DNA of 64,000 bases. It comes from Elsinoe ampelina. Lineage: Eukaryota. Shown piece by piece: positions 1 to 64,000 of the stretch. The DNA is taken from the NCBI GenBank assembly GCA_010093995.1, contig ML992515.1, forward strand, positions 239,533 to 303,532, read 5' to 3'. Each line of letters opens with the position of its first letter. Positions within the stretch are counted from its first letter, which is position 1. The notes beneath the pieces are model-generated. The model made no database searches, was not told the origin of the DNA, and worked only from the letters and a program-made list of their open reading frames with translations. Position numbers and translations under genes: made by a program.

Positions 1-3000
1 TGACTGCTGCTTCAACGAAGACCACGACGTCATCAACTTTGGCTTCAAGTATGTCAAGCAGTACTAGTCCATCTGCAGGTTCTTGTAGATCTCTGGGCTC
101 TGATGGCTACTATTACACAACCAAGACCAAGTATGACTTGAATTGTGGCGAAAAGCTCACAGGGGCGGTGGTTGCTATTCAGGTAGCTCACGACCTTCAA
201 AGTTGTATTGGGATCTGTGACCGATATGGCACTGTTTGCGTTGCACTAAACTTCGAAAGAGCCACGGGAAGGTGCACAGTCCTCTCCTCGACCTCTGGGA
301 GCTTGCCCTCCGATGATAACGACAGTGCCGAGGTAGTCGAGCGTGGTGTATACAGCACTTCTGCTCAGACAGCGACTTCAACTTCCGGTGGATCTTCTAA
401 GCAGGACTCAAGCTTCTCCAAGACTCCATCCACGACAGGTACGACTGCCTCAAGGACGAGCCAGTCAGATATCAGGAGTGCTGCTTCTTCTACCAAGTCA
501 ACTTCCTCCAGTGAGAAGCCCTCTACCGCAAGTACCCGCAGCAGCGCACCTTCAGGTAGCGCTTCAACCGCCAAAGTCACTTCAGCTTCTCAGTCGACAG
601 TCTCATTCTCGAAGACATTCGGCACAATCGCATCTAGCTCGACCATCTCCTCAAGGAGTTCTACGGCAGGCCCGACCTCAAGTGCAGGCACGCCTCCCTC
701 CTCGGCCACCAGCCAGGCTCCCGGCGTACCATCAACATCGTCGTCCTCCAAAGGCACAAGTCAAGCGAGCCAATTCTCGACTTCGCAGACTAGCAAATCT
801 GGCGCTCCAAGCACGACCTCGTTGGCAACAACGCAGACTACTAGTAGCTCAAAGGCCACTTCATCTGAGAAGAGTACGACTCCATCGACGTCAAGAGTTT
901 CATCCTCTTCAAACAAGCAGGAGACGTCATCTTTGAATTCGAGGTCTACATCGACCACGGCAGGACCGGTCTCGCCCGGACAGCAATTCCCGTCAACAAT
1001 GACGACTGGCTCGCAGTCGCGGTCAAGCTCAAGTAGAGAGACATCTAGCAGTGGTGCTTCCACCACTCGTTTCGGAACCACTTCCTCTGCTACCACGACC
1101 GAGTCAAAATCCATGACTAGGTCAGGCAGCTCGTCCAGTTTAGAACAGTCGATAAGCATCAGAACCTCTGCGAGGACCAGCAGTGCAAGTGGCTCTCCTT
1201 CCAAGTCCACCTCCTCTGCCCCTACCTCGACGGCATCTACCAGACCCATCAGCACAGCACCTGCATCCTCATCAAGCCCAGCGGCGGGTACTGTCAGAAC
1301 TACTAGCACCACGCAAGGTCCTACCACCGGAGGTCCATCGGGTACCGTGCCTGCGAGCAGTTCGAGCAGTAGCTTGGCTACGAAGTCAACTGCCTCGTCG
1401 AGTTCAGCAAACCCAAGTAGCAAAACGTCGACCGTTTTCTCTACCAAAGCATCAACGCCGATAGGGCTCACTACCTCTGCCTCGTCAAGTCGCACTTCGC
1501 TCTCCGAGTCGACTGGCTTCAAAGGCTCGACGACTGCAGGCCCAAACGGCCCGGGTACGAGTAGCAGGACTACTACCGGTCAGACAAGTCCGAGCTCAAC
1601 GCCTGCACCTTCAACGAGCTCAAGCACGAAGTCCTCCAGCTCTGATGCGTCCTCGTCAGCCTCAACATCGTCCTCGTCAAGCACTACATCGAAAACCTCA
1701 GCCCCAAATACATCGAGCAGCTCGATTTCAAGAAACTCATCTCCCGGCACACCTTCGGGCACTACTACCTGGAAGGTTACAACCCAAGCCCCGACCTCAG
1801 CTCAGAATACCCCGAGTTCTCCTGCTACATCGACTCGGGCAACTTCAACCCTGAAAGGCACGACTTTAGACTCCTCGGCCAATTCAAGTATGCGAAGCTT
1901 TCCATCCGTCTCTCCGACTTCAGGTAGCGCTACCAAGAGCACGATATCAGCTTCTTTCGGTAGCTCGAGTACGAGGACTTCATCAGGAGCCTCTTCATCT
2001 GCGACTTCCTCCACGAATGCCGCTCCTAGGTCCTCGACGTCGACATTGTCTTCCACACAGACGACACGTAGTAGTTCTGCTGTGTCGTCTGCGAGCTCGA
2101 GCACAAGGAGTACAACAGCTTCTGCTTCGGCCGCTTCATCTACGACAAGGCCAGCTCCTGTCTCTCCCGGGCAGCAATTCCCGTCATCGTCCAGCTCCAG
2201 CCAAAAGTCGGGCTTTACCGCATCTCCTTCCACAGCGTCATCGGTGGCAGCAAGTAAGACAACATCTTCATCGGCTCAGCCTGGTACCACTTCGGCGGCT
2301 CCTAAATCATGTGACAACATCGCCCCTGGCGGCTCTCTAGATGGCTATCAGACCAGCAAAGCGACATGGGAAGTGCGTTGCAACAGAGGTCTGTACGGAA
2401 ACACGATCGGTATTCCGGTCGCTGTCAAGTCGTTTGCCGAATGTCTGAATGTTTGCGAGAACTATCCAGGTTGCGTAGCAGGCAAGCTGGACAAAGATGT
2501 CTACTGTTACCTGTTCTCCAAGGTGACAGGAAGCTATGCCGACAATACTCGGGATTACGGTATCATTGTCTCGAGAAAGTCGTCGACGACCAGTCAAAGC
2601 TCGACCAGAGTGACTTCCAGCGCTGGCTCTTCTTTGTCCAAGTCTTCAGAGCCCACCTCAGCTCCGGCCGGAAGTACGACAAAGGCTGGTACCACCGGAC
2701 TGTTGTCAACTTCTCGCTCCGCGAGCAGCGCTTTCGCAAGTTCTGCCTCCACGTCAAAGGTAGCCACATCTGCAAGCATTCTTAGCAGCGTTTCATCAAG
2801 CCGCACATCTGTCAGCCCAAGTGGCAAGTTTTCGACGCCGGCTGCCTCCAGCTCAGTATCTACTGCCAAACCGGTCACAACCGCGAGTACTTCAAGCAGC
2901 AGTCCTTCCGAGGCATTCACCACTACTGTTGCTACAACCTCTCAGCAAGCAACTTCTTCAACGACCAAGCAGGTACCGACAACACCAGTAAGCTCTAGCA

Positions 3001-4586
3001 TGAAATCGAGCGCTGTCACCACGGCAAACAATCCGTCAACATCTACGAGAGGCACGTCCAGCTCTACGTCAGGGACCAGCAGTCCGACACGGGGTTCCTC
3101 CAGCGTTCCCATTACGACCGGACAGGCAACGAGTAGCTCTCGGTCGCAGAAAACATCTAGCTCGAAGACTACCTTCGTAACTCCCGTCAGTCCTGCAGGT
3201 AATTTCCCGAGCACACAATCGTCGTCACAGCAATCGAGCAGTAGTGCATCAAGTAGTGGTAAGACAACAGGACCGATGCAGACCTCAACCTCGACAACCA
3301 AGTCTGCTACTACCCAACAGACCACTGGAGCTTCTATATCTAGCAGTGCGAAGATCTCGTCTTCCTCTTCAGCTTCAAGCAGAGCATCATCGTCCGTCTC
3401 CTCTGCTGGGACTATCAAATCATCTGCGTCCTCATCCGCTTCAAGTTCTGCTTCTGTAACCACCACACCTTCGAACGCGGGCACATCGTCACGCACTAGT
3501 CAAGGAGGAGCCACATCGACAGCGAAGACGTTCTCTCCAGTCACTACTTCTAGTGCGTCTTCTTCCAGGACCCAGCAAATACCGGCAACCTCGAGTAGCG
3601 TCACCAGTGGCAGACCCTCTTCTCAAGCCAGCTCTAGCAGCCCCAGTCGCCAAGCGTCTTCCGCAACTTCAAGCTCGTCCCCGTCAAGGACAAGCGCGAC
3701 TTCACCCTCGAGGACCACTGCTTTTGCGAGCGTCACACCGTCCCCTGCGTCATCTCGATCTTGCCGCGACGTTCCTACCAAAGACGGCGTCTACAGACAA
3801 GACAAAGGAGATGACTATGCGGTCTACTGTGATCAGATGCTCACTGGTACTCAGGTCGATACAACACAGCAAAGCAGCTACGAAGGCTGTCTGCGACAGT
3901 GCGACGTGGTTGCATCGTGCAGCTCATTCAACTATGAGAGCATCTCCCGTCTCTGTACCCTTCTTCGAGATGTCAGTGGTCGCAGACGTCAGCCAGGCTG
4001 TGACAGTGGCGTCTCCCTCGGACCCGGCGGTACAAACACCATGACGACCAAGACAAGCAGTAAGGCAGATACCACGGCGCCCGTCAGCCCGGAGCAGAAT
4101 TTCCCTTCGACCACACCAGAGTCTCGCTCAAGAAAGTCGACGATGACGACGACGACGCAGTCCAAGACTGCCGATCAGGCACCTTCTAGCACATCCAAGA
4201 CCTCTTCATCGACAACTGGTGCAAGTAGGACTTCCGCATCCCCGTCGCGGACCACAGCTTCATCTGGTCCCACTCCGGTTGGCACAGACCAGTCCAAGCA
4301 GTGCTGTCGGGCTCGGGACACGGAGCGGAAGAAGAATGGCAAGTCTGGGTACTACTTGAACTGCGATGTTACTACCACGACTCGCTACAGTGATGGTAGC
4401 AAGAATACTAGTACCGACAAGACGTCGCAGTATTATGAAAAGAATGGCGACAAGTCTGGATACCCATACTGCTCCCAACAGCAGTGTCACCAGGGTCAGC
4501 AGCCGTACGACGACAACGACAAGAAGGATGACGGAGGGAATACGATGATGGGTGTTACAGGTCGAAGGTTACGACATGCTAGATAG
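1..4586 (+). CDS. Giant Ser/Thr-rich mucin-like protein with at least 3 PAN/Apple-like Cys modules; 5' end lies outside the window
   Basis: The frame is open from base 3 to TAG at 4584-4586 (>1500 aa, mostly S/T/A/P). Three C..C..CxxxC..C..C modules lie at ~84-340, ~2310-2570 and ~3762-4020 (e.g. SCIGICDRYGTVCVALNFERATGRCTVL; GCLRQCDVVASCSSFNYESISRLCTLL). Confidence 0.8.
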   Translation, partial: TAASTKTTTSSTLASSMSSSTSPSAGSCRSLGSDGYYYTTKTKYDLNCGEKLTGAVVAIQVAHDLQSCIGICDRYGTVCVALNFERATGRCTVLSSTSGSLPSDDNDSAEVVERGVYSTSAQTATSTSGGSSKQDSSFSKTPSTTGTTASRTSQSDIRSAASSTKSTSSSEKPSTASTRSSAPSGSASTAKVTSASQSTVSFSKTFGTIASSSTISSRSSTAGPTSSAGTPPSSATSQAPGVPSTSSSSKGTSQASQFSTSQTSKSGAPSTTSLATTQTTSSSKATSSEKSTTPSTSRVSSSSNKQETSSLNSRSTSTTAGPVSPGQQFPSTMTTGSQSRSSSSRETSSSGASTTRFGTTSSATTTESKSMTRSGSSSSLEQSISIRTSARTSSASGSPSKSTSSAPTSTASTRPISTAPASSSSPAAGTVRTTSTTQGPTTGGPSGTVPASSSSSSLATKSTASSSSANPSSKTSTVFSTKASTPIGLTTSASSSRTSLSESTGFKGSTTAGPNGPGTSSRTTTGQTSPSSTPAPSTSSSTKSSSSDASSSASTSSSSSTTSKTSAPNTSSSSISRNSSPGTPSGTTTWKVTTQAPTSAQNTPSSPATSTRATSTLKGTTLDSSANSSMRSFPSVSPTSGSATKSTISASFGSSSTRTSSGASSSATSSTNAAPRSSTSTLSSTQTTRSSSAVSSASSSTRSTTASASAASSTTRPAPVSPGQQFPSSSSSSQKSGFTASPSTASSVAASKTTSSSAQPGTTSAAPKSCDNIAPGGSLDGYQTSKATWEVRCNRGLYGNTIGIPVAVKSFAECLNVCENYPGCVAGKLDKDVYCYLFSKVTGSYADNTRDYGIIVSRKSSTTSQSSTRVTSSAGSSLSKSSEPTSAPAGSTTKAGTTGLLSTSRSASSAFASSASTSKVATSASILSSVSSSRTSVSPSGKFSTPAASSSVSTAKPVTTASTSSSSPSEAFTTTVATTSQQATSSTTKQVPTTPVSSSMKSSAVTTANNPSTSTRGTSSSTSGTSSPTRGSSSVPITTGQATSSSRSQKTSSSKTTFVTPVSPAGNFPSTQSSSQQSSSSASSSGKTTGPMQTSTSTTKSATTQQTTGASISSSAKISSSSSASSRASSSVSSAGTIKSSASSSASSSASVTTTPSNAGTSSRTSQGGATSTAKTFSPVTTSSASSSRTQQIPATSSSVTSGRPSSQASSSSPSRQASSATSSSSPSRTSATSPSRTTAFASVTPSPASSRSCRDVPTKDGVYRQDKGDDYAVYCDQMLTGTQVDTTQQSSYEGCLRQCDVVASCSSFNYESISRLCTLLRDVSGRRRQPGCDSGVSLGPGGTNTMTTKTSSKADTTAPVSPEQNFPSTTPESRSRKSTMTTTTQSKTADQAPSSTSKTSSSTTGASRTSASPSRTTASSGPTPVGTDQSKQCCRARDTERKKNGKSGYYLNCDVTTTTRYSDGSKNTSTDKTSQYYEKNGDKSGYPYCSQQQCHQGQQPYDDNDKKDDGGNTMMGVTGRRLRHAR

Positions 4587-5088
4587 ACATTCTTTTGGAC
4601 CTTTCCTATGTTAGAAAAAGCTTTGATACCCATGATGTGGAGGGTAATGGATAGATACGCTCTTTACGACCCACCGATGACATTCATTGATACCCGACTC
4701 AATACGTTCCTTAGATAGTCGAGCTAATGTATCTTGTTTGTTATTCAAGCCGGTAGTTTGAATCGTGATGTCTCTCAATCAATGTTGAGCTTCGTCGGCA
4801 TATGCTCGTCGTCTATCTTGGCCTCGGACGTAGAGTATATGGGATATATTAAGAATAGCTTTAATAACGACGGGCAGAAGGTCTTGTTATGCTCTTCAAA
4901 GGCAGACATTTGGAAAGGTGAAATACAATAGTGTCGTTGAAATGTTTGAGACGCCTCTACTCAGCAGGTCCAGTAAACTACGTCACCATCAACCGAGGTC
5001 CACTTTCACTGCACTACATCTCTCCATCGGCATATCTCATCAAGCTCGACTTGCATCATCTACACTAGCAGATTACTACCTTCCCATC

Positions 5089-5663
5089 ATGGTCAATCGT
5101 CATCTCGACAACCCAGAGACGGATGAAGCGGCGTGGGTAGCTGCCCGAGGCGCCGTTGCTGGTGCGGCACGTGTAAGTCTCATCTCTTAATTAGACTGCC
5201 ATTTCTCTTGCCGTACGACAACGTTTCCTCTCAGCGAAAGAGCCGTGCTTGTTACCCTCATTCATGGAAGATCTTCGCCACCAGTATCTGACTGCCGATA
5301 GTGGGGCCTGTTTGGAGCGGTCGCCGCCGGTTTGGGATACGCATTGAGTCCCATGTACAGAGGACTCACGTTGCAATTCAAAGCGTACGACATGGTCAAG
5401 CTCTATCTTGTGTGATGGACATCCAATCTCACACGTCCAGCTTCCTCCAAATGTCCAGCATGACTTTTGGTTCCATCATCGAAGCCGACCAACGGTTACG
5501 CCAACACGAAGTCCTCGTCCGGCAACAGAAGAAAATCGCCCGCGACGCAGAAGTATGGCGACGTTACGAAACCGAATACCAACGTGCTAGTCAGAACAGC
5601 ACCGCTAGGATCGACATTGAATCAAGTCGACCCACCAGGGGCAAGTCGCAGGGGGAGGGATAG
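5089..5663 (+). CDS. Small mitochondrial membrane protein, Rcf3-like (respiratory supercomplex factor family), 3 exons
   Basis: ATG 5089; introns 5173-5301 (GTAAGT..CTGAC..TAG) and 5385-5440 (GTACGA..CAG). The spliced product is MVNRHLDNPETDEAAWVAARGAVAGAARWGLFGAVAAGLGYALSPMYRGLTLQFKAFLQMSSMTFGSIIEADQRLR..., and the 'SPxYRGLTxQFK' motif is recognisable. Confidence 0.7.
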
Positions 5664-6276
5664 AATGGCTTGGCAGGCATGGCCTATTAAACCATGTTTG
5701 CGCATTGAGGTCGGGGGCGTTGGGTGGGGAGCGAACAGGTGCAAACTGCTATGGTATGTAAAAAGTTTCTCGTATCGAATGGAACACCCCTGGTGGGGTG
5801 GAGCTTATGTTTGTTAAACACTCGATGACGGTTGTGATGGCCGTTCGACCCTGTATGGCAACTTTCAATGTCGTGGTGCGGGCCTGTACAGTATGGAGGG
5901 TATCATGCTTGAAGAACGAGCATTGCACGACACGAATACAGCATACTTGACACATGTTTTATCGCATGTTTCCTTTTCTTCCTCTACATCATCTCACAGT
6001 TACATCTCCCCTCCCCCATCGTCCAAGCTTCACAAAATCCCTGGTAGCGAACGACGATAACCACAACGGTCTCCCTCACCCGTTACGCTGTATGTTGTCC
6101 AGCACATGGCATAACGCCTACTCAACGACCAAGCAAGCTCGGATACGGGCAAGATTGACGATGGCATGTGCTTCTCCACATCGAAGCTCCAACAGGCAGG
6201 GCATCTTCTTTTGAAGCTTCGAGTCCGCTGCTGCCCTTGGTCAGGTGGCGATTGACATGTCCCCAGTAATAGCGGC

Positions 6277-7857
6277 ATGAACACGACGACGACTGGTGGG
6301 TCCGATACCGATGCCCAAGGGATTCCCAAGACGCAACAGATATCGTTCATACCAGCGGCGGTGCTCCTAGGGGTGTCCTCCTGCTTCGTGGCAGGGAGAC
6401 TATACTCTCATTTTCGCCTCACCAGCACTCACAGTGTCGAGGATGTGTTTATCGTAGTGGCATGGATTTTGTCCCTAGCAGTTGTAATATCTTTGCATAA
6501 TAGTCAGTTCCCATCCTCCGTCAACATCCTCACTAACCACTCTCCAGTCTTCACGTCCACCTCTCTAATCCTCACCTCCCCCAACGATGCATCTAGTCTC
6601 GAATCCTTCCTCTACTGGACCTATATCTTCCTCTGGCTCTACAATACCTCCAACAGCATGATCAAATTCAGTATCGTCTTCCAATACCGCCGCCTTTTCG
6701 TCACCTCCGGCTTCAAGAAACTCGTCAAATGGCTCATTGCAATCTTAATCCCCTACACTCTCTGGACCGTAGGCAGCGCGCTCATCCCCTGCTGGCCAGT
6801 GGCGTTCTACTGGACCAGAACCAGACTAGACAGTGGGCCGGGGCAGTGCCTCCCTACTGGCCCGATGTTTGTGCTCTATTCGGCGCTGAACGTCGGGACT
6901 AATCTACTAATCCTAATCGCGCCACTGCCGACATTAGCGAGGATGCACTTGCCGATGAGGCAGAAAGTGTCTCTCTTTGCGCTCTTCAGCGTAGGAGGCG
7001 TAATGTACGTTCCCCCCCCTTCTTTCCCCTCCCCTCTCCCTCCTCCCCACCAACTAACCCCTTCCAGCGTCCTCCTCACCTCCCTCCTCAAACTCCTCCT
7101 CTTCCACACCTCCCCACCCTCCCCCCTCCCCCCCGTCCCCTCCCTCCCAAAAACCACCCTCTACTCCTCCCTCGAACTCTCCCTCTCCCTCCTCTTCTCC
7201 TGCGTCCCCTCCCTCAAACCCCTCCTCGTCGACCTCTTCCCCTCCCTCCTCCTCCCCGCCCTCTCCCCCACCTCCCCCCGCGCCACCACCACCCACGACA
7301 ACGTCCACGGCTTCTTGACCCCCAGCTTGTCCCTCGAGGCCGGCTCCCTCGGCGTCGCGAGCGTCGTCTCCCGCAGGCCCACGCTGGAGCAGTTGCGCAA
7401 TCCGAGCTTGGCGTGGAAAGGCAAGGTTGGTGGTGCCGGCGCGGGGGTGCAGGGAGGGGCGTTGGGAATGACGCTGGGGGAATTGCTTGGGAGTCCGCTG
7501 TTGGAGGAGGGGAGGAGCGGTGAGCTTGCTGAGAGGGGAGGGGGTGGGGAGAGGGTGATGGAAGGGGTGGGTAGGGAGAGGTGGGATTCGACGTTTTCGA
7601 GCTCGACGAAGAGGACGGGGTCGGTGGCGTGGTCCGCGAGGGGGAGTGTGGGGCGGAAGTCGAGTGATGGTGGGGGAGGGGGGAAGGGGAAGGAAAACGA
7701 TGAAGGGCTGGAGATGGTGGGCATGGTGGGTTTGTGGCAAGGGAGTGGGAGGGGAATGGAGGGGTTGGGCATGGGAGAGCTGGAGGGGATCAGTGAGGCG
7801 AGTTCTTCGTATGGAGAGAGTGGGGGGAGTGGGAGCGTGAGGTCGGGCATGTCATAG
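6277..7857 (+). CDS. Pth11-like integral membrane protein (fungal rhodopsin domain), 2 introns
   Basis: Multiple TM segments with motifs 'EDVFIVVAW', 'IKFSIVFQYRRLF', 'CWPVAFYW', 'PLPTLARMHLPMRQK' and 'SCVPSLKPL'. Introns at 6503-6547 and 7005-7067 (GT..CTAAC..CAG). Confidence 0.85.
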   Translation: MNTTTTGGSDTDAQGIPKTQQISFIPAAVLLGVSSCFVAGRLYSHFRLTSTHSVEDVFIVVAWILSLAVVISLHNSQFPSSVNILTNHSPVFTSTSLILTSPNDASSLESFLYWTYIFLWLYNTSNSMIKFSIVFQYRRLFVTSGFKKLVKWLIAILIPYTLWTVGSALIPCWPVAFYWTRTRLDSGPGQCLPTGPMFVLYSALNVGTNLLILIAPLPTLARMHLPMRQKVSLFALFSVGGVMYVPPPSFPSPLPPPHQLTPSSVLLTSLLKLLLFHTSPPSPLPPVPSLPKTTLYSSLELSLSLLFSCVPSLKPLLVDLFPSLLLPALSPTSPRATTTHDNVHGFLTPSLSLEAGSLGVASVVSRRPTLEQLRNPSLAWKGKVGGAGAGVQGGALGMTLGELLGSPLLEEGRSGELAERGGGGERVMEGVGRERWDSTFSSSTKRTGSVAWSARGSVGRKSSDGGGGGKGKENDEGLEMVGMVGLWQGSGRGMEGLGMGELEGISEASSSYGESGGSGSVRSGMS

Positions 7858-8280
7858 TCAGACGAGACTCATGGGGACGGCAAAGTGCGAGATATACAGC
7901 TCTGATGAGGAATCTGCATTGCCGTGCCCATCTAGGCAGGCTGGAGCAGTAAAGACTACACAGTAGACTACAGATTACGAATCGCCCCCCGAAAAGAAAC
8001 CCAATATCAAACCACCTGTCCTCGGTGTCGAATGCTGTTGTCCATATCATATCCATTGCCCATGTCCCGTATCAAGGAGAAGGAAGAAAAGAAGAGCCAA
8101 CGCCGCGCAATGATCTCTTTCGATCAGAGATTGTGAATGTGAGCAGTCCGGCAGAGTCAATCTGCCGGTCGAGTGGCGCTGATGGCCACTGGCATATGCA
8201 CCTCGCTCCTGCAATGCTTTCCGTGTTTCCAACCTGGTTCAGCCAACGAATCCGGCTCCTTGTCCTTGTCCATCAATTTC

Positions 8281-9889
8281 TCAAATCTTCACACTCTCCA
8301 TCTCCCTCTCTGCGCCCTCCACAGCAGCTGCTAGCTTCGCGTCAATCTTCACACTGCTCTTTGCATCCAGTGCCGACTCCAGACTCTTCTCTTGCGCCTC
8401 ATCACTTCCAATGATTGGACTGTCGATGCTGACCAGCTTGTCCACCCTTTGCGGTTGTGGTGCTAGTAGACCGTCCTTGTTTGCGGCCGTATTCTCCTCG
8501 GTAACCCTGCTCAACGGGCTCGGCGCTGGCTTCTCCCGGCTCTTGCCTCCGTTACCAGGCGGCGATCGTCCCCTGTCTGGTCCAGCACTGACGGGGCTAG
8601 CGTACGGTGAGAATCCATTGAGGGAAGCGAATTCGTTCTTGACATTGCTGTTGACTCGTAGGGCACCGTTCTGCGGCCTCTTGCCTGCAGCTGGCGCACC
8701 GTTCTTCGCAGGGAATCGGCGGCCATATTTCTGATCAGCGCGCCATCGTAGGATGTCCATATAAGCCGGAGATACATTTTGGCGAGGGAATTCGCGGAGC
8801 TTGAGTTCTTGAGTCTCTTCGTCAATGTACGGCTTGGGAGTGCTGAGATCGTCGGCAACGTTGGCGAGAAATGCGGACCAGGAACGGGCGACAACATATT
8901 TGCAGTCGTAGTCACGGCCCATCAGAATGATTTGGCCCCACTTTCCAGCAGGCCCAGGAGCGAGATCAACACAGATGTTGTTTCCGCCCCAGTCGCGAGC
9001 CAGTGGGATCCATCCGCTGTGTACGTAGGCTTTCTGAATGGCGTTTGCGGGTTGTGACTCCTGACGGGAAAGAAGCTCTGAGCGCCAATTCGAGCCTGCA
9101 GATGATGTGGGCGATGCTGCTCGAGCAGATGTCGATGCACCGGCAAATGCCTTGATTGGCAGGGTGGGAGAAGAGTACGATGCGGGACCCTCGCGGAGGT
9201 ACTCCTCATTTGTGCGTGCCCACTGGCGGTATTCCTGGACAATCTCCTCACAATCGAGAAGCATGCAGCCGAAGATAGCTCCAGTAGGTCGACCACCACG
9301 CTCTTGTCCGTCGTGGACTTGCAACGAGTCCCTGACGTCTTGCGGGAGAGATACATCTAGCTCGTGTTCAAGCTCGTTGACGTCGTTCCCTGTGCAGCCT
9401 TCGCAAAGATTTTCGAACAGCTCTTCATAATTATCCTCCAACCAACGGTCGATGCGCTTCCACGAATGTGTGACTGGTGGTGGTGGCGGGACACCTTCTG
9501 AGAAGCTCTGCATCTGTACGTCGGCGTTGCCCATGCCGTTTGCCGCGTATGATGTATCTGGGGTACTGTTTTGACGCTGAATGGAGCGCGCGCCGGGAGT
9601 GTATGGTGAAGATGGCGACATTGGACGACTTGATGGTGTGAAACCTTCCCCATCGACATTAAGCTCTGTTTTTGATTCCATTGCGGCTGTGGTGACGGAT
9701 GTGAGAGGAGAATGTCTGTTCTGACCGAGAGGGAGATGGCTGGCGGATTTGTAGGGAGCATCTGGTGAAGCGTGCCGGTCATTGGAGGTCATTGTGTGCC
9801 AGAAAGAGCGCCATGACGCCGACAGTCTATTCATTGCGGTCAGCCCTCGTAGCCGCCAGGGAATTGCGGGATACTCACGAGGTAGTCAT
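8281..9889 (-). CDS. SMI1: Cell-wall assembly / glucan synthesis regulator SMI1/KNR4
   Basis: Motifs 'SWKRIDRW..NYEELF', 'HDGQERGG', 'WIPLARDWGGNNICVDLAPGPAGKWGQIILMGRDYDCKYV'. The true start is likely ATG 9889 (MTTS) with intron 9878-9827 (GTGAGT..GCTGAC..TAG). Confidence 0.93.
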
Positions 9890-10750
9890 GGCGGAGGAGG
9901 AGCCGGACGGCGGGGGTACGGGTTTGGTAAACACGAAGCCTGCTGCGGTACGAGGCGATGCGCAAGCGAGAGCGGCAATTGAACGAATGTGTTGAAGCAA
10001 GGGCGGTCGGCAGCAACGAGGGGGGCGTGAAGATAGCAGGGCTTAAAGCCGTGAAGAAGTTGGTGTAAGTTGCCCTGAGGTGTCTTTGAAGATTATTGCC
10101 CTTTACTTGGCGGAAAAGGAGTTGGGAAGTTGAAAGCGAACAAGGAAGAGCGACTCAGAACCTGACAGACCGACGACCCGCAACAGAAGACACGCTACGG
10201 CATGCGATCAACACCTGCAGCCCGCTCGCGATCAAGTTTTCCTGCGACAGGGATCTGCTATTTGTTGGATTCTGAGAGATTGACAATTGACACTTGACAA
10301 TCTAGATGGCTGTCCCTGCATTTTTTGGAGCGAAGGCCTCAAACAGGCGCGTCCTTCTGCTACAGTTACGTATCTAGCCATGACAATTGTTTGTGAGACA
10401 GTCTGACGTGCGACACGACACACAGCAACCATGTTTACGGCTCTTTTGTGCTCACAGATGCATTTGCTTTCTTCTACTACCTGCAGGCACTTCTCCCACT
10501 GCATGCCACCACTGCCATGGCGTCTCAAAATGCTTCTTTTCATCGACCAGACGCATGCTTTGGCTGGCCGCACAGGTAATTAAGCGTAATTGCGATTTGC
10601 GGTTCAACCACAGAACGCGCCTGCCTCCTTTGCGGCTGAACTCGACGACCAATCACGAGCTGAATTTTGTCCCTGTTCCTGAATTTGGTGAATGCATCCC
10701 GCAATCCCGTGATCCCGCAAAATGGTCCCTGCGCTAGAGGAAATATCCAT

Positions 10751-10784
10751 GAGAGCAGCTTTCAGCTCGAGAGCAGCTTTCAGC
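10751..10784. repeat. Tandem duplication (period 18 bp) GAGAGCAGCTTTCAGC x2 overlapping the stop codon of the F-box-like gene
   Basis: Direct reading: gagagcagctttcagc-tc-gagagcagctttcagc. Confidence 0.9.
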
Positions 10785-11661
10785 ATGCTTCCTTCCTGCC
10801 AACCTGCTTACATAGAGCATCAGCAAACTCGCTCGTGACTGCGCCGGTCACTTTGATGTCTACGATGCCCCGCAGCTGTCTCAGAGGTTCGAGCACATGC
10901 TGCACATCTTCTGTCCCCTGCACTCTCTCCCTGGCTCGAACGATACCTCTCTTCTCGCAATCGAGATACTCGTTCCCATTGATCAGCTCGACATGGAGCG
11001 CATTCAGCCCTGCCTTTGAGCCTTCCCTGGAACTGAAAACGTCTGCCAGCTTCTTGACCTGATTCCAAAGACCATAGGTAAGACCATTACCGCCGACATT
11101 ATACTTGATCATTCCAGTGTAGCTGTCGGGGTGGTCCACAATGATGTGCACTTGGCGAATCAGCTGGAGATACTGGCCAGAGAAGGACTCGAGAAACTCC
11201 ATGTCGCTGGTCGGAGTCAAGCCGCTCGGTAGCAGCCACTGGTATCGGAAGGTGATGGATGAGTATTTGACAAACACAACGAATACGCTGTCGCCATAGA
11301 GCATAGCTGCATATTCGTCATGCATCTGTCGGCAAATGCACAGTAGATTGGTCTGGCCTCTCTCCCATATCACTGGCTTCTTCCGGCTTCGGAATCGGGA
11401 TGCTGGAGATGCGTTGCGAGCAAAGGGAAGCTTGATAGCAGTCGCGTCCCTGGCCGTTGCTTGAGGTATGAGGTACGAGTATATCTTCTGACGTAGCTCC
11501 AAGGGTAGCTTGAAAAAGGGAAAGGGTGCGTGCCGCTCAATCTTCTTGTTCATAGGTGAGGCACTTGACCGGCTTCTCCGCTCAATGATAGCGGCCACGC
11601 TACCAGGTGATAAACAATCGGTGACATGGTAGTCACGACAGTTGAAGTGTCCAGTATCCAT
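10780..11661 (-). CDS. Hypothetical protein with an F-box-like 'FFKLPLELRQKIY' N-terminal motif
   Basis: ~293-aa ORF with 'PFPFFKLPLELRQKIYSYL...LLCICRQMHDEYAAMLYG', a pattern typical of expanded fungal F-box-like families. The start is uncertain. Confidence 0.7.
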   Translation of the reverse strand: MDTGHFNCRDYHVTDCLSPGSVAAIIERRSRSSASPMNKKIERHAPFPFFKLPLELRQKIYSYLIPQATARDATAIKLPFARNASPASRFRSRKKPVIWERGQTNLLCICRQMHDEYAAMLYGDSVFVVFVKYSSITFRYQWLLPSGLTPTSDMEFLESFSGQYLQLIRQVHIIVDHPDSYTGMIKYNVGGNGLTYGLWNQVKKLADVFSSREGSKAGLNALHVELINGNEYLDCEKRGIVRARERVQGTEDVQHVLEPLRQLRGIVDIKVTGAVTSEFADALCKQVGRKEAC

Positions 11662-12202
11662 GGCCAAAGTCGCTGTGCCATTGCAGGCGCAGCCGCCTGA
11701 AATATAAGAGGAGAGGATAGAAATTTGGTCGTATGATGTACCTGTGTTGCCTCACCATCATGTGCTTCTCCGCAGTCGTTAAGCCGATGCCGGCCGAGCT
11801 CGTTCGGGAAGCTGCTCCGATTTATTATTCATGACTCGTTCTGGGAGTATCTAACCAACGTGACGTGACGACGCATCTTTCTCCTCCATCCGTCTCGAGG
11901 TCAATCATCAACATGGTTGTGACTTCTCTTTGCGGCTTTTCGAAGCTCGCAGCGAATATGCAGGCTTTCGCTTTCCCTTCTTTACTCGATAGCCCCAAGG
12001 TCGGGGTGGTGTGTCTGTGAGGAGTCGACGAGGTAGCTGGGAAGCACATTCGAGGCCATCAGTGCCCTTGTGTTGACCGAGTCTGTATCGCAGTATTCTG
12101 CATCGCGCAGCAAGCTCGCATCCTAAGCTTTCCAAGTACGTCGGGTCTACAGGGTTCAAAGCAAGTAAGGCTGATAAGAATAGAGCTTACGCAACCACCA
12201 TA

Positions 12203-13252
12203 ATGTGTCTCGATGATCTACCGACTGAGACAATCATCAACATCTTCCTCCATACGCCCACTGTTCAATCTGCATTGGCGCTATCCTCGACTTGTCATCG
12301 TATGCGAACAATCTTCAAGTCATCCAAGAGACTTCTCATCCTCAGTCAAGCAGCTGAGAACCAATATGGACCACTCAAAGACGCCTTCCAAGTCATCACG
12401 TACAATGAATCTCAGCCCGCTCATATCTCGCGCGAAGCGCCTCTCTCGGACGCCTTGATCAAGTCAGTCGTGGCATTGGGTCAAGTCGCTGCAAGATGGG
12501 AGGATATCTATCCATTCAAGAGATGGAAAGACAATTATGCAGCTCGTCGCACCCTTACACCTGACGAGCGCTTTATTCTCCGCCGAGCCATTTATCGTCT
12601 TTGGCTTTTCTCCAAGGCTCACCACAATTCTGCTCATTCCCGCCTGCTACGTATCTCACCACATGCTACAAGAGAGCGGGCCCTGCTTCTTCATAATTTC
12701 AACACCGGTGAGCTTGCCGAGATGCTCGATGTGCACAACATTCTCCGTGATGTCGTCAGCAATAACATCTGTCCATCAAATGGCCGAGTACGACGCAAAC
12801 ACCACGATCGCTTCCCCGATAACAGACACCCTCTGATCTTCAGTGTCCACAGCCCATTCTCGCCCAGCAACAACGACCACTACGCCACGTCGGAAGCCTT
12901 TTACAATCACTGCCGAGTCGATAATTACGGATCCAACTACCACAAGAAGTTTATTCCCACCAGAACCCACGACCCGGGCGGCGAAGGCTGGGGTGAAGAC
13001 ATCAATCACTACTACGTGGTTGAGGACATGCTCAAACTCGACCCTGGTCAGATCCTATACCTGAAAGAGCATGCTCCCCTCAAGATGCAAGTCGAAGGCT
13101 TCATCCGAGGCCTAGGCGACTGGTTCGACAACAACGGCGAAACATTCTGCCAGACACTTTCCATGGTCATCTACCAGCGCGGCAGGGAAATGGACGACAT
13201 CAAGACGGCGGTGGATGAAGGCATTCTCGGGGTGGCCATAGATTTCGACTAG
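12203..13252 (+). CDS. F-box domain protein
   Basis: 349-aa intronless ORF with N-terminal 'LDDLPTETIINIF...LSSTCHRM' F-box signature. Confidence 0.8.
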   Translation: MCLDDLPTETIINIFLHTPTVQSALALSSTCHRMRTIFKSSKRLLILSQAAENQYGPLKDAFQVITYNESQPAHISREAPLSDALIKSVVALGQVAARWEDIYPFKRWKDNYAARRTLTPDERFILRRAIYRLWLFSKAHHNSAHSRLLRISPHATRERALLLHNFNTGELAEMLDVHNILRDVVSNNICPSNGRVRRKHHDRFPDNRHPLIFSVHSPFSPSNNDHYATSEAFYNHCRVDNYGSNYHKKFIPTRTHDPGGEGWGEDINHYYVVEDMLKLDPGQILYLKEHAPLKMQVEGFIRGLGDWFDNNGETFCQTLSMVIYQRGREMDDIKTAVDEGILGVAIDFD

Positions 13253-13340
13253 ACACCACCCGCTCTTTCCATGCTGGTCTCGTATCATATATATCGTGCT
13301 CCCTCCCGCTAGTCTCACAAACCCACTGGAACAATTGACC

Positions 13341-15098
13341 CTAAATCAACTCCTCCAACATTCCCTCCAACTCCCCCCTCCCGAACGGCACAACCAACCT
13401 CTCCGTCCCCATCCCATGCTTCCTGCTCTCCACAATCTGATGATCATAAAACTCCTTCAACAAAGTCCTAAACCCCATCTCACTACTACACACAAACTCC
13501 TCCACCGCCTTGTGGTACAACAACCTATACTCCACCCCATCCGTCCTCTCCTCCCTGCCCGTCCCAGTCCCCGTCCCCTGCCCCCCATCCTTCCCCCCTT
13601 TCTTCTTCGCCTTCTTCTCCGGCCTGCCTTTCCCCCTCACTTTCGTCCTCCGACCAGTCCCCACCTCCTCCGCATCCGAGAACCCTTCTTCTTCGTCCCC
13701 TCCTACCCCTCCCTCCCCGTCGTCGTCGCGGGGGACATACTCCTCCACCCCCGCCCCCTCCATCGCCGTCAATTGCTCGGAAACCAAGATCCGGAACAAC
13801 CCCCTGGCGTTCTCGGGGAGCGAGCGGAGCACGAACACGACGCCGTCTTTGCCCCCCACGCGTCGGCCGGAGCGGGAGAGGAGGGCGTTGACTTCGTCTA
13901 CCGCTGGCAATTCGGCGGTGTAGGGCATGAAGGTGGTGGCGTCGTGGTAGAGGGGGCGGAGTTGAGAGAGGAGCGGGAGGGGGAGGAGGAGGGGGAAGGT
14001 GGGGGTGTCGAAGGAGGTGATGAGGGAGATGGAGGGGGAGGTGGAGAGAGTGGTGATGAGGGAGGTGTGTTTGCGGAGGGGTGGGGCGTCGAGGGAGTGG
14101 ATTATTAGGTAGTAGGGGTGAGGAGGAGGCGAGGTGGAGAGGTGTGAGAGGAGGGCTTCGATGGTGGCGGCAGGGGCGGAGGGGAGTTTGAGGTTTGGCG
14201 CGAGGACGGAGGAGAGGGTGGTGAGGAGGGATTTGATGGTGAGGGCAGGGTTGTAGGCGTTGATTACGATTATCGTTGGTGGAGTGGGTTGGGAGTTGTG
14301 TAGGTGAGTGGCGAAGGAGGTGAGGAGGGAGCGTTTGCTGCCGTAGCCGTAGAGGCAGAGGGAGAAACCTTGGGAGAGCTCAAAGGTCCATTGGTCGAAG
14401 GCTCGATGGTGGTGACGGCTCAGTTGAGCGATGTCATGGGCGTGAGGGTCGGTGTACTCGGCAATCTTTGCGAAGTAGGTCTCGTGGTTGAGGAGGGCGG
14501 TGGAGGGGAGGGAGTTGGTGCTCGTCTTTGCGCCGCCTGCTCGATTCTGGAAGAAGAAGAGCTCATGAGGTGGTAGATCCAAATCTGGTGTCGGTGTCCG
14601 CTCTTTCCGTCGTCCTTTAGGTCGTCCTCGTGGTCGGGGTGTCTTTGAAGGTGTGTCCGGGGCGGATGTGGTTTCATCGTCGAGCTGTGAAATGTCCTCT
14701 TCGTCTTGTGCCGCCAATATCTGCTCTGCTAGAGCTTCCTCATCTTCTATGCCATCCTCTTCGTCAATATTGGACTGCTCTAACAGACGACGGTTGCTCT
14801 TTCGTCGAGCTGAGCTATCTAGCCGTCGTGCTTTGGCAAGGGGTGATTCGTGACTGGTCGGGTCATCCTGCTCGTGGGGCGTGGCTGGCTGTGAGAAGAG
14901 GACTTTCCGGACTGACTTGGGCGTCTCCTCGTGTGGACCGTTCTCAGCCACCTTCAATATGGATCTCAGCTTCGAAGGCGTCTGGGCAGGTGAATTCGTG
15001 GTCGAACCGACTTCTTGCGCTGCCAGTACAGCAGACTTGATTTTCTTTGGTGTCTTTTCGCCATCGGGGGCTGCCTCGGAGACTCTTTTCCTTGCCAT
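13341..15098 (-). CDS. ORC2: Origin recognition complex subunit 2
   Basis: Motifs 'FDQWTFELSQGFSLCLYGYGSKRSLL', 'YHDATTFMPY', 'VLRSLPENARGLFRIL', 'EEFVCSSEMGFRTLLKEFYDHQ'. Confidence 0.95.
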   Translation of the reverse strand: MARKRVSEAAPDGEKTPKKIKSAVLAAQEVGSTTNSPAQTPSKLRSILKVAENGPHEETPKSVRKVLFSQPATPHEQDDPTSHESPLAKARRLDSSARRKSNRRLLEQSNIDEEDGIEDEEALAEQILAAQDEEDISQLDDETTSAPDTPSKTPRPRGRPKGRRKERTPTPDLDLPPHELFFFQNRAGGAKTSTNSLPSTALLNHETYFAKIAEYTDPHAHDIAQLSRHHHRAFDQWTFELSQGFSLCLYGYGSKRSLLTSFATHLHNSQPTPPTIIVINAYNPALTIKSLLTTLSSVLAPNLKLPSAPAATIEALLSHLSTSPPPHPYYLIIHSLDAPPLRKHTSLITTLSTSPSISLITSFDTPTFPLLLPLPLLSQLRPLYHDATTFMPYTAELPAVDEVNALLSRSGRRVGGKDGVVFVLRSLPENARGLFRILVSEQLTAMEGAGVEEYVPRDDDGEGGVGGDEEEGFSDAEEVGTGRRTKVRGKGRPEKKAKKKGGKDGGQGTGTGTGREERTDGVEYRLLYHKAVEEFVCSSEMGFRTLLKEFYDHQIVESRKHGMGTERLVVPFGRGELEGMLEELI

Positions 15099-15389
15099 CG
15101 GACCGAATCAACGGTAGATCATAATTATATGATTGGCCTGCAAATTTGTGGAGGGAGAGCTTGAAACATGAGGTTGAGAGCTATCGTAGCGCAGCCAATC
15201 AGAGCTCGATTTCGCCGAAGCACCTCCGAAGGCCTACATCGGAGTCATTCCCGATATGCTTGGAATTGACTTTTTGTTACAACACCTAGTCACAGAACAT
15301 CGATTCTGTCTGCGATCGAACTTGTCATCGCCGGGGTGCTTTCGGCCAGCTTTTACACCCATTGGAAGCGACCTGTAGGCGCCGTCAAC

Positions 15390-16883
15390 ATGGCGACCTT
15401 TGCTCCCACTACATTATCACTTTTGACTCGGAGCTCTTCCAAGCGAGTGCAATCAGCTCTGGCCACCCAATACCGATCTTATTCTGCCCCAGTCGACACA
15501 ATACCAGCTTCGAAACAGCGATTCATCCCAGACCGCGAGTCGTCTCATGTTCCCAAAGGATTCGTTCTCGGCAGTGCTCATGCTGGGGTCAAAGCCTCCA
15601 ACAAGACAAAGGACGATGTCTGCATCATCGCCTCGGAGCAGCTGTGTAGTGCTGCCGGCTATTTCACCACCAATGCGTTCAGAGCTGCTCCAGTCTCAGT
15701 CTCGATCGGCTCGCTAAGAGCAAACTCCGATGGCATGCGCGGCGTGGTGATCAACTCAGGCTGCGCAAACGCAGTCACTGGCACCGATGGATTTGATCAC
15801 GCCCATGCCATGGCTTCCCGTGTTGACGAACTCTTCTCGGATACGACCCAGGGAGAATCTCCGATCAAGCAGCGAAAAGATGGGGACGCAAATGGCAGGG
15901 AGACACATCAAACATTGGTCATGTCAACTGGCGTGATAGGACAAAAGCTTCCGATTGACAAGATTCTCGGCGTCTTGCCACAGATTAAGGACTCGCTATC
16001 CACCGGCTACGACGCTTGGTTATCTACAGCCAAAGCCATCATGACGACTGACACTTTTCCCAAGCTTGTTACCAGACAATTTACACTTCCATCACATCCA
16101 GACACTACATATACCATCGCGGGGATCTCCAAGGGTGCCGGCATGATTCATCCCAACCTTGCTACGCTGTTGAGCGTCATCTGTACCGATGTGAAGATCT
16201 CCAGCAGGAATTTACGATGGGTAGGTTCGCCTGCCATGACAACCAGCTTCAATTCTATAAGTATCGACGGGGACACATCTACAAACGACAGCGTTGTCAT
16301 ACTTGCTAATGGAGCTGCGGCCCCGGAAAATGCTGCGGCTATAACAATGGATGACGTGGAAGATTGGGAAGCCCTGCGCAGCGTCATTCAAAGTGTGACG
16401 ACGGATCTTGCCAAACTCGTGGTTCGCGATGGTGAAGGAGCCACCAAATTCATTACGATTCGGGTCAGCGGGGCTGAAACACCACAACAGGCTACCAAAG
16501 TGGCCGAGACCATCGCGCGGTCCCCGCTTGTTAAGACAGCCATGTACGGTCGTGATGCCAACTGGGGTCGGATACTTTGCGCCGTTGGAAATGCTGGCGT
16601 ACATGTCCTTCGCAATAGAGTGACCGTCTCGTTCGGCCTCGGCAACCCAACCAAACGGGAGAGCGGCCATGTTGTCGAGGATAAGATGACGCTAGTCAAC
16701 CGAGGACAGCCGCAGGAGGTCGACGAGGAGTTGGCCAAAGAAGTTTTGGAGAAGGAGGACATATCGATCTATGTAAGGCTCGACGACCGGCCGGGCGATA
16801 TGGGCAACAAAGGGGGTGCGACATATTGGACTTGTGACTTTAGTCACGAATATGTGACTATCAATGGAGATTATAGGACTTAG
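15390..16883 (+). CDS. ARG7: Mitochondrial ornithine acetyltransferase / bifunctional ArgJ
   Basis: Motifs 'INSGCANAVTG', 'MSTGVIGQ', 'IMTTDTFPK', 'KGAGMIHPNLATLL', 'DGDTSTND', 'RDGEGATK' and terminal 'YVTINGDYRT', plus an N-terminal presequence. Confidence 0.96.
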   Translation: MATFAPTTLSLLTRSSSKRVQSALATQYRSYSAPVDTIPASKQRFIPDRESSHVPKGFVLGSAHAGVKASNKTKDDVCIIASEQLCSAAGYFTTNAFRAAPVSVSIGSLRANSDGMRGVVINSGCANAVTGTDGFDHAHAMASRVDELFSDTTQGESPIKQRKDGDANGRETHQTLVMSTGVIGQKLPIDKILGVLPQIKDSLSTGYDAWLSTAKAIMTTDTFPKLVTRQFTLPSHPDTTYTIAGISKGAGMIHPNLATLLSVICTDVKISSRNLRWVGSPAMTTSFNSISIDGDTSTNDSVVILANGAAAPENAAAITMDDVEDWEALRSVIQSVTTDLAKLVVRDGEGATKFITIRVSGAETPQQATKVAETIARSPLVKTAMYGRDANWGRILCAVGNAGVHVLRNRVTVSFGLGNPTKRESGHVVEDKMTLVNRGQPQEVDEELAKEVLEKEDISIYVRLDDRPGDMGNKGGATYWTCDFSHEYVTINGDYRT

Positions 16884-17021
16884 CGAGGATATCCACCATA
16901 GAAGGCTGAGAGCTCGAATCCGTTATGCGTGTACACTGTGATGCTAATGCTATGAACATATCTCGTAACGCCTTGAATCATGATTTCACCTCTTCATGCC
17001 TTCTGACCCTACACTCCGCTC

Positions 17022-17996
17022 TCAATTCGCCCAGAACAACCCCCCAACCCACCTCTTGACCCTCTCCGCCACACCCGGCACCGGTCCCACGGCCTTCGCC
17101 ACAACCTCCTCCTCCTGTGCCACCACAGGCTTCACCGCCTCACTCCCCTTCCTCTCCCTCATCTCCCTCCTCTCCCTCCTCCCCTCCCTCCTCCCAGCCT
17201 CAAGCCTCTGTATCCTCCCCACCAACCTCTCCCTCTCCTCTCTCTCCTCCCTCACCATCTCATACCCATACAAATTCATGCCCACAAGCGCCACCACCAT
17301 GGCCACCAACGCCAAACCCCCCTCACCCGCTGCACTCTTCCCCGTCCCAGCGCCAGCGACCACCTCCGCCCTCCCCTCCCGCCGTTGAGTAGTACTCACC
17401 TCCTCCTCGTCCACCACCCCACCAAACTTCTCCCTGACCTCCCGATCCGCTCTGTCCCGCGCTTGTTTCTCCCTGGCTTCTCGGTCCGCTTTCCGCGCGG
17501 ACTGGATCCTCTCCTTCGCTTGAGCGGAGAGCACGGCGTCGCTGCCTGGGATTGCGTTGAGGACGGCGAAGGCGGCGCGGTTGAGGGTTAGGTTGTCGGT
17601 CGGGGTGGAGGGGGAGATGGTGCGGGGGTCGGAGGAGAGGAGGGAGGAGGCGAGGGTTGCGCGGAGTGCGGTTTCGAGGGGACCTTGGGTGGTGGAGGAT
17701 GGGGAGGAGGTGGGCGGTGGGGGAGAGGGGGTGCTGGATGGGGAGGAGGCGGGGGGTTTGGACTGGGAGGGTTTGGGGGTCGTGAAGGGGTCGACTTCGG
17801 AGGATTTGATGGCTTCGATGGCGGGGGAGTGGTTGGTTATGCCGAGGCCGGAGCGTTTGGTGAAGTGTTGTGCTTCGCGGCTTTGGGAGAGGGCGGCGAG
17901 CATGTAGAGCGGGGTAGCGGGGCGGGAGGTGGTGGTGGCGAAGGAGCGGACGGTGGGAGGAGAGAAGGTGAGGCGGTGACTGCGGAGGAGCGCCAT
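17022..17996 (-). CDS. Hypothetical protein, probably mitochondrial (presequence, one TM segment, coiled coil)
   Basis: 324-aa ORF with an Arg/Ser/Thr-rich N-terminus, 'LYMLAALSQSREAQHF', a hydrophobic 'LALVAMVVALVGMNLY' segment and terminal 'GLFWAN'. Confidence 0.65.
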   Translation of the reverse strand: MALLRSHRLTFSPPTVRSFATTTSRPATPLYMLAALSQSREAQHFTKRSGLGITNHSPAIEAIKSSEVDPFTTPKPSQSKPPASSPSSTPSPPPPTSSPSSTTQGPLETALRATLASSLLSSDPRTISPSTPTDNLTLNRAAFAVLNAIPGSDAVLSAQAKERIQSARKADREAREKQARDRADREVREKFGGVVDEEEVSTTQRREGRAEVVAGAGTGKSAAGEGGLALVAMVVALVGMNLYGYEMVREEREERERLVGRIQRLEAGRREGRRERREMRERKGSEAVKPVVAQEEEVVAKAVGPVPGVAERVKRWVGGLFWAN

Positions 17997-19116
17997 GGTG
18001 AGGATGATACGATCTGTGGGAGGTGGAGGAAGTAATCAAGTATACTGAGGCGAAGTCGTGATGTGAGCCCTCGAAGGTGCGATAAGATCATCAGGGATCT
18101 ACCCCACTACCGCGCGGAAACACTGGGCCCGACCGTGTGGGGAAGATCTGGGGCTAGTGGCAGGGGGAATGCAAGATGTAGCGAGCATGACTCGAAGCAT
18201 CTGAGTTGAGGACAATAATGCTGTGAGAGCGAGGGCTCAATGGCGTTGAGATGCTGCTGTTGCCAATTGATGATGCCCCGCTATCCTCAGACGCATGCTG
18301 TGCCTAGTGGCCTGATTGAGTTGGGAGGGCTGGGCAGCTGGTAGTATGCTCGTCCAAGTCACGACAATGATGCACGACAGGATCCGTACGAGCATTATGC
18401 TAGAGCCGTCGCAAGAGAATGGAATAATCAAAAGTTTGCCCGGGCGAGGACTGCTCCAGCGATGGATGCGATTGATCACATGCAAGCTATAACACATCCT
18501 TGACGCCGCAACGTTCTGCATGACTAACAGTCGATAACCCCTCATCCACATGAGTAGCCATACCTAAGCCAAAAGAACTCAATCGTTGAGCAGTAGTAAC
18601 TTGTGACCGCTCTGTCGTTCCGCTGTCCGGTATTCACGCAGCCGACCGATAGGTTTCAACGTCGATTCTGTTGCGAGAAGATGCGAACACAATACAATCG
18701 TTGAGTCATGGCGACTCATGAGCGACAACAGCCTCGTTGGCAGACCGGTGTAAGTCGGAGAATAATTTTGAACGGGCAGAGCCATTCTTGAGGGCTGTCT
18801 ACGTTACATGAGGCAGCAGTGGCAGTCGTGCGGCTTTGCGCAATGCACTCCGATGCAGAGTGGCAATGTTCTCAGGAGAGCTACAGGTCTGTTGATGAAG
18901 ACCAGAGTGATTGGATGATGAGAAAGGAGGAATGCAACAATTTTGTTGAGATTGTCACGATTACTTACACATCTTCGCTTCCCCACCCAAAGTCCGGCCG
19001 CAAAGGGCCAATCATAAAGAGCCCATTTCAGTGTGACCATCTCTCGCTCATTGACACCATTTCGACAACACAATACCTCAAATCGAGCCAGCGAGCTCAC
19101 AAGAACGTCGAGAAAC

Positions 19117-19716
19117 ATGACCTCAAAGTACGTGACATGGTCTGCTCCAAGAAGTCCTGGCAGCAACTATGCTGAGGCGGTCACAACAGTTCTCATCTAA
19201 TATGAACCAAGCCTACCACTTCATCCCGCCACGGTCCACTGGCCGTTTTCATTCCTCACCCTCTCGTACGGTCTGGATATCATACAGCCGGCTCGGTCGT
19301 TGCTCCCGCAAGCGATACAGTCTATACTACCACAGCAGTCGGAGCTCGCAAACATCTCTTACTATGCTCTGAGTATTGGTCTCTTGACCGCACTACCAGC
19401 TGTCTTCTCGGGCGTTGCACAGGCCGTTCAGATTGTGGGCAAGCAGGGGCTGTTCGAAAGTGATGGCAAGACCGTCAAGCCAAAGTTCAAGACGCTGATC
19501 ACGCACGCCATCTCTGCCGATGCTGTCATTGCTCTGAGCGCCTATACTTGGTGGTATCGGAGTGCGAGCGATAGCGTCAACCAGGGTGATTTTGTCAGGA
19601 CGGGACTCGCTGTTCTGCTGGGATTGGGCATGGTCTTTGCTGCTCACAACGGTGGTAGTTTGACATATGAGTATGGTATGGGTCTATCGGTGGGCAAGAA
19701 GGGCAAAGCTGCATGA
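19117..19716 (+). CDS. DUF2231-like small membrane protein, 1 intron
   Basis: ATG 19117 with intron 19128-19211 gives MTSNLPLHPATVHWPFSFL...THA...AAHNGGSLTYEYGMG. The 'HPxxVHxP' and 'GGxLxY.YG' motifs are present. Confidence 0.75.
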
Positions 19717-20213
19717 TCGCAAGACGATTGTAGTCGCAACGACTTGCTCAATCGCATCGATGCCCAATATATCGTGGCGGATATTTCTCAACCGTTTGAG
19801 AAGGAGCGGGCATTGTGCAGTCCGACATGCTCATTGCTTGACAGCGACAAACGATCTGCGAGGCGTGTGCAGTGGTTATCCATTAAGCAGTAGGCTCGCA
19901 ACGGATTAGATATGGCCGTGGAGAGGATGACGTGGCGGCATTGACTGCGATTGTGGATAGACAGAGCAGGACAGATCGTCCACGTAATTTCGGATCTCCG
20001 GACGACTAGAGTCCCCATCGAGTTTGAAGGCTATCTGTCCATTCATTGTTTGGTAGTCCTCCCTTCTGCTGACGCCGCCATCTTGATCCTCTTCGCTTGC
20101 CCCTGGTAGGATCACCTTTGCTATCCTCCTAGGCTATGGCTTCGAGATCTGCATGTTAGAGCTCTTCATGGGTACCCACCCTCACTTGGCATATTGCTCA
20201 ATGAATCTCCCGG

Positions 20214-20241
20214 GCACGAGGAAGCACGAGGAAGCACGAGG
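20214..20241. repeat. 10-bp tandem repeat GCACGAGGAA x~2.8 in the intergenic region upstream of a Pth11-like gene
   Basis: gcacgag gaagcacgag gaagcacgag g read directly. Confidence 0.85.
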
Positions 20242-21238
20242 TCCTGCCGTGTCGTGCCGTGTACGTTGTACACATCTTCGGCATCGCATTCCCTGACATA
20301 GCACCACACCCTCCTGACCAGTTTGATACCTCAACCGAGACCGTTCGTCACAGCTCAATCACGGAATTGTCTCGGTGGTATAAGGTAATGGACGATGAGC
20401 GCTACCGCCGTTCCAACAGCCGTAACTCAATGGCAACTCGATCATGGCGTTCATTAGCTCTGAACGTCCCGAAACGGTATACACTATGTGTCCAAGTCAC
20501 TGGCTCACGTCCATCGTACACCACTCCAGGCCAACAAGCAACCCAACGTGTCTTGGACTCTTGGGCAGGTCCAGCTCGTCTACCAAGACACGTTTACAAG
20601 CCTGTCTCGCCACGATAATGCTTGACATCTTGCGAACTGGTTGTTGATAACAATGGGAAGCTCTCTTAAAGGATCAAGGGGTCAATGCTTAGGGAGCGAC
20701 GGCGCAGTCGCGGCCTTCGAACAATGGTCCACTAGACTAGAGGACTATGCCTACTATTCCTTCGGTCCCCGGCACGATCTCTTTGCTGGGCCACAAAGCC
20801 ATGTCGCATTATCGCATATTGTCTGCCACACCTACTTTCTCCATCCATATTCTGCACAGATCAGCAAGCCATGCCCAATCCTACCTTCGCCGTTGGCTAT
20901 CCATCGTCGTTTCGCTACGAGATGGCATCCTTACCACAGTTCAATCCGTCCTTACGGTAAGCTACTGACTGCCTTGAGCCGTTCAAGGGCCCTGGGCCAT
21001 GTAGTCAACGTCTTTCCCTCTCCGTACCCTGTCCTGGAGACCGCTCAACGGCTGATAGGTACACTTCCGGTTCGTTGTGTCTTGCTACTCCACGCAAGCT
21101 ACTGGTCTGTGTCCTTACACACCCTTGTTGAAGCCTATATAGATAGGAGTCGGCCCTTCTGCATCGACTTTGACACCATACCGACCCCTGACAAGTCACT
21201 CGAACCAAAATCCTCGACAACCACCACCGGACTTTAAG

Positions 21239-22414
21239 ATGGCAGGAGGTATCACAGGCGATGCCCCACCCATGTCGGACAGCTTTATCAAGGAGTCTCG
21301 TGGTGACCAGTCATCTGTCACCTCGGTCGCTTTCGTGGCTATTGCCTTTCTCTTCGTGGCACTTCGCATGTTCACGCGTGGCATCATCGTCCGCAACATC
21401 GGTCCCGAAGACTGGACAATCCTCGGTGCTTGGCTCTGCTCTCTTGCCCTCACCATCTGCATTCTCTTCGAAGTCAAGTTTGGTCAAGGACACCATATTC
21501 ACACCCTCAGCTTGACCCAACTTACTGGTATCTACAAGTCGCTATACTACTCGCTCTCCTTTTATCAAGCTGGCCTTGTCCTCAACAAGGTCTCCATCCT
21601 GTGCCAATACTACCGCATCTTCCCAGGCAAGAACATTCGTCTGGCCATCTGGATCATGGCCGTCCTTACCGCCATCTATGGCTTCTGGTCCATCTTCGGC
21701 AACATCTTCATCTGCACACCCATTCCTTACTTCTGGAACCGCGGCATTCCAGGAGGCAAGTGCATCAACACTACTGCTTTCTGGTTCGCCAACGCGGGCA
21801 TGAACATTCTCACCGACATTCTGGTCTTCGTCCTGCCCATGCCTGCACTCAAGAAGCTCCAACTTCCGAAAAAGCAGAAGGTGGGTCTCATGCTCGTCTT
21901 CGCTCTTGGTGGATTGTAAGTTCCTTTACCCTTCCTGACGTCATTGCTCATCTGATACTTGCTCAGCGTCTGCCTTACCTCCATTCTCCGCCTCCACTCG
22001 CTTTACAATGTTACCAAGTCCACCGATCTGACTTGGGACAATGGCCCCATCGCCTACTGGTCCTCCGTCGAAGTCAACGTCGGTATCATCTGCGCCTGCT
22101 TGCCCACTCTAAAGGCTTTCGCCATGAAGTACTTCCCCAACATGCTCAATTCGTCCAAGAATGGCGGCGCGACATCCTCCAACCGCAAGACAGGTGGCAC
22201 CCAGACTAAGACTCGTGGCAAGAACGCTACTGTCACCGAGGTTGAGCTTGGAAACAAGGGGTTCGCGGACACTGAGGCTTTGGATCCTGGTAGGATCCAG
22301 GTCGTTACGGTCGTCGAGCAGGACAGGGAGGATGCTTCGGACAGCAACTCGTTGAACTCGGCGAGCAAGGTCACTGGTGGGAGACTAGCTTCGCGTGGAG
22401 CGGAGATGGTTTAA
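21239..22414 (+). CDS. Pth11-like integral membrane protein (fungal rhodopsin domain), 1 intron
   Basis: Motifs 'GPEDWTILGAW', 'GQGHH', 'KVSILCQYYRIF', 'CTPIPYFWN', 'NILTDILVFVLPMP', 'WSSVEVNVGIICACLPTLK'. Intron 21916-21966. Confidence 0.92.
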
Positions 22415-23787
22415 GAGAGTCAAAGATTGGCTTTTGGTGGTGTGGCGATTGTCTTGTTCGGTGCGATACCCTTTCCGTTGTTCGAGGTTTGAGAGATGGC
22501 CGGTGTGACAGCATTCCTACTGGACCTGCTTCTTTTATCAATAATCATTCTTCTACCACTCCCCAACTCCTACGCAATCCTCCCTCACATGTACTTCCCT
22601 CGTCACCCTCCTCTGCATCCTCTTGCTCTCATCCACCTCTCTCCACTCCCCCTTCTCCCTTATCACCACCTCAACCATCAACCCCAGTGGTCCAAGCCGT
22701 TGCGAACTCTCACCTGCTTCCCAACGGCCATGTAACGGTATCCATCAAACTTCCGCTCCACCCGTTGCGAATCATCACCCGTCACATCACCCGGTACCCG
22801 TCAAAGGCTCTTTCGAGCCGTGAACCTGCGTTGGAAAGTCTGCATCGAGACAAGCTCTGCCTAGAAGGTCAAGACATGTCCGCTTGTTGACCAAGGTGAC
22901 CGTTAAAGGCTGGGGGCTGGGGAAAGTGGCATTCCAATTGGGGCGGCCGGTGAGCGGAGTATTCTACCAGTCGATGCGAGGGTGCTGGCAGGGTAAAGAT
23001 CTGGAGGACAAAGGGTGGACACGGCAAGGCGAAGAAGGCAATGCGCGACGGCAAGCAGATTGAGCAATTGAGCATGACCATTTCGGTTCCGGCATGGTGG
23101 GCTTCGTCCTGCAGGCTGCAGTATGCACCATGCACATGGACCGTTGTGCGTGCGTCGTGGATACCTGCGCCCTGCCTCCATCAAGCGTGTATGGGGATGA
23201 GGACAACCAGGGATAGCTATCCTACCACTTCCAGCTGCTCTATTGCCTACTACTCGTCCGTACGAAGCTGGCCCTACCGTTAGTCACCCTGCGGTCTCCA
23301 GCATCTCAGCCTTACGCCCAAGTCTCACACCACCAAACTCACACGCCACGACCTCACCTGCCTACCTTTGCTGCCAGCACCACTCTGCGGACCAGCCCTA
23401 CCAGCTTCAGCCTCATCAGAGCCGTCATTGATTATACTTCTTCTCGATCTCTCCCCACCCAACCGCTGTTCCAGGGTGAAGTCTATCGCGAAGTCTATCG
23501 GTGTATGCCCATAGACTTTGAGGAGAGTTTGGAGATGCTTTCGGCCGCCCTTCGGTAGCTTTCGCTTTGGCATTGAGTTCAGGTGCACGATTGGGTTCGA
23601 GCCTGTCGCATGCGAGCGAACGCTGACTTCACCGGTGACTGTGGGATAGCAAACGGGCGTTGGAAATATACTCGACGTCAACCCGACCTGTGCTCCCGAC
23701 TCGTTCTGGACTGGGATGTGCTCCGTAGGACGTATATTCGGGTATCATATCTCATCTCCACCCCAGGCCTATCCGTAAGTGAGGTGC

Positions 23788-25368
23788 TCACGTCATCTGC
23801 CCCAACCTCGCCGGACCCAACCCGCTTCGAATCTCATCCAACTCCCTCAGTCCCTCGCCATGCACCCCTCTCTTCCCTTTCCTGCCCGGAGCAATGCCAA
23901 TGTCGCGTCTACTCTTGCCGCCTCTGCTGGTCTGCCCTTCGAGGAATCCGTCCATGATGCTGTCAAAGTCCGTCCGTACGAGCTGGGGTGCTTCACTGTC
24001 CGTCGCTCGAGAGTAGGTGCTGATCCGGCTTGCGTTGCTCATCCCGCTCATCCCACTGGCTTTGCTGATGTTCGATGCTCGCGAGGCGCGGGACGCACGT
24101 GAGAGACCCGTCATGCCGGAGGTCATGGAGGCGGTATCTTCTGCTATGCTGGAGAGGCCGTCTTCGTAGTCGTCTGCGTCGTATTTCTCCATGAGCTTGT
24201 CGAAGCGGTCGTCAAGGAGGGTTTGGGTGTCTGTGCGTGCGAGGGCGGAACTTGTCATGGAGTAGTTGGTTGTGCTGGTCTTTGCTCCTTTGCGCTTCTT
24301 CTTGCGGCCCGTGGCGAGGGAGGAGAGCATTGATCTGTCTGCTTGGCTTTCTGAGGGCGCGTCTTTGGCGGCTTTGAGGGTGGATTTGAACTTGCTGTAT
24401 TCGGAGAGCCAGTTGCCGTCTGTCGGATCTGCTGCAGGGGTGGCATTGGGATCTGCTGGTGGGAGGATTGGCGCTTGCTCGTCGAGGATCGGCTTTGGAC
24501 TTCTGTCTCCAGCTTTGATTGTGTCGTCGCTTTCCCATCCTTCGTCATCGTCCGCTGCCTGTAGACCGGCCACGAATGCCTCCACGCCGCCTTGATTCTG
24601 GTCCTCCTGCCAATGCAGCGATTCGAAATCGTCCTCGTCCACCACCTCGGCACCTTCCGTCAGCTCTCCGAACACGTCCTCGTCGTCATCCACGTACGCC
24701 TCGTCCTCAAGAGCTTCTAGAACCTCCCGTAATCGCGGATCCATGTCTGGTTGGAAACCAGCGATCTGATCCGGCACGTCCTGCATGTCCTGATATCCCA
24801 CCTTCCGGACGAAATCACTCCCCGTCATATCGCCCAATCCTAGCTCCTCCGCCCTACTGCTCTCACTCCGCAGACTCACGCCCCCCTCGTTGGCATCATC
24901 CACATCCAGATCCCGCAGCGCATCCTCCAGCGTCTGTTTCCCCTTTCCCTTCCCCTTGCCCTTGTCCTGCTTCGCTTCCACCCACGTCACGTCCCCGCCG
25001 GCTCCCGCGCCCAGATCTCGCATATGCTGCATATAGTCATACTGCGTGTCATCGTAGAAAACACCCTGCTCGGCTGCTTGTCCTTCGTTCTTGGCAAAAG
25101 CGAAACCGAATTCGTCTTCTAGGTCGCCTCGTTGCCGAGTCTTTGATTGTCTCGAGGATGAAGAATGTGCTGTGTAAGGCGAAGAGGCGGACGTGGTGCC
25201 CCGCTCGGCGAGGACCATTTGAGGCGCATCGGAGTGGATGAGAGGGTCATTTTGGGCGCGGTGGACGAGGGAGAAGGTGGTGGCTGTTTTGCGGTCGCTG
25301 GGAGGTGTCAGAAAGACCTCTGGAGAGCTGGCGGGAGAGGACACTCACATAAATTGTCGTCGCGGCAT
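23788..25368 (-). CDS. LTV1: Low temperature viability protein LTV1 (40S biogenesis factor)
   Basis: MPRRQFI + intron 25348-25298 + DRKTATTFSLVHRAQNDPL. Further motifs 'FYDDTQYDYMQHMRDL', 'GFQPDMDPRLREVLEALEDEAYV', 'SMTSSALAR'. Confidence 0.95.
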
Positions 25369-25772
25369 GGTTACGGCGTATTAGCGGTGTTTGTACTTGA
25401 GGAGGGCCGGCGGTGGAGGGGAATTTTTGGACGGCGGCGATGGACATTTTTGGCGAGTCATGTTTGAATTTTCGATGCGGCCGGAAAGTTTCGGGGATAA
25501 AAACATCACTTCATCCTCCTCCTCCTTCTTCACCCTGCCTGACTGCACATTGTTGGTCTTTGTCGATTTACTGGTTCTTCAGACCTGTCTCTGTACCATT
25601 CGCGTCTGTTCAGACGATATCTGAGGTCAAATCGTCTATTCTGGCAAAGATACATCATAAGACAGAAACATTGGCACATTGGGTGAAGAGGTAATGTTAT
25701 GATACGATATCTAGTCTACAGGGACGATAAATTCTCGCTATTTGACTTGCGACCTCTTCGCTTTGTGTCTTC

Positions 25773-26508
25773 CTATGCGGTTGGAGCTGCCTGCTCAGCG
25801 GTCGTCGCCGAAGTCGGTGCGGCAGTAGGAATGGCCTTCGGCATGAGGAAGACCTCACCACAGCTTGACGGGATGGGAGCCTTCTCAGCGCTATCCTTGA
25901 TTTTCATTACGAGTTGTGGGGCATGTTTCCACCACTCGCAGACCATCCAGCCACCAAACTCTATTCCACCACGCGAAGAGCCGACGTTGAAGTTCAAGCC
26001 GGTCTGCTGGTTCCTGGACCAAGCTCCATTGTTCTCTTGGTTGTTATTGGACAGCGTGACGACCTGTGTTGTTCTTCCACCGACGATGTCGACGAGACCC
26101 CAGGATGTGAACTGGTTTATAATCCGAACTCTTGGAACTTCACTTTCGGGACCTCCTGGGTAGGCACGGAAGTCGAAGAAGAATGTACGAGCCGAGCCTG
26201 TTCCATAGAACAAGGCCTTGAGGGGCTGCAACTTGTCCTTCTTGATCGCAGCAGGCTTCATGGCCAAGATGTCGTAGTTCTCGGCTGTGAGATGTGTCAG
26301 CAATGGCATACTCAAAAGACACGCGTGTTCACATACACACTCCGTTGTAATATGGCGCGAGGGTGAGACCATCGAAGCGGCCCTTGCCATTCTGTCCAGG
26401 CTTCAGCTTCGTGACAATCTTGAAGCTAGGCGTGTCCTTCCAGTCCTGCGCGACGCTGAATCTGGCGAACAACAAAAGGTTCAGGAGTAGCAGGCAAATG
26501 GAATGCAT
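25773..26508 (-). CDS. Small secreted protein (~227 aa), DUF7907-like
   Basis: ATG 26508 gives signal peptide MHSICLLLLNLLLFARFSVAQ. Intron 26336-26285 (GTATGT..GCTGAC..CAG) restores the frame. C-terminal 'FGGWMVCEWWKHAPQL...PSSCGEVFL'. Confidence 0.75.
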
Positions 26509-27602
26509 CTTGGACTGAATTGGCTAGTAAACTGTGGTGGCAAAGAAGCTGACCTCTCCACGCGGGCTATCCAGGTAGATATACGGCTCGACTCACGCTA
26601 CCATGCCATAACAGCCCCATCTCGCCCTCGTTAGACTAATTTGATGTTATGACATCGTTATTGCTATGTGTATGTGGGATCGTGGGCGGCGCAACGTGCA
26701 GCAGTAGACTATTCTTACTTGGCAACATTGCTTGGCCACTCAATGCGGCTGATATGCTAGGGCTTCAGAAGGAGACCGTTGAGTCGGAAATGATGGAGAC
26801 CAATCAGATGAGGATATTCGACCATACCGTGTTGTCTCATGTCTGGAAGATGCGCTTCACCCGTCTGAACTGCTCGTTTCCACCTTACCTGACCGAGAGA
26901 TCACACAATACATCTCACTTTGGAACCCTGCTATCTGGCTTCCATCAAACGGCTGTACTCACGTGGGGTACCGATATGGATGATTCTGTCCAGAAAGAGG
27001 GTGCGTGCCGTAACGACTGACAAACGTTGGAGGAGCCGCAATCTCCACCTCTTTGTTGTGCCGGCATTGACCACTACTGTAATCTAGCCCTCGCTAGTTC
27101 GCAACGACCCGAATCGGCCGGTATTGCTATTAATGGACAATGGTAAGGTTACTTACAATACAGGTCCGGTCTTCCGCCGCAGCGTTGACTGCTATGAACG
27201 ATGCCTCAATTTGCGCCACGATTTGCACTACCATCATCCCTCCCGCATCTTGCAGAATTGCCTTTTCTTCAACAAATCTAACATTGTAGGTCGCTCCACC
27301 ATCAGATTTAGGCCATGACAGCAGTGGCGGCCAAAGTGGTACCAATCTCCACCAGACGCATAGTTCTGAGAGCACGATTAATGAATGAGCTACTTCAGTA
27401 CGGAATGCGGTCATCGTGGACAGCGATCGTGGATTGATCAATATCCCCGTGCCCGCATCACCGCGTTTCAGGCATGCAATGATTATCTGAGCCACATGCC
27501 GTGTTCGCGAACGCTGTCAGCACTCTCGCAATGATCGCAGGCTTGGGGTGCCGGTAGGTAACACAAGGTACTTGTTACACCTCCTCCTTCTTCTTACATA
27601 GC

Positions 27603-28721
27603 ATGGTCATCTCTCCGCGAAGAAATAGCAAAGTCAACTTAACATTACTGCTCGGAATGGACTACTCACACTACGGTCAAAACGAGGCCATAGCGACCTT
27701 CTTTGACGTTTTAGTCCCGCAACACTACACCAAAGACAGGTCGGTCACGCAAGCAGAATGTGACCAGTACGCCAAAACCTTGCTGGGCACCGCAGACATC
27801 GTGCCGGTCAGATTCCAAGGCACAGCCAGCTATACAACATATTCGCCCCATTTAAAGCATGTCGTGCAGTTCCGTTTGCGACCTCTCGATGAACAGAAGA
27901 TGTCGCTCGCTCCCAAGGCGTACGGAGATCTAGTACCGCAAGTGACATCAATGAACACGTTCACCTTACCGGTCTACAACAGTAAGCTAAATGAAGGCCA
28001 CCTGCACATCTTCCAGTCCTTTCCGGAAGATCCAGAAGACCGTTTCCCAATCGAAAGACAGCTCCGAACGGTCCGCGATGTCGCCGCGTTCATAGCAAGA
28101 GGTGCTTCACTACCGCTTGCACGGGAGACTCTTACGCCAAATGGATGGACCATGGGTGCCAAAAATCGACTCGAGCAAATCCGTGACAATATTACCCTAC
28201 AGTCCATCGAGCCACGATTCTCGCAGCGGGCTAATGCTCTACTGACACAGATACCCAAGCTTGATCAGCTCCCAGCTGTGATTACGGTCCCAGATCTAGC
28301 GGAGCTGAATCTGATGATTGACCCTGAGAGTGGAGCACTCACTGGCGTGTTGGACTTTGACGACGCCAGTATAGGGGCATGGGGCATGTGCATATCCGGG
28401 GTCTATGAGATCTTCTTTGGACAGATGCGAGAGGTCAAGTGGAAGTGGTTCGAAGACAAAGCGCCTGAGAGCGAAGTGTCTGTGAGGGAAGTGCTCGAGG
28501 AAGCCTTCTGGGAGGCATTTTGGGAGGCAGCTCCAGAGCAGTATTCCCGACAGGAGTATGAAGAGGCTGTCAGGTTGGCTACCGAGATTGGCATGGTCAA
28601 CAGATATGTCAGCGACGATCTCTTGGACCGATTTGAAGAGCATAACGAGCAGCATCGGAGGGACTTGGAGTGGGCTAGGGGTATCTGGCTCGGCTCAAAA
28701 GTACTATCCATCAGAGACTGA
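27603..28721 (+). CDS. Aminoglycoside-phosphotransferase (APH)/kinase-like fold protein
   Basis: Motifs 'PVRFQGTASYT', 'VVQFR', 'LPAVITVPDLAELNLMID...LTGVLDFDDA'. The start could be M at 27657. Confidence 0.8.
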   Translation: MVISPRRNSKVNLTLLLGMDYSHYGQNEAIATFFDVLVPQHYTKDRSVTQAECDQYAKTLLGTADIVPVRFQGTASYTTYSPHLKHVVQFRLRPLDEQKMSLAPKAYGDLVPQVTSMNTFTLPVYNSKLNEGHLHIFQSFPEDPEDRFPIERQLRTVRDVAAFIARGASLPLARETLTPNGWTMGAKNRLEQIRDNITLQSIEPRFSQRANALLTQIPKLDQLPAVITVPDLAELNLMIDPESGALTGVLDFDDASIGAWGMCISGVYEIFFGQMREVKWKWFEDKAPESEVSVREVLEEAFWEAFWEAAPEQYSRQEYEEAVRLATEIGMVNRYVSDDLLDRFEEHNEQHRRDLEWARGIWLGSKVLSIRD

Positions 28722-28968
28722 AATCGCAAATAGACATGCTGATCATCATCGTGTAATCCTATATGTCCTCTTATCTCTCCCCACCATCTCAGCATTGATG
28801 TTGGCCGAACAAAACTATCACGTGACACACACGAGTCATGCAAGAGGCAAATATTCCTCCATCCACAAACTCACCTTCCCACCTCGACAAGCATGACATG
28901 GCGCTCCAACATCCCTCCAACCCGAAAAGCAAGCCATAGCCCCCCTGGTCTCCGCTACAACCCGCTCC

Positions 28969-29751
28969 ATGTCCCCTCTCAACCTCACCCCCACCCCCCA
29001 CGACCTCTCCACCCTCACCCACCTCTCCTCCCTCCTCCACCTCGCCCACCACCGCAACTCCAACCAACACCGTCGCGCAGCATGGTACCGCCCTTTCTCC
29101 CTCCTCCGGCGCCACCTCTCCCGCCTGCTGAAGCTGTACACCACTCTCCTCTCCGTTCCCGACTCCTTCTCTGCCCGGCACAAGAAGAAATCCCAAGATC
29201 GGATCACTACTGTGCGAATCCAGGAGGAGCTGGAGTTTATGCGCGATGTTCTTTTTCCGAGGGCGTGGAGGGGGTTTAGTCAGCTGGTTGCTGATGGGCG
29301 GTTTGCGGTGCTGGGGACGGTGTTGTTGGCCGTGCTGGGGGAGATGGGGAGGGTGACGGGTGTGACGAGGGGGATGGAGGAGGAGGAGGCGCAGAGGGAG
29401 GTGGAGAGGGTGTTGGAGAGGTGTGGAGGGGAGTGGGAGGATGCAGGGGGAGGGTTGGGAGGGGAGGAGGATGTTGGGATGGTGGTTGGCAGGGAAGGGG
29501 AGGAAGGGGACGTTGGGGAAGTGGTGGAGAGGGAGGATGGGGAGGGTGATGTTGAGGGAGTCGCAAAGGATGTGAGGGATGAGACAGTGGAACAGGAGGC
29601 GAAGGAACCGAAGTCTTTGCCACAGCCTGTCATGGAACAGAAGCTGAAGAAGCGGAAAGTGGACGACGCTGTCAAGGTCAAGGACAAGGCCAAGAAGAGG
29701 AAGAAGAGGGAAGGCGGCGACGCCATTGATGATTTGTTTGCTGGTTTGTGA
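28969..29751 (+). CDS. RMP1: RNase MRP protein subunit RMP1
   Basis: Motifs 'LLHLAHHRNSNQHRRAAWY', 'FSQLVADGRFAVLGTVLLAVL' and Lys-rich C-terminus ending 'DAIDDLFAGL'. Confidence 0.85.
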   Translation: MSPLNLTPTPHDLSTLTHLSSLLHLAHHRNSNQHRRAAWYRPFSLLRRHLSRLLKLYTTLLSVPDSFSARHKKKSQDRITTVRIQEELEFMRDVLFPRAWRGFSQLVADGRFAVLGTVLLAVLGEMGRVTGVTRGMEEEEAQREVERVLERCGGEWEDAGGGLGGEEDVGMVVGREGEEGDVGEVVEREDGEGDVEGVAKDVRDETVEQEAKEPKSLPQPVMEQKLKKRKVDDAVKVKDKAKKRKKREGGDAIDDLFAGL

Positions 29752-29872
29752 TGTTCATGATACCCCTCTAACGAATGCTAGTCCTTTGACCTTTATCTAT
29801 TCATAACTTCATGCCTGCTTGTGGGTATCAAACGCCATGTTCGCCAAAACGATTGCTCAAAGCCCCGCTCAA

Positions 29873-30469
29873 TCAAAAGATGCCCATGCCTCTACCCCAG
29901 CCTTCGCTCCTCGGGTTGACCAGTATCTGGTATGGAAACGGATTCGTCTCATTCGTCGTAATCGGTGGGATGTGGTTACGGTCGCGGTTGACGATGTTGA
30001 TGATCTTTAGCGCTGTACGCTGCAAAGTGCTCTCCATAGCTCTCCTGGCCTTTACGACCTCGGTATCGCTTCTCGGGGTCGCCAATGTCACGTCTAGCAC
30101 CCATGATTCCCATACAAGCTCGTCGTCTGCCTTTCCCCCGAACCAGCCTTTCCGTCTCTTCTTCTCCATGAACTGAACCACAACTTGGCCTCGTCCTCCT
30201 TCTAGACGAGCATCGGCGCCTGATGTAGCGTATGGAGAGATCTCGAATTGTCTGGCCAGAGCGACGGCTCTCTGGTCGATCAGTGTCTCGAGCTCAACAT
30301 CATTCACAACGGGAAGAGTGACGTCGAAGAGATCTTGTGTCTTGGGCTCGAGAGGCGTGAAGTAGCGGTGGAAGAAGATGGTATGGAGGATGGCCTTGAC
30401 GACATCCTTGACACAGCTGCGATCCGCGAAGATGTCAAGAGTGTATTCGGGTGCTTTGCGCTCCTCCAT
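29873..30469 (-). CDS. ATG101: Autophagy-related protein 101 (HORMA domain)
   Basis: Motifs 'KDVVKAILHTIFFHRYF', 'VVQFMEKKRRKGWF' (WF finger), 'WESW', 'HIPPITTNETNPFPYQI'. Confidence 0.92.
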   Translation of the reverse strand: MEERKAPEYTLDIFADRSCVKDVVKAILHTIFFHRYFTPLEPKTQDLFDVTLPVVNDVELETLIDQRAVALARQFEISPYATSGADARLEGGRGQVVVQFMEKKRRKGWFGGKADDELVWESWVLDVTLATPRSDTEVVKARRAMESTLQRTALKIINIVNRDRNHIPPITTNETNPFPYQILVNPRSEGWGRGMGIF

Positions 30470-30863
30470 TGCATTCAGAGCGATGTCGGGAACATTTGAG
30501 ATTGCGTCGTCAGGTGGAGCCAATCCTGCAGCCAAAGCAGAAAGAAATTCCGATATGACAAGGTTCTACCTGACCATTGTGAAGACACGAAGCAAGCGAG
30601 AGCAATAAGTATGACTGTTGTTTGCCTGAGGCGGGGGTGAGCATGCGACTCGAGCACGAGGTTGAGGGGACTATGTGTGGCGGTGCAGATCGCACGGCCA
30701 CAACCAGATCTCTTGACTTTGGAGCTAACCATGATGGGCAGCTTCCAGCCACGAAACTCAATGACATATGCCATCCGTCGGCCGAGGCACGAGGTAAAAG
30801 TATCCTCCACTGCATGTTTGACGAGTCACGACATTCAACGATCGACCAACATCTCATGTCAGC

Positions 30864-32577
30864 ATGCTAGAGCGAACACGCCAGTGGTTTTGGCGAAATA
30901 GAACTAGATTCGCCGTCGGAGCTGCTACGGTCAGTGGCATCTATCTAGCTGGACAGTATGCTTGGGGGAAATGGCTCGAAGCACAGCAACGGATGGGCGA
31001 GGAGAGGATAGCAAAGGAGAAGTGAGCAATCCAAGATTGATCGGAGAGCTCTCACTGACCATTCACAGCTTGCGAAGACGTTTCGAGCAGAATCAGGAAG
31101 ACTGCACATACACCGTACTCGCCCTCTTACCGACAGTCCGCGATGAAGTCATTGGCGCGTTTCCGGTCGAAGAGATATCCACAGAGCTACAGAAACAAAA
31201 GGCAGAGAGATTAGCGAGGAGCGTGGGAGGACTGTCAGAAGTTGCATCGACAGATCTGCCATCCAGCCCGCCAAGTGCGATAGACGACAGTGGCAGCTTG
31301 AATGGCAGCTTTGTGCATGCCAGCCAGATGGCAGAGAGCTCGACAGGTGGGCAACTAAGACCGAAGAAGAGCAAGGTACAGCTGTGGTATGACATGAAGG
31401 TGCAATGTGAGTACTGGACGATAGACTTCTTGGACAAGCTCTGACAGCGAAAGCGATCACGCGATCAATCACGCTTCTCTACACGCTGTCGCTTCTGACG
31501 CTCTTGACGCGGATACAGCTCAATCTGCTAGGGCGGCGGACGTATCTCTCGTCAGTAGTGTCATTGGCGTCACCACCACAAGGGCAACAAGCATCAACGA
31601 TATCATTAGAGAACAATGACGACGACAATTACGACAACGTGTACGGCAGCGACTTTGAGACGAACCGCCAGTATCTCACGTTCAGCTGGTGGCTACTCCA
31701 TCGTGGCTGTAAGGATATCGCCACGAGAGTGCAGCAAGCAGTCCGTGAAGTCTTTGGGCCCATCGACCCTCGCACCGATGTGACACTCGAGAGACTCAGC
31801 GTCCTCATCCTCGAAGTCCGCAAGAAAATCGAAGGCACCACCGAGACCGAGCGCCAACAGCAACACTGGCTCCCTCTCCTTCTCCCACCTAAAGACCAAG
31901 AGGAAGCCGTCCTCCGTGAACCATCCGCAACCCCATCCCCCGACTCCCCATCCGGCCGCGATCTCAATCCTATGGACACGCCGCTCTCCCCCTCTAAATC
32001 CACCATCTCCCCCTCCCTCCGACGCCTCCTCGACGAGACCTCCGACCTCATCGACTCCCCCACCTTCACCCACGTCCTAACCCAACTCCTCAACTCCACC
32101 TTCTCCCACCTCATCGACGCCCGCGTCGCAAGCGAAGCCTTCAAACTCCCCCGCCCCACGGCCTCCTCCCCTCTCGACCCCTCCTCCCTCACCCCCGAAA
32201 ACCGTGTCACAGAACTCACCGACCGCAAAGTCAAACTCGCCTCCACCCTCGCCGTCTTCTGCAGACAAGCCCACGTCATCGCGGCGGGAAGCGGGGACAT
32301 GGAAGAGATCGGTGCCGCCGAAGGGGGAAGCGTGAACGAGTACCTCTCCGCCATCGACGGGGTGAAGGATCTGGAAGCCTTCGCCGCGGTGATATATAGC
32401 AGTAATTTCGAGTTTGAGAGTATACAGGAAGAGCAGCGGAGGCTGAGGGAGAGGCAAAGTCAGGTTTTGAGGAAGCAGGCGGGGGAGGAACTGCCCAAGG
32501 TGCAAGGGGAGGGGTTCGAGATGGCTTGGAGTAAGGCGTTGGATAGGGAGGATGGGGTGAATGGGCAGAGAGCTTGA
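30864..32577 (+). CDS. PEX3: Peroxin 3
   Basis: MLERTRQWFWRNR...AKEN + intron 31022-31068 + LRRRFEQNQEDC, then intron 31407-31453. Motifs 'TRIQLNLLGRRTY', 'YLTFSWWLLHRG', 'LLDETSDLIDSP', 'FAAVIYSSNF'. Confidence 0.95.
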
Positions 32578-32837
32578 GGCGGAGGGGAGGCACAAACGAT
32601 GATACCACGTACAGTAGAAACGATATATGAACACCGCATTGATGGTATCTCTGTCGTGATTGGGTATTGCTGTTGATAGACTGCTGCGGCAGCTTCTGAG
32701 TCGTATAATTGTACATGAAAGCAAGAAAATCCTCTTCAAAGCGCTGTCGAGGAGCGTCGATAGCGCTGGTGAGTCCAGCGGGGTAATGCTGCCCATAATG
32801 AGGTTCCAGTAAGGCCGTCCATGTCCCATTTTCCATA

Positions 32838-32905
32838 ACACCATGCTAAACCCGTCCAAGACACCATGCTAAACCCGTCCAGGACACCATGCTAAACCCG
32901 TCCAA
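32838..32905. repeat. 23-bp minisatellite ACACCATGCTAAACCCGTCCA(A/G)G x3
   Basis: Units at 32838, 32861 and 32884 are near-identical with no spacers. Confidence 0.95.
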
Positions 32906-33014
32906 AACTGAGAAACAGGGGCCGGTCGAGCTGATGCCTGTAATAACGCCTTTTAGATCATCATCGTCTGACTCGGTCGCCTTCGAAAGTCGGTCAAGCC
33001 CAGCGGTAATCATG

Positions 33015-34464
33015 CTAGGTGGAAACCACGCTGCTGCCACTCTGCATATTCCCAAACCCCATCCACTCCCTGACACGTTGTGAAAGGAGGCATGCGTCGA
33101 GGATCTCCTTGTGATTAAGCCCAAACGGATTGTCGATCGTCTTGGGCACGCGGCCCTCGATCGCAAGGTTGGTCAGAGGGCCCGCAGCAGTGCTGACCAA
33201 AGCTGCACGCTGTTTGTCGGGCTGTGGGGCTTGGAGTTCGGCCGTGTGTCTGTCGGAAACGCCACACTCCAGACGGCGGATCTTGTAGGCGAGATTGGCC
33301 ATGTCTCCTTCGCTGTCGTCGGCAGGGCCTGGACGTTGGGTTAGCGCATGACACAGGTGATGTGATTCACCTACGTTTCCTTCTCAATGCTTGGTGAAAC
33401 TGCTCGACCTGATTGTCCTTGGGTTCATTCTGGTCGACAGTTGGGGTTGGGAAGGCCATCAGCGATGATATCCTCGCTATATTCACGTCTTTACCACTGA
33501 CGAACAGAGACACACGTCTGCGAGGGATATCTGAAATACCCATCGGCTTTTCGGTAGTCTTTGCCGTGGCACGAGCAGGGTCGGGCAGATTCGCGCTGAT
33601 GCGTGCATCGCCTGGACCGCTCCTGGAGACAGGGACCCCTCCAAGTCCTGTAGGTGTGTCCGAATTTCTACGACTGGACTGGTGAGTGGTATGTGTTGCT
33701 GTAGAGGGCCCTACCTGCGGTGCGCGCCTCATGCCCTCAGCTAGCGGCGCTGACTCGGCTGCAGAGGCTGCGCCCGCAGCTGGAATGTATGCGGAGATAG
33801 CACCAAAGCTGGAAGACGTATGCGACGTTCCAGGCACAGGCCCTAAGAGGTCCGGCGCAGGTCCTGTCACATTTGAGGAGTCGGTCGCCGCAACGCTCTC
33901 GACCCCACTGTGCGAACAGCCGAGTATGCATGAGCCGTGATGATCATGAGGATCTAGAACAGCACCTCGGCGTGGTGGCCTAGTCCTCGACACGGCCACA
34001 GCATTAGCGCCCGTCAGATGAATTGCAGCGGTTGGGACGCTCCCGATCTCGTCACGACTGATCGCCTGCTGTGATGGAGAAAAGAATGTTAGAAGACGTG
34101 ATTGACGCATTTGATAGCCACGCTTCCGAGGCCTCAATTGCTGTTCTTCGACAGCGAGAGCTTCAGGGGCATCCATCGCCAGCATCGGAGGAACTGTGAT
34201 CATATGGTCACCTCCCAGTGGACCCATACTTGATTGCTGGCTAGGACGAGCACTCGTCAACATTCTAGAGCGCTCTGCCTCGGATGGTTCTTGGAACTTG
34301 ATGCGTGACTTGGTTGCCCATGGATGGATGGATATCCAGATAGATTTGGCGATGTTCTTTTCCTCGAGGCCGATGCCTCGGAAGTCTTCATACTCCATCC
34401 ATCTATCTGGATGTTCACTGAACCAAGCTTGTCTGGACAATGCGCTGAGTCTTTCGCCAACCAT
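33015..34464 (-). CDS. Orphan multi-exon hypothetical protein (low-complexity, no recognised domain); 5' exons unresolved
   Basis: The 365-aa ORF joins in frame to the 33015-33302 ORF through intron 33374-33329 (GTAGGT..GCTAAC..CAG). An acceptor-like CTGAC..CAG just upstream (~34472-34483) suggests more exons. Confidence 0.55.
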
Positions 34465-35161
34465 TGTGAATCTGCAGGGTCAGTTGTTCTCAGTACTGTA
34501 AGGAAATGTATACAACCTCGGCAATGGGACCAGCTTGGACGATGCTAGTGGCAGATCGCAAGACGGGTGTCTGTACTCGCCACAATAGCAATCGTGCGCG
34601 GTGATGGCTATGTCCCCAAACTCACGGTGCGACGAATTTGTTGTTGACAACATAAGTTGGTGGAAGGAGCGAACCTCAAAAGGCAAAAGAGGAGTGTACG
34701 GTGAACCATATCTATGTACGGTTGACCATATCTTCCACCTCCCTGCATCTCATGACGGCATGATTGAGGATTGCCTCTTTTCAAGTATTGGTGACATACG
34801 ACGTCGCCTGAATCCGGTGAAAGATGTAAGTCATTCGATTCAGTTATATGTTGCTTCAATCCACTGACCTTGCTGCCAGCTCCTGAAGACTCCTCGGTCG
34901 CCGTCCAAGTGGCGAACAGCGTTTCGTCCTCCCCCTACCGCCAACGACCAAGTATTTACACACGTTGAGGGTTGGCACTCTCAAGCAGACACTCAAGACT
35001 TCTGTGAAAGGCACTCTTCCGGATCCTGCAGCGTCACAGACCCATAGCTACGCCGAAGACTCCGCCTTCCTTATACCACTCCGGACCAATCAGGCATCAT
35101 CACTTGCTTCACCCCTGCAAGCAAACAAGGGAGCAGACCACACGTCACACGGATCGACAAG

Positions 35162-36421
35162 ATGGTAGCATCAGAGGAGTATGCTTACTGTACTCTCATC
35201 ACTCGGGCTTCCTACCTCGCGGGCGTCATCCTGCTCGCCCACTCCCTCAAAAAGCACTCCTCACACCCCTTGATCGTCCTCTACACCCCCTCCTTACCCG
35301 CATCCTCTATCCGAGCCCTGGAACTCGAAGCTCCCAAGTCCAACATCCTCCTCCACAAGACCGAAGCTCTCCTCCCACGAGAAAACCAACATGTCAACCT
35401 CATCGCAGCCCGCTTCGCCGACACCTGGACCAAACTCCGCGTCTTCCAACTCCACGAACCCTTCCCCCAATTCACCCGCCTCTGCTACCTCGACGCAGAC
35501 ATGCTCATCTTCCGCTCCCCAGACGCCGTCTTCTCCCTCCCCCTAGCCCCAGACTGGATCGCCGCCAACCACGCCTGCGTCTGCAACCTCGACTCAGACC
35601 CCTGGGCACCCCCCGACTGGACCGCCGAAAACTGCGCCTACACACCCCTGCAACACCCTTCGGCCCTCACCTCCCCAACCCCAGTCACCCCTGACTCCCG
35701 CCCCACCCACCACCTCCTCAACAGCGGCTTCTTCCTCTTCACCCCCTCCCCAGCCCTATGGTCCCAAATGCTCCACTTCTTCAACACCACTCCCGCGCTG
35801 ACCACGTACAAGTTCCCGGACCAGGATTTCCTCGCCGACTTCTTCCGCAACCGCTGGCGCAGCGTAGGGTGGCAGTACAACGCCCTGAAGACAATGCGGT
35901 ACTGGCACCCGGATATCTGGCGCGACGACGAGGTGGTGGTGCTGCATTACATCGTGGATAAGCCGTGGGCGAAGCGGATCGGTCCGGACGGGAAGGCGGG
36001 GTATTTGGGCCGGGATGGGGAGACGCATAAGTGGTGGTGGGATGTGTGGGGGGAGTGGAAGGGGGAGAGGGAGGGGTTGGGGGAGGAGGGGAGGGAGTTG
36101 GTCGGGTTGGTCCGGGAGCAGACTGATAGTGGGGGGATGTTGAGTAGGGATTTGATGGATATTGGGGGGGAGGTGCAGGCTTTGGCTGGGGGGAGGAAGG
36201 AGGGGGAGAAGGAGGGTGAGAAGGATGGTGGGAAAGAAGGTGGCAAGGAGGAGGGTTTGGGTGGGCCCCATGGGAATGGCCATGATGGGCAAAATGGGCA
36301 GACTAGCCATGGGCACGCTGGACTGCCGAGGCCAATCGAGCCGACCATCAGGGGCAAGCAGTTGGGTGAGAAAGGTCACGGCCCGAGAGTCAAGGGAGGG
36401 GAGAGCTTCATGCCGCCCTAA
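35162..36421 (+). CDS. Glycosyltransferase family 8 (glycogenin/galactinol-synthase-like)
   Basis: Motifs 'TLITRASYLAG', 'DTWTKLRVF', 'YLDADML' (DxD), 'NSG', 'FPDQDFL', 'YNALKT', 'HYIVDKPW'. Confidence 0.92.
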   Translation: MVASEEYAYCTLITRASYLAGVILLAHSLKKHSSHPLIVLYTPSLPASSIRALELEAPKSNILLHKTEALLPRENQHVNLIAARFADTWTKLRVFQLHEPFPQFTRLCYLDADMLIFRSPDAVFSLPLAPDWIAANHACVCNLDSDPWAPPDWTAENCAYTPLQHPSALTSPTPVTPDSRPTHHLLNSGFFLFTPSPALWSQMLHFFNTTPALTTYKFPDQDFLADFFRNRWRSVGWQYNALKTMRYWHPDIWRDDEVVVLHYIVDKPWAKRIGPDGKAGYLGRDGETHKWWWDVWGEWKGEREGLGEEGRELVGLVREQTDSGGMLSRDLMDIGGEVQALAGGRKEGEKEGEKDGGKEGGKEEGLGGPHGNGHDGQNGQTSHGHAGLPRPIEPTIRGKQLGEKGHGPRVKGGESFMPP

Positions 36422-36623
36422 GCGTCTCAATGGATGAGGCGTCGCGTGGTGGTTGTATTTTCAGAATAGCACAGAGGGCCATGAGGCCGGCAGAGACGAC
36501 TCGACGTACAGACGAAGAAACGAGCAGGAGACGCCACTAGACACACAGCACATGGCGAGCCGTGCAGTAGAATGCAAAGAGCAGTAGACACCAAGCAACG
36601 AACCAAGCAACGACAGATCCAGA

Positions 36624-36647
36624 ATATATATATATATATATATATAT
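36624..36647. repeat. (AT)n microsatellite, ~12 units
   Basis: atatatatatatatatatatatat read directly. Confidence 0.95.
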
Positions 36648-36813
36648 GTATACAGATTGCAACCGCAGAACCCAAAAAGTCGTTACGCCATGCATGATCC
36701 ATTGCCCCCTGGGCACTTGTCCAGGTTCCGTCAATAACGAACGATATCCTCCTCCTCCCAAGGATTGCTGCCCTTCCCCCTCAAGCTATAACCTCCTCGC
36801 AAGACAACGAGAC

Positions 36814-38802
36814 CTAATCCCCCTCCCAAACCCCCTCAAACCCACCCATCCACCCACTAAGCACCTTCCTTCTAATCTCCAAGCTCAAAAACGCACCCCC
36901 TTCATACTCCCCCAACAGCCCCGCATCGATGCAATCACACCTCACTACACTCGTCGGACAGCAGAAGTAATTCACTTTCCTCAACCTTGTTAACAGTGGA
37001 TTGACTACCGACCCGGAAGAGTCCGTCACCGAGGGCATGGAGATGGAGGTGCCGAAGCTGTGTGTCCCCCGGGGAGCGGTGGTGAGGAGGGAGATGTCTT
37101 GGTTTGGACCTTGGCCCTGACTGTGGAGAAGGGGCTGGGATGGGGGCTGAGGACGAGGTTGGGCGCGGGAGGGACCTGCAGGTGAGCCATCGTAGGTGGA
37201 GCGATTTGTAGGTAGCGCGGAGACATCGGGGACGGGATGTAAAGCGTGAGCAGGCATGGGTGCGCCGACGGCTGCAGACCAGGAGAGGGCGTGGCGGGTG
37301 TTGATAGCAGAGATGGTGTCGATGGCAGGTCGGGTACTGCGACCTGCGGGGACATTCTGACCATTGAAGCCGATGCCGCCAAAAGGGTTCTCCTCGCCTT
37401 GGTTGAAGACTTCCCAGCCCCAGCGCTGTTGGGTAGGGAGGATCTCGCCTTGGAGACCGAGGGGGAATACTTGGCGTTTTGGCCAGCCGCGCAGTAGACC
37501 TGATTCAGAGAGGGCGGAGGGGGCGATTTCGATGCCGAGGGTGACTTCTGCACAGGATGGAGGAAGGACGGTGCTGATGGGCGGAGCGCGGCCGCCGGTC
37601 ATGAGGTAGGCTTCTTTTTCGCGCCAGGTGGAGTGGGGAAGGAGAGTGGCGAGTGAGATTTCGAGGGTCTTGAGGCGGACGAAGGATTGGAAGGAGGCTA
37701 TCTGTGGAGTGGAGCCGTAGTCGTAGGGGTTAATGAGGGAGAGGTGTTGGATTTTCTTGGAATGTGTTTGTTCCAGGGCAGAGACGATGGCAGGCAGTGA
37801 GTCCCATGGTTTTGGTGTGGGGGAACCAGAGCTGAACGTCATTCGGAAGGTATGAAGGTCTGGTATTTGAGAGAGAGACAGTCGTAATGAGGAGACGGAT
37901 ATCTTGGAGTCTGTGAGCTCCAATGTAGTGAGTGCCGAGCTTTGCAATTCTGGTAGCCCACCAGCCATGGGTGAATCATTCATGGCATCCTCCCAATCGA
38001 ATGCGCTGAGATGTTGTCCTCGAAACGTCTTGAGACTCGAATATGATGATAATGCGCAGAGATCGTCCAGACCGTACAGGCAAAAGCCAGTCGTGTTGTT
38101 GCTAATTTCGATGCACTCTAACGACGGTCTGTTCAGTTTATGAGGATAGATTTCCCAGTGATAGTCAAAGGAGCGGCGAGAATCGTCAGATTCTGTGGTT
38201 GAAGGCTCGTTGAACTCCTCCTGCCATGCTTTGAGAAATATTGAAAGTATGGTGGTGGGCAGATCTGGCGAAGTGATCCGCAACCACTTTAGTCTGGGCA
38301 AGTGCATCATCAGAAGCAAAAGAAAGGCAGGATGGAGCCCTTGCTGTAAGAACTTGCGCCACATGTTCCACAAGATATCATGCTGAGCTACTGTGTCGTT
38401 ATCGCGGAGTTCTGGCATAAACGAGGCAATCTCCCTTGGCTGCCATCGTATCGGCCGTATGGGTCCAGGAGCGCCACCATAGTGTAGTAAAGCGCCAGGT
38501 TGGAGCTGAAAGTCGTGGAGATGTTGCCAATCGTTGCATACACCCGAATAATGGATCTTCTTGATGTACTTTGCCAGAATTGGGTTCTGCCGCACCGCGT
38601 AGAGTATGTTGATTGGGTGGTGGTACCGGTCGAGATGTATCTTTTCAAACGATCTCCGAAATCGCAGGTGGCGAGTTAGGGCGTCCTTGCTCCGCTCGTG
38701 GATGGCCCGAGAGACACAACAGAAGCTGACGAGGTCGTCCGGGTCTACAGAATTGATCACGGCCAGCTGGACCTCGTCGGGCAGGTCTACAAAGCGTGTC
38801 AT
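36814..38802 (-). CDS. F-box / leucine-rich-repeat-like protein
   Basis: N-terminal 'FVDLPDEVQLAVI...VSRAIH' and LRR-like segments 'LPRLKWLRI', 'LTTLELTDS', 'IPDLHTF', 'FVRLKTLEIS'. Confidence 0.8.
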   Translation of the reverse strand: MTRFVDLPDEVQLAVINSVDPDDLVSFCCVSRAIHERSKDALTRHLRFRRSFEKIHLDRYHHPINILYAVRQNPILAKYIKKIHYSGVCNDWQHLHDFQLQPGALLHYGGAPGPIRPIRWQPREIASFMPELRDNDTVAQHDILWNMWRKFLQQGLHPAFLLLLMMHLPRLKWLRITSPDLPTTILSIFLKAWQEEFNEPSTTESDDSRRSFDYHWEIYPHKLNRPSLECIEISNNTTGFCLYGLDDLCALSSYSSLKTFRGQHLSAFDWEDAMNDSPMAGGLPELQSSALTTLELTDSKISVSSLRLSLSQIPDLHTFRMTFSSGSPTPKPWDSLPAIVSALEQTHSKKIQHLSLINPYDYGSTPQIASFQSFVRLKTLEISLATLLPHSTWREKEAYLMTGGRAPPISTVLPPSCAEVTLGIEIAPSALSESGLLRGWPKRQVFPLGLQGEILPTQQRWGWEVFNQGEENPFGGIGFNGQNVPAGRSTRPAIDTISAINTRHALSWSAAVGAPMPAHALHPVPDVSALPTNRSTYDGSPAGPSRAQPRPQPPSQPLLHSQGQGPNQDISLLTTAPRGTHSFGTSISMPSVTDSSGSVVNPLLTRLRKVNYFCCPTSVVRCDCIDAGLLGEYEGGAFLSLEIRRKVLSGWMGGFEGVWEGD

Positions 38803-39578
38803 TGCGGCCGTTGCAGAGGGAGAAGAGGCAGCTCTGTGCAGCGAAAGTAGACGTCGTTATCGCGACATTTGATTGCGTAGCTACCCCTCTTTCAGTACTC
38901 GCGGTCAGACCAAGATTCTAGGGTGGGTTCTGGAAAAAGAGAAGTAGAGTACCGAGTGCGTGAGAGAGCGTGCGAGGGTGTGATCAGGTTTTGGGGGCTC
39001 TGGTGTTGTCGAGGTCGAGGTTGAGAATGAGCCGAGGCGTGATCGACGTTTCCTCTGGTGAGGAGTCGAGGGAGCAATCTGCGACAGGAACCACTCCAAA
39101 CCCGAAACGTGACCAAGAATCGTGACAGGTCGTCCCCAATTGGTCAAGCATTCTTCCGCAATTAATGTCCATATTGTGCCGTCCGATAAGAGATCTGGGA
39201 ATGATGCTTGTTGGCATGATTAGTCTCCAAAAGTGTACGAGGCAAGAATGTCGCACGAGGTATGCAATGACCACATGAACAACAGCCGAGGATCACGCTC
39301 AAGATGCATCGGTTCACTCATCAATTTGTGCGTCACTTTCATGCGATGTGGAATGCTTGGTTGAAGATAATACTGCTCGATGGCTATGGTGCCTAAAGAT
39401 GCCGCTGGTCATTGCTGACTTCTCTCTGGGCATATTGACTCCCCGATTGTTATTGCTGAACTTCGCAATCATCCTCATTAGTGCGAGCTTGCTTAATCTT
39501 ACACCCTTGTCTCCATGATTAACCTGTCCATCGCGTCGTTCTTCGTCGACGCTGCGGATCTTGTTATTGTAGAGACTA

Positions 39579-40907
39579 TCACTCCTCGTCTGAAGCCTCG
39601 AACACGGACTCAGTCCTCGCACGAGCGATCATTGACCCGTGCACCGCCATCATGGAGCTGTTGTAGACGACGTCTCCTGAACCGTAACCGGAATCTCGAA
39701 GGACCCTGGTAGTCTGTTAGCTTACTTCTTTGATCTCGATGTGTTGTCGTTACGTACACAGTTCTCCCATCCTCACCATCCTCGTTGTCGTTGTCGTCGT
39801 TGTTGATGGGTACATTGAGTCTGGCCAACCTAGCTTGGGCAGCTGCCTGGGCCAACTCTAATTCCCTCTGTTTCTTGCTGTCTTGAATGGTGTCTCTGCA
39901 GAAGGCTAACTTGGACCTCTCCCTTGGGTAATCAGGGTCGATTCTCAGGCGGAAGGTCTGGAAATCATTCTTCCTCTGAACCTTCATGTCCCTCGTCTTC
40001 GTGAGCCACAACCTGTACGGGTTGGAATCGAATTCGTAATCTGCAAGGAGCTCGGGGATAGAAAATGCTTCTTTCGGGACCTGAGGATGTAAGGTATAAT
40101 CATCCTTGACAACATCGTTCAGCTTGCTGATGAGTCCTTGCGTAAAAATGTTGGTCCTGTAGTCGTCGATGTTGAGGCCTTGTCCAGTCTGGCCATTGCT
40201 GATGACCTCAATCATAGTTCCACGTCTGGTCGCTGTCCTACTTAGACCTGCCTTTGCTTGAAATCTCGTTGGCAAGTAGCACTCCAGGATGAGCATAGTG
40301 TCGATGCCAAACCCGCAAAGCTTCTTGATAAAGTTGTAGGCGTTGATGGTCGTATTCATTTCGCCGTTGGTGAATTTCCTGGCTCTAGGTCAGTTGCCTT
40401 TTCCTTTTGCTTTCAAATGCCTGGGTCTTACCACTGATAGTCGGGTCCATTCTCCCCAGCACGCCCATGAAAGTAGATGATGATCAATTCCTCCTTGTCC
40501 CACTTTTCGCGTTCGACCTCCCAGAACGTCATAAACTCCAGCTCAGTGGAATGCTCGCCCACGTCTTCCACAAAGTAGTTGGTGCGGGTGGTAAAGAAGT
40601 GTCTGATCTGATCACACTTCAGCGTGTGAGGGGTGCTGTTTAGCACGAAGTCATCCATCATCACGTCGGTGTTCCTGGCAAAACCATGAGGGTCGTCGAG
40701 TATGTAGATCCTGCCCTTCTCGTAATACTTGCGGTCGTAGACAGTAGTGTTCCCGATCCTTGGATATTTGGCCGTCCCTTCATAAATCTCTCTGCGGGTC
40801 GGAAACTCAATACTTGGAGGGTCGAATGGGGTGTCATCCTGATTGACTACCCGCTGACCACCCATGCGGACAGCGGTCGCTGCGGTCCTGTCGGTAATGG
40901 TAGACAT
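39579..40907 (-). CDS. Three-exon hypothetical protein (~407 aa) with a degenerate caspase-like (peptidase C14-type) motif series
   Basis: Exons 40907-40432, 40378-39758 and 39705-39579 total 1224 nt. Introns are GTAAGA..CTGAC..CAG and GTACGT..GCTAAC..CAG. Motifs 'ELIIIYFHGRAG', 'DTMLILEC', 'IEVISNG', 'IFTQGLISKL', 'FSIPEL'. Confidence 0.6.
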
Positions 40908-41560
40908 GTTGTATATATCGTTTCTTGTATCGGATGGAGTCCTCTGTCAATGTCGTTGGACAGTACGACCGATTCTGATTTGCGTTATTTAGATTCAAGT
41001 CGGGATCTCGAAGAAGAATCTGAAATGTGCCGCGAGTGGACGCAGTGAGAGGTGAAGTTGTAGAGGCCGTTGTGGTGAAGCTCATGCGAGGTCAAGGTCA
41101 GGTCTCACTTCCAGAAGATTTGGCCGATGGTCGTGAGGGCCACAGCTGCGCTCGTGATAAGAGCAAAAATGATGCAGACAGCTGAGAACATGGCCAGTAG
41201 CTGCGCCGGTCTGAAGATGTGGTTCTTGGTCAAGACCTTACTGAGTCGACCTTGCTATACTTGAGCTCGGATGAGAAATTGAGAAGAGTTGTGATGAAAG
41301 AGAATATGAGGTTGCAGATAACGAAGGGTGAAGTGTGAGGTCAAGTGCTGAGAGAGGACGTGTCCAAATGCTGAGACAGGATGTCTTTGACTGTGGCGAC
41401 TGATAGTGAGTGATTGACGGTGAGTGGCTGATGGTGAGCGATTGATGATAGAGGATGTCCTTGCACGTGGTGCAGAAGAAGAAGACGACGTGGCCAGGGA
41501 GCGGTGACCGGCGGATATGCTGAGATGTTCATGAGGTGGTTGAGCTGGCCAAGAAGCAAG

Positions 41561-41570
41561 CCTTTATACC
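41561..41570 (-). promoter_or_regulatory. Putative TATA box (GGTATAAAGG) upstream of the caspase-like gene
   Basis: TATAAA on the minus strand, followed by pyrimidine-rich leader-like sequence toward ATG 40907. Confidence 0.4.
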
Positions 41571-42408
41571 CTTCTGAAGCTGAAAGCCACAGTCCTGCCT
41601 TGCAGCATGTGAGGCCACTTGCCTCGAGCAGAGAACGACTCCATCCGGAGCGTGTAATGCACCACCTTCGACAAGTGAATGCCGCCAGAGTCTGCTAACT
41701 TATACCACAAGATATCTTCGAGCTCCAGAAGAGCCATACTGCACTTGCAATCGGAGCTCAAGCGTATGGTGCTGCGTGGCCTCGAGCTGTTTTCTGCATA
41801 GCCTTTCCCTTTGTATTGCCATGAATGTTGGAGTCGCCTCAGCATCTCACCTACCTTGGAGCTGGATCAGTAGCGCATACCTGACATCTGAGAGCCGGAG
41901 CACCTGCAGACTCGTCGCTAGATTTGATTCGAGCAGAATTTCAGCATGCCCTGTCGACGTGAGACTTCTCGCGCAGCCTCCGTTCCCTACTCCTGGTCTC
42001 TTTGCAAACCTACCTCTCCACTCACCCATTCGCGTCTCCGCTGGCTAACCCTGAAGATATCGGCCGAGGGCACCAACTGATGCATGCTAGGAATCCACAT
42101 GATCGCAGTGCCGGATGTCCGAGAAGGAGAAATGAATGAAACGCGACATTCTTCAGAACCCAGCCCCGCTCCGCCAAGCCAACTCGTGCCTCGGCTCATT
42201 TCGACCTGTCACGTGTACTGGAGTTCCACTTCTCTCACACATGCGGTGGACAACCATGCTTCAATAGACAGTATACGAAACTCATATACACCCGCTACCC
42301 TTTTCGCTACAACACAAGCAAACAACCACCCTCTATGTGCCCTTATTCTATTCACAACCCATTTCCCATCCCCACCGTGCCCCTTCTTCTCCCTTTTCTT
42401 CTCCATCT

Positions 42409-45400
42409 CTACGTATCATCTACCAACCTCCTTCCCTCCCACGCCTTCTTCGCCTCCTTCTCCAACGCCTCCAATTCCCCAGAACTCTCACACATTCCCC
42501 TAAAGCTCCCCTCCTCCTTCCTCACAAGATCATACGGATCTCCATACTCCACCACTTCACCCTTGTCCAGCACCAGCACCTTGTCGTAGTCGATGATTGT
42601 CTGCAACCGATGCGCGATCGTGAGTGTAGTGTTTTTGAACTCGCGGATCGTCTCTTGAATCTTGGCGTCCGTGGCGTAGTCGATACTGGCGGTGGCTTCG
42701 TCCATAAGGAGGACTTTTGGGGCTTTGAGGAGGGCGCGGGCGAGGCAGAGGAGTTGGCGTTGGCCTTGGGAGAGGTTGGAGCCGGATTCGGCGACGGAGG
42801 AGGAGAGGTTCTTGAAGATGTTCTTGTTTTCTAGGACCGCAGTCGTGGCGTCGGTGATGGTTGGAGAGTCGGGGCTGAGGTGCGTCTTGGTGACTGGAGA
42901 AGACGTGAGGGAAGATGAGGCAGTGGCGGGAATTGGTGTGGCTGGACGAGATGGCTCAGCTGATGTGCCTGGCGCGCCAATAAGCTGAACACGACGAAGA
43001 GCCGAGAATATCTCTTCGTCTGTGTAAAGCCCGAAAGGATCGAGATTGTTGCGTATCGTGCCCGTGAAAAGTGTTGGGTCTGTTCATGTCAGCGTCATGA
43101 TTGAAGATAGAGCGAAGGTCAACTTACCCTGCGGTACCATGACAATATTCTCCCGCAGGTCTTGAAGCCCAATCATGCCGATGTCCACATCATCAATCAG
43201 AATCTTGCCCTCCTCTGCCTCCAAGGCCCGGAAGAGTGCCAGTGCGAGCGAACTCTTGCCGGCACCTGTCCTCCCCACAACTCCGACCTTCTCACCAGGC
43301 TGGATCTTGAAGGTAATGTTCTTGAGAACAAAGTCGAAGTCCTTCCTGTATCTCGTGCTGTATCCGATGAGCTCAACGCCACCCTGACTTGGCCAATTTG
43401 AGGCCGGTCGGTTCTCCTCAATGATAGGTGGTGCCTCTACCTCCACATCAAAGTACTCCTTGATACGCTCAATTGCGTTCATGTTCTGCTCGTTCATCGA
43501 GTATAGTCGCACAAACCACAAAACATTCTCTGTGAAAGTCACAGCATACGTCATGGCCAGACCTGCTGCGCCAGCATCTATTCTGCCCACGCTGAGGATG
43601 ACAAAGACGCCGGTGAAGAACGAAACCAGAGCGCCGACAATGTCGACGCGGAAAGCAAGCCATCTGTTCGCCGCCCATAAGAAGATGAAAGGTCGCGAGT
43701 GGGTGTTGATTTTCTGAATGTTCTCCCTGATGAATCTGCGCTCATCTCCGTATGCTCTGATAGTCGTCATGCCGGAGAGAGTCTCTCCGAACTGCTGGTA
43801 TAATGGACTTCGCTGTACCGATTCCAGCCTTTTGAGATCCCGAGACGAGTTGATGTAAAAGCTGCCAATCAAAAAGTACAATATCGAAATGAAGACGGCT
43901 GCAATCAAGAACTGCGGTGTGATGGCCGAAATTAGAATTATGATGGTGATGATAGATGCGAGGCAGTGGACAACGCCTTCTGCGACTGGTGCAATCTCTT
44001 GGTCAACAAGCTCGATATCTTTTGAGAATCGATTCATGATTTGTCCGAGAGGTGTAGAGTCGAAGAACCTGAACTTGGCATGTAGGACAGTCTCGATCAG
44101 GCGGTGGTGGATGCGCTTGGACGCAATGATCGATCCCACAAAGACCCATCCAACACGAAGGAGGGTGACCAGCATGTAGATGAGACCGATCAATGCGTAG
44201 ATGCCGAGGTAGTATGCATCGTTGACGCCTTCAGCGTTACTGCTCTGGATCCCAAATTCATTGGTAGGAGCAGACGAGCTGTATGACATTGGCCACAAGC
44301 ATGATCCGCTCTTGACGCATGAGTAGTTGATACCGAATGTTCCACGAAGATGAGTGACGGAGGTCGTGTTGACAGCTGCTGTACTCAAGCTCGAGTACTC
44401 CTGTCGGTTGCCGTAGGCATTGGCCCATTGTCTGATCCAGACATTTGTGCCTACCTGGGATAGCTGCTGCAAGGCGAATGCTAGACAAGCTACGAACCAG
44501 TACTTGAAGCCACCCATGGACTGCAAGTACATGAAGATGATCCTTAGGTTCACGCTGCCGACCGCTTTCTCCTCCTCAGGCGCTGACGTTGAAGCTTCCT
44601 GGCCAATACCAGGAATCTGCTTGTTGGAGACAATCCGGACCAGATCCGCTCCATCGGGATAATCCACTGGAATACCGTTTGTATTACCTTTGGCATCTCC
44701 ATTGATGTAGTCGTTCTGTGACTTGTCGATGACATTTTCATTGTCACCTCCTACGTCCGAGGGGACGCGAGATGGGATCCGCGATGGTGCTTGCGATGCC
44801 GGTTTCGATTTGGACAGATCCTCGCTGAGCTTACCAGAGTCGATGACCGATGAAGCTGTTCCTTGGGAGACCACTCTGCCATTGTCCATAACCACTGCAA
44901 AGTCAGCTCTAGGTATACACAGCTGAGCGTTGTGTGTGACCAAAATACAGGTGCGGTGATACATTAGCGGACCCATGATAGCCTTGGCGAAGATCCACTT
45001 GGCCGTGTGCGCATCGACAGCACTGAGCACGTCGTCGAGCAGGACATGCCTCGCCTTGCAGTAAAGAGCACGAGCGAGAGAAATTCTCTGCTTTTGTCCA
45101 CCAGAAAGGGTGACACCCTTCTCGCCCACCAACGTCTGGTCGCCCTTGTCGAGAATTTCCAGGTCACGCTGCAAAGAGCAAGCGACAATAACGTCCTTGT
45201 ATCTTTGCGCGTCAAAGGCGCTGGCGAAGACGATATTATCCTTGATGGTACCATTGACAAGCCAAGCTTGTTGAGCGCAGTAAGCTACTGTCTCGGTGAG
45301 ACCAGTCTCGGGGTCTGCGCGAACGTCCTCTCTGCTCTTCACACCTGGTAGATTGACCTGCCCATTAAGGAGTGTCATCTCTCCGAGTAAGGCCATGAGC

Positions 45401-47647
45401 ATAGAGGTCTTGCCACTGCCAGTGGGGCCAACTATGACGTTCAGCTGCCCGACCTTAAACTTCAAGTCGACGTCGATCAATTTGAAGTCCTCGTCACCAG
45501 TGGATCCCCATGAGAAATTGCAGTCGTCAAAGCCAAGAATAGGTTCGCCATTGTCGTCATACTGATCGGGCTTCAATTGCTCATACTTGTCGGTCTCTGC
45601 TTCACTGAGGTACTCCTCAACACGATCTACGGAGACCTTCGACTCCTGCACATGTGCAACCATGTCTGCAAGCTGATCCAATGGCACGCGAAGAATGCTG
45701 AAGAGAGACAGCGCCGTGAAAGCGACCGAGGGAATGAGTGGACGCTTCTCGACCATGGTATAGACCAAGAATGTCAGGAAGGAGATGATAATTGGCGCTC
45801 CCGTCCACGTTGTTGCTGCGAAACTCCACACAATGTAGCGATTTCGCAGGTGGCGAAGCTCGACTGTCCGCTTCTCGTCGACTTGGGCAGTGAATCTCTG
45901 TTCCCAGGCGAAATATTTGATGATGCGGATGTTGGTCAAGACCTCATTTGTGGTGTGAATGCGAGCATCCGTAGCAGCCAAGATCTTCTTCTGGATTACT
46001 GCGAATTGCTTGGAAATGAACAAGTTGATCGGCGCGAGAATGATCATCATACCGATGCCAGCAATTGAGCTGTACCCGAGAAGCTTGTAGAGCAGGACGA
46101 TCGCAATGACGAGCTGGACTGGCGTCTCAGCCCACAGGAAATGCAGGTAAGCGCAGACTTCGGCAACCTTGAAAGAATCGACAGCCATGAGATTGATAAT
46201 TGCTCCTGAGGTGACCTGACCCTCGTCGGTTGGCTCTTTGACAGTTGGAGGAGTCGGCTTATCCTTTTTCTTCTTGAAGAACATTGACACCTTTTTGACG
46301 AGACCAGTTGGCTTCTCGTTGTCCTTTGACTTGTTCTGGTCTTGTCCTAGAACCTTGTCTGAGCTCGCCGCAGCTCGTCTTCGGAGTGCCTTGGCATATA
46401 TCTCGCCGATAATGACCGCGCGAAGTCGAATGCAGATCTTTCGTCCTATGTAAAGCGCCTGACCCGCACTGAGAGCTTGGACTGTTCCGGAGACGAACAT
46501 TAGGATCACGTAAAACCAGGCAGCGTTGGCGGATTTGATTCCAGGGTTCTCGACGTACTCCAGAATGACCTTGAGAAGGAGTGTAGGGATGAAAGTGTTA
46601 AGCCCTGAAATGGAAGCGAAAGCAGATTGCAGGAAAATGTCCTTGGAGAAGAACTTGAGCAAATGCAAAGCAAGACTCGACGTCTTCTTGACTTGACGGT
46701 AATCCGCAAGCACCTTTGCGGCCTTGTCCTGAGGTATGAGATTCCACACATCCGGGATCTCCAAAGTCTGCTTGTATGCCTTGTAGATGAGCGGATCGAG
46801 CCAGGTAAAAGTTGCATGCCCGAAAACGCTTGCAGTCAGCTCCTTCGAGGGTTCAAGGTTACCCTCATACTCGAGCTCTACCGCTTTGTTTCCGACTCTT
46901 GTACTGAGCGCGATGATTGTGAGGACCGTGACAAGCGCAAAGTGGACGATCATGAAGGCGCGAGCATGATCTGAAACTGGGTGAATGATTTGTGAGCGGA
47001 AGAGAAGTACTCCGCAGATCCATTCGAGAAGGTAGAGGAAAGTCGTGTGGTACCAGAAGTTTGGGACACTGAGAGTCGGTTTGATTGTGAAGAGGAGTCG
47101 TAGCGACATCAGTGCTGTGATGTAGACCCATACCGCAACGCTCGCTACCGCAGCGGTCTCTCCGTGCTTCCCCCATGCTCCTGTCGTAAGAGCGGCTATT
47201 TGTATGCCGAGATCTGCGACGACCGCGAGCTCTTCAATTACCGGCACAAGAAGCTCTCCCTTTGGTTTGTCGACCGTGTACGCTGAGAGCCCTGCTCTGC
47301 TTATCGTCGGCTGCAAAGTCAAGTTCTCGGTATCCTCGACATCGTCGTCCGTATCGTCATCGCTTGATGATGCCGGGTATTTGTGTGTGCCATTCGTATG
47401 TACATACTCTCCAGTCGGATCTATGAGCGTGTAGCCTTCACGCGACCGCTTTGTCCATGGACTCGATATGAACTGTATTGCGAGAAGCGATAGTGATATG
47501 CCGACTGCTATTAAAGGAATGAGCGTCTGTAAATAGCTAGCATTTGGTCAGCGAGGGATGCGAGACAGCCCGTCTATCGTACTCATGCTGGAAACAAATT
47601 GAAAAGTCGTCGTATGACCAAATAGGTCCTGTGCAGTGGGCAAACAT
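42409..47647 (-). CDS. ABCC (MRP)-family ABC transporter, YBT1/BPT1-like vacuolar transporter, 3 exons
   Basis: Two NBDs (GPTGSGKT / LSGGQKQR; GRTGAGKS / LSQGQRQ / DEATASID) and TMDs. ATG 47647, introns 47582-47537 and 43127-43080. Confidence 0.93.
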
Positions 47648-48684
47648 GACCCAGTCTGCTTGAATTCGAGATTACCGCGGCGAGCCGCAACACCGCATCG
47701 GAGAGACAATTCTAGGTCGAGAGAATGCGTAGACCAGAAAAAGAGAGACCAGACAGATAGTTCCAGGCTGTCGGAGTATCTCTGCAGAGGTCCGAGATGT
47801 CGAGTCGGTTTGCAGCTGGTATGTGAAAGAGCTGTAGCTATCCCGCCGTTCGATTTTTGTGAGCACTCGTCAAGGAGATTTTGACATGAGATCACAACGT
47901 TCAGACCAAAGCAAAAGTGGTCGATCAGATCGCTGCTTGCCCCACCATCCGTGGTTGGCCCTGGCTTGTTTTTGTGCTCGGACGGTAAAATTCAGGTACG
48001 CACAAGCAAAGTCAAGAATGACTCTTCTCGTATCTGATGGGTCTTGGTTATTTGATATATATCTGGTGCAACATGACACAGGATCTTTGTCGCATTCGGT
48101 CCATCACCATTGTACTGCGATACGACATTAATCGTGACTCGGAGCAGGCAACGGAAGTGGCGCGAGAAACAGCACCATTTGGGGAAGGTACCAATTCACC
48201 TCACCGCATCATATCCACATTATTCCAACGAGGTCCACGCAGGCCGGTTTGCCTAACATTAGCCATCATTTTAGCTGCATATCGCTCCCCTTTGAACCCC
48301 GCAACGTCTCTGCGCCAAATGCTTGACTCATTTTGACCTCCAACCTCAATGCAGACACCGCGTGGTTGAGGTGTAAGCTTCGGCAGACCTCGAGCTTTTC
48401 TGCTTGCAGATAGGAAGCTCGGCAGGGCACAACATCAGTCAGACAGACACTCCACCTTCAAACCATTCAATTCCAACAGATGGGATCCACATGGTGGATG
48501 ACTGTCATGATTGAAGCCTGCATTTGGTCTACCGGATTTTGTTACTGCACTCGCGTCTACGGTTGATGCCTGGCTGCCTTCATCACAGAGATATCATCGC
48601 ATTCGTAAGCTTCACTATATTTCAGTAACGTTTCACCATCGCGTGGACGCAAGCCAAGACTTGATATTATTGTCATTCTTCGTT

Positions 48685-49415
48685 CTATCTCGATGCTGCC
48701 ACAGGCTGCCATGCCGCGTACTTCTGCTTCACCCTGCAATTGTTAGCAATGTTGCCGACTCGAATCGGCTGCCAAGGAAGAATTATACTTACGTGCTGTA
48801 TGGCTTGTATGCGCTTCTCGACATTGTCAATACCGGCCTGTGCTCCTTTGGCTCCCATACTCTGACCTGTCTTTGCAAGATAGGATCCTCCGTGGGTGCC
48901 TTGTCCACCATGTAAGACATCCACGCGTGCCTGTACATGGTCAATATCTGTGGCCTTGGCCATGATGAGCATTGCATACCATCCTGGCTCAATCTGTGAA
49001 CTGCATTGGGTGTCAATCACTGCCTCGATCGTTATGAAACCTTGTTGCTCACGGATCGTATTCCTTGTCCTTGTAGTCAACCCATCTCGTTCTCACTGTG
49101 CTTGTCATCAGCTACCGCATCATTTTGATCCCCAAGATCGTGCATACAAGGGAGTTCGTCTGCCAGATTTTCGTAGTACTTGTTGCCGTATAGATCGGTG
49201 CCGACGAGAGTTCCTGCTTTCGTGTCGCCAATGTACTGAGAAGGATTGTGGTCAGTCGACGTATTCGTATACAGCATGTCGGTCTTCTTACTTGCATCTG
49301 GTGGCCGAAGTCCTGTAATCCTTGTCAGTCTTGAACATGATACTACATCCTCTGCCCTGCGTACCTTCAGGCCAACTTTGCGCAGGTTGCGCAATGTGCG
49401 CATTATTGTCGACAT
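48685..49415 (-). CDS. NDUFA12: NADH:ubiquinone oxidoreductase subunit NDUFA12 (B17.2), ~7 short exons
   Basis: Spliced product MSTIMRTLRNLRKVGLK|DYGHQMQ|YIGDTKAGTLVGTDLYGNKYYEN...|RTRWVDY...|QIEPGW|HAWMSY...KPYST|VKQKYAAWQPVAASR*. Confidence 0.9.
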
Positions 49416-49657
49416 GCTGTGCTAAGCTTGACACTAAACCAGCAATGGAACGCTGAATGCGTGATGCTCAAAAGGCGGGCTCGGAAGACAGCGTGAAGTC
49501 GACGGCAGCCGCAAATGGCCAACGCTGATTGGCTGGAAATGCTTCACTTCAAGATCTCGACCTTCTGCTCACTTTCATGTTTGCTAATAAAACATGATGT
49601 TTACAAGGCCGCTGAGGCTGCAGATGACTTCACAATGGCATTGAGTATCTATCGAAA

Positions 49658-51381
49658 ATGTTGGCTCGATCACTGTCTCGTCCCGTGCGCCATGTCGCTG
49701 CCTCGTGTCGACAAAGACCACAGCAGCATTTCCGTCACTACGCTATGTACACAAAGCCGGCACCAACATCTGCATCTATGGAACCATCCGCGGCAGCACT
49801 GAAGACTCTCAACTCGGATTTTGACAAGCTCGCCCCTCGGTTTGATGTCTCTGCCTCTCAAATTTGTATCCTCGAAACGCCATCCGAATTCTACTCGACT
49901 CTCAAGGTAAGTTGATTCGAGCGCCCTGGTGGCGAATCCACAGGTGGGAAAGTGTGCTAAACAGCCGAAGGCGAAGATTTTGAGCGCGAAGAGATCTGTT
50001 TTCTTGTCTACATTGTACATTGGAAAAGAAGAGACGGAATTCGTAAGCAGTACCTCCTCCCAGGCCATCATCTCGTGCTTATGAAGATGTAGGTGAACAC
50101 TATTCGTGAGGCCCTGAGGAAGAATCCCAAACTTCGAGTCTCCATCTTGACCGATTACTTGCGAGGTACCAGAGAGAACCCCGCACGATCATGCGCCACA
50201 TTGCTTGCCGAACTCTACAAGGAGTTCCCGAAGCGGGTAGAAGTCTTCATGTACCATACACCCAACCTCAACGGCTTCAAGAAGCAGATACTGCCCGCCA
50301 GAATCAATGAGGGATGGGGCTTGCAGCATATGAAACTTTATGGATTTGATGATGAGATCATGCTCTCGGGGTGAGTCTTCCGTTTTGGAGTACCCATACC
50401 AGTATTGACAAACGAAGGGCCAATCTGTCAGATGATTATTTCACGAATCGCCAGGACCGATATCATCTCATATCCTCGGCTGAAGTCACGCAATACTATC
50501 GACGAATCTATAACGCAGTCTGCAAGCTGAGCTATAGAATGGCACCTAAAGGAGATCGAGGTGAAGAGACACATCTCAAATGGAACACGGAGAGTTCGAC
50601 GCCAAATCCGATAACGAACTCGTTGAAGTACATACAATCAGCGACCAAAGAACTTACGCCACTGATTCGACCATTCAAGCGAGCGCAGAATCCGGACGCC
50701 GACACACACATCTACCCACTTTTTCAATTCTCACCCTTATTGGAGCCAGATAGGTCAACAGAATTGACCGCCATGAAGGTTCTTCTTGCCAGACTAGCCA
50801 TGCCAGGCTTTGCTGGGTCGAGATGGACTTTCACTGCTGGGTACTTTAACATGACCCCGGAGATCAGAGAGCGATTGCTTGCCACTAACCCTGTACAAGG
50901 GACAGTCATTGCTGCATCTCCATGGGCTAACGGCTTCTACGGTAGCAAGGGCGTGTCAGGCATGTTGCCGGCAGCATATACGCACATGGCAAAGCAGTTC
51001 CTGTCTGCTGTGTCGAAGCTCAAGCTGTCCAATCAGATCAAGCTGAAGGAGTGGCGGTATGGTACTGTCAATGAGCCCGGTGGATGGACATATCATGCCA
51101 AAGGCCTCTGGATCACCTTGCCGAAAGAGAAGGATCCGAGCATCACTTTGATCGGCAGCTCAAACTACACCAAGCGCAGCTACAGCCTCGACCTCGAAGC
51201 AAACGCTTTGATCACAACAACCAACCCTGATCTCAAGAAGCGACTCGGCGAAGAGCAGGCATGGCTGCAAAAGCACGCAACAGAAGTGACGCCAACAGAC
51301 TACGAGCGAACAGAACGAAGAGTAGGCATACATGTCCGATTAGCCATGTGGATCGTAACGCTCGTCGGAGGAGCACTGTAA
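49658..51381 (+). CDS. PGS1: Phosphatidylglycerophosphate synthase (PLD superfamily), 4 exons
   Basis: Introns 49907-49970, 50043-50092 and 50371-50417. Motifs 'YHTPNL', 'EGWGLQHMKLYGFDD', 'SGANLSDDYFTNRQDRY', 'YHAKGLW', 'GSSNYTKRS'. Confidence 0.95.
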
Positions 51382-51466
51382 CAGTAGATCAACAACCATG
51401 ATTCCCATCCCTGCCCCTCAAACCATTCCCAAACGCCATGCTACCCAAGAAAACCCTCCCCATCCC

Positions 51467-51957
51467 TCACCTCAACCGATCAAACATCACCGCCTTCGGA
51501 TCCCTCGGCCTCCCATCCCTTCCGATATTCTCCCTCCCAAACCTCTCCTCCACATACAACCTCCTCGCCTCATCAAATCCCACCCTCCTCTCCTTCATGA
51601 TCCTCCTCACCTCCTCCTTTCCCTGCTCATCCAACCCCTGCCGCGCGTCTCCTCCCTCGATATTCTGCTCCAGATCGAAGTTGGCGCTGGACAAGCCCGC
51701 TTCGGCGTCGTCGCGGAATGAGCCAGGGACGGGCGTGTACCGTACTGCAGAGCGGCGGGTGAGGAGGCGGTGCAGCCAGTCTGGGATGGGGCCGGGGGAG
51801 GTGAGGTAGGGGATTGGTGGGGCGTGGGGGAGCCAGGTGGAGCGGGTGTAGTAGAGGACTGGGGAGGGTTAGTGGGAGGGTAGAGAGAGAGGGGAGGAGA
51901 TGTACCGGTTGCGGTGATGAGGAAGAAGAAGGAGATGGAGTAGTAGAGGTAGCCCAT
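51467..51957 (-). CDS. DUF2015/UPF0357 family small protein, 1 intron
   Basis: MGYLYYSISFFFLITAT + intron 51905-51859 + VLYYTRSTWLP...GLSSANFDL...GDARQGLDE...IGRDGRPRDPK. Confidence 0.8.
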
Positions 51958-52348
51958 TGTTGCTTCGGCGAGTCTGCTGCCTGGTGATACGAGAGAGTAT
52001 GTGTGAATGGTGGTGAGGATCAGTGGTGCGGTCTAGCACATGACGAAACGATTGGTGGCCTGTTCAGATGCTATTGCCAAAGCACAGAGTAAAGTGAGAA
52101 GCCCAAGAAGTCGTCGTGTGCATACGTGGTCGGCATCACACGGGATATGCTTGGCGATCCTTGACACCTTCGGCATCTCCGGCCCGTCTTGCCGTCGCAT
52201 ACAGCTCTCCGCAAAAGTTGCAGCTGCTAAAAAGTTACTGCTCACTTCACCTTCAGAAGCCTCTCGCACCCCGTCTTCTCTGCAACAATCGTGTCTCGGA
52301 ACCGAAGAAGGCACTTCTAGAGGCGCTGACCTCTTCCCGCAGCCCATC

Positions 52349-53396
52349 ATGGCCGCCCAAGGCCGCCACTGGTCCGTCCCCCCACCCCTCTCTCCTCTCC
52401 CCCACCACTAACCTCCCCAGGGAACAAGACAAAGAAGCCACCGTCTACATCGGCAACCTCGACGAACGGGTCAACGATGCCATGATCTGGGAACTCATGC
52501 TGCAAGCTGGGCGCATCGCCGGGGTCCACCTCCCCAAAGACCGCGTAACGCAGACCCACCAAGGCTTCGGTTTCGTCGAGTTTGTCTCCGAAGAAGACGC
52601 CGAGTACGCCGCCAAAATCATGAACCAGATCCGGCTGTTCGGCAAAGCGATACGCGTCAACAAGGCGTCGGCGGATAAGCAGAAGGCGCTGGACGTTGGG
52701 GCGGAATTGTTCGTGGGAAACCTGGATCCGATGGTGGATGAGCACACGCTATTCGAGACGTTCAGTCGGTTCGGGACGTTGACCAAGTTTCCTTCTGTAG
52801 CGAGAGGGGAGGATGGGTATAGCAAGGGGTTTGCTTTTGTCAGTTTCCAGGATTTCGATGCGGCGGATGCGGCGGTGGGGAATATGCATGGGCAGTATTT
52901 GATGAACAAGGAGGTGACGGTGCAGTATGCGTATAAGAAGGATGGGAGTGGGCAGAGGCATGGTGATGAGGCGGAGAGGCAGTTGGCGTCGTCGGGCAAG
53001 GCCAAGGGGATACAGCCTGTCGTGGAGCCGATCAATTTGGGGGTGGTGGGGGCGCCGACTGGGCCGGCGACGAATGGGTTTCCTGCGCAAGCACCGCCTG
53101 CTGCTCCGCCGGGGATGGCGCAGCAGAATGGGTATGGAAGGGGAAGCACACTGCCACCGGGCCAAGGCTTGCCACCGCGACCGCCGGCGAGCAATGCAGG
53201 GTATGGTGGGCCGCCGGGATATGGAGGTCCACCTGGGTATGGAGGGCCACCACCTGGTATGCCGCCGCAATTCTCCCCTGTGCAGGGTGGGTTTGGAGGT
53301 CCGCCACCAGGGATGCCGATGCAGAATGGCTATGGTGCGCCACCACCAGGGATGCCACCAGGAATGCCGCCCGGGTATCCGCCTCAGCGACGATAG
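52349..53396 (+). CDS. HSH49: U2 snRNP SF3b subunit 4 (SAP49/Hsh49), two RRMs plus Pro/Gly tail
   Basis: MAAQGRHW + intron 52372-52420 + EQDKEATVYIGNLDE...WELMLQAG...LPKDRVTQTHQGFGF...YAYKKDG..RHG. Confidence 0.95.
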
Positions 53397-53725
53397 GGCG
53401 AGCGCAGATTTGAGCGTGCATTGGGTCAAGGAAAAGTCAAGCATTAGCGTGGCGTTGCGGGTGAAGAATCCAGGTCAGATACCATGTAGACATCACCATG
53501 AGCATAATTGCGGGCCCTATGACCTGAGAGTGCGACGATCCTTCAAGTAGTGCGAATGTCCCATGTAAATGATTCCGCAGAAATGTCGATTTGAGGACCT
53601 CTCGGTCGCTTCATGATGAATCTCATTCTCGGACGAAGGCCATGTACTGGTCCTCCAAGTACACACCATGCTGCCCGCTACCCTTCCACCCCTAAGCCAT
53701 CTGCCCCTCATCCGCTCACACCAAT

Positions 53726-54341
53726 CTAAGCCTCCTCCTTCCTCGCCTTCTTGCCCCTCGGCTTCGCATCCCTCTCCCTAACCGGCCTCTGGCTCTTCTT
53801 AATCGCACCCACCCTCGCCACAGCCTCGGCCCTCAAATCAGCCCTGTAGCCCTTCTTGGCCGTGCTGCTGACCACAGAGCGGGAGATGCTGCGTGCCGGC
53901 TTGCCTCCGCCGAAAGTCTGCTTGTGCTCGGACGAGGCGGGCTTGTTGATGTTCTTGGGCGTCTTGGTGACGAAGTTGATCTTGCCGTTGGGGCCGGCGT
54001 TGATGCCGATGGCTTTGGAGTTGGCGTAGCCTGAGTACTGGGGAGGAATTAGAGGGTGTCGTGGGGAGGGGATGTGGAGTGGGAGGGGTGGGGAATTGAG
54101 AGCCTCTGGGGGATCGATGGAGGATTGAAGAGTAGCCGTACCTTGTTGCTGTGCTTGTTCAACAGGTTGAGAGGATCGCGCGAGAACTGGACACCACCAG
54201 CCTGCTTGCGCTTGACGAGGAAAGAGTTGTTCTTGCCTGTGAATGCCATTAGTATCGTGGGCGAGAAACGAGGGCGATTATAGACGTACGGGTGATCTCC
54301 CAGACCAGAGCCGGCGAAACGTTCTCGTATTCTGTAGACAT
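53726..54341 (-). CDS. RPL28: 60S ribosomal protein eL28 (L28e), 3 exons
   Basis: MSTEYENVSPALVWEITR + KNNSFLVKRKQAGGVQFSRDPLNLLNKHSNK + YSGYANSKAIGI...GYRADLRAEAVARVGAI. Introns 54289-54237 and 54141-54038. Confidence 0.93.
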
Positions 54342-54551
54342 GATGTGCGAGATGTGATCAATTGCTTGTCGTTGATTGATCTCGTCGAGGCCGTGAAATT
54401 GATGAAATGGGAAGTGGTTGTGTGGGCTTCTGGATGGGCAACTTTTGGCGAGTGTACGGTACGCTATATGCTCAGATATGCTTCATCGACCGGAGGCTTC
54501 AAAAAATCGCGAGCGATGCCGCGGACTCCATCAACCACTTCAGACGCCAGG

Positions 54552-54812
54552 ATGCAGTTGTCAGAGGAGACCAAGGTCAGTGAAATTTCATGCTGGCTAG
54601 ATCCCTGAATGCTAAACCTAGTTCAGGAGCGCATCGGTCGCATTATCGACATTTCCCGCAATGTCATCCACTACGGATACCTTCCCTTCATCCTCTATCT
54701 CGGATACACCAGGAGTAACCCGAGACCTACCTTGATCAAGTAAGGATCATTCCAACATACGGTAAATAGGATCGCTGACATCAGAAGACTCTTCTCTCCT
54801 CTCGCGAATTAG
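54552..54812 (+). CDS. TOM7: Mitochondrial import receptor subunit Tom7, 3 exons
   Basis: Spliced [53 protein letters not shown]. It is absent from the ORF track. Confidence 0.92.
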
Positions 54813-55112
54813 ACACAACCTCTCAGGAGCTCTTCCACAACCACGTAGGGTGTACCTGGCAATGCCGCGAACAGGACGCATGGCGCAGGCGTAATACGAG
54901 CAGTCGTAGTCGCAAGGCAGGCATCTACATCTCCCGACTGTGAGAGCACGATGCGGGAGGCTAGGCGAGCTTAGTGCGAGGACGAAACATACATGTACAT
55001 TAGGAGCTCTCGAAAAGTCGGATGAGAGACACAAGCGCCTGGAGGCGACCTTTGATACCAAGATCAACATAGCACGATATCCTCCCCCTCCAGAATCGCG
55101 TCTACGGGATAT

Positions 55113-57650
55113 TCATCCTCCCCTGTTGAGGTTTCCAAACCTGCTGCTGAAGCCACCAAAGTTCATGTTTGGCATGTTCATACCCCGTCTCTCCTGCGCC
55201 GGTGGGCTCTGCGTGGCCGCGCGAGCATCTGCAGCTGCTTGCGCTACCCCTTGTGATATCTTCTCTAGCAACAATGCACCGTTTGCGCGATCGACCTTGC
55301 CGAATCTCTTCCTGCTCCTTTCCGCATCGAAAAACTCCTCTTCCGCACGTCCGTCTGGGCTGGCGGCAAGTGACATGAGATCTTTGGTCTGTTGCAACTC
55401 CTCCAGGCCAGCTAGCAGCGAGGCATTGGTGTCCTGACTTCGCACAAAGTCAACAAGGTGATTGACGTCCAATCCGTATGCACGAACTGCTTGTGGGGAG
55501 ATGCGACGGACCCTGTCATCGAGAGGTAAGCGGAGTATGGAACTCGATATGTGGCTGAGAGCGTCAAAATAGATAAGCTCCTTGATCTGCGCCGGTAGGC
55601 CGAGAAGCACCGAGGTCATGATGTTGGACAAGTATCGAGTGAGTTCCGACATGTACATGGAGACCTCGTCTGGTGGTATAGCGCTGGTCCAGTCGTATTC
55701 GTCGTTCTCAACGAGATCGTCAATCTTGCTGTTGACAAGCTCGAAGATGCGTCTTTCTGCCTTCTTCTTGGCCTCGGCGAATAGCTGAGTGGCGCGAAGG
55801 GTGATTGCTCCGGCGGCGGAGGAGGAGCTACGGGCTTCGACAAGGAGTGACTGCAATTCGTGACACGCTCGTTCAAAGTGGTCGAGATTGGTGAGGATTT
55901 GTACTATCTGACCAGGGTATTGGGATGAAAGACGTTCTACCAGGGAAGCACAGACTTTGTCACTAAGCAGGTCGTCGAGAGACTGTTATAATCAGTATTA
56001 GTCCAGCTTGGACAGATAGATCTCCTTACCGTCTTCAATGTATCGTCGATTAAAGAAGCATTTTGAAAATGGTCGTCGGAGAAGAGGTACATCTGGTTCA
56101 GGAAATTGCGAATATCGATGCAACACAGAGGATACATCTGTGAGAAGGGTAAAACACAGGGAAATCTGTCCTCATTAGCGGCGCTCTCAAGACTGAGATA
56201 TATGACATACTGTACTGCTTGATCCGCATCTGGAGTGTACCAGCTGACGTCCAGCACCTTCTGATACTCTTCTGGGTTGTTGATTGGCATGGGCATGTAG
56301 TCGTCGGTGGAGACTACCTCAGAGAAGTCTTCGCTGAATCGTTGTTTCAACAAGTCGGCGTACTTTTCAAAGAGTGTAACGGTAAGCTTGTCGAACAAAG
56401 TGACTGGGTAGCCCCAGCTATCGACAGTCTGAATGAACAGAGCAACGACGCTCTTGATCCGGAGAAGCTTCTCGTCACTGGTGACTGTCGGTAAGGCGCT
56501 AACGATGAGGTTGATAGACTTTTGGCACATGTTATCCCACAGCTCGTCAATATCAGTAGAGGTCCTGAGATTCTCCGTCCGCTCTAGAGTGGCTTTCTCG
56601 ATGAAGGCAAATCCAGCAATACTCTCAAGAAGACTGCTGAGCTCGTTTGCCTCTTCATCAACCAGGTCGAGGCCTCGTTGTGGAATGAGTCGATCATTCT
56701 GCTCACGCCGGGTTGCTGCATATTCTTGCCTGAACTTCTCTGTCTCTCCGAGAGCATCATGAATGTACAAAGCCTCAAATAGTGGCGTGAAGTCAACTTG
56801 AACGTCATCGTTGTTGAGCATGTCGAACTCTTCGCTTTCATCTGCCACAGTCTCGACAGCTGAATTGAGTCGCAATCCGGTGAAGAGCTCGTTCTGCTCG
56901 GTTCGTTCCTTCAACCTGTCACGCCGCAGTCCAGTCTGGTAGAAAGCCATCTCGCCGAGGAATTGCGAAACTTCCCTTAGCCGGTACAGCCAGGTGTTCA
57001 GGTCCCGCATCACAGCATCTGCAATCATCCGCTGGGTTGCTGGAACAGACTGTTCAATCATCTCGGCAATTTTATACCGTGTGACCTCTCGGAGATGAAC
57101 ATGCTTCAACTCGTCAAGAGCTCGCAAAGCCGCATAGTGATTCTTCTTGGCCAGCAGATCATGGACTTGGTTCGACAAGCGAAGCACTTCCAAGCAGTCT
57201 TTTAGAGCTTGTGATGTCTCGTCAATGTTATGACGCACACCACGGGAGTCAACAAGAGCTTTCTTCTGCTGCGCAAGACGTTCAGTGCTGCTCTCAATTG
57301 ATTGGCTCAGATTCATGATCTCCGCAGTCAGAGACATGGTACCCTCCCGGACGGATTGCAGCTGCTTGACGGAATTGATAAAGTCCTGATGGTTGCTATT
57401 GCATATTCGTTCAATCTCTGATTCGCGTTCTCCAGATACCTGATTGAGAGCCTGCATCAGGTTGTTGGCTTTATCTGGGTTGTTGACATCCCGGATGATG
57501 GGGATCAGCTGATCCAAATAATCTGCATCGGAGGAGGACAGAACAATCTGCCATCTATCAATATCATTTTGATGTGAAAGCCCAGTCGATATCTCTGACC
57601 TGTTGTACCGCGCCGATGTACTCCTCATGAGGTTCGTAGAAGGCGGGCAT
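55113..57650 (-). CDS. SEC15: Exocyst complex component Sec15, ~4 exons
   Basis: Motifs 'EIERICNSNHQDF', 'YAALRALDEL', 'DFTPLFEALYIH', 'DDYMPM', 'PFSQMYPLCC', 'IFELVNSKIDD'. ATG 57650, with introns near 57599-57549, 56211-56166 and 56028-55982. Confidence 0.93.
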
Positions 57651-59416
57651 GATGGCGACCGACTTTCTGGTCTCCACGTATTGTGTTAGCTTGTCAGAGA
57701 ATCGTACCTCATTCCAACAAGCTCAACCAGTCTGAGATCTCCACTAGCAGCCACCAGAATGTTCGAATATCTTAAGTTGAATGCTTGTCGCCGTCCATGT
57801 AGCTGGATGAATTGGAGACGGCGTCCGCGCCAATCAGGTCTCGCCAAGCGTGACGTCTGGCCAAAACGCGCTAAATTCGGCAGTCGCTGTCGATCCCGAA
57901 ACTCTGGTCGTCGAAGCTCGACTTCACATGTCGCTTTCCACAAACATTATCTTCTCATTTCGACGTCATCACCACCATATTGGTAGCAGTCTATTGAAGC
58001 TCCGAGTAGCTTCACAAATTGTCTTTGTGCAGTACTGAGCTGCAATCAAACCCTTCAGATGAGACTCGTGGATGCTACATCACCGCGAGTTTCTAGTTTT
58101 GTGCTTGATCATGATTAATCCTGATGGTCCTTGATGCTCGCTGTGTGATAAGAATGGCCACGAAGAGCATGAAGCAACCTATCATGGTGTGGGAAAGCTT
58201 CACGTGCGACGGGGAGAAAGTGCACCAGGCCATTGGGGCTTCGTGACAAGGTGAATTGCTTGCCCTGCCCATCATCAAGCTTTCCCTATACATGCTTTTC
58301 AACCTCCATATGGATATCGCATTTGTGATGTACTTATTTAAGCCCTTTCATTCATTCCGCGAGAAGAACCATCTTATGGAGCTGTTTGGAAATCCATTCG
58401 AGAATGCTATGGAAGGCCATAGTCGCGTCTTGCAGTGTTTACCTTTGCACGTGCAGTCTTCCACTTGGTTGCTATGGCATGTTTAGCAATTGAACCGCCC
58501 TCGATCACCGTCATCCGAGTCAGGTGTTGCTTGGGATTGGCTGCGACTCCAAGCTCGGATAATTTTTTGGACAGCTATAGCGTCGGTTACATGAGGATAG
58601 TTCTTCCAAAAGGACCGTGACCCTCGGAGACTGACGGCATAAGGATAGCGTTGCAGATCACTATCAAACAAGGTTTCGCTATACAGAGCATTTCAGCCTC
58701 ATGAAAATGCTCATCTGCCTCATTATGTGTGGTTTCGACGGTTCGTTAAGATACTAGTACATTGCAAAAGCATCACGAAGACTCTTCAGGCATTTCTGAT
58801 GCTTCCATGCGTATCTATTAGGCTTGCTATCTCTTGTACACCTTGTCGCCTGCGATATTGGGGTGGCTGGTAAGCTCGTCCATGTGCCAAACTCAGCGCT
58901 TGGCAAGTGGGTCAAAGGGCATCGAGTTGACGTCTGAAACGCTGCCTTTGCAGCAGTGTTACGTCCATATCGTCGGTCACGGCAACGGGATGCGCGCCCC
59001 TTTTGGGCTTGGGCTGGCGAAAATTCTGTACCAGGGTCCAGCATAAAAGGCTCCTTCCTCCCTCGCCCAATCTCCCTTCTTTTCTTCTCCCTCATACCAT
59101 ACAAACGTGTGGGAGAACTGTTCTCCCAAGCAAAGGTGCATGACCCTACCCTAACCTCTTTCACAGTCCCTGCTCAACTGCTCGCTCGACCGCTGCTGCT
59201 GACTGCTTCGCGTTTTGTTTTGCATGTGTGCGGAACAATCGTACTAACTATCGTTAGACCATATTGTCAACGACAATTGCTGCTTTGCAGTGTGAGCTTC
59301 ACTTGTCTTTACCTTTGCTATTGTTACTGACTATTGTTACAGCTCCCATCCTACCAGACGGCACAAGTAGTACCTCACATTTTCACATTGTCACATCTAT
59401 TCTGACTATTGTACAG

Positions 59417-61410
59417 TGTCCGTCAACAAGAATGAGCAGCCCTCAGCAGGCTTTAAATGCTCTGCTGTCCAAAGTGACAAGCAAACCTCTTCAAGATCCT
59501 CCTCGACTCACATCAACGACTCCACCATCTCCGACACTACCAACCCTACCATCTCCTTGAGCGAGCTTCAAGACGCACTTCCAAGCAACTCTACCGGCAA
59601 GATGCCTAACATGGCTACTCCTGCCGACTTCGTCGAGAGCAAGCACGGCATCACTCACTTCGTCGAGTTTGCTGGGCTTGCCACTGATCAAGCCAACATG
59701 ATCTTGGTACGTTGTCGACCAACTTCGCTATGCTCTTGACTAACGCTTTACAGGCCAGTACCGGTACACACGTCCTTGACCGTGTCATCCGCTTCCAGGA
59801 CGGCTTCTACACCACTATCTGGCTGGTCTTTGACGACATCCGTCTTGCCGAGCAGATTGTCAGCGAGAACGACCCGCATATCGTCCGCTTCGTTCCGACA
59901 GAAGAGGCTCTCGCCTTCTTGGGTGCCAACAAGCCTTACTTCAAGGTCGCTGTCAGTCACACCAAGAGTGTCAATCTCGCCCACCCGATCGGACAGATCA
60001 GTGTCTCAATCACTCATGACACTTCCAAGACCCCTGAAGAGGTTCATGCAGCTGTCGTCGACCTTGCCAATACTTACGGCGACCCCTTTGTCATCGCACT
60101 TGATGGCTACTATGGCGGTATCAACTGGCAGTTCGTCATCGAGTATCATGCCATTTCGAGTGTTGCCAGTATCATCAAGAGCTTCGGCCTTGAGACTGGT
60201 CAGATCATTACCGTGAGTATTCACGGCAAACTCCACCTGGCTCTTACTGACTCTCATCCAGGATGGCATCTCTGCTCGCATCCACCCCGCTGTCATCGAG
60301 CATACTCCAGCAACTCCGGCTCCCCGCCGTGAGGTTCAGACCTCTGCTACCGGTCGCACCAGCTGGGTTGGCGATCGTCTTCTCTCTCGACAGACTGGAG
60401 GTTCTTCACGCCCGCCTACCCGTCCCCGTCACTATCAAGGTCCAGGCGGCTATGGGTACGGCTCATTTGTTCCATCCACGCCGTCTCATCCTCAGAGCTT
60501 CTCCATGCCTCGCAGCCATCACCACCTATCAGGCCCAGGTCGTCCCCGCTCCCACGATCACAGCAACCAGGATGTTGATATCGCCAACATCGAGAACGGA
60601 TCAGACGTCCGCACCACTCTGATGATCCGCAATCTCCCTCGTTCCTTTGGGTACGAAGATGTCCAGAAGGTTCTCGATATTTCCAGCAAGGGTTACTTCG
60701 ACTTCCTCTACGTCCGCATGGACTTCTCTCAAAGCGTCAACATTGGGTACGCCTTTGTCAACTTTGCTCGTCCAGAGTACATCGTCCCTTTCATCAAGGC
60801 TCGTTGCGGAAAGCCATGGCCTTTTGTCGCTCACAGGAGATTGTTCGAGGTCTCTTACGCCACTATCCAGGGTCAAGACTGTCTTATCCAGAAATTCCGC
60901 AACTCGTCGGTCATGGCTGAATTCACCAAGTTCCGCCCCAAGCTTCTCTACACTGTCGACGACCATAACATCCCTGCCGGCAACGTCCCTGGTGATGAAG
61001 CTCCTTTCCCCGAGATCGACAATCGTCAGAAATTCGCCAGGTCGGTCGACAATGCTAAGACCATTGGTCTGTACCCGCCTCGTGGTTTCAAGGGCGGTCA
61101 CAAGGCTCGTCGTCCTCAGACTCAGTTCGACCGTGGCACTCCCGGCTATTTGCAGGATGAAGCTGCCTATGTTCAGCGTTCTGGTCGTCGTTTCTTCAAC
61201 CCCGATCTTGACCAGCATGGGTACGCCGGCCAGGTCAACTTCGGGCCGATCGGTCGTCCTGACGGTGGATATCATCAGGCCATTCCTCGCTACATCCCTG
61301 CCCTGCCCACCATCGACGCATTCGCCGGTGCTGAGGCGTACTACCCTCCAGCTCCTGCCGCCTATGGCTACCACTTCGGTGCTCACCCCTCCGGCTTTCA
61401 CCAATACTGA
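59417..61410 (+). CDS. Mei2-like RNA-binding protein (C-terminal RRM_2/Mei2 RRM3); start codon uncertain
   Basis: Motif 'DVRTTLMIRNLP...FDFLYVRMDF...NIGYAFVNF...YATIQGQDCLIQKFRNSSVM'. Introns at ~59707-59753 and ~60213-60261 join three ORFs. The first in-frame ATG is at ~59602. Confidence 0.85.
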
Positions 61411-62202
61411 GCGCTCACGACCTACTGTTGCTGCAATCTTCTTCATGCACCCAATGACTCGACCATCTTCATGATTGATGCACACTTCACACCACCAAGG
61501 TTCACACCACTATCAACATCGATGTCCTCCTGCCGATTCATGACGGAGCTTCACCTGCATCTCCTCCAGAGTATCCATCCACCATCTGGACTCGACAATA
61601 TTACCCATGATGCTTGATTGAAGGCGACATCTGGATCTATCTTTGAAGATCTGGATGCGTTCCTTGGCCAAAGATACCCCCGACTTTCCCAGGCACACAG
61701 CATTCACCACGGCGCATAATACCCCCTTGATTTTTGTTTCCAGCAACTCATCCTCAGTCCACGACGGCTCACGACCTTGAACGACATCCACTTGTTGCCA
61801 TACGATGGTATCCAAGAGCAGGAGAGCTTTCGGGACGATTGGTGCCATTGACTTTTTTTCCCTTTTCCAGCAGCAGCAGTAGTCGTTTGAGCAGAGCGAT
61901 AGATAGCCTAGAAGCCGATCACTAGAATCCAAAAGTTTGATCGCCATGATTCTTTCAATTATGACTTGTTGATATTCTAGCTACATTGGTGATGATCGCA
62001 AGTTCGTGGAGCAAGGAGAGCTTCATCTCCGATGTCCATCACCCCTCCAACATTCCTTGCTTGACGTGCATTGTGCAAGCAAATTTGCTCCGACAATGGC
62101 AAATGACACCTTGCCATCTCCTGGACAGATCTCGATACGCCGACAAAGCCATCACCGGCCACGGTAGCGATTATAGCGCGACCTCCATCCGCGGTATCCA
62201 AC

Positions 62203-64000
62203 ATGGTCCTCAGCCATCCTCTGCGGAAGGTGCTGCTCGCCCTTGCGAACGTCCTCATACCGATAGCCTGTCTGGTCTTTGCGACCGGCTTCTTCCCCTA
62301 CAAGCCCCTCTTACCAGAGCTTGCGACATTCGAGGATCAAGATCACCTTGAAGAGCTGAGACTTTTGACGGAGAAGAGCAACAATGGGGCATTGGTGGCA
62401 GCGAGGCCGGCAAGACTCTTTGACAAGGTCATATTCATGGTCGTGGATGCTTTGAGGAGGTGAGTAAGAGAGCTCATCCGAGGACATGTGCTGGATGGAA
62501 CATATGCAGCATTGGAAGAGCGTGAAGGGAAGGACGTCGAGCAGGGACAGCTCGCTGACTGGCCATAGTGACTTCGTATACGGCGAACACTCTGGCTTCG
62601 AGTTCGTGCAGAGGTAAGCAGCATACGTGACAACCTGCTAACCGAAGACTGACCAGCGACAGCCTCATCAGAGATGGCGGGGCATATCCCTTCACAGCTC
62701 ATGCAGCAGCACCAACGGTGACCATGCCCCGAGTGAAAGCTCTGACTACTGGATCTGTGCCATCGTTTGCGGACCTCATCCTGAACTTGGACGAATCCGA
62801 CACCTCGTCCTCCCTTGCCCATCAAGATACGTGGCTGGCGCAGATCCGACAGCATCTGTACGAGGTTCACAGTGATGAGCCGGGCATTGGCAAGATCGCC
62901 TTCTATGGTGACGACACATGGCTGAAGCTCTTTCCCGACTTCTTTGCCACCCATGATGGGACCAGCAGCTTCTTTGTCTCGGTTAGTGACTCCTTGGGAA
63001 GCTCCTCGACTGCTCCACTGTGGCGATTTCGTTCGTCATGTCTGCCCAAGTACATAGCTGAATGTATGTATAGGACTTTACAGAAGTTGACAACAATGTC
63101 ACCCGGCATCTCCCTTCTGCATTGAAATCTCAAAAGTGGGATGCCATGATCATGCACTATCTTGGTCTTGATCACATTGGCCACAAAACCGGGCCGCAAG
63201 GACCAAACATGCTTCCGAAGCAGAGAGAAATGGATGGCATCGTCGAGCAGATCTACCGGGCCATGGAGACGGAACCACACCTCAAGGACACTATTCTGGT
63301 CCTTGCAGGTGATCATGGCATGAATTCCGCCGGCAATCATGGAGGATCAGCAGAAGGTGAGACAAGTACTGCTCTCGTCTTTGCCAGCCCCAAGCTTCAA
63401 AGGCGGTCGAGGGTTACCAAACGGAAGGCTTTGTCTGCTCCGATACAGCCAAAGCCAGGCACCGAGTTCGACTACTACCGAAAGGTGCAGCAACCTGATC
63501 TGGTCCCCACGCTCTCAGCTCTTCTGGACGTACCCATCCCGAAGAACAGTCTTGGTATCATCATTCCTGATCTTCTGGATCTTTACTCGGACAACGTATT
63601 GAAAAGCATGAAGAACCCTTACCTCCAACTTCTGTACCGCAATTCTCTGCAAATGCTGGAGATTGTCAAGGCGACATATGGTGCGGACGAGTTCAAGGGT
63701 CTAGCAGGACGGAGTATGAAGATGGAGAAGTGCACCTTTGGCTGGGAAGGTAGAATGCAACTCCAATGTCTTTGGGGCAGGGCTCAAAGAATGATTCTTG
63801 GGGCTTCTATTGATGGTCGATTCACGATCAAGCAGCAGGCACAAGCTTTGCAAGATGTAAGCATGCGACCCCGCCGAGCATAGGTCTTATACTGACGACA
63901 GCAGTTCCTAAAAGAGGCTCAGAACACCTTGAGCGCTACCGCAAGCAGCTACAATGTCCTGCGACTTATCAGTGGTATTGCGTTGGCGATGACGGCGAGT
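62203..64000 (+). CDS. GPI7: GPI ethanolamine phosphate transferase 2 (PIG-G); runs off the 3' end of the window
   Basis: Motifs 'FATGFFPYKP', 'VVDALRSDF', 'PTVTMPRVKALTTG', 'GDDTWLKLFP', 'DFTEVDNNVTRH', 'HYLGLDHIGH', 'GDHGM..GNHGGS'. Introns 62460-62568, 62614-62662, 62982-63073 and 63857-63904. Confidence 0.93.

Follow-up and report, generated by a model that had tools for sequence, protein, structure and literature searches.

In a 64-kb stretch of the genome of the scab fungus Elsinoe ampelina (GCA_010093995.1, contig ML992515.1; hereafter the window), the coding strand of most genes favours G and avoids C along the final 50-150 codons and for ~100 nt into the 3′UTR, and favours C and avoids G at 100-350 codons upstream. 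We found twelve islands in which this pattern takes the form of an abrupt switch, and these are likely to be the extreme end of one gene-anchored gradient, the fungal pattern of C on the 5′ side and G on the 3′ side amplified several-fold in Elsinoe or the Myriangiales. The gene pattern itself is known from fungi; the form seen here is unusually extreme, with a flip ~150 codons before the stop codon. The material comprised the 26 genes of the window together with orthologues of ORC2 and PEX3.

Skew switches were located by a parameter-free scan, in which G-C of the left 300 nt was subtracted from G-C of the right 300 nt. C-to-G switches appeared at 7382, 13868, 17517, 22814, 25130, 29258, 32280, 35929, 37030, 42582, 51703, 52663 and 53875, and all 13 switch points named in the first-pass annotation were recovered, each to within ~90 nt. 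Skew in windows fell to -0.68 and then rose to +0.68, and GC content was 0.60-0.68 at the switches versus ~0.52 in the rest of the window. A three-state HMM, whose arm boundaries are approximate since its emission values were derived from the arms themselves, returned 17 C-rich and 15 G-rich segments. With gaps of up to 400 nt, 12 adjacent pairs of arms ran C to G and one ran G to C, in agreement with the polarity first described, and G-to-C pairs numbered four when gaps of up to 700 nt were allowed. The favoured base makes up 0.39-0.59 of an arm and its complement 0.06-0.17; arms are 89-607 nt long, mostly 0.2-0.6 kb, with 12 switches within 47 kb. When synonymous codons were permuted separately inside 30 coding pieces (37,788 nt, 200 shuffles), peaks of at least 0.6 dropped from 9 to a mean of 0.8 (maximum 3) and C-to-G peaks of at least 0.45 from 12 to 7.0 (maximum 8). 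The switches thus exceed the codon-shuffled control against which they had been proposed to be weighed, and this outcome means that the signal is carried by silent sites and amino-acid choice together. Pfam matches backed the gene names assigned earlier (Fung_rhodopsin/Pth11-like, ORC2, ArgJ, LTV1, RMP1, PEX3, GT8, ABC, HSH49, RPL28e, DUF2015 and SEC15). Spliced contigs from four public runs, which carry no strand information, matched parts of four islands with zero differences, and the PEX3 introns 31022-31068 and 31407-31453 were spliced out in them.

Table 1. Skew-switch islands of the window. Arms are named in coding sense; for genes on the minus strand the base that is rich on the top strand is given in brackets.
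Island	Position	Gene strand	Gene and part covered	C arm	G arm	Remarks
1	7012..7847	+	last exon (plus inferred intron 7005-7067) of Pth11-like/Fung_rhodopsin gene	7012-7385	7386-7847	stop codon 7855-7857, 10 nt beyond G arm end
2	13299..14520	-	3′ 1.2 kb of ORC2 (CDS 15098-13341)	13914-14520 (top G); RecA-like domain	13299-13767 (top C); WHD and linker	G arm extends 42 nt beyond stop
3	16987..18032	-	entire small gene without Pfam match (ATG 17996, stop 17022)	S/T/P-rich N-terminal half	E/R/G/V-rich C-terminal half	
4	24797..25443	-	5′ part of LTV1 (CDS to 23788)			sole island away from 3′ end
5	28856..29605	+	nearly all of RMP1 (ORF 28897-29751)	28856-29176	29259-29605	
6	31870..32590	+	3′ 0.7 kb of PEX3 (last exon 31454-32577)	31870-32280	32281-32590	
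7	35193..36265	+	bulk of GT8 glycosyltransferase gene (ORF 35048-36421)	35193-35794	35965-36265	
8	36748..37823	-	3′ 1 kb of F-box gene (CDS 38802-36814)	37031-37334 and 37508-37823 (top G)	36748-36952 (top C)	
9	42281..42954	-	last exon of ABC transporter (stop 42409)	42954-42708	42580-42281	G arm reaches 128 nt into 3′UTR
10	51404..52031	-	entire small DUF2015 gene (stop 51467)	51672-52031 (top G)	51404-51671 (top C)	
11	52330..53052	+	HSH49-like two-RRM gene (ORF 52098-53396)	52330-52418	52797-53052	weak
12	53652..54135	-	last exon of RPL28e (stop 53726)	53930-54135 (top G)	53652-53855 (top C)	G arm 74 nt beyond stop

The islands proved to be tied to genes, and not, as first described, independent of gene structure. 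Both arms lie inside a single gene in 12 of 12 islands, and three or four small genes lie under an island along their full length. In 10 of the 12, the coding-sense G arm ends no more than 160 nt from the matching stop codon (random placement gave a mean of 1.58 and a maximum of 6 such matches in 5000 trials), that is, in the stop-codon or early 3′UTR region, at -156 to +128 nt relative to the stop with a median of ~35 nt after it. The top strand reads C then G for plus and minus genes alike because every coding strand runs C then G. A motif shared by the 12 island centres was sought and none was found; this, together with the stop-codon anchoring and the same signs at the same gene regions in distant orthologues, speaks against the site-centred process that had been proposed. 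LTV1 carries two C-to-G cycles, with G-ending codons in its acidic middle, and the HSH49-like gene of island 11 has G-skewed third positions across its last 250 codons. Ten of the 11 3′-anchored islands lie in convergent pairs with stop codons 86-440 nt apart, and two of these pairs are bridged by spliced contigs, without strand information; the association with convergent neighbours was not significant (10/19 versus 1/7 ends, Fisher P=0.18), and no flip across the spacer was observed in the tight convergent pairs examined.

A weaker gradient of the same sign runs through most genes of the window. Third-position skew over the last 50 codons was positive in 22 of 26 genes (median +0.25), the exceptions without a G-skewed 3′ end being F-box1, APH, ATG101 and RRM2, while its medians were -0.17 to -0.45 at 100-350 codons upstream of the stop. 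The first-pass annotation had held that most other genes lack the pattern, which is right for the extreme form and wrong for this gradient; it had also considered that the switches might simply follow the 5′ and 3′ parts of transcripts, and in 22 of 26 genes this is largely what the skew does. In the long genes (ORC2, F-box, ABC and PEX3), the C arm lies mid-gene, adjoining the G arm, and not at the 5′ end. Third-position skew is ~0 in the 5′ parts of ORC2 and the F-box gene, beyond 350-400 codons from the stop, and the C maximum adjoins the G arm; in the PAN-domain gene it is ~0 only locally, at 400-500 codons, and farther upstream the composition profile is C-skewed again.

At four-fold sites, C reached 0.74 in C arms (n=974) versus 0.31 elsewhere (n=4466), and G reached 0.67 in G arms (n=525) versus 0.22 elsewhere (n=4466). 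From C arm to G arm, synonymous codon choice passed from CTC (83%) to TTG (64%) for Leu, from TCC (71%) to AGT (52%) for Ser, from CGC (71%) to AGG (77%) for Arg and from GGC (86%) to GGG (61%) for Gly, and the codons AGT, AGG, GGG and TTG are rare in the rest of the window. Amino-acid composition is pulled along too where constraint permits, with P/S/T/L/H in the upstream arm versus G/E/R/V/K in the downstream arm. The pattern crosses coding limits, as had been claimed: the inferred intron 7005-7067 is nearly without G, and skew was positive over the 100 nt following the stop in 10 of 11 3′-island genes. Read as the C-rich strand, both arms share a single dinucleotide signature, and CpG observed/expected in the arms is 0.97-1.01. 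GC3 is higher in the arms, and the absolute third-position skew climbs with GC3 (r=0.57). The effect therefore works on DNA, and not on protein or translation, because silent sites are rewritten, the inferred intron and the 3′UTRs are reached and the arms are mirror-symmetric; to this extent the strand-asymmetric process on DNA that had been suggested earlier is borne out.

We then compared ORC2 with its orthologues. In 33 complete metagenomic ORC2 loci at 43-56% identity, third-position skew was lower in the C-arm than in the G-arm region in 32, with medians of -0.41 in the C-arm region, +0.08 in the G-arm region and +0.07 in an N-terminal control; the corresponding arm values in the ORC2 of the window are -0.87 and +0.75. 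The same arm signs were present at the amino-acid level in 120 of 120 protein homologues, and the skew distorts even a conserved protein such as this one. The amplitude implied by the amino acids stood at 0.96 for the window, 0.92 for Elsinoe batatas, 0.81 for two more relatives and ~0.6 for Myriangium; over all 121 sequences the median was 0.34 and the lowest value 0.15. Judged from these sequences, the ORC2 amplitude is greatest in the Elsinoe lineage among those compared. PEX3 gave -0.30/+0.34 here versus mostly -0.05 to -0.18 and +0.06 to +0.19 in seven outgroups, with two exceptions. When silent changes in the ORC2 C-arm region were polarised by parsimony in three metagenomic triplets, C losses numbered 44 (C>T 33) versus 15 C gains; this excess may point to biased fixation, and not mutation, as what maintains the high C, or else may reflect an artefact of parsimony.

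The closest known pattern is that of McLean and Tirosh 2011 (BMC Genomics), who described opposite GC skews at the 5′ and 3′ ends of fungal genes (PMC3315797). In that study, the gradient is found in most genes, affects four-fold sites and amino acids, reaches the UTRs and has a positive maximum at stop codons; the strongest C skew lies at the promoter and 5′UTR, skew is negatively related to GC content, the cause is left unexplained, and the species listed include neither Elsinoe nor other Myriangiales (PMC3315797). As in that gradient, the coding strand here is C-skewed upstream and G-skewed at the 3′ end on either strand (22/26 genes), third and four-fold sites, positions 1 and 2 and amino-acid use are all affected, and the skew reaches the UTRs and is positive near the stop, transcript ends being approximated by stop codons. 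Unlike that gradient, the islands have a silent-site arm skew of ±0.7-0.9 with near-complete codon switching, an amplitude that is far higher, and skew strength grows with GC3; judged within coding sequence, the C maximum seems to fall 100-350 codons ahead of the stop.

Fixed replication origins at the switch points, with a change of leading and lagging strand, were among the causes first suggested. Bacterial origins and human skew jumps likewise have a top strand running C then G, and in this the islands agree. However, origin skews extend over kilobases to megabases, are of low amplitude in eukaryotes and are not known to be tied to stop codons. The arms here span merely 89-607 nt and do not persist over a replicon arm, their amplitude of 0.7 is some ten times larger than the replication skews known in eukaryotes, 12 switches in 47 kb would require one origin per 4 kb, the switches fall inside coding sequence and are consistently placed with respect to stop codons, and no common motif was found at the 12 centres, all of which makes origins extremely improbable. 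An effect at the protein level, through S/T/P-rich N-terminal and charged or glycine-rich C-terminal segments, translational codon selection or an mRNA hairpin, would account for the strong amino-acid difference between arms, for the 7.0 of 12 switches of at least 0.45 that survive synonymous shuffling and for the uniform amino-acid sign in ORC2 homologues. We consider it very improbable, given the flip at four-fold sites, the use in G arms of codons rare elsewhere, the extension into 3′UTR and inferred intron, and arms that are mirror images at the DNA level. As for a hairpin, native island RNAs folded no better than arm-shuffled ones (z -0.2 to -1.35; four islands, 25 shuffles each), and a search for true inverted repeats returned none.

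Double-strand-break hotspots, meiotic or mitotic, that are repaired asymmetrically and lie at the switch or in flanking intergenic regions are also unlikely. With their mirror-image arms of 0.2-0.6 kb the islands look like resection tracts, the arms have elevated GC3, and intragenic hotspots are common in the Dothideomycete Zymoseptoria tritici, in which 1435 of 2578 hotspots are reported in exons (PMC5844332). At human meiotic hotspots, according to Hinch et al. 2023, C>G and A>G changes accumulate on the single-stranded 3′ tail, and the forward strand left of the break loses C and A, so that it becomes rich in G on that side and in C on the other (PMC7615360). The islands share the mirror-image asymmetry over ~1 kb, and C>G and A>G changes would enrich G on one strand; however, a break at the switch point predicts G then C, the opposite polarity, which tells against the recurrent hotspot originally suggested there, and the islands are anchored on genes and not on a binding motif. 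Intergenic breaks, with islands as the intervals between two hotspots, would give the sign seen within the intervening genes, but they should mark both sides, and an opposite-type segment lies within 700 nt at only 7 of 24 island outer edges. Moreover, every island holds both arms within one gene, the C arms of long genes lie mid-gene and away from intergenic DNA, the spacers of tight convergent pairs show no flip, the 12 centres yielded no motif, ORC2 orthologues at 43-56% identity are marked in the same regions, and GC-biased gene conversion is described as extremely weak or absent in Zymoseptoria (PMC5844332). Selected R-loop or G-quadruplex elements, in which the 3′ G arm would pause and end sense transcription and the C arm, G-rich in antisense RNA, would halt read-through from closely packed convergent neighbours, seem to us rather unlikely. 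The window holds 28 canonical G4 motifs, every one of them within an arm and on the strand that reads 5′ to 3′ outward from the switch, and 10 of 11 3′-anchored islands face a convergent neighbour; in addition, ~2000 human genes, mostly closely spaced, are reported with 3′ GC skew and R-loops (Ginno et al. 2013, PMC3787257). That human skew, as described, is likewise positive, co-oriented with transcription at 3′ ends in gene-dense surroundings and gives G-rich RNA, but it is non-coding, lies around the poly(A) site and favours tandem neighbours (PMC3787257), whereas the islands, known from sequence and with R-loops as a candidate, are mostly coding and paired with an upstream C arm. Against such elements, the skew fades a median of ~35 nt past the stop and not at the terminator, a terminator that distorts conserved proteins such as ORC2 would be costly, the tie to convergent neighbours lacks significance, most genes have a graded form, and composition alone yields G4 motif enrichment.

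For the amplified gene-anchored gradient, we tentatively suggest that a strand-asymmetric mutation or repair bias linked to the transcription unit might set the sign of the skew. Within gene bodies, G would be depleted on the non-template strand; in the termination zone, a G-rich non-template strand may be exposed through polymerase slowing, R-loops, or antisense or convergent read-through, and damaged bases on it would be replaced mostly by G, as with C insertion opposite abasic sites. Since R-loops are favoured by G-rich RNA, the bias could reinforce itself, and self-reinforcement would account for the near-bimodal extremes and the lineage amplification. Several observations sit badly with the gradient reading: the mid-gene C arms of long genes, the four genes without a G-skewed 3′ end, the rise of skew with GC3, the excess of C losses in the ORC2 triplets, the non-significant tie to convergent neighbours and the second C-to-G cycle of LTV1, far from its stop codon. 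The G arms also end closer to the stop codon than poly(A) sites usually lie, which is awkward for a termination model. A runaway form in Elsinoe, which we hold to be doubtful, would close the loop by positive feedback, with RNA from G-rich stretches forming R-loops or G4s, these exposing the G-rich strand and lesion bypass adding more G. It would be driven by a change, specific to the lineage, in the removal of hybrids or in translesion repair, and would end in bistable arms, with silent sites and even conserved proteins rewritten. If this is true, Elsinoe would be a natural amplifier for tracing the cause of the fungal 5′-C/3′-G gradient.

The first-pass annotation described a top strand that repeatedly switches from C-rich to G-rich runs, and this observation is real and striking. 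In the sliding profile of the window, GC skew repeatedly drops to roughly -0.6 to -0.7 before an abrupt rise to +0.6 to +0.7, while the GC content rises from about 0.52 to 0.60-0.68 in the skewed runs. A parameter-free switch score, the skew of the right 300 nt minus that of the left 300 nt, found all 13 proposed switch points again (see the table). A 3-state HMM, whose emissions were drawn from the arms themselves so that segment boundaries are approximate, yielded 17 C-rich and 15 G-rich segments. The constant polarity was confirmed by 12 adjacent C-to-G pairs against one G-to-C pair at a gap of ≤400 nt, or four at ≤700 nt. When synonymous codons were shuffled inside each of 30 coding pieces (200 shuffles), 9 real switches of at least 0.6 were found versus 0.8 in the shuffled sequences (maximum 3), and 12 versus 7.0 at a threshold of at least 0.45, indicating that the signal is borne by both silent sites and amino-acid choice.

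Switch points and tight convergent gene pairs in the window
Feature	Position	Basis
C-to-G switch	7382	switch score
C-to-G switch	13868	switch score
C-to-G switch	17517	switch score
C-to-G switch	22814	switch score
C-to-G switch	25130	switch score
C-to-G switch	29258	switch score
C-to-G switch	32280	switch score
C-to-G switch	35929	switch score
C-to-G switch	37030	switch score
C-to-G switch	42582	switch score
C-to-G switch	51703	switch score
C-to-G switch	52663	switch score
C-to-G switch	53875	switch score
Convergent pair	13252-13341	
Convergent pair	16883-17022	
Convergent pair	29751-29873	
Convergent pair	51381-51467	
Convergent pair	61410-61513	composition profile alone

Islands 5-8 (in RMP1, PEX3, GT8 and an F-box gene), each island being a C-rich and a G-rich arm around one switch, were partly covered by spliced contigs of four public runs with zero differences there, indicating that the island sequence is not an assembly artefact. 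The 'Organism B' contigs matched the window exactly. The sole contig differences from the window, 31697 T>C (run X9) and 36737 A>G (run X3), occurred in one contig each and are either strain variants or errors. Inside the RMP1 island (28990-29420), the contigs of all four runs break and their loose ends run into other sequence, in one case G-rich and of low complexity, which suggests that look-alike arms elsewhere in the genome tangle assemblies.

The gene calls of the annotation were confirmed by Pfam, and the arms could be read in the coding sense. At four-fold sites, the upstream arms carried C at 0.74 and G at 0.06 (n=974) and the downstream arms G at 0.67 and C at 0.10 (n=525), while the sites outside the arms were A 0.24, C 0.31, G 0.22 and T 0.23 (n=4466). 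Within single exons, synonymous codons flipped from CTC (83%) to TTG (64%) for Leu, from TCC (71%) to AGT (52%) for Ser, from CGC (71%) to AGG (77%) for Arg, and from GGC (86%) to GGG (61%) for Gly. Avoidance of the complementary base and preference for the favoured one are equally important: AGT exceeded AGC in the G arms, and CCA exceeded CCG in the C arms. At the four-fold sites of the G arms, A (0.09) and C (0.10) fell below T (0.13). The use of P, S, T, L and H was raised in the upstream arms and that of G, E, R, V and K downstream. Read as the C-rich strand, both arms showed one common dinucleotide signature; an inferred intron at 7005-7067 (GTACGT...CTAAC...CAG) was almost free of G; and G skew was present in the 100 nt past the stop codon in 10 of 11 genes with a 3′ island. 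Together, these results indicate a DNA-level, strand-symmetric bias rather than a codon-selection or protein effect. CpG avoidance was ruled out as the driver by an observed/expected ratio of 0.97-1.01 in the arms. Silent sites do not merely track the local amino-acid skew either, since their skew was flat for position-1+2 skew from -0.35 to +0.2 and extreme only past ±0.5. Skew strength was positively correlated with GC3 (r=0.57). All 28 G4 motifs of the window lay inside the arms on the outward strand, a placement that follows from composition.

The islands had been attributed to a site-centred process; we found that they are anchored on genes. In 10 of the 12 islands, the coding-sense G arm had its end between -156 and +128 nt relative to the stop codon of a like-oriented gene; in 5000 random placements, the mean was 1.58 islands and the maximum 6. 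Almost the whole gene was covered in RMP1, DUF2015 and the gene at 17022-17996, and most of it in GT8; in ORC2, PEX3, the F-box gene, the ABC transporter and RPL28e, the island made up the last 0.5-1.2 kb. LTV1, with two cycles, and the weak island in HSH49 were the exceptions to 3′ anchoring. Given that C precedes G on every coding strand, the top strand reads C then G for either gene strand, and the constant polarity is thereby explained without a site-centred process. A central motif, also looked for, was not common to the 12 centres beyond composition, the best 6-mer occurring at 8 of 12 against 3.2 expected from GC-matched windows.

Over the last 50 codons, third-position skew was above zero in 22 of 26 genes (median +0.25) and the other four lacked a G-skewed 3′ end; 100-350 codons upstream, the median was -0.17 to -0.45. 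The skew returned to about 0 beyond 350-400 codons in ORC2 and the F-box gene, and at 400-500 codons in the PAN gene, where the composition profile nevertheless remains C-skewed beyond that point. There is a continuum from the extreme islands to the general gene gradient.

Several other stretches were observed. An open frame of 1527 codons with one PAN domain runs off the 5′ end of the window (3-4586), with a steady C skew of -0.1 to -0.3 on its coding strand over about 4 kb. LTV1 (23788-25344, minus strand) carries two C-to-G cycles in one gene, at odds with a purely 3′-anchored rule, and third-position skew reaches +0.68 in its D/E-rich acidic middle, a long way from the stop codon. A P/G/Y-rich repeat tail of the GYGGPPG type closes the HSH49-like protein (53050-53396), and its mixed G- and C-rich codons break up the G arm. 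Between the second Pth11-like gene and LTV1, 1.4 kb (22414-23788) hold zero Pfam-supported genes and two unpaired top-strand C-rich segments (22546-22792 and 23217-23464); this stretch may be a long 3′UTR or an unannotated minus-strand gene.

We then compared ORC2 and PEX3 with their relatives. The best ORC2 match was Elsinoe batatas (91% identity), followed by Sphaceloma and Myriangium, which assigns the window to an Elsinoe species (Myriangiales, Dothideomycetes) and not to a Sordariomycete. In addition, 44 metagenomic loci encoded relatives at 43-56% identity. The 33 complete loci had a median third-position skew of -0.41 where they match the C arm and of +0.08 where they match the G arm, with +0.07 for the N-terminal control, and the G region exceeded the C region in 32 of 33. 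The window ORC2 reached -0.87/+0.75. Two metagenomic loci of about 47-50% identity, L037 and L038, came near to it (-0.62/+0.62 and -0.72/+0.63), indicating that strong amplification is not unique to Elsinoe. At the amino-acid level, the sign was alike in 121 of 121 ORC2 sequences (minimum amplitude 0.15, median 0.34). Amplitude peaked at 0.96 in the window, with E. batatas at 0.92, two further relatives at 0.81, and Myriangium with its allies next at about 0.6. In the C arm of ORC2, derived replacements such as G284A, K329P, R353T, W375L and F385P removed G or added C in 18 cases, did the opposite in 11 and were neutral in 3. PEX3 repeated the ORC2 pattern, internal control included, with 7 of 70 matches as outgroups, the matches all being fused gene models without close PEX3 relatives. 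Taken together, these comparisons indicate that the position of the pattern is ancient and gene-bound, and that its strength depends on the lineage. Parsimony on three metagenomic ORC2 triplets, unreliable at such divergence and composition, gave 44 C losses versus 15 gains in the C-arm region, with C>T at 33 versus T>C at 7, an excess that may be a parsimony artefact.

In the accessible part of McLean and Tirosh (2011; PMC3315797), coding strands of dozens of fungi are C-biased at 5′ and G-biased at 3′ ends, a weak average trend that touches amino acids and four-fold sites, reaches the UTRs and is most strongly positive at stop codons. The same part names phase-specific transcription-coupled mutation and adaptive C avoidance as possible causes, and its species list does not include Myriangiales. 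In comparison with that gradient, the window has a far larger amplitude and an almost discrete extreme class, the C maximum of long genes adjoins the G arm rather than the promoter, and skew strength rises with GC3. To our knowledge, the cause of the fungal gradient has no accepted explanation, and the window holds an extreme, lineage-amplified variant of this known but unexplained gradient. Human 3′ GC skew is tied to R-loops and termination at closely spaced genes in the part of Ginno et al. (2013; PMC3787257) available to us; in the window, the outward-strand G4 motifs of the arms follow from composition, and any hybrids there are hypothetical.

Replication origins at the switch points, one proposal of the annotation, were not supported, a gene-anchored gradient being found instead. 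Break hotspots at the same points fared no better. According to the accessible part of Hinch et al. (2023; PMC7615360), human hotspots show mirror-image asymmetry, with C and A being lost from the forward strand where it is single-stranded, to the left of the break; G then C is thus expected about a break, opposite to the switches in the window. Breaks in the intergenic regions flanking genes, with asymmetric repair, would restore the observed sign, and intragenic hotspots exist in Zymoseptoria, but GC-biased conversion is weak or absent there (accessible part of PMC5844332 for both). Moreover, an opposite segment lies across the flank at only 7 of the 24 island edges, C arms of long genes sit mid-gene, and tight convergent pairs show no flip, so that we consider break hotspots less probable than before. 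A link of skew with convergent neighbours was not significant in the window (Mann-Whitney P=0.22, Fisher P=0.18).

Five convergent pairs in the window have stop codons 86-139 nt apart. In four (F-box1/ORC2, ArgJ/17-kb gene, RMP1/ATG101 and PLD/DUF2015), only one partner has strong 3′ G skew, and its domain extends towards the last codons of the other gene. Spliced contigs bridge the RMP1 3′ end with ATG101 and PEX3 with the next gene. A foldback or inverted-repeat element was rejected, as matches in five of the 12 islands were 18-41 nt long, 70-89% complementary and non-collinear; so was an mRNA hairpin joining the arms, as RNAs of four of the 12 islands folded no better than arm-wise shuffles. 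Elsinoe produces perylenequinones, and a photosensitiser or oxidative-damage origin was set aside on the low amplitude (0.25-0.27) of two Cercospora ORC2 proteins, weak evidence from one gene at the amino-acid level.

The bias is gene-anchored, strand-symmetric and DNA-level, conserved in place and amplified in the lineage. It may stem from a damage or repair asymmetry linked to the transcription unit, whose sign would change about 150 codons before the stop. Such an asymmetry could reinforce itself via R-loop-prone G-rich RNA, with C possibly inserted opposite lesions on the exposed strand. The stronger depletion of A and C than of T in the G arms fits weakly with base loss and deamination on that strand. 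Four results speak against a simple mutation model or do not decide on it: the C>T excess in the metagenomic C-arm region, the position of the anchor at the stop codon and not the poly(A) site, the lack of a significant convergent-neighbour link, and the four genes whose 3′ end is not G-skewed.

We found no description of the extreme form, or of skew in Elsinoe, in open-access full texts and preprints. The gradient is visible gene by gene in the window, where it flips synonymous codons inside single exons and forces amino-acid changes on conserved proteins, ORC2 among them. Annotation and phylogenetics should take it into account, as it gives rise to low-complexity tails, breaks in transcript assemblies, composition-driven convergence and open frames with few stops on several frames of the arms. 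Its strength differs among lineages at the same gene positions, and this contrast offers a practical means of telling mutation bias, fixation bias and selection apart, and of searching for the responsible repair or transcription factor.
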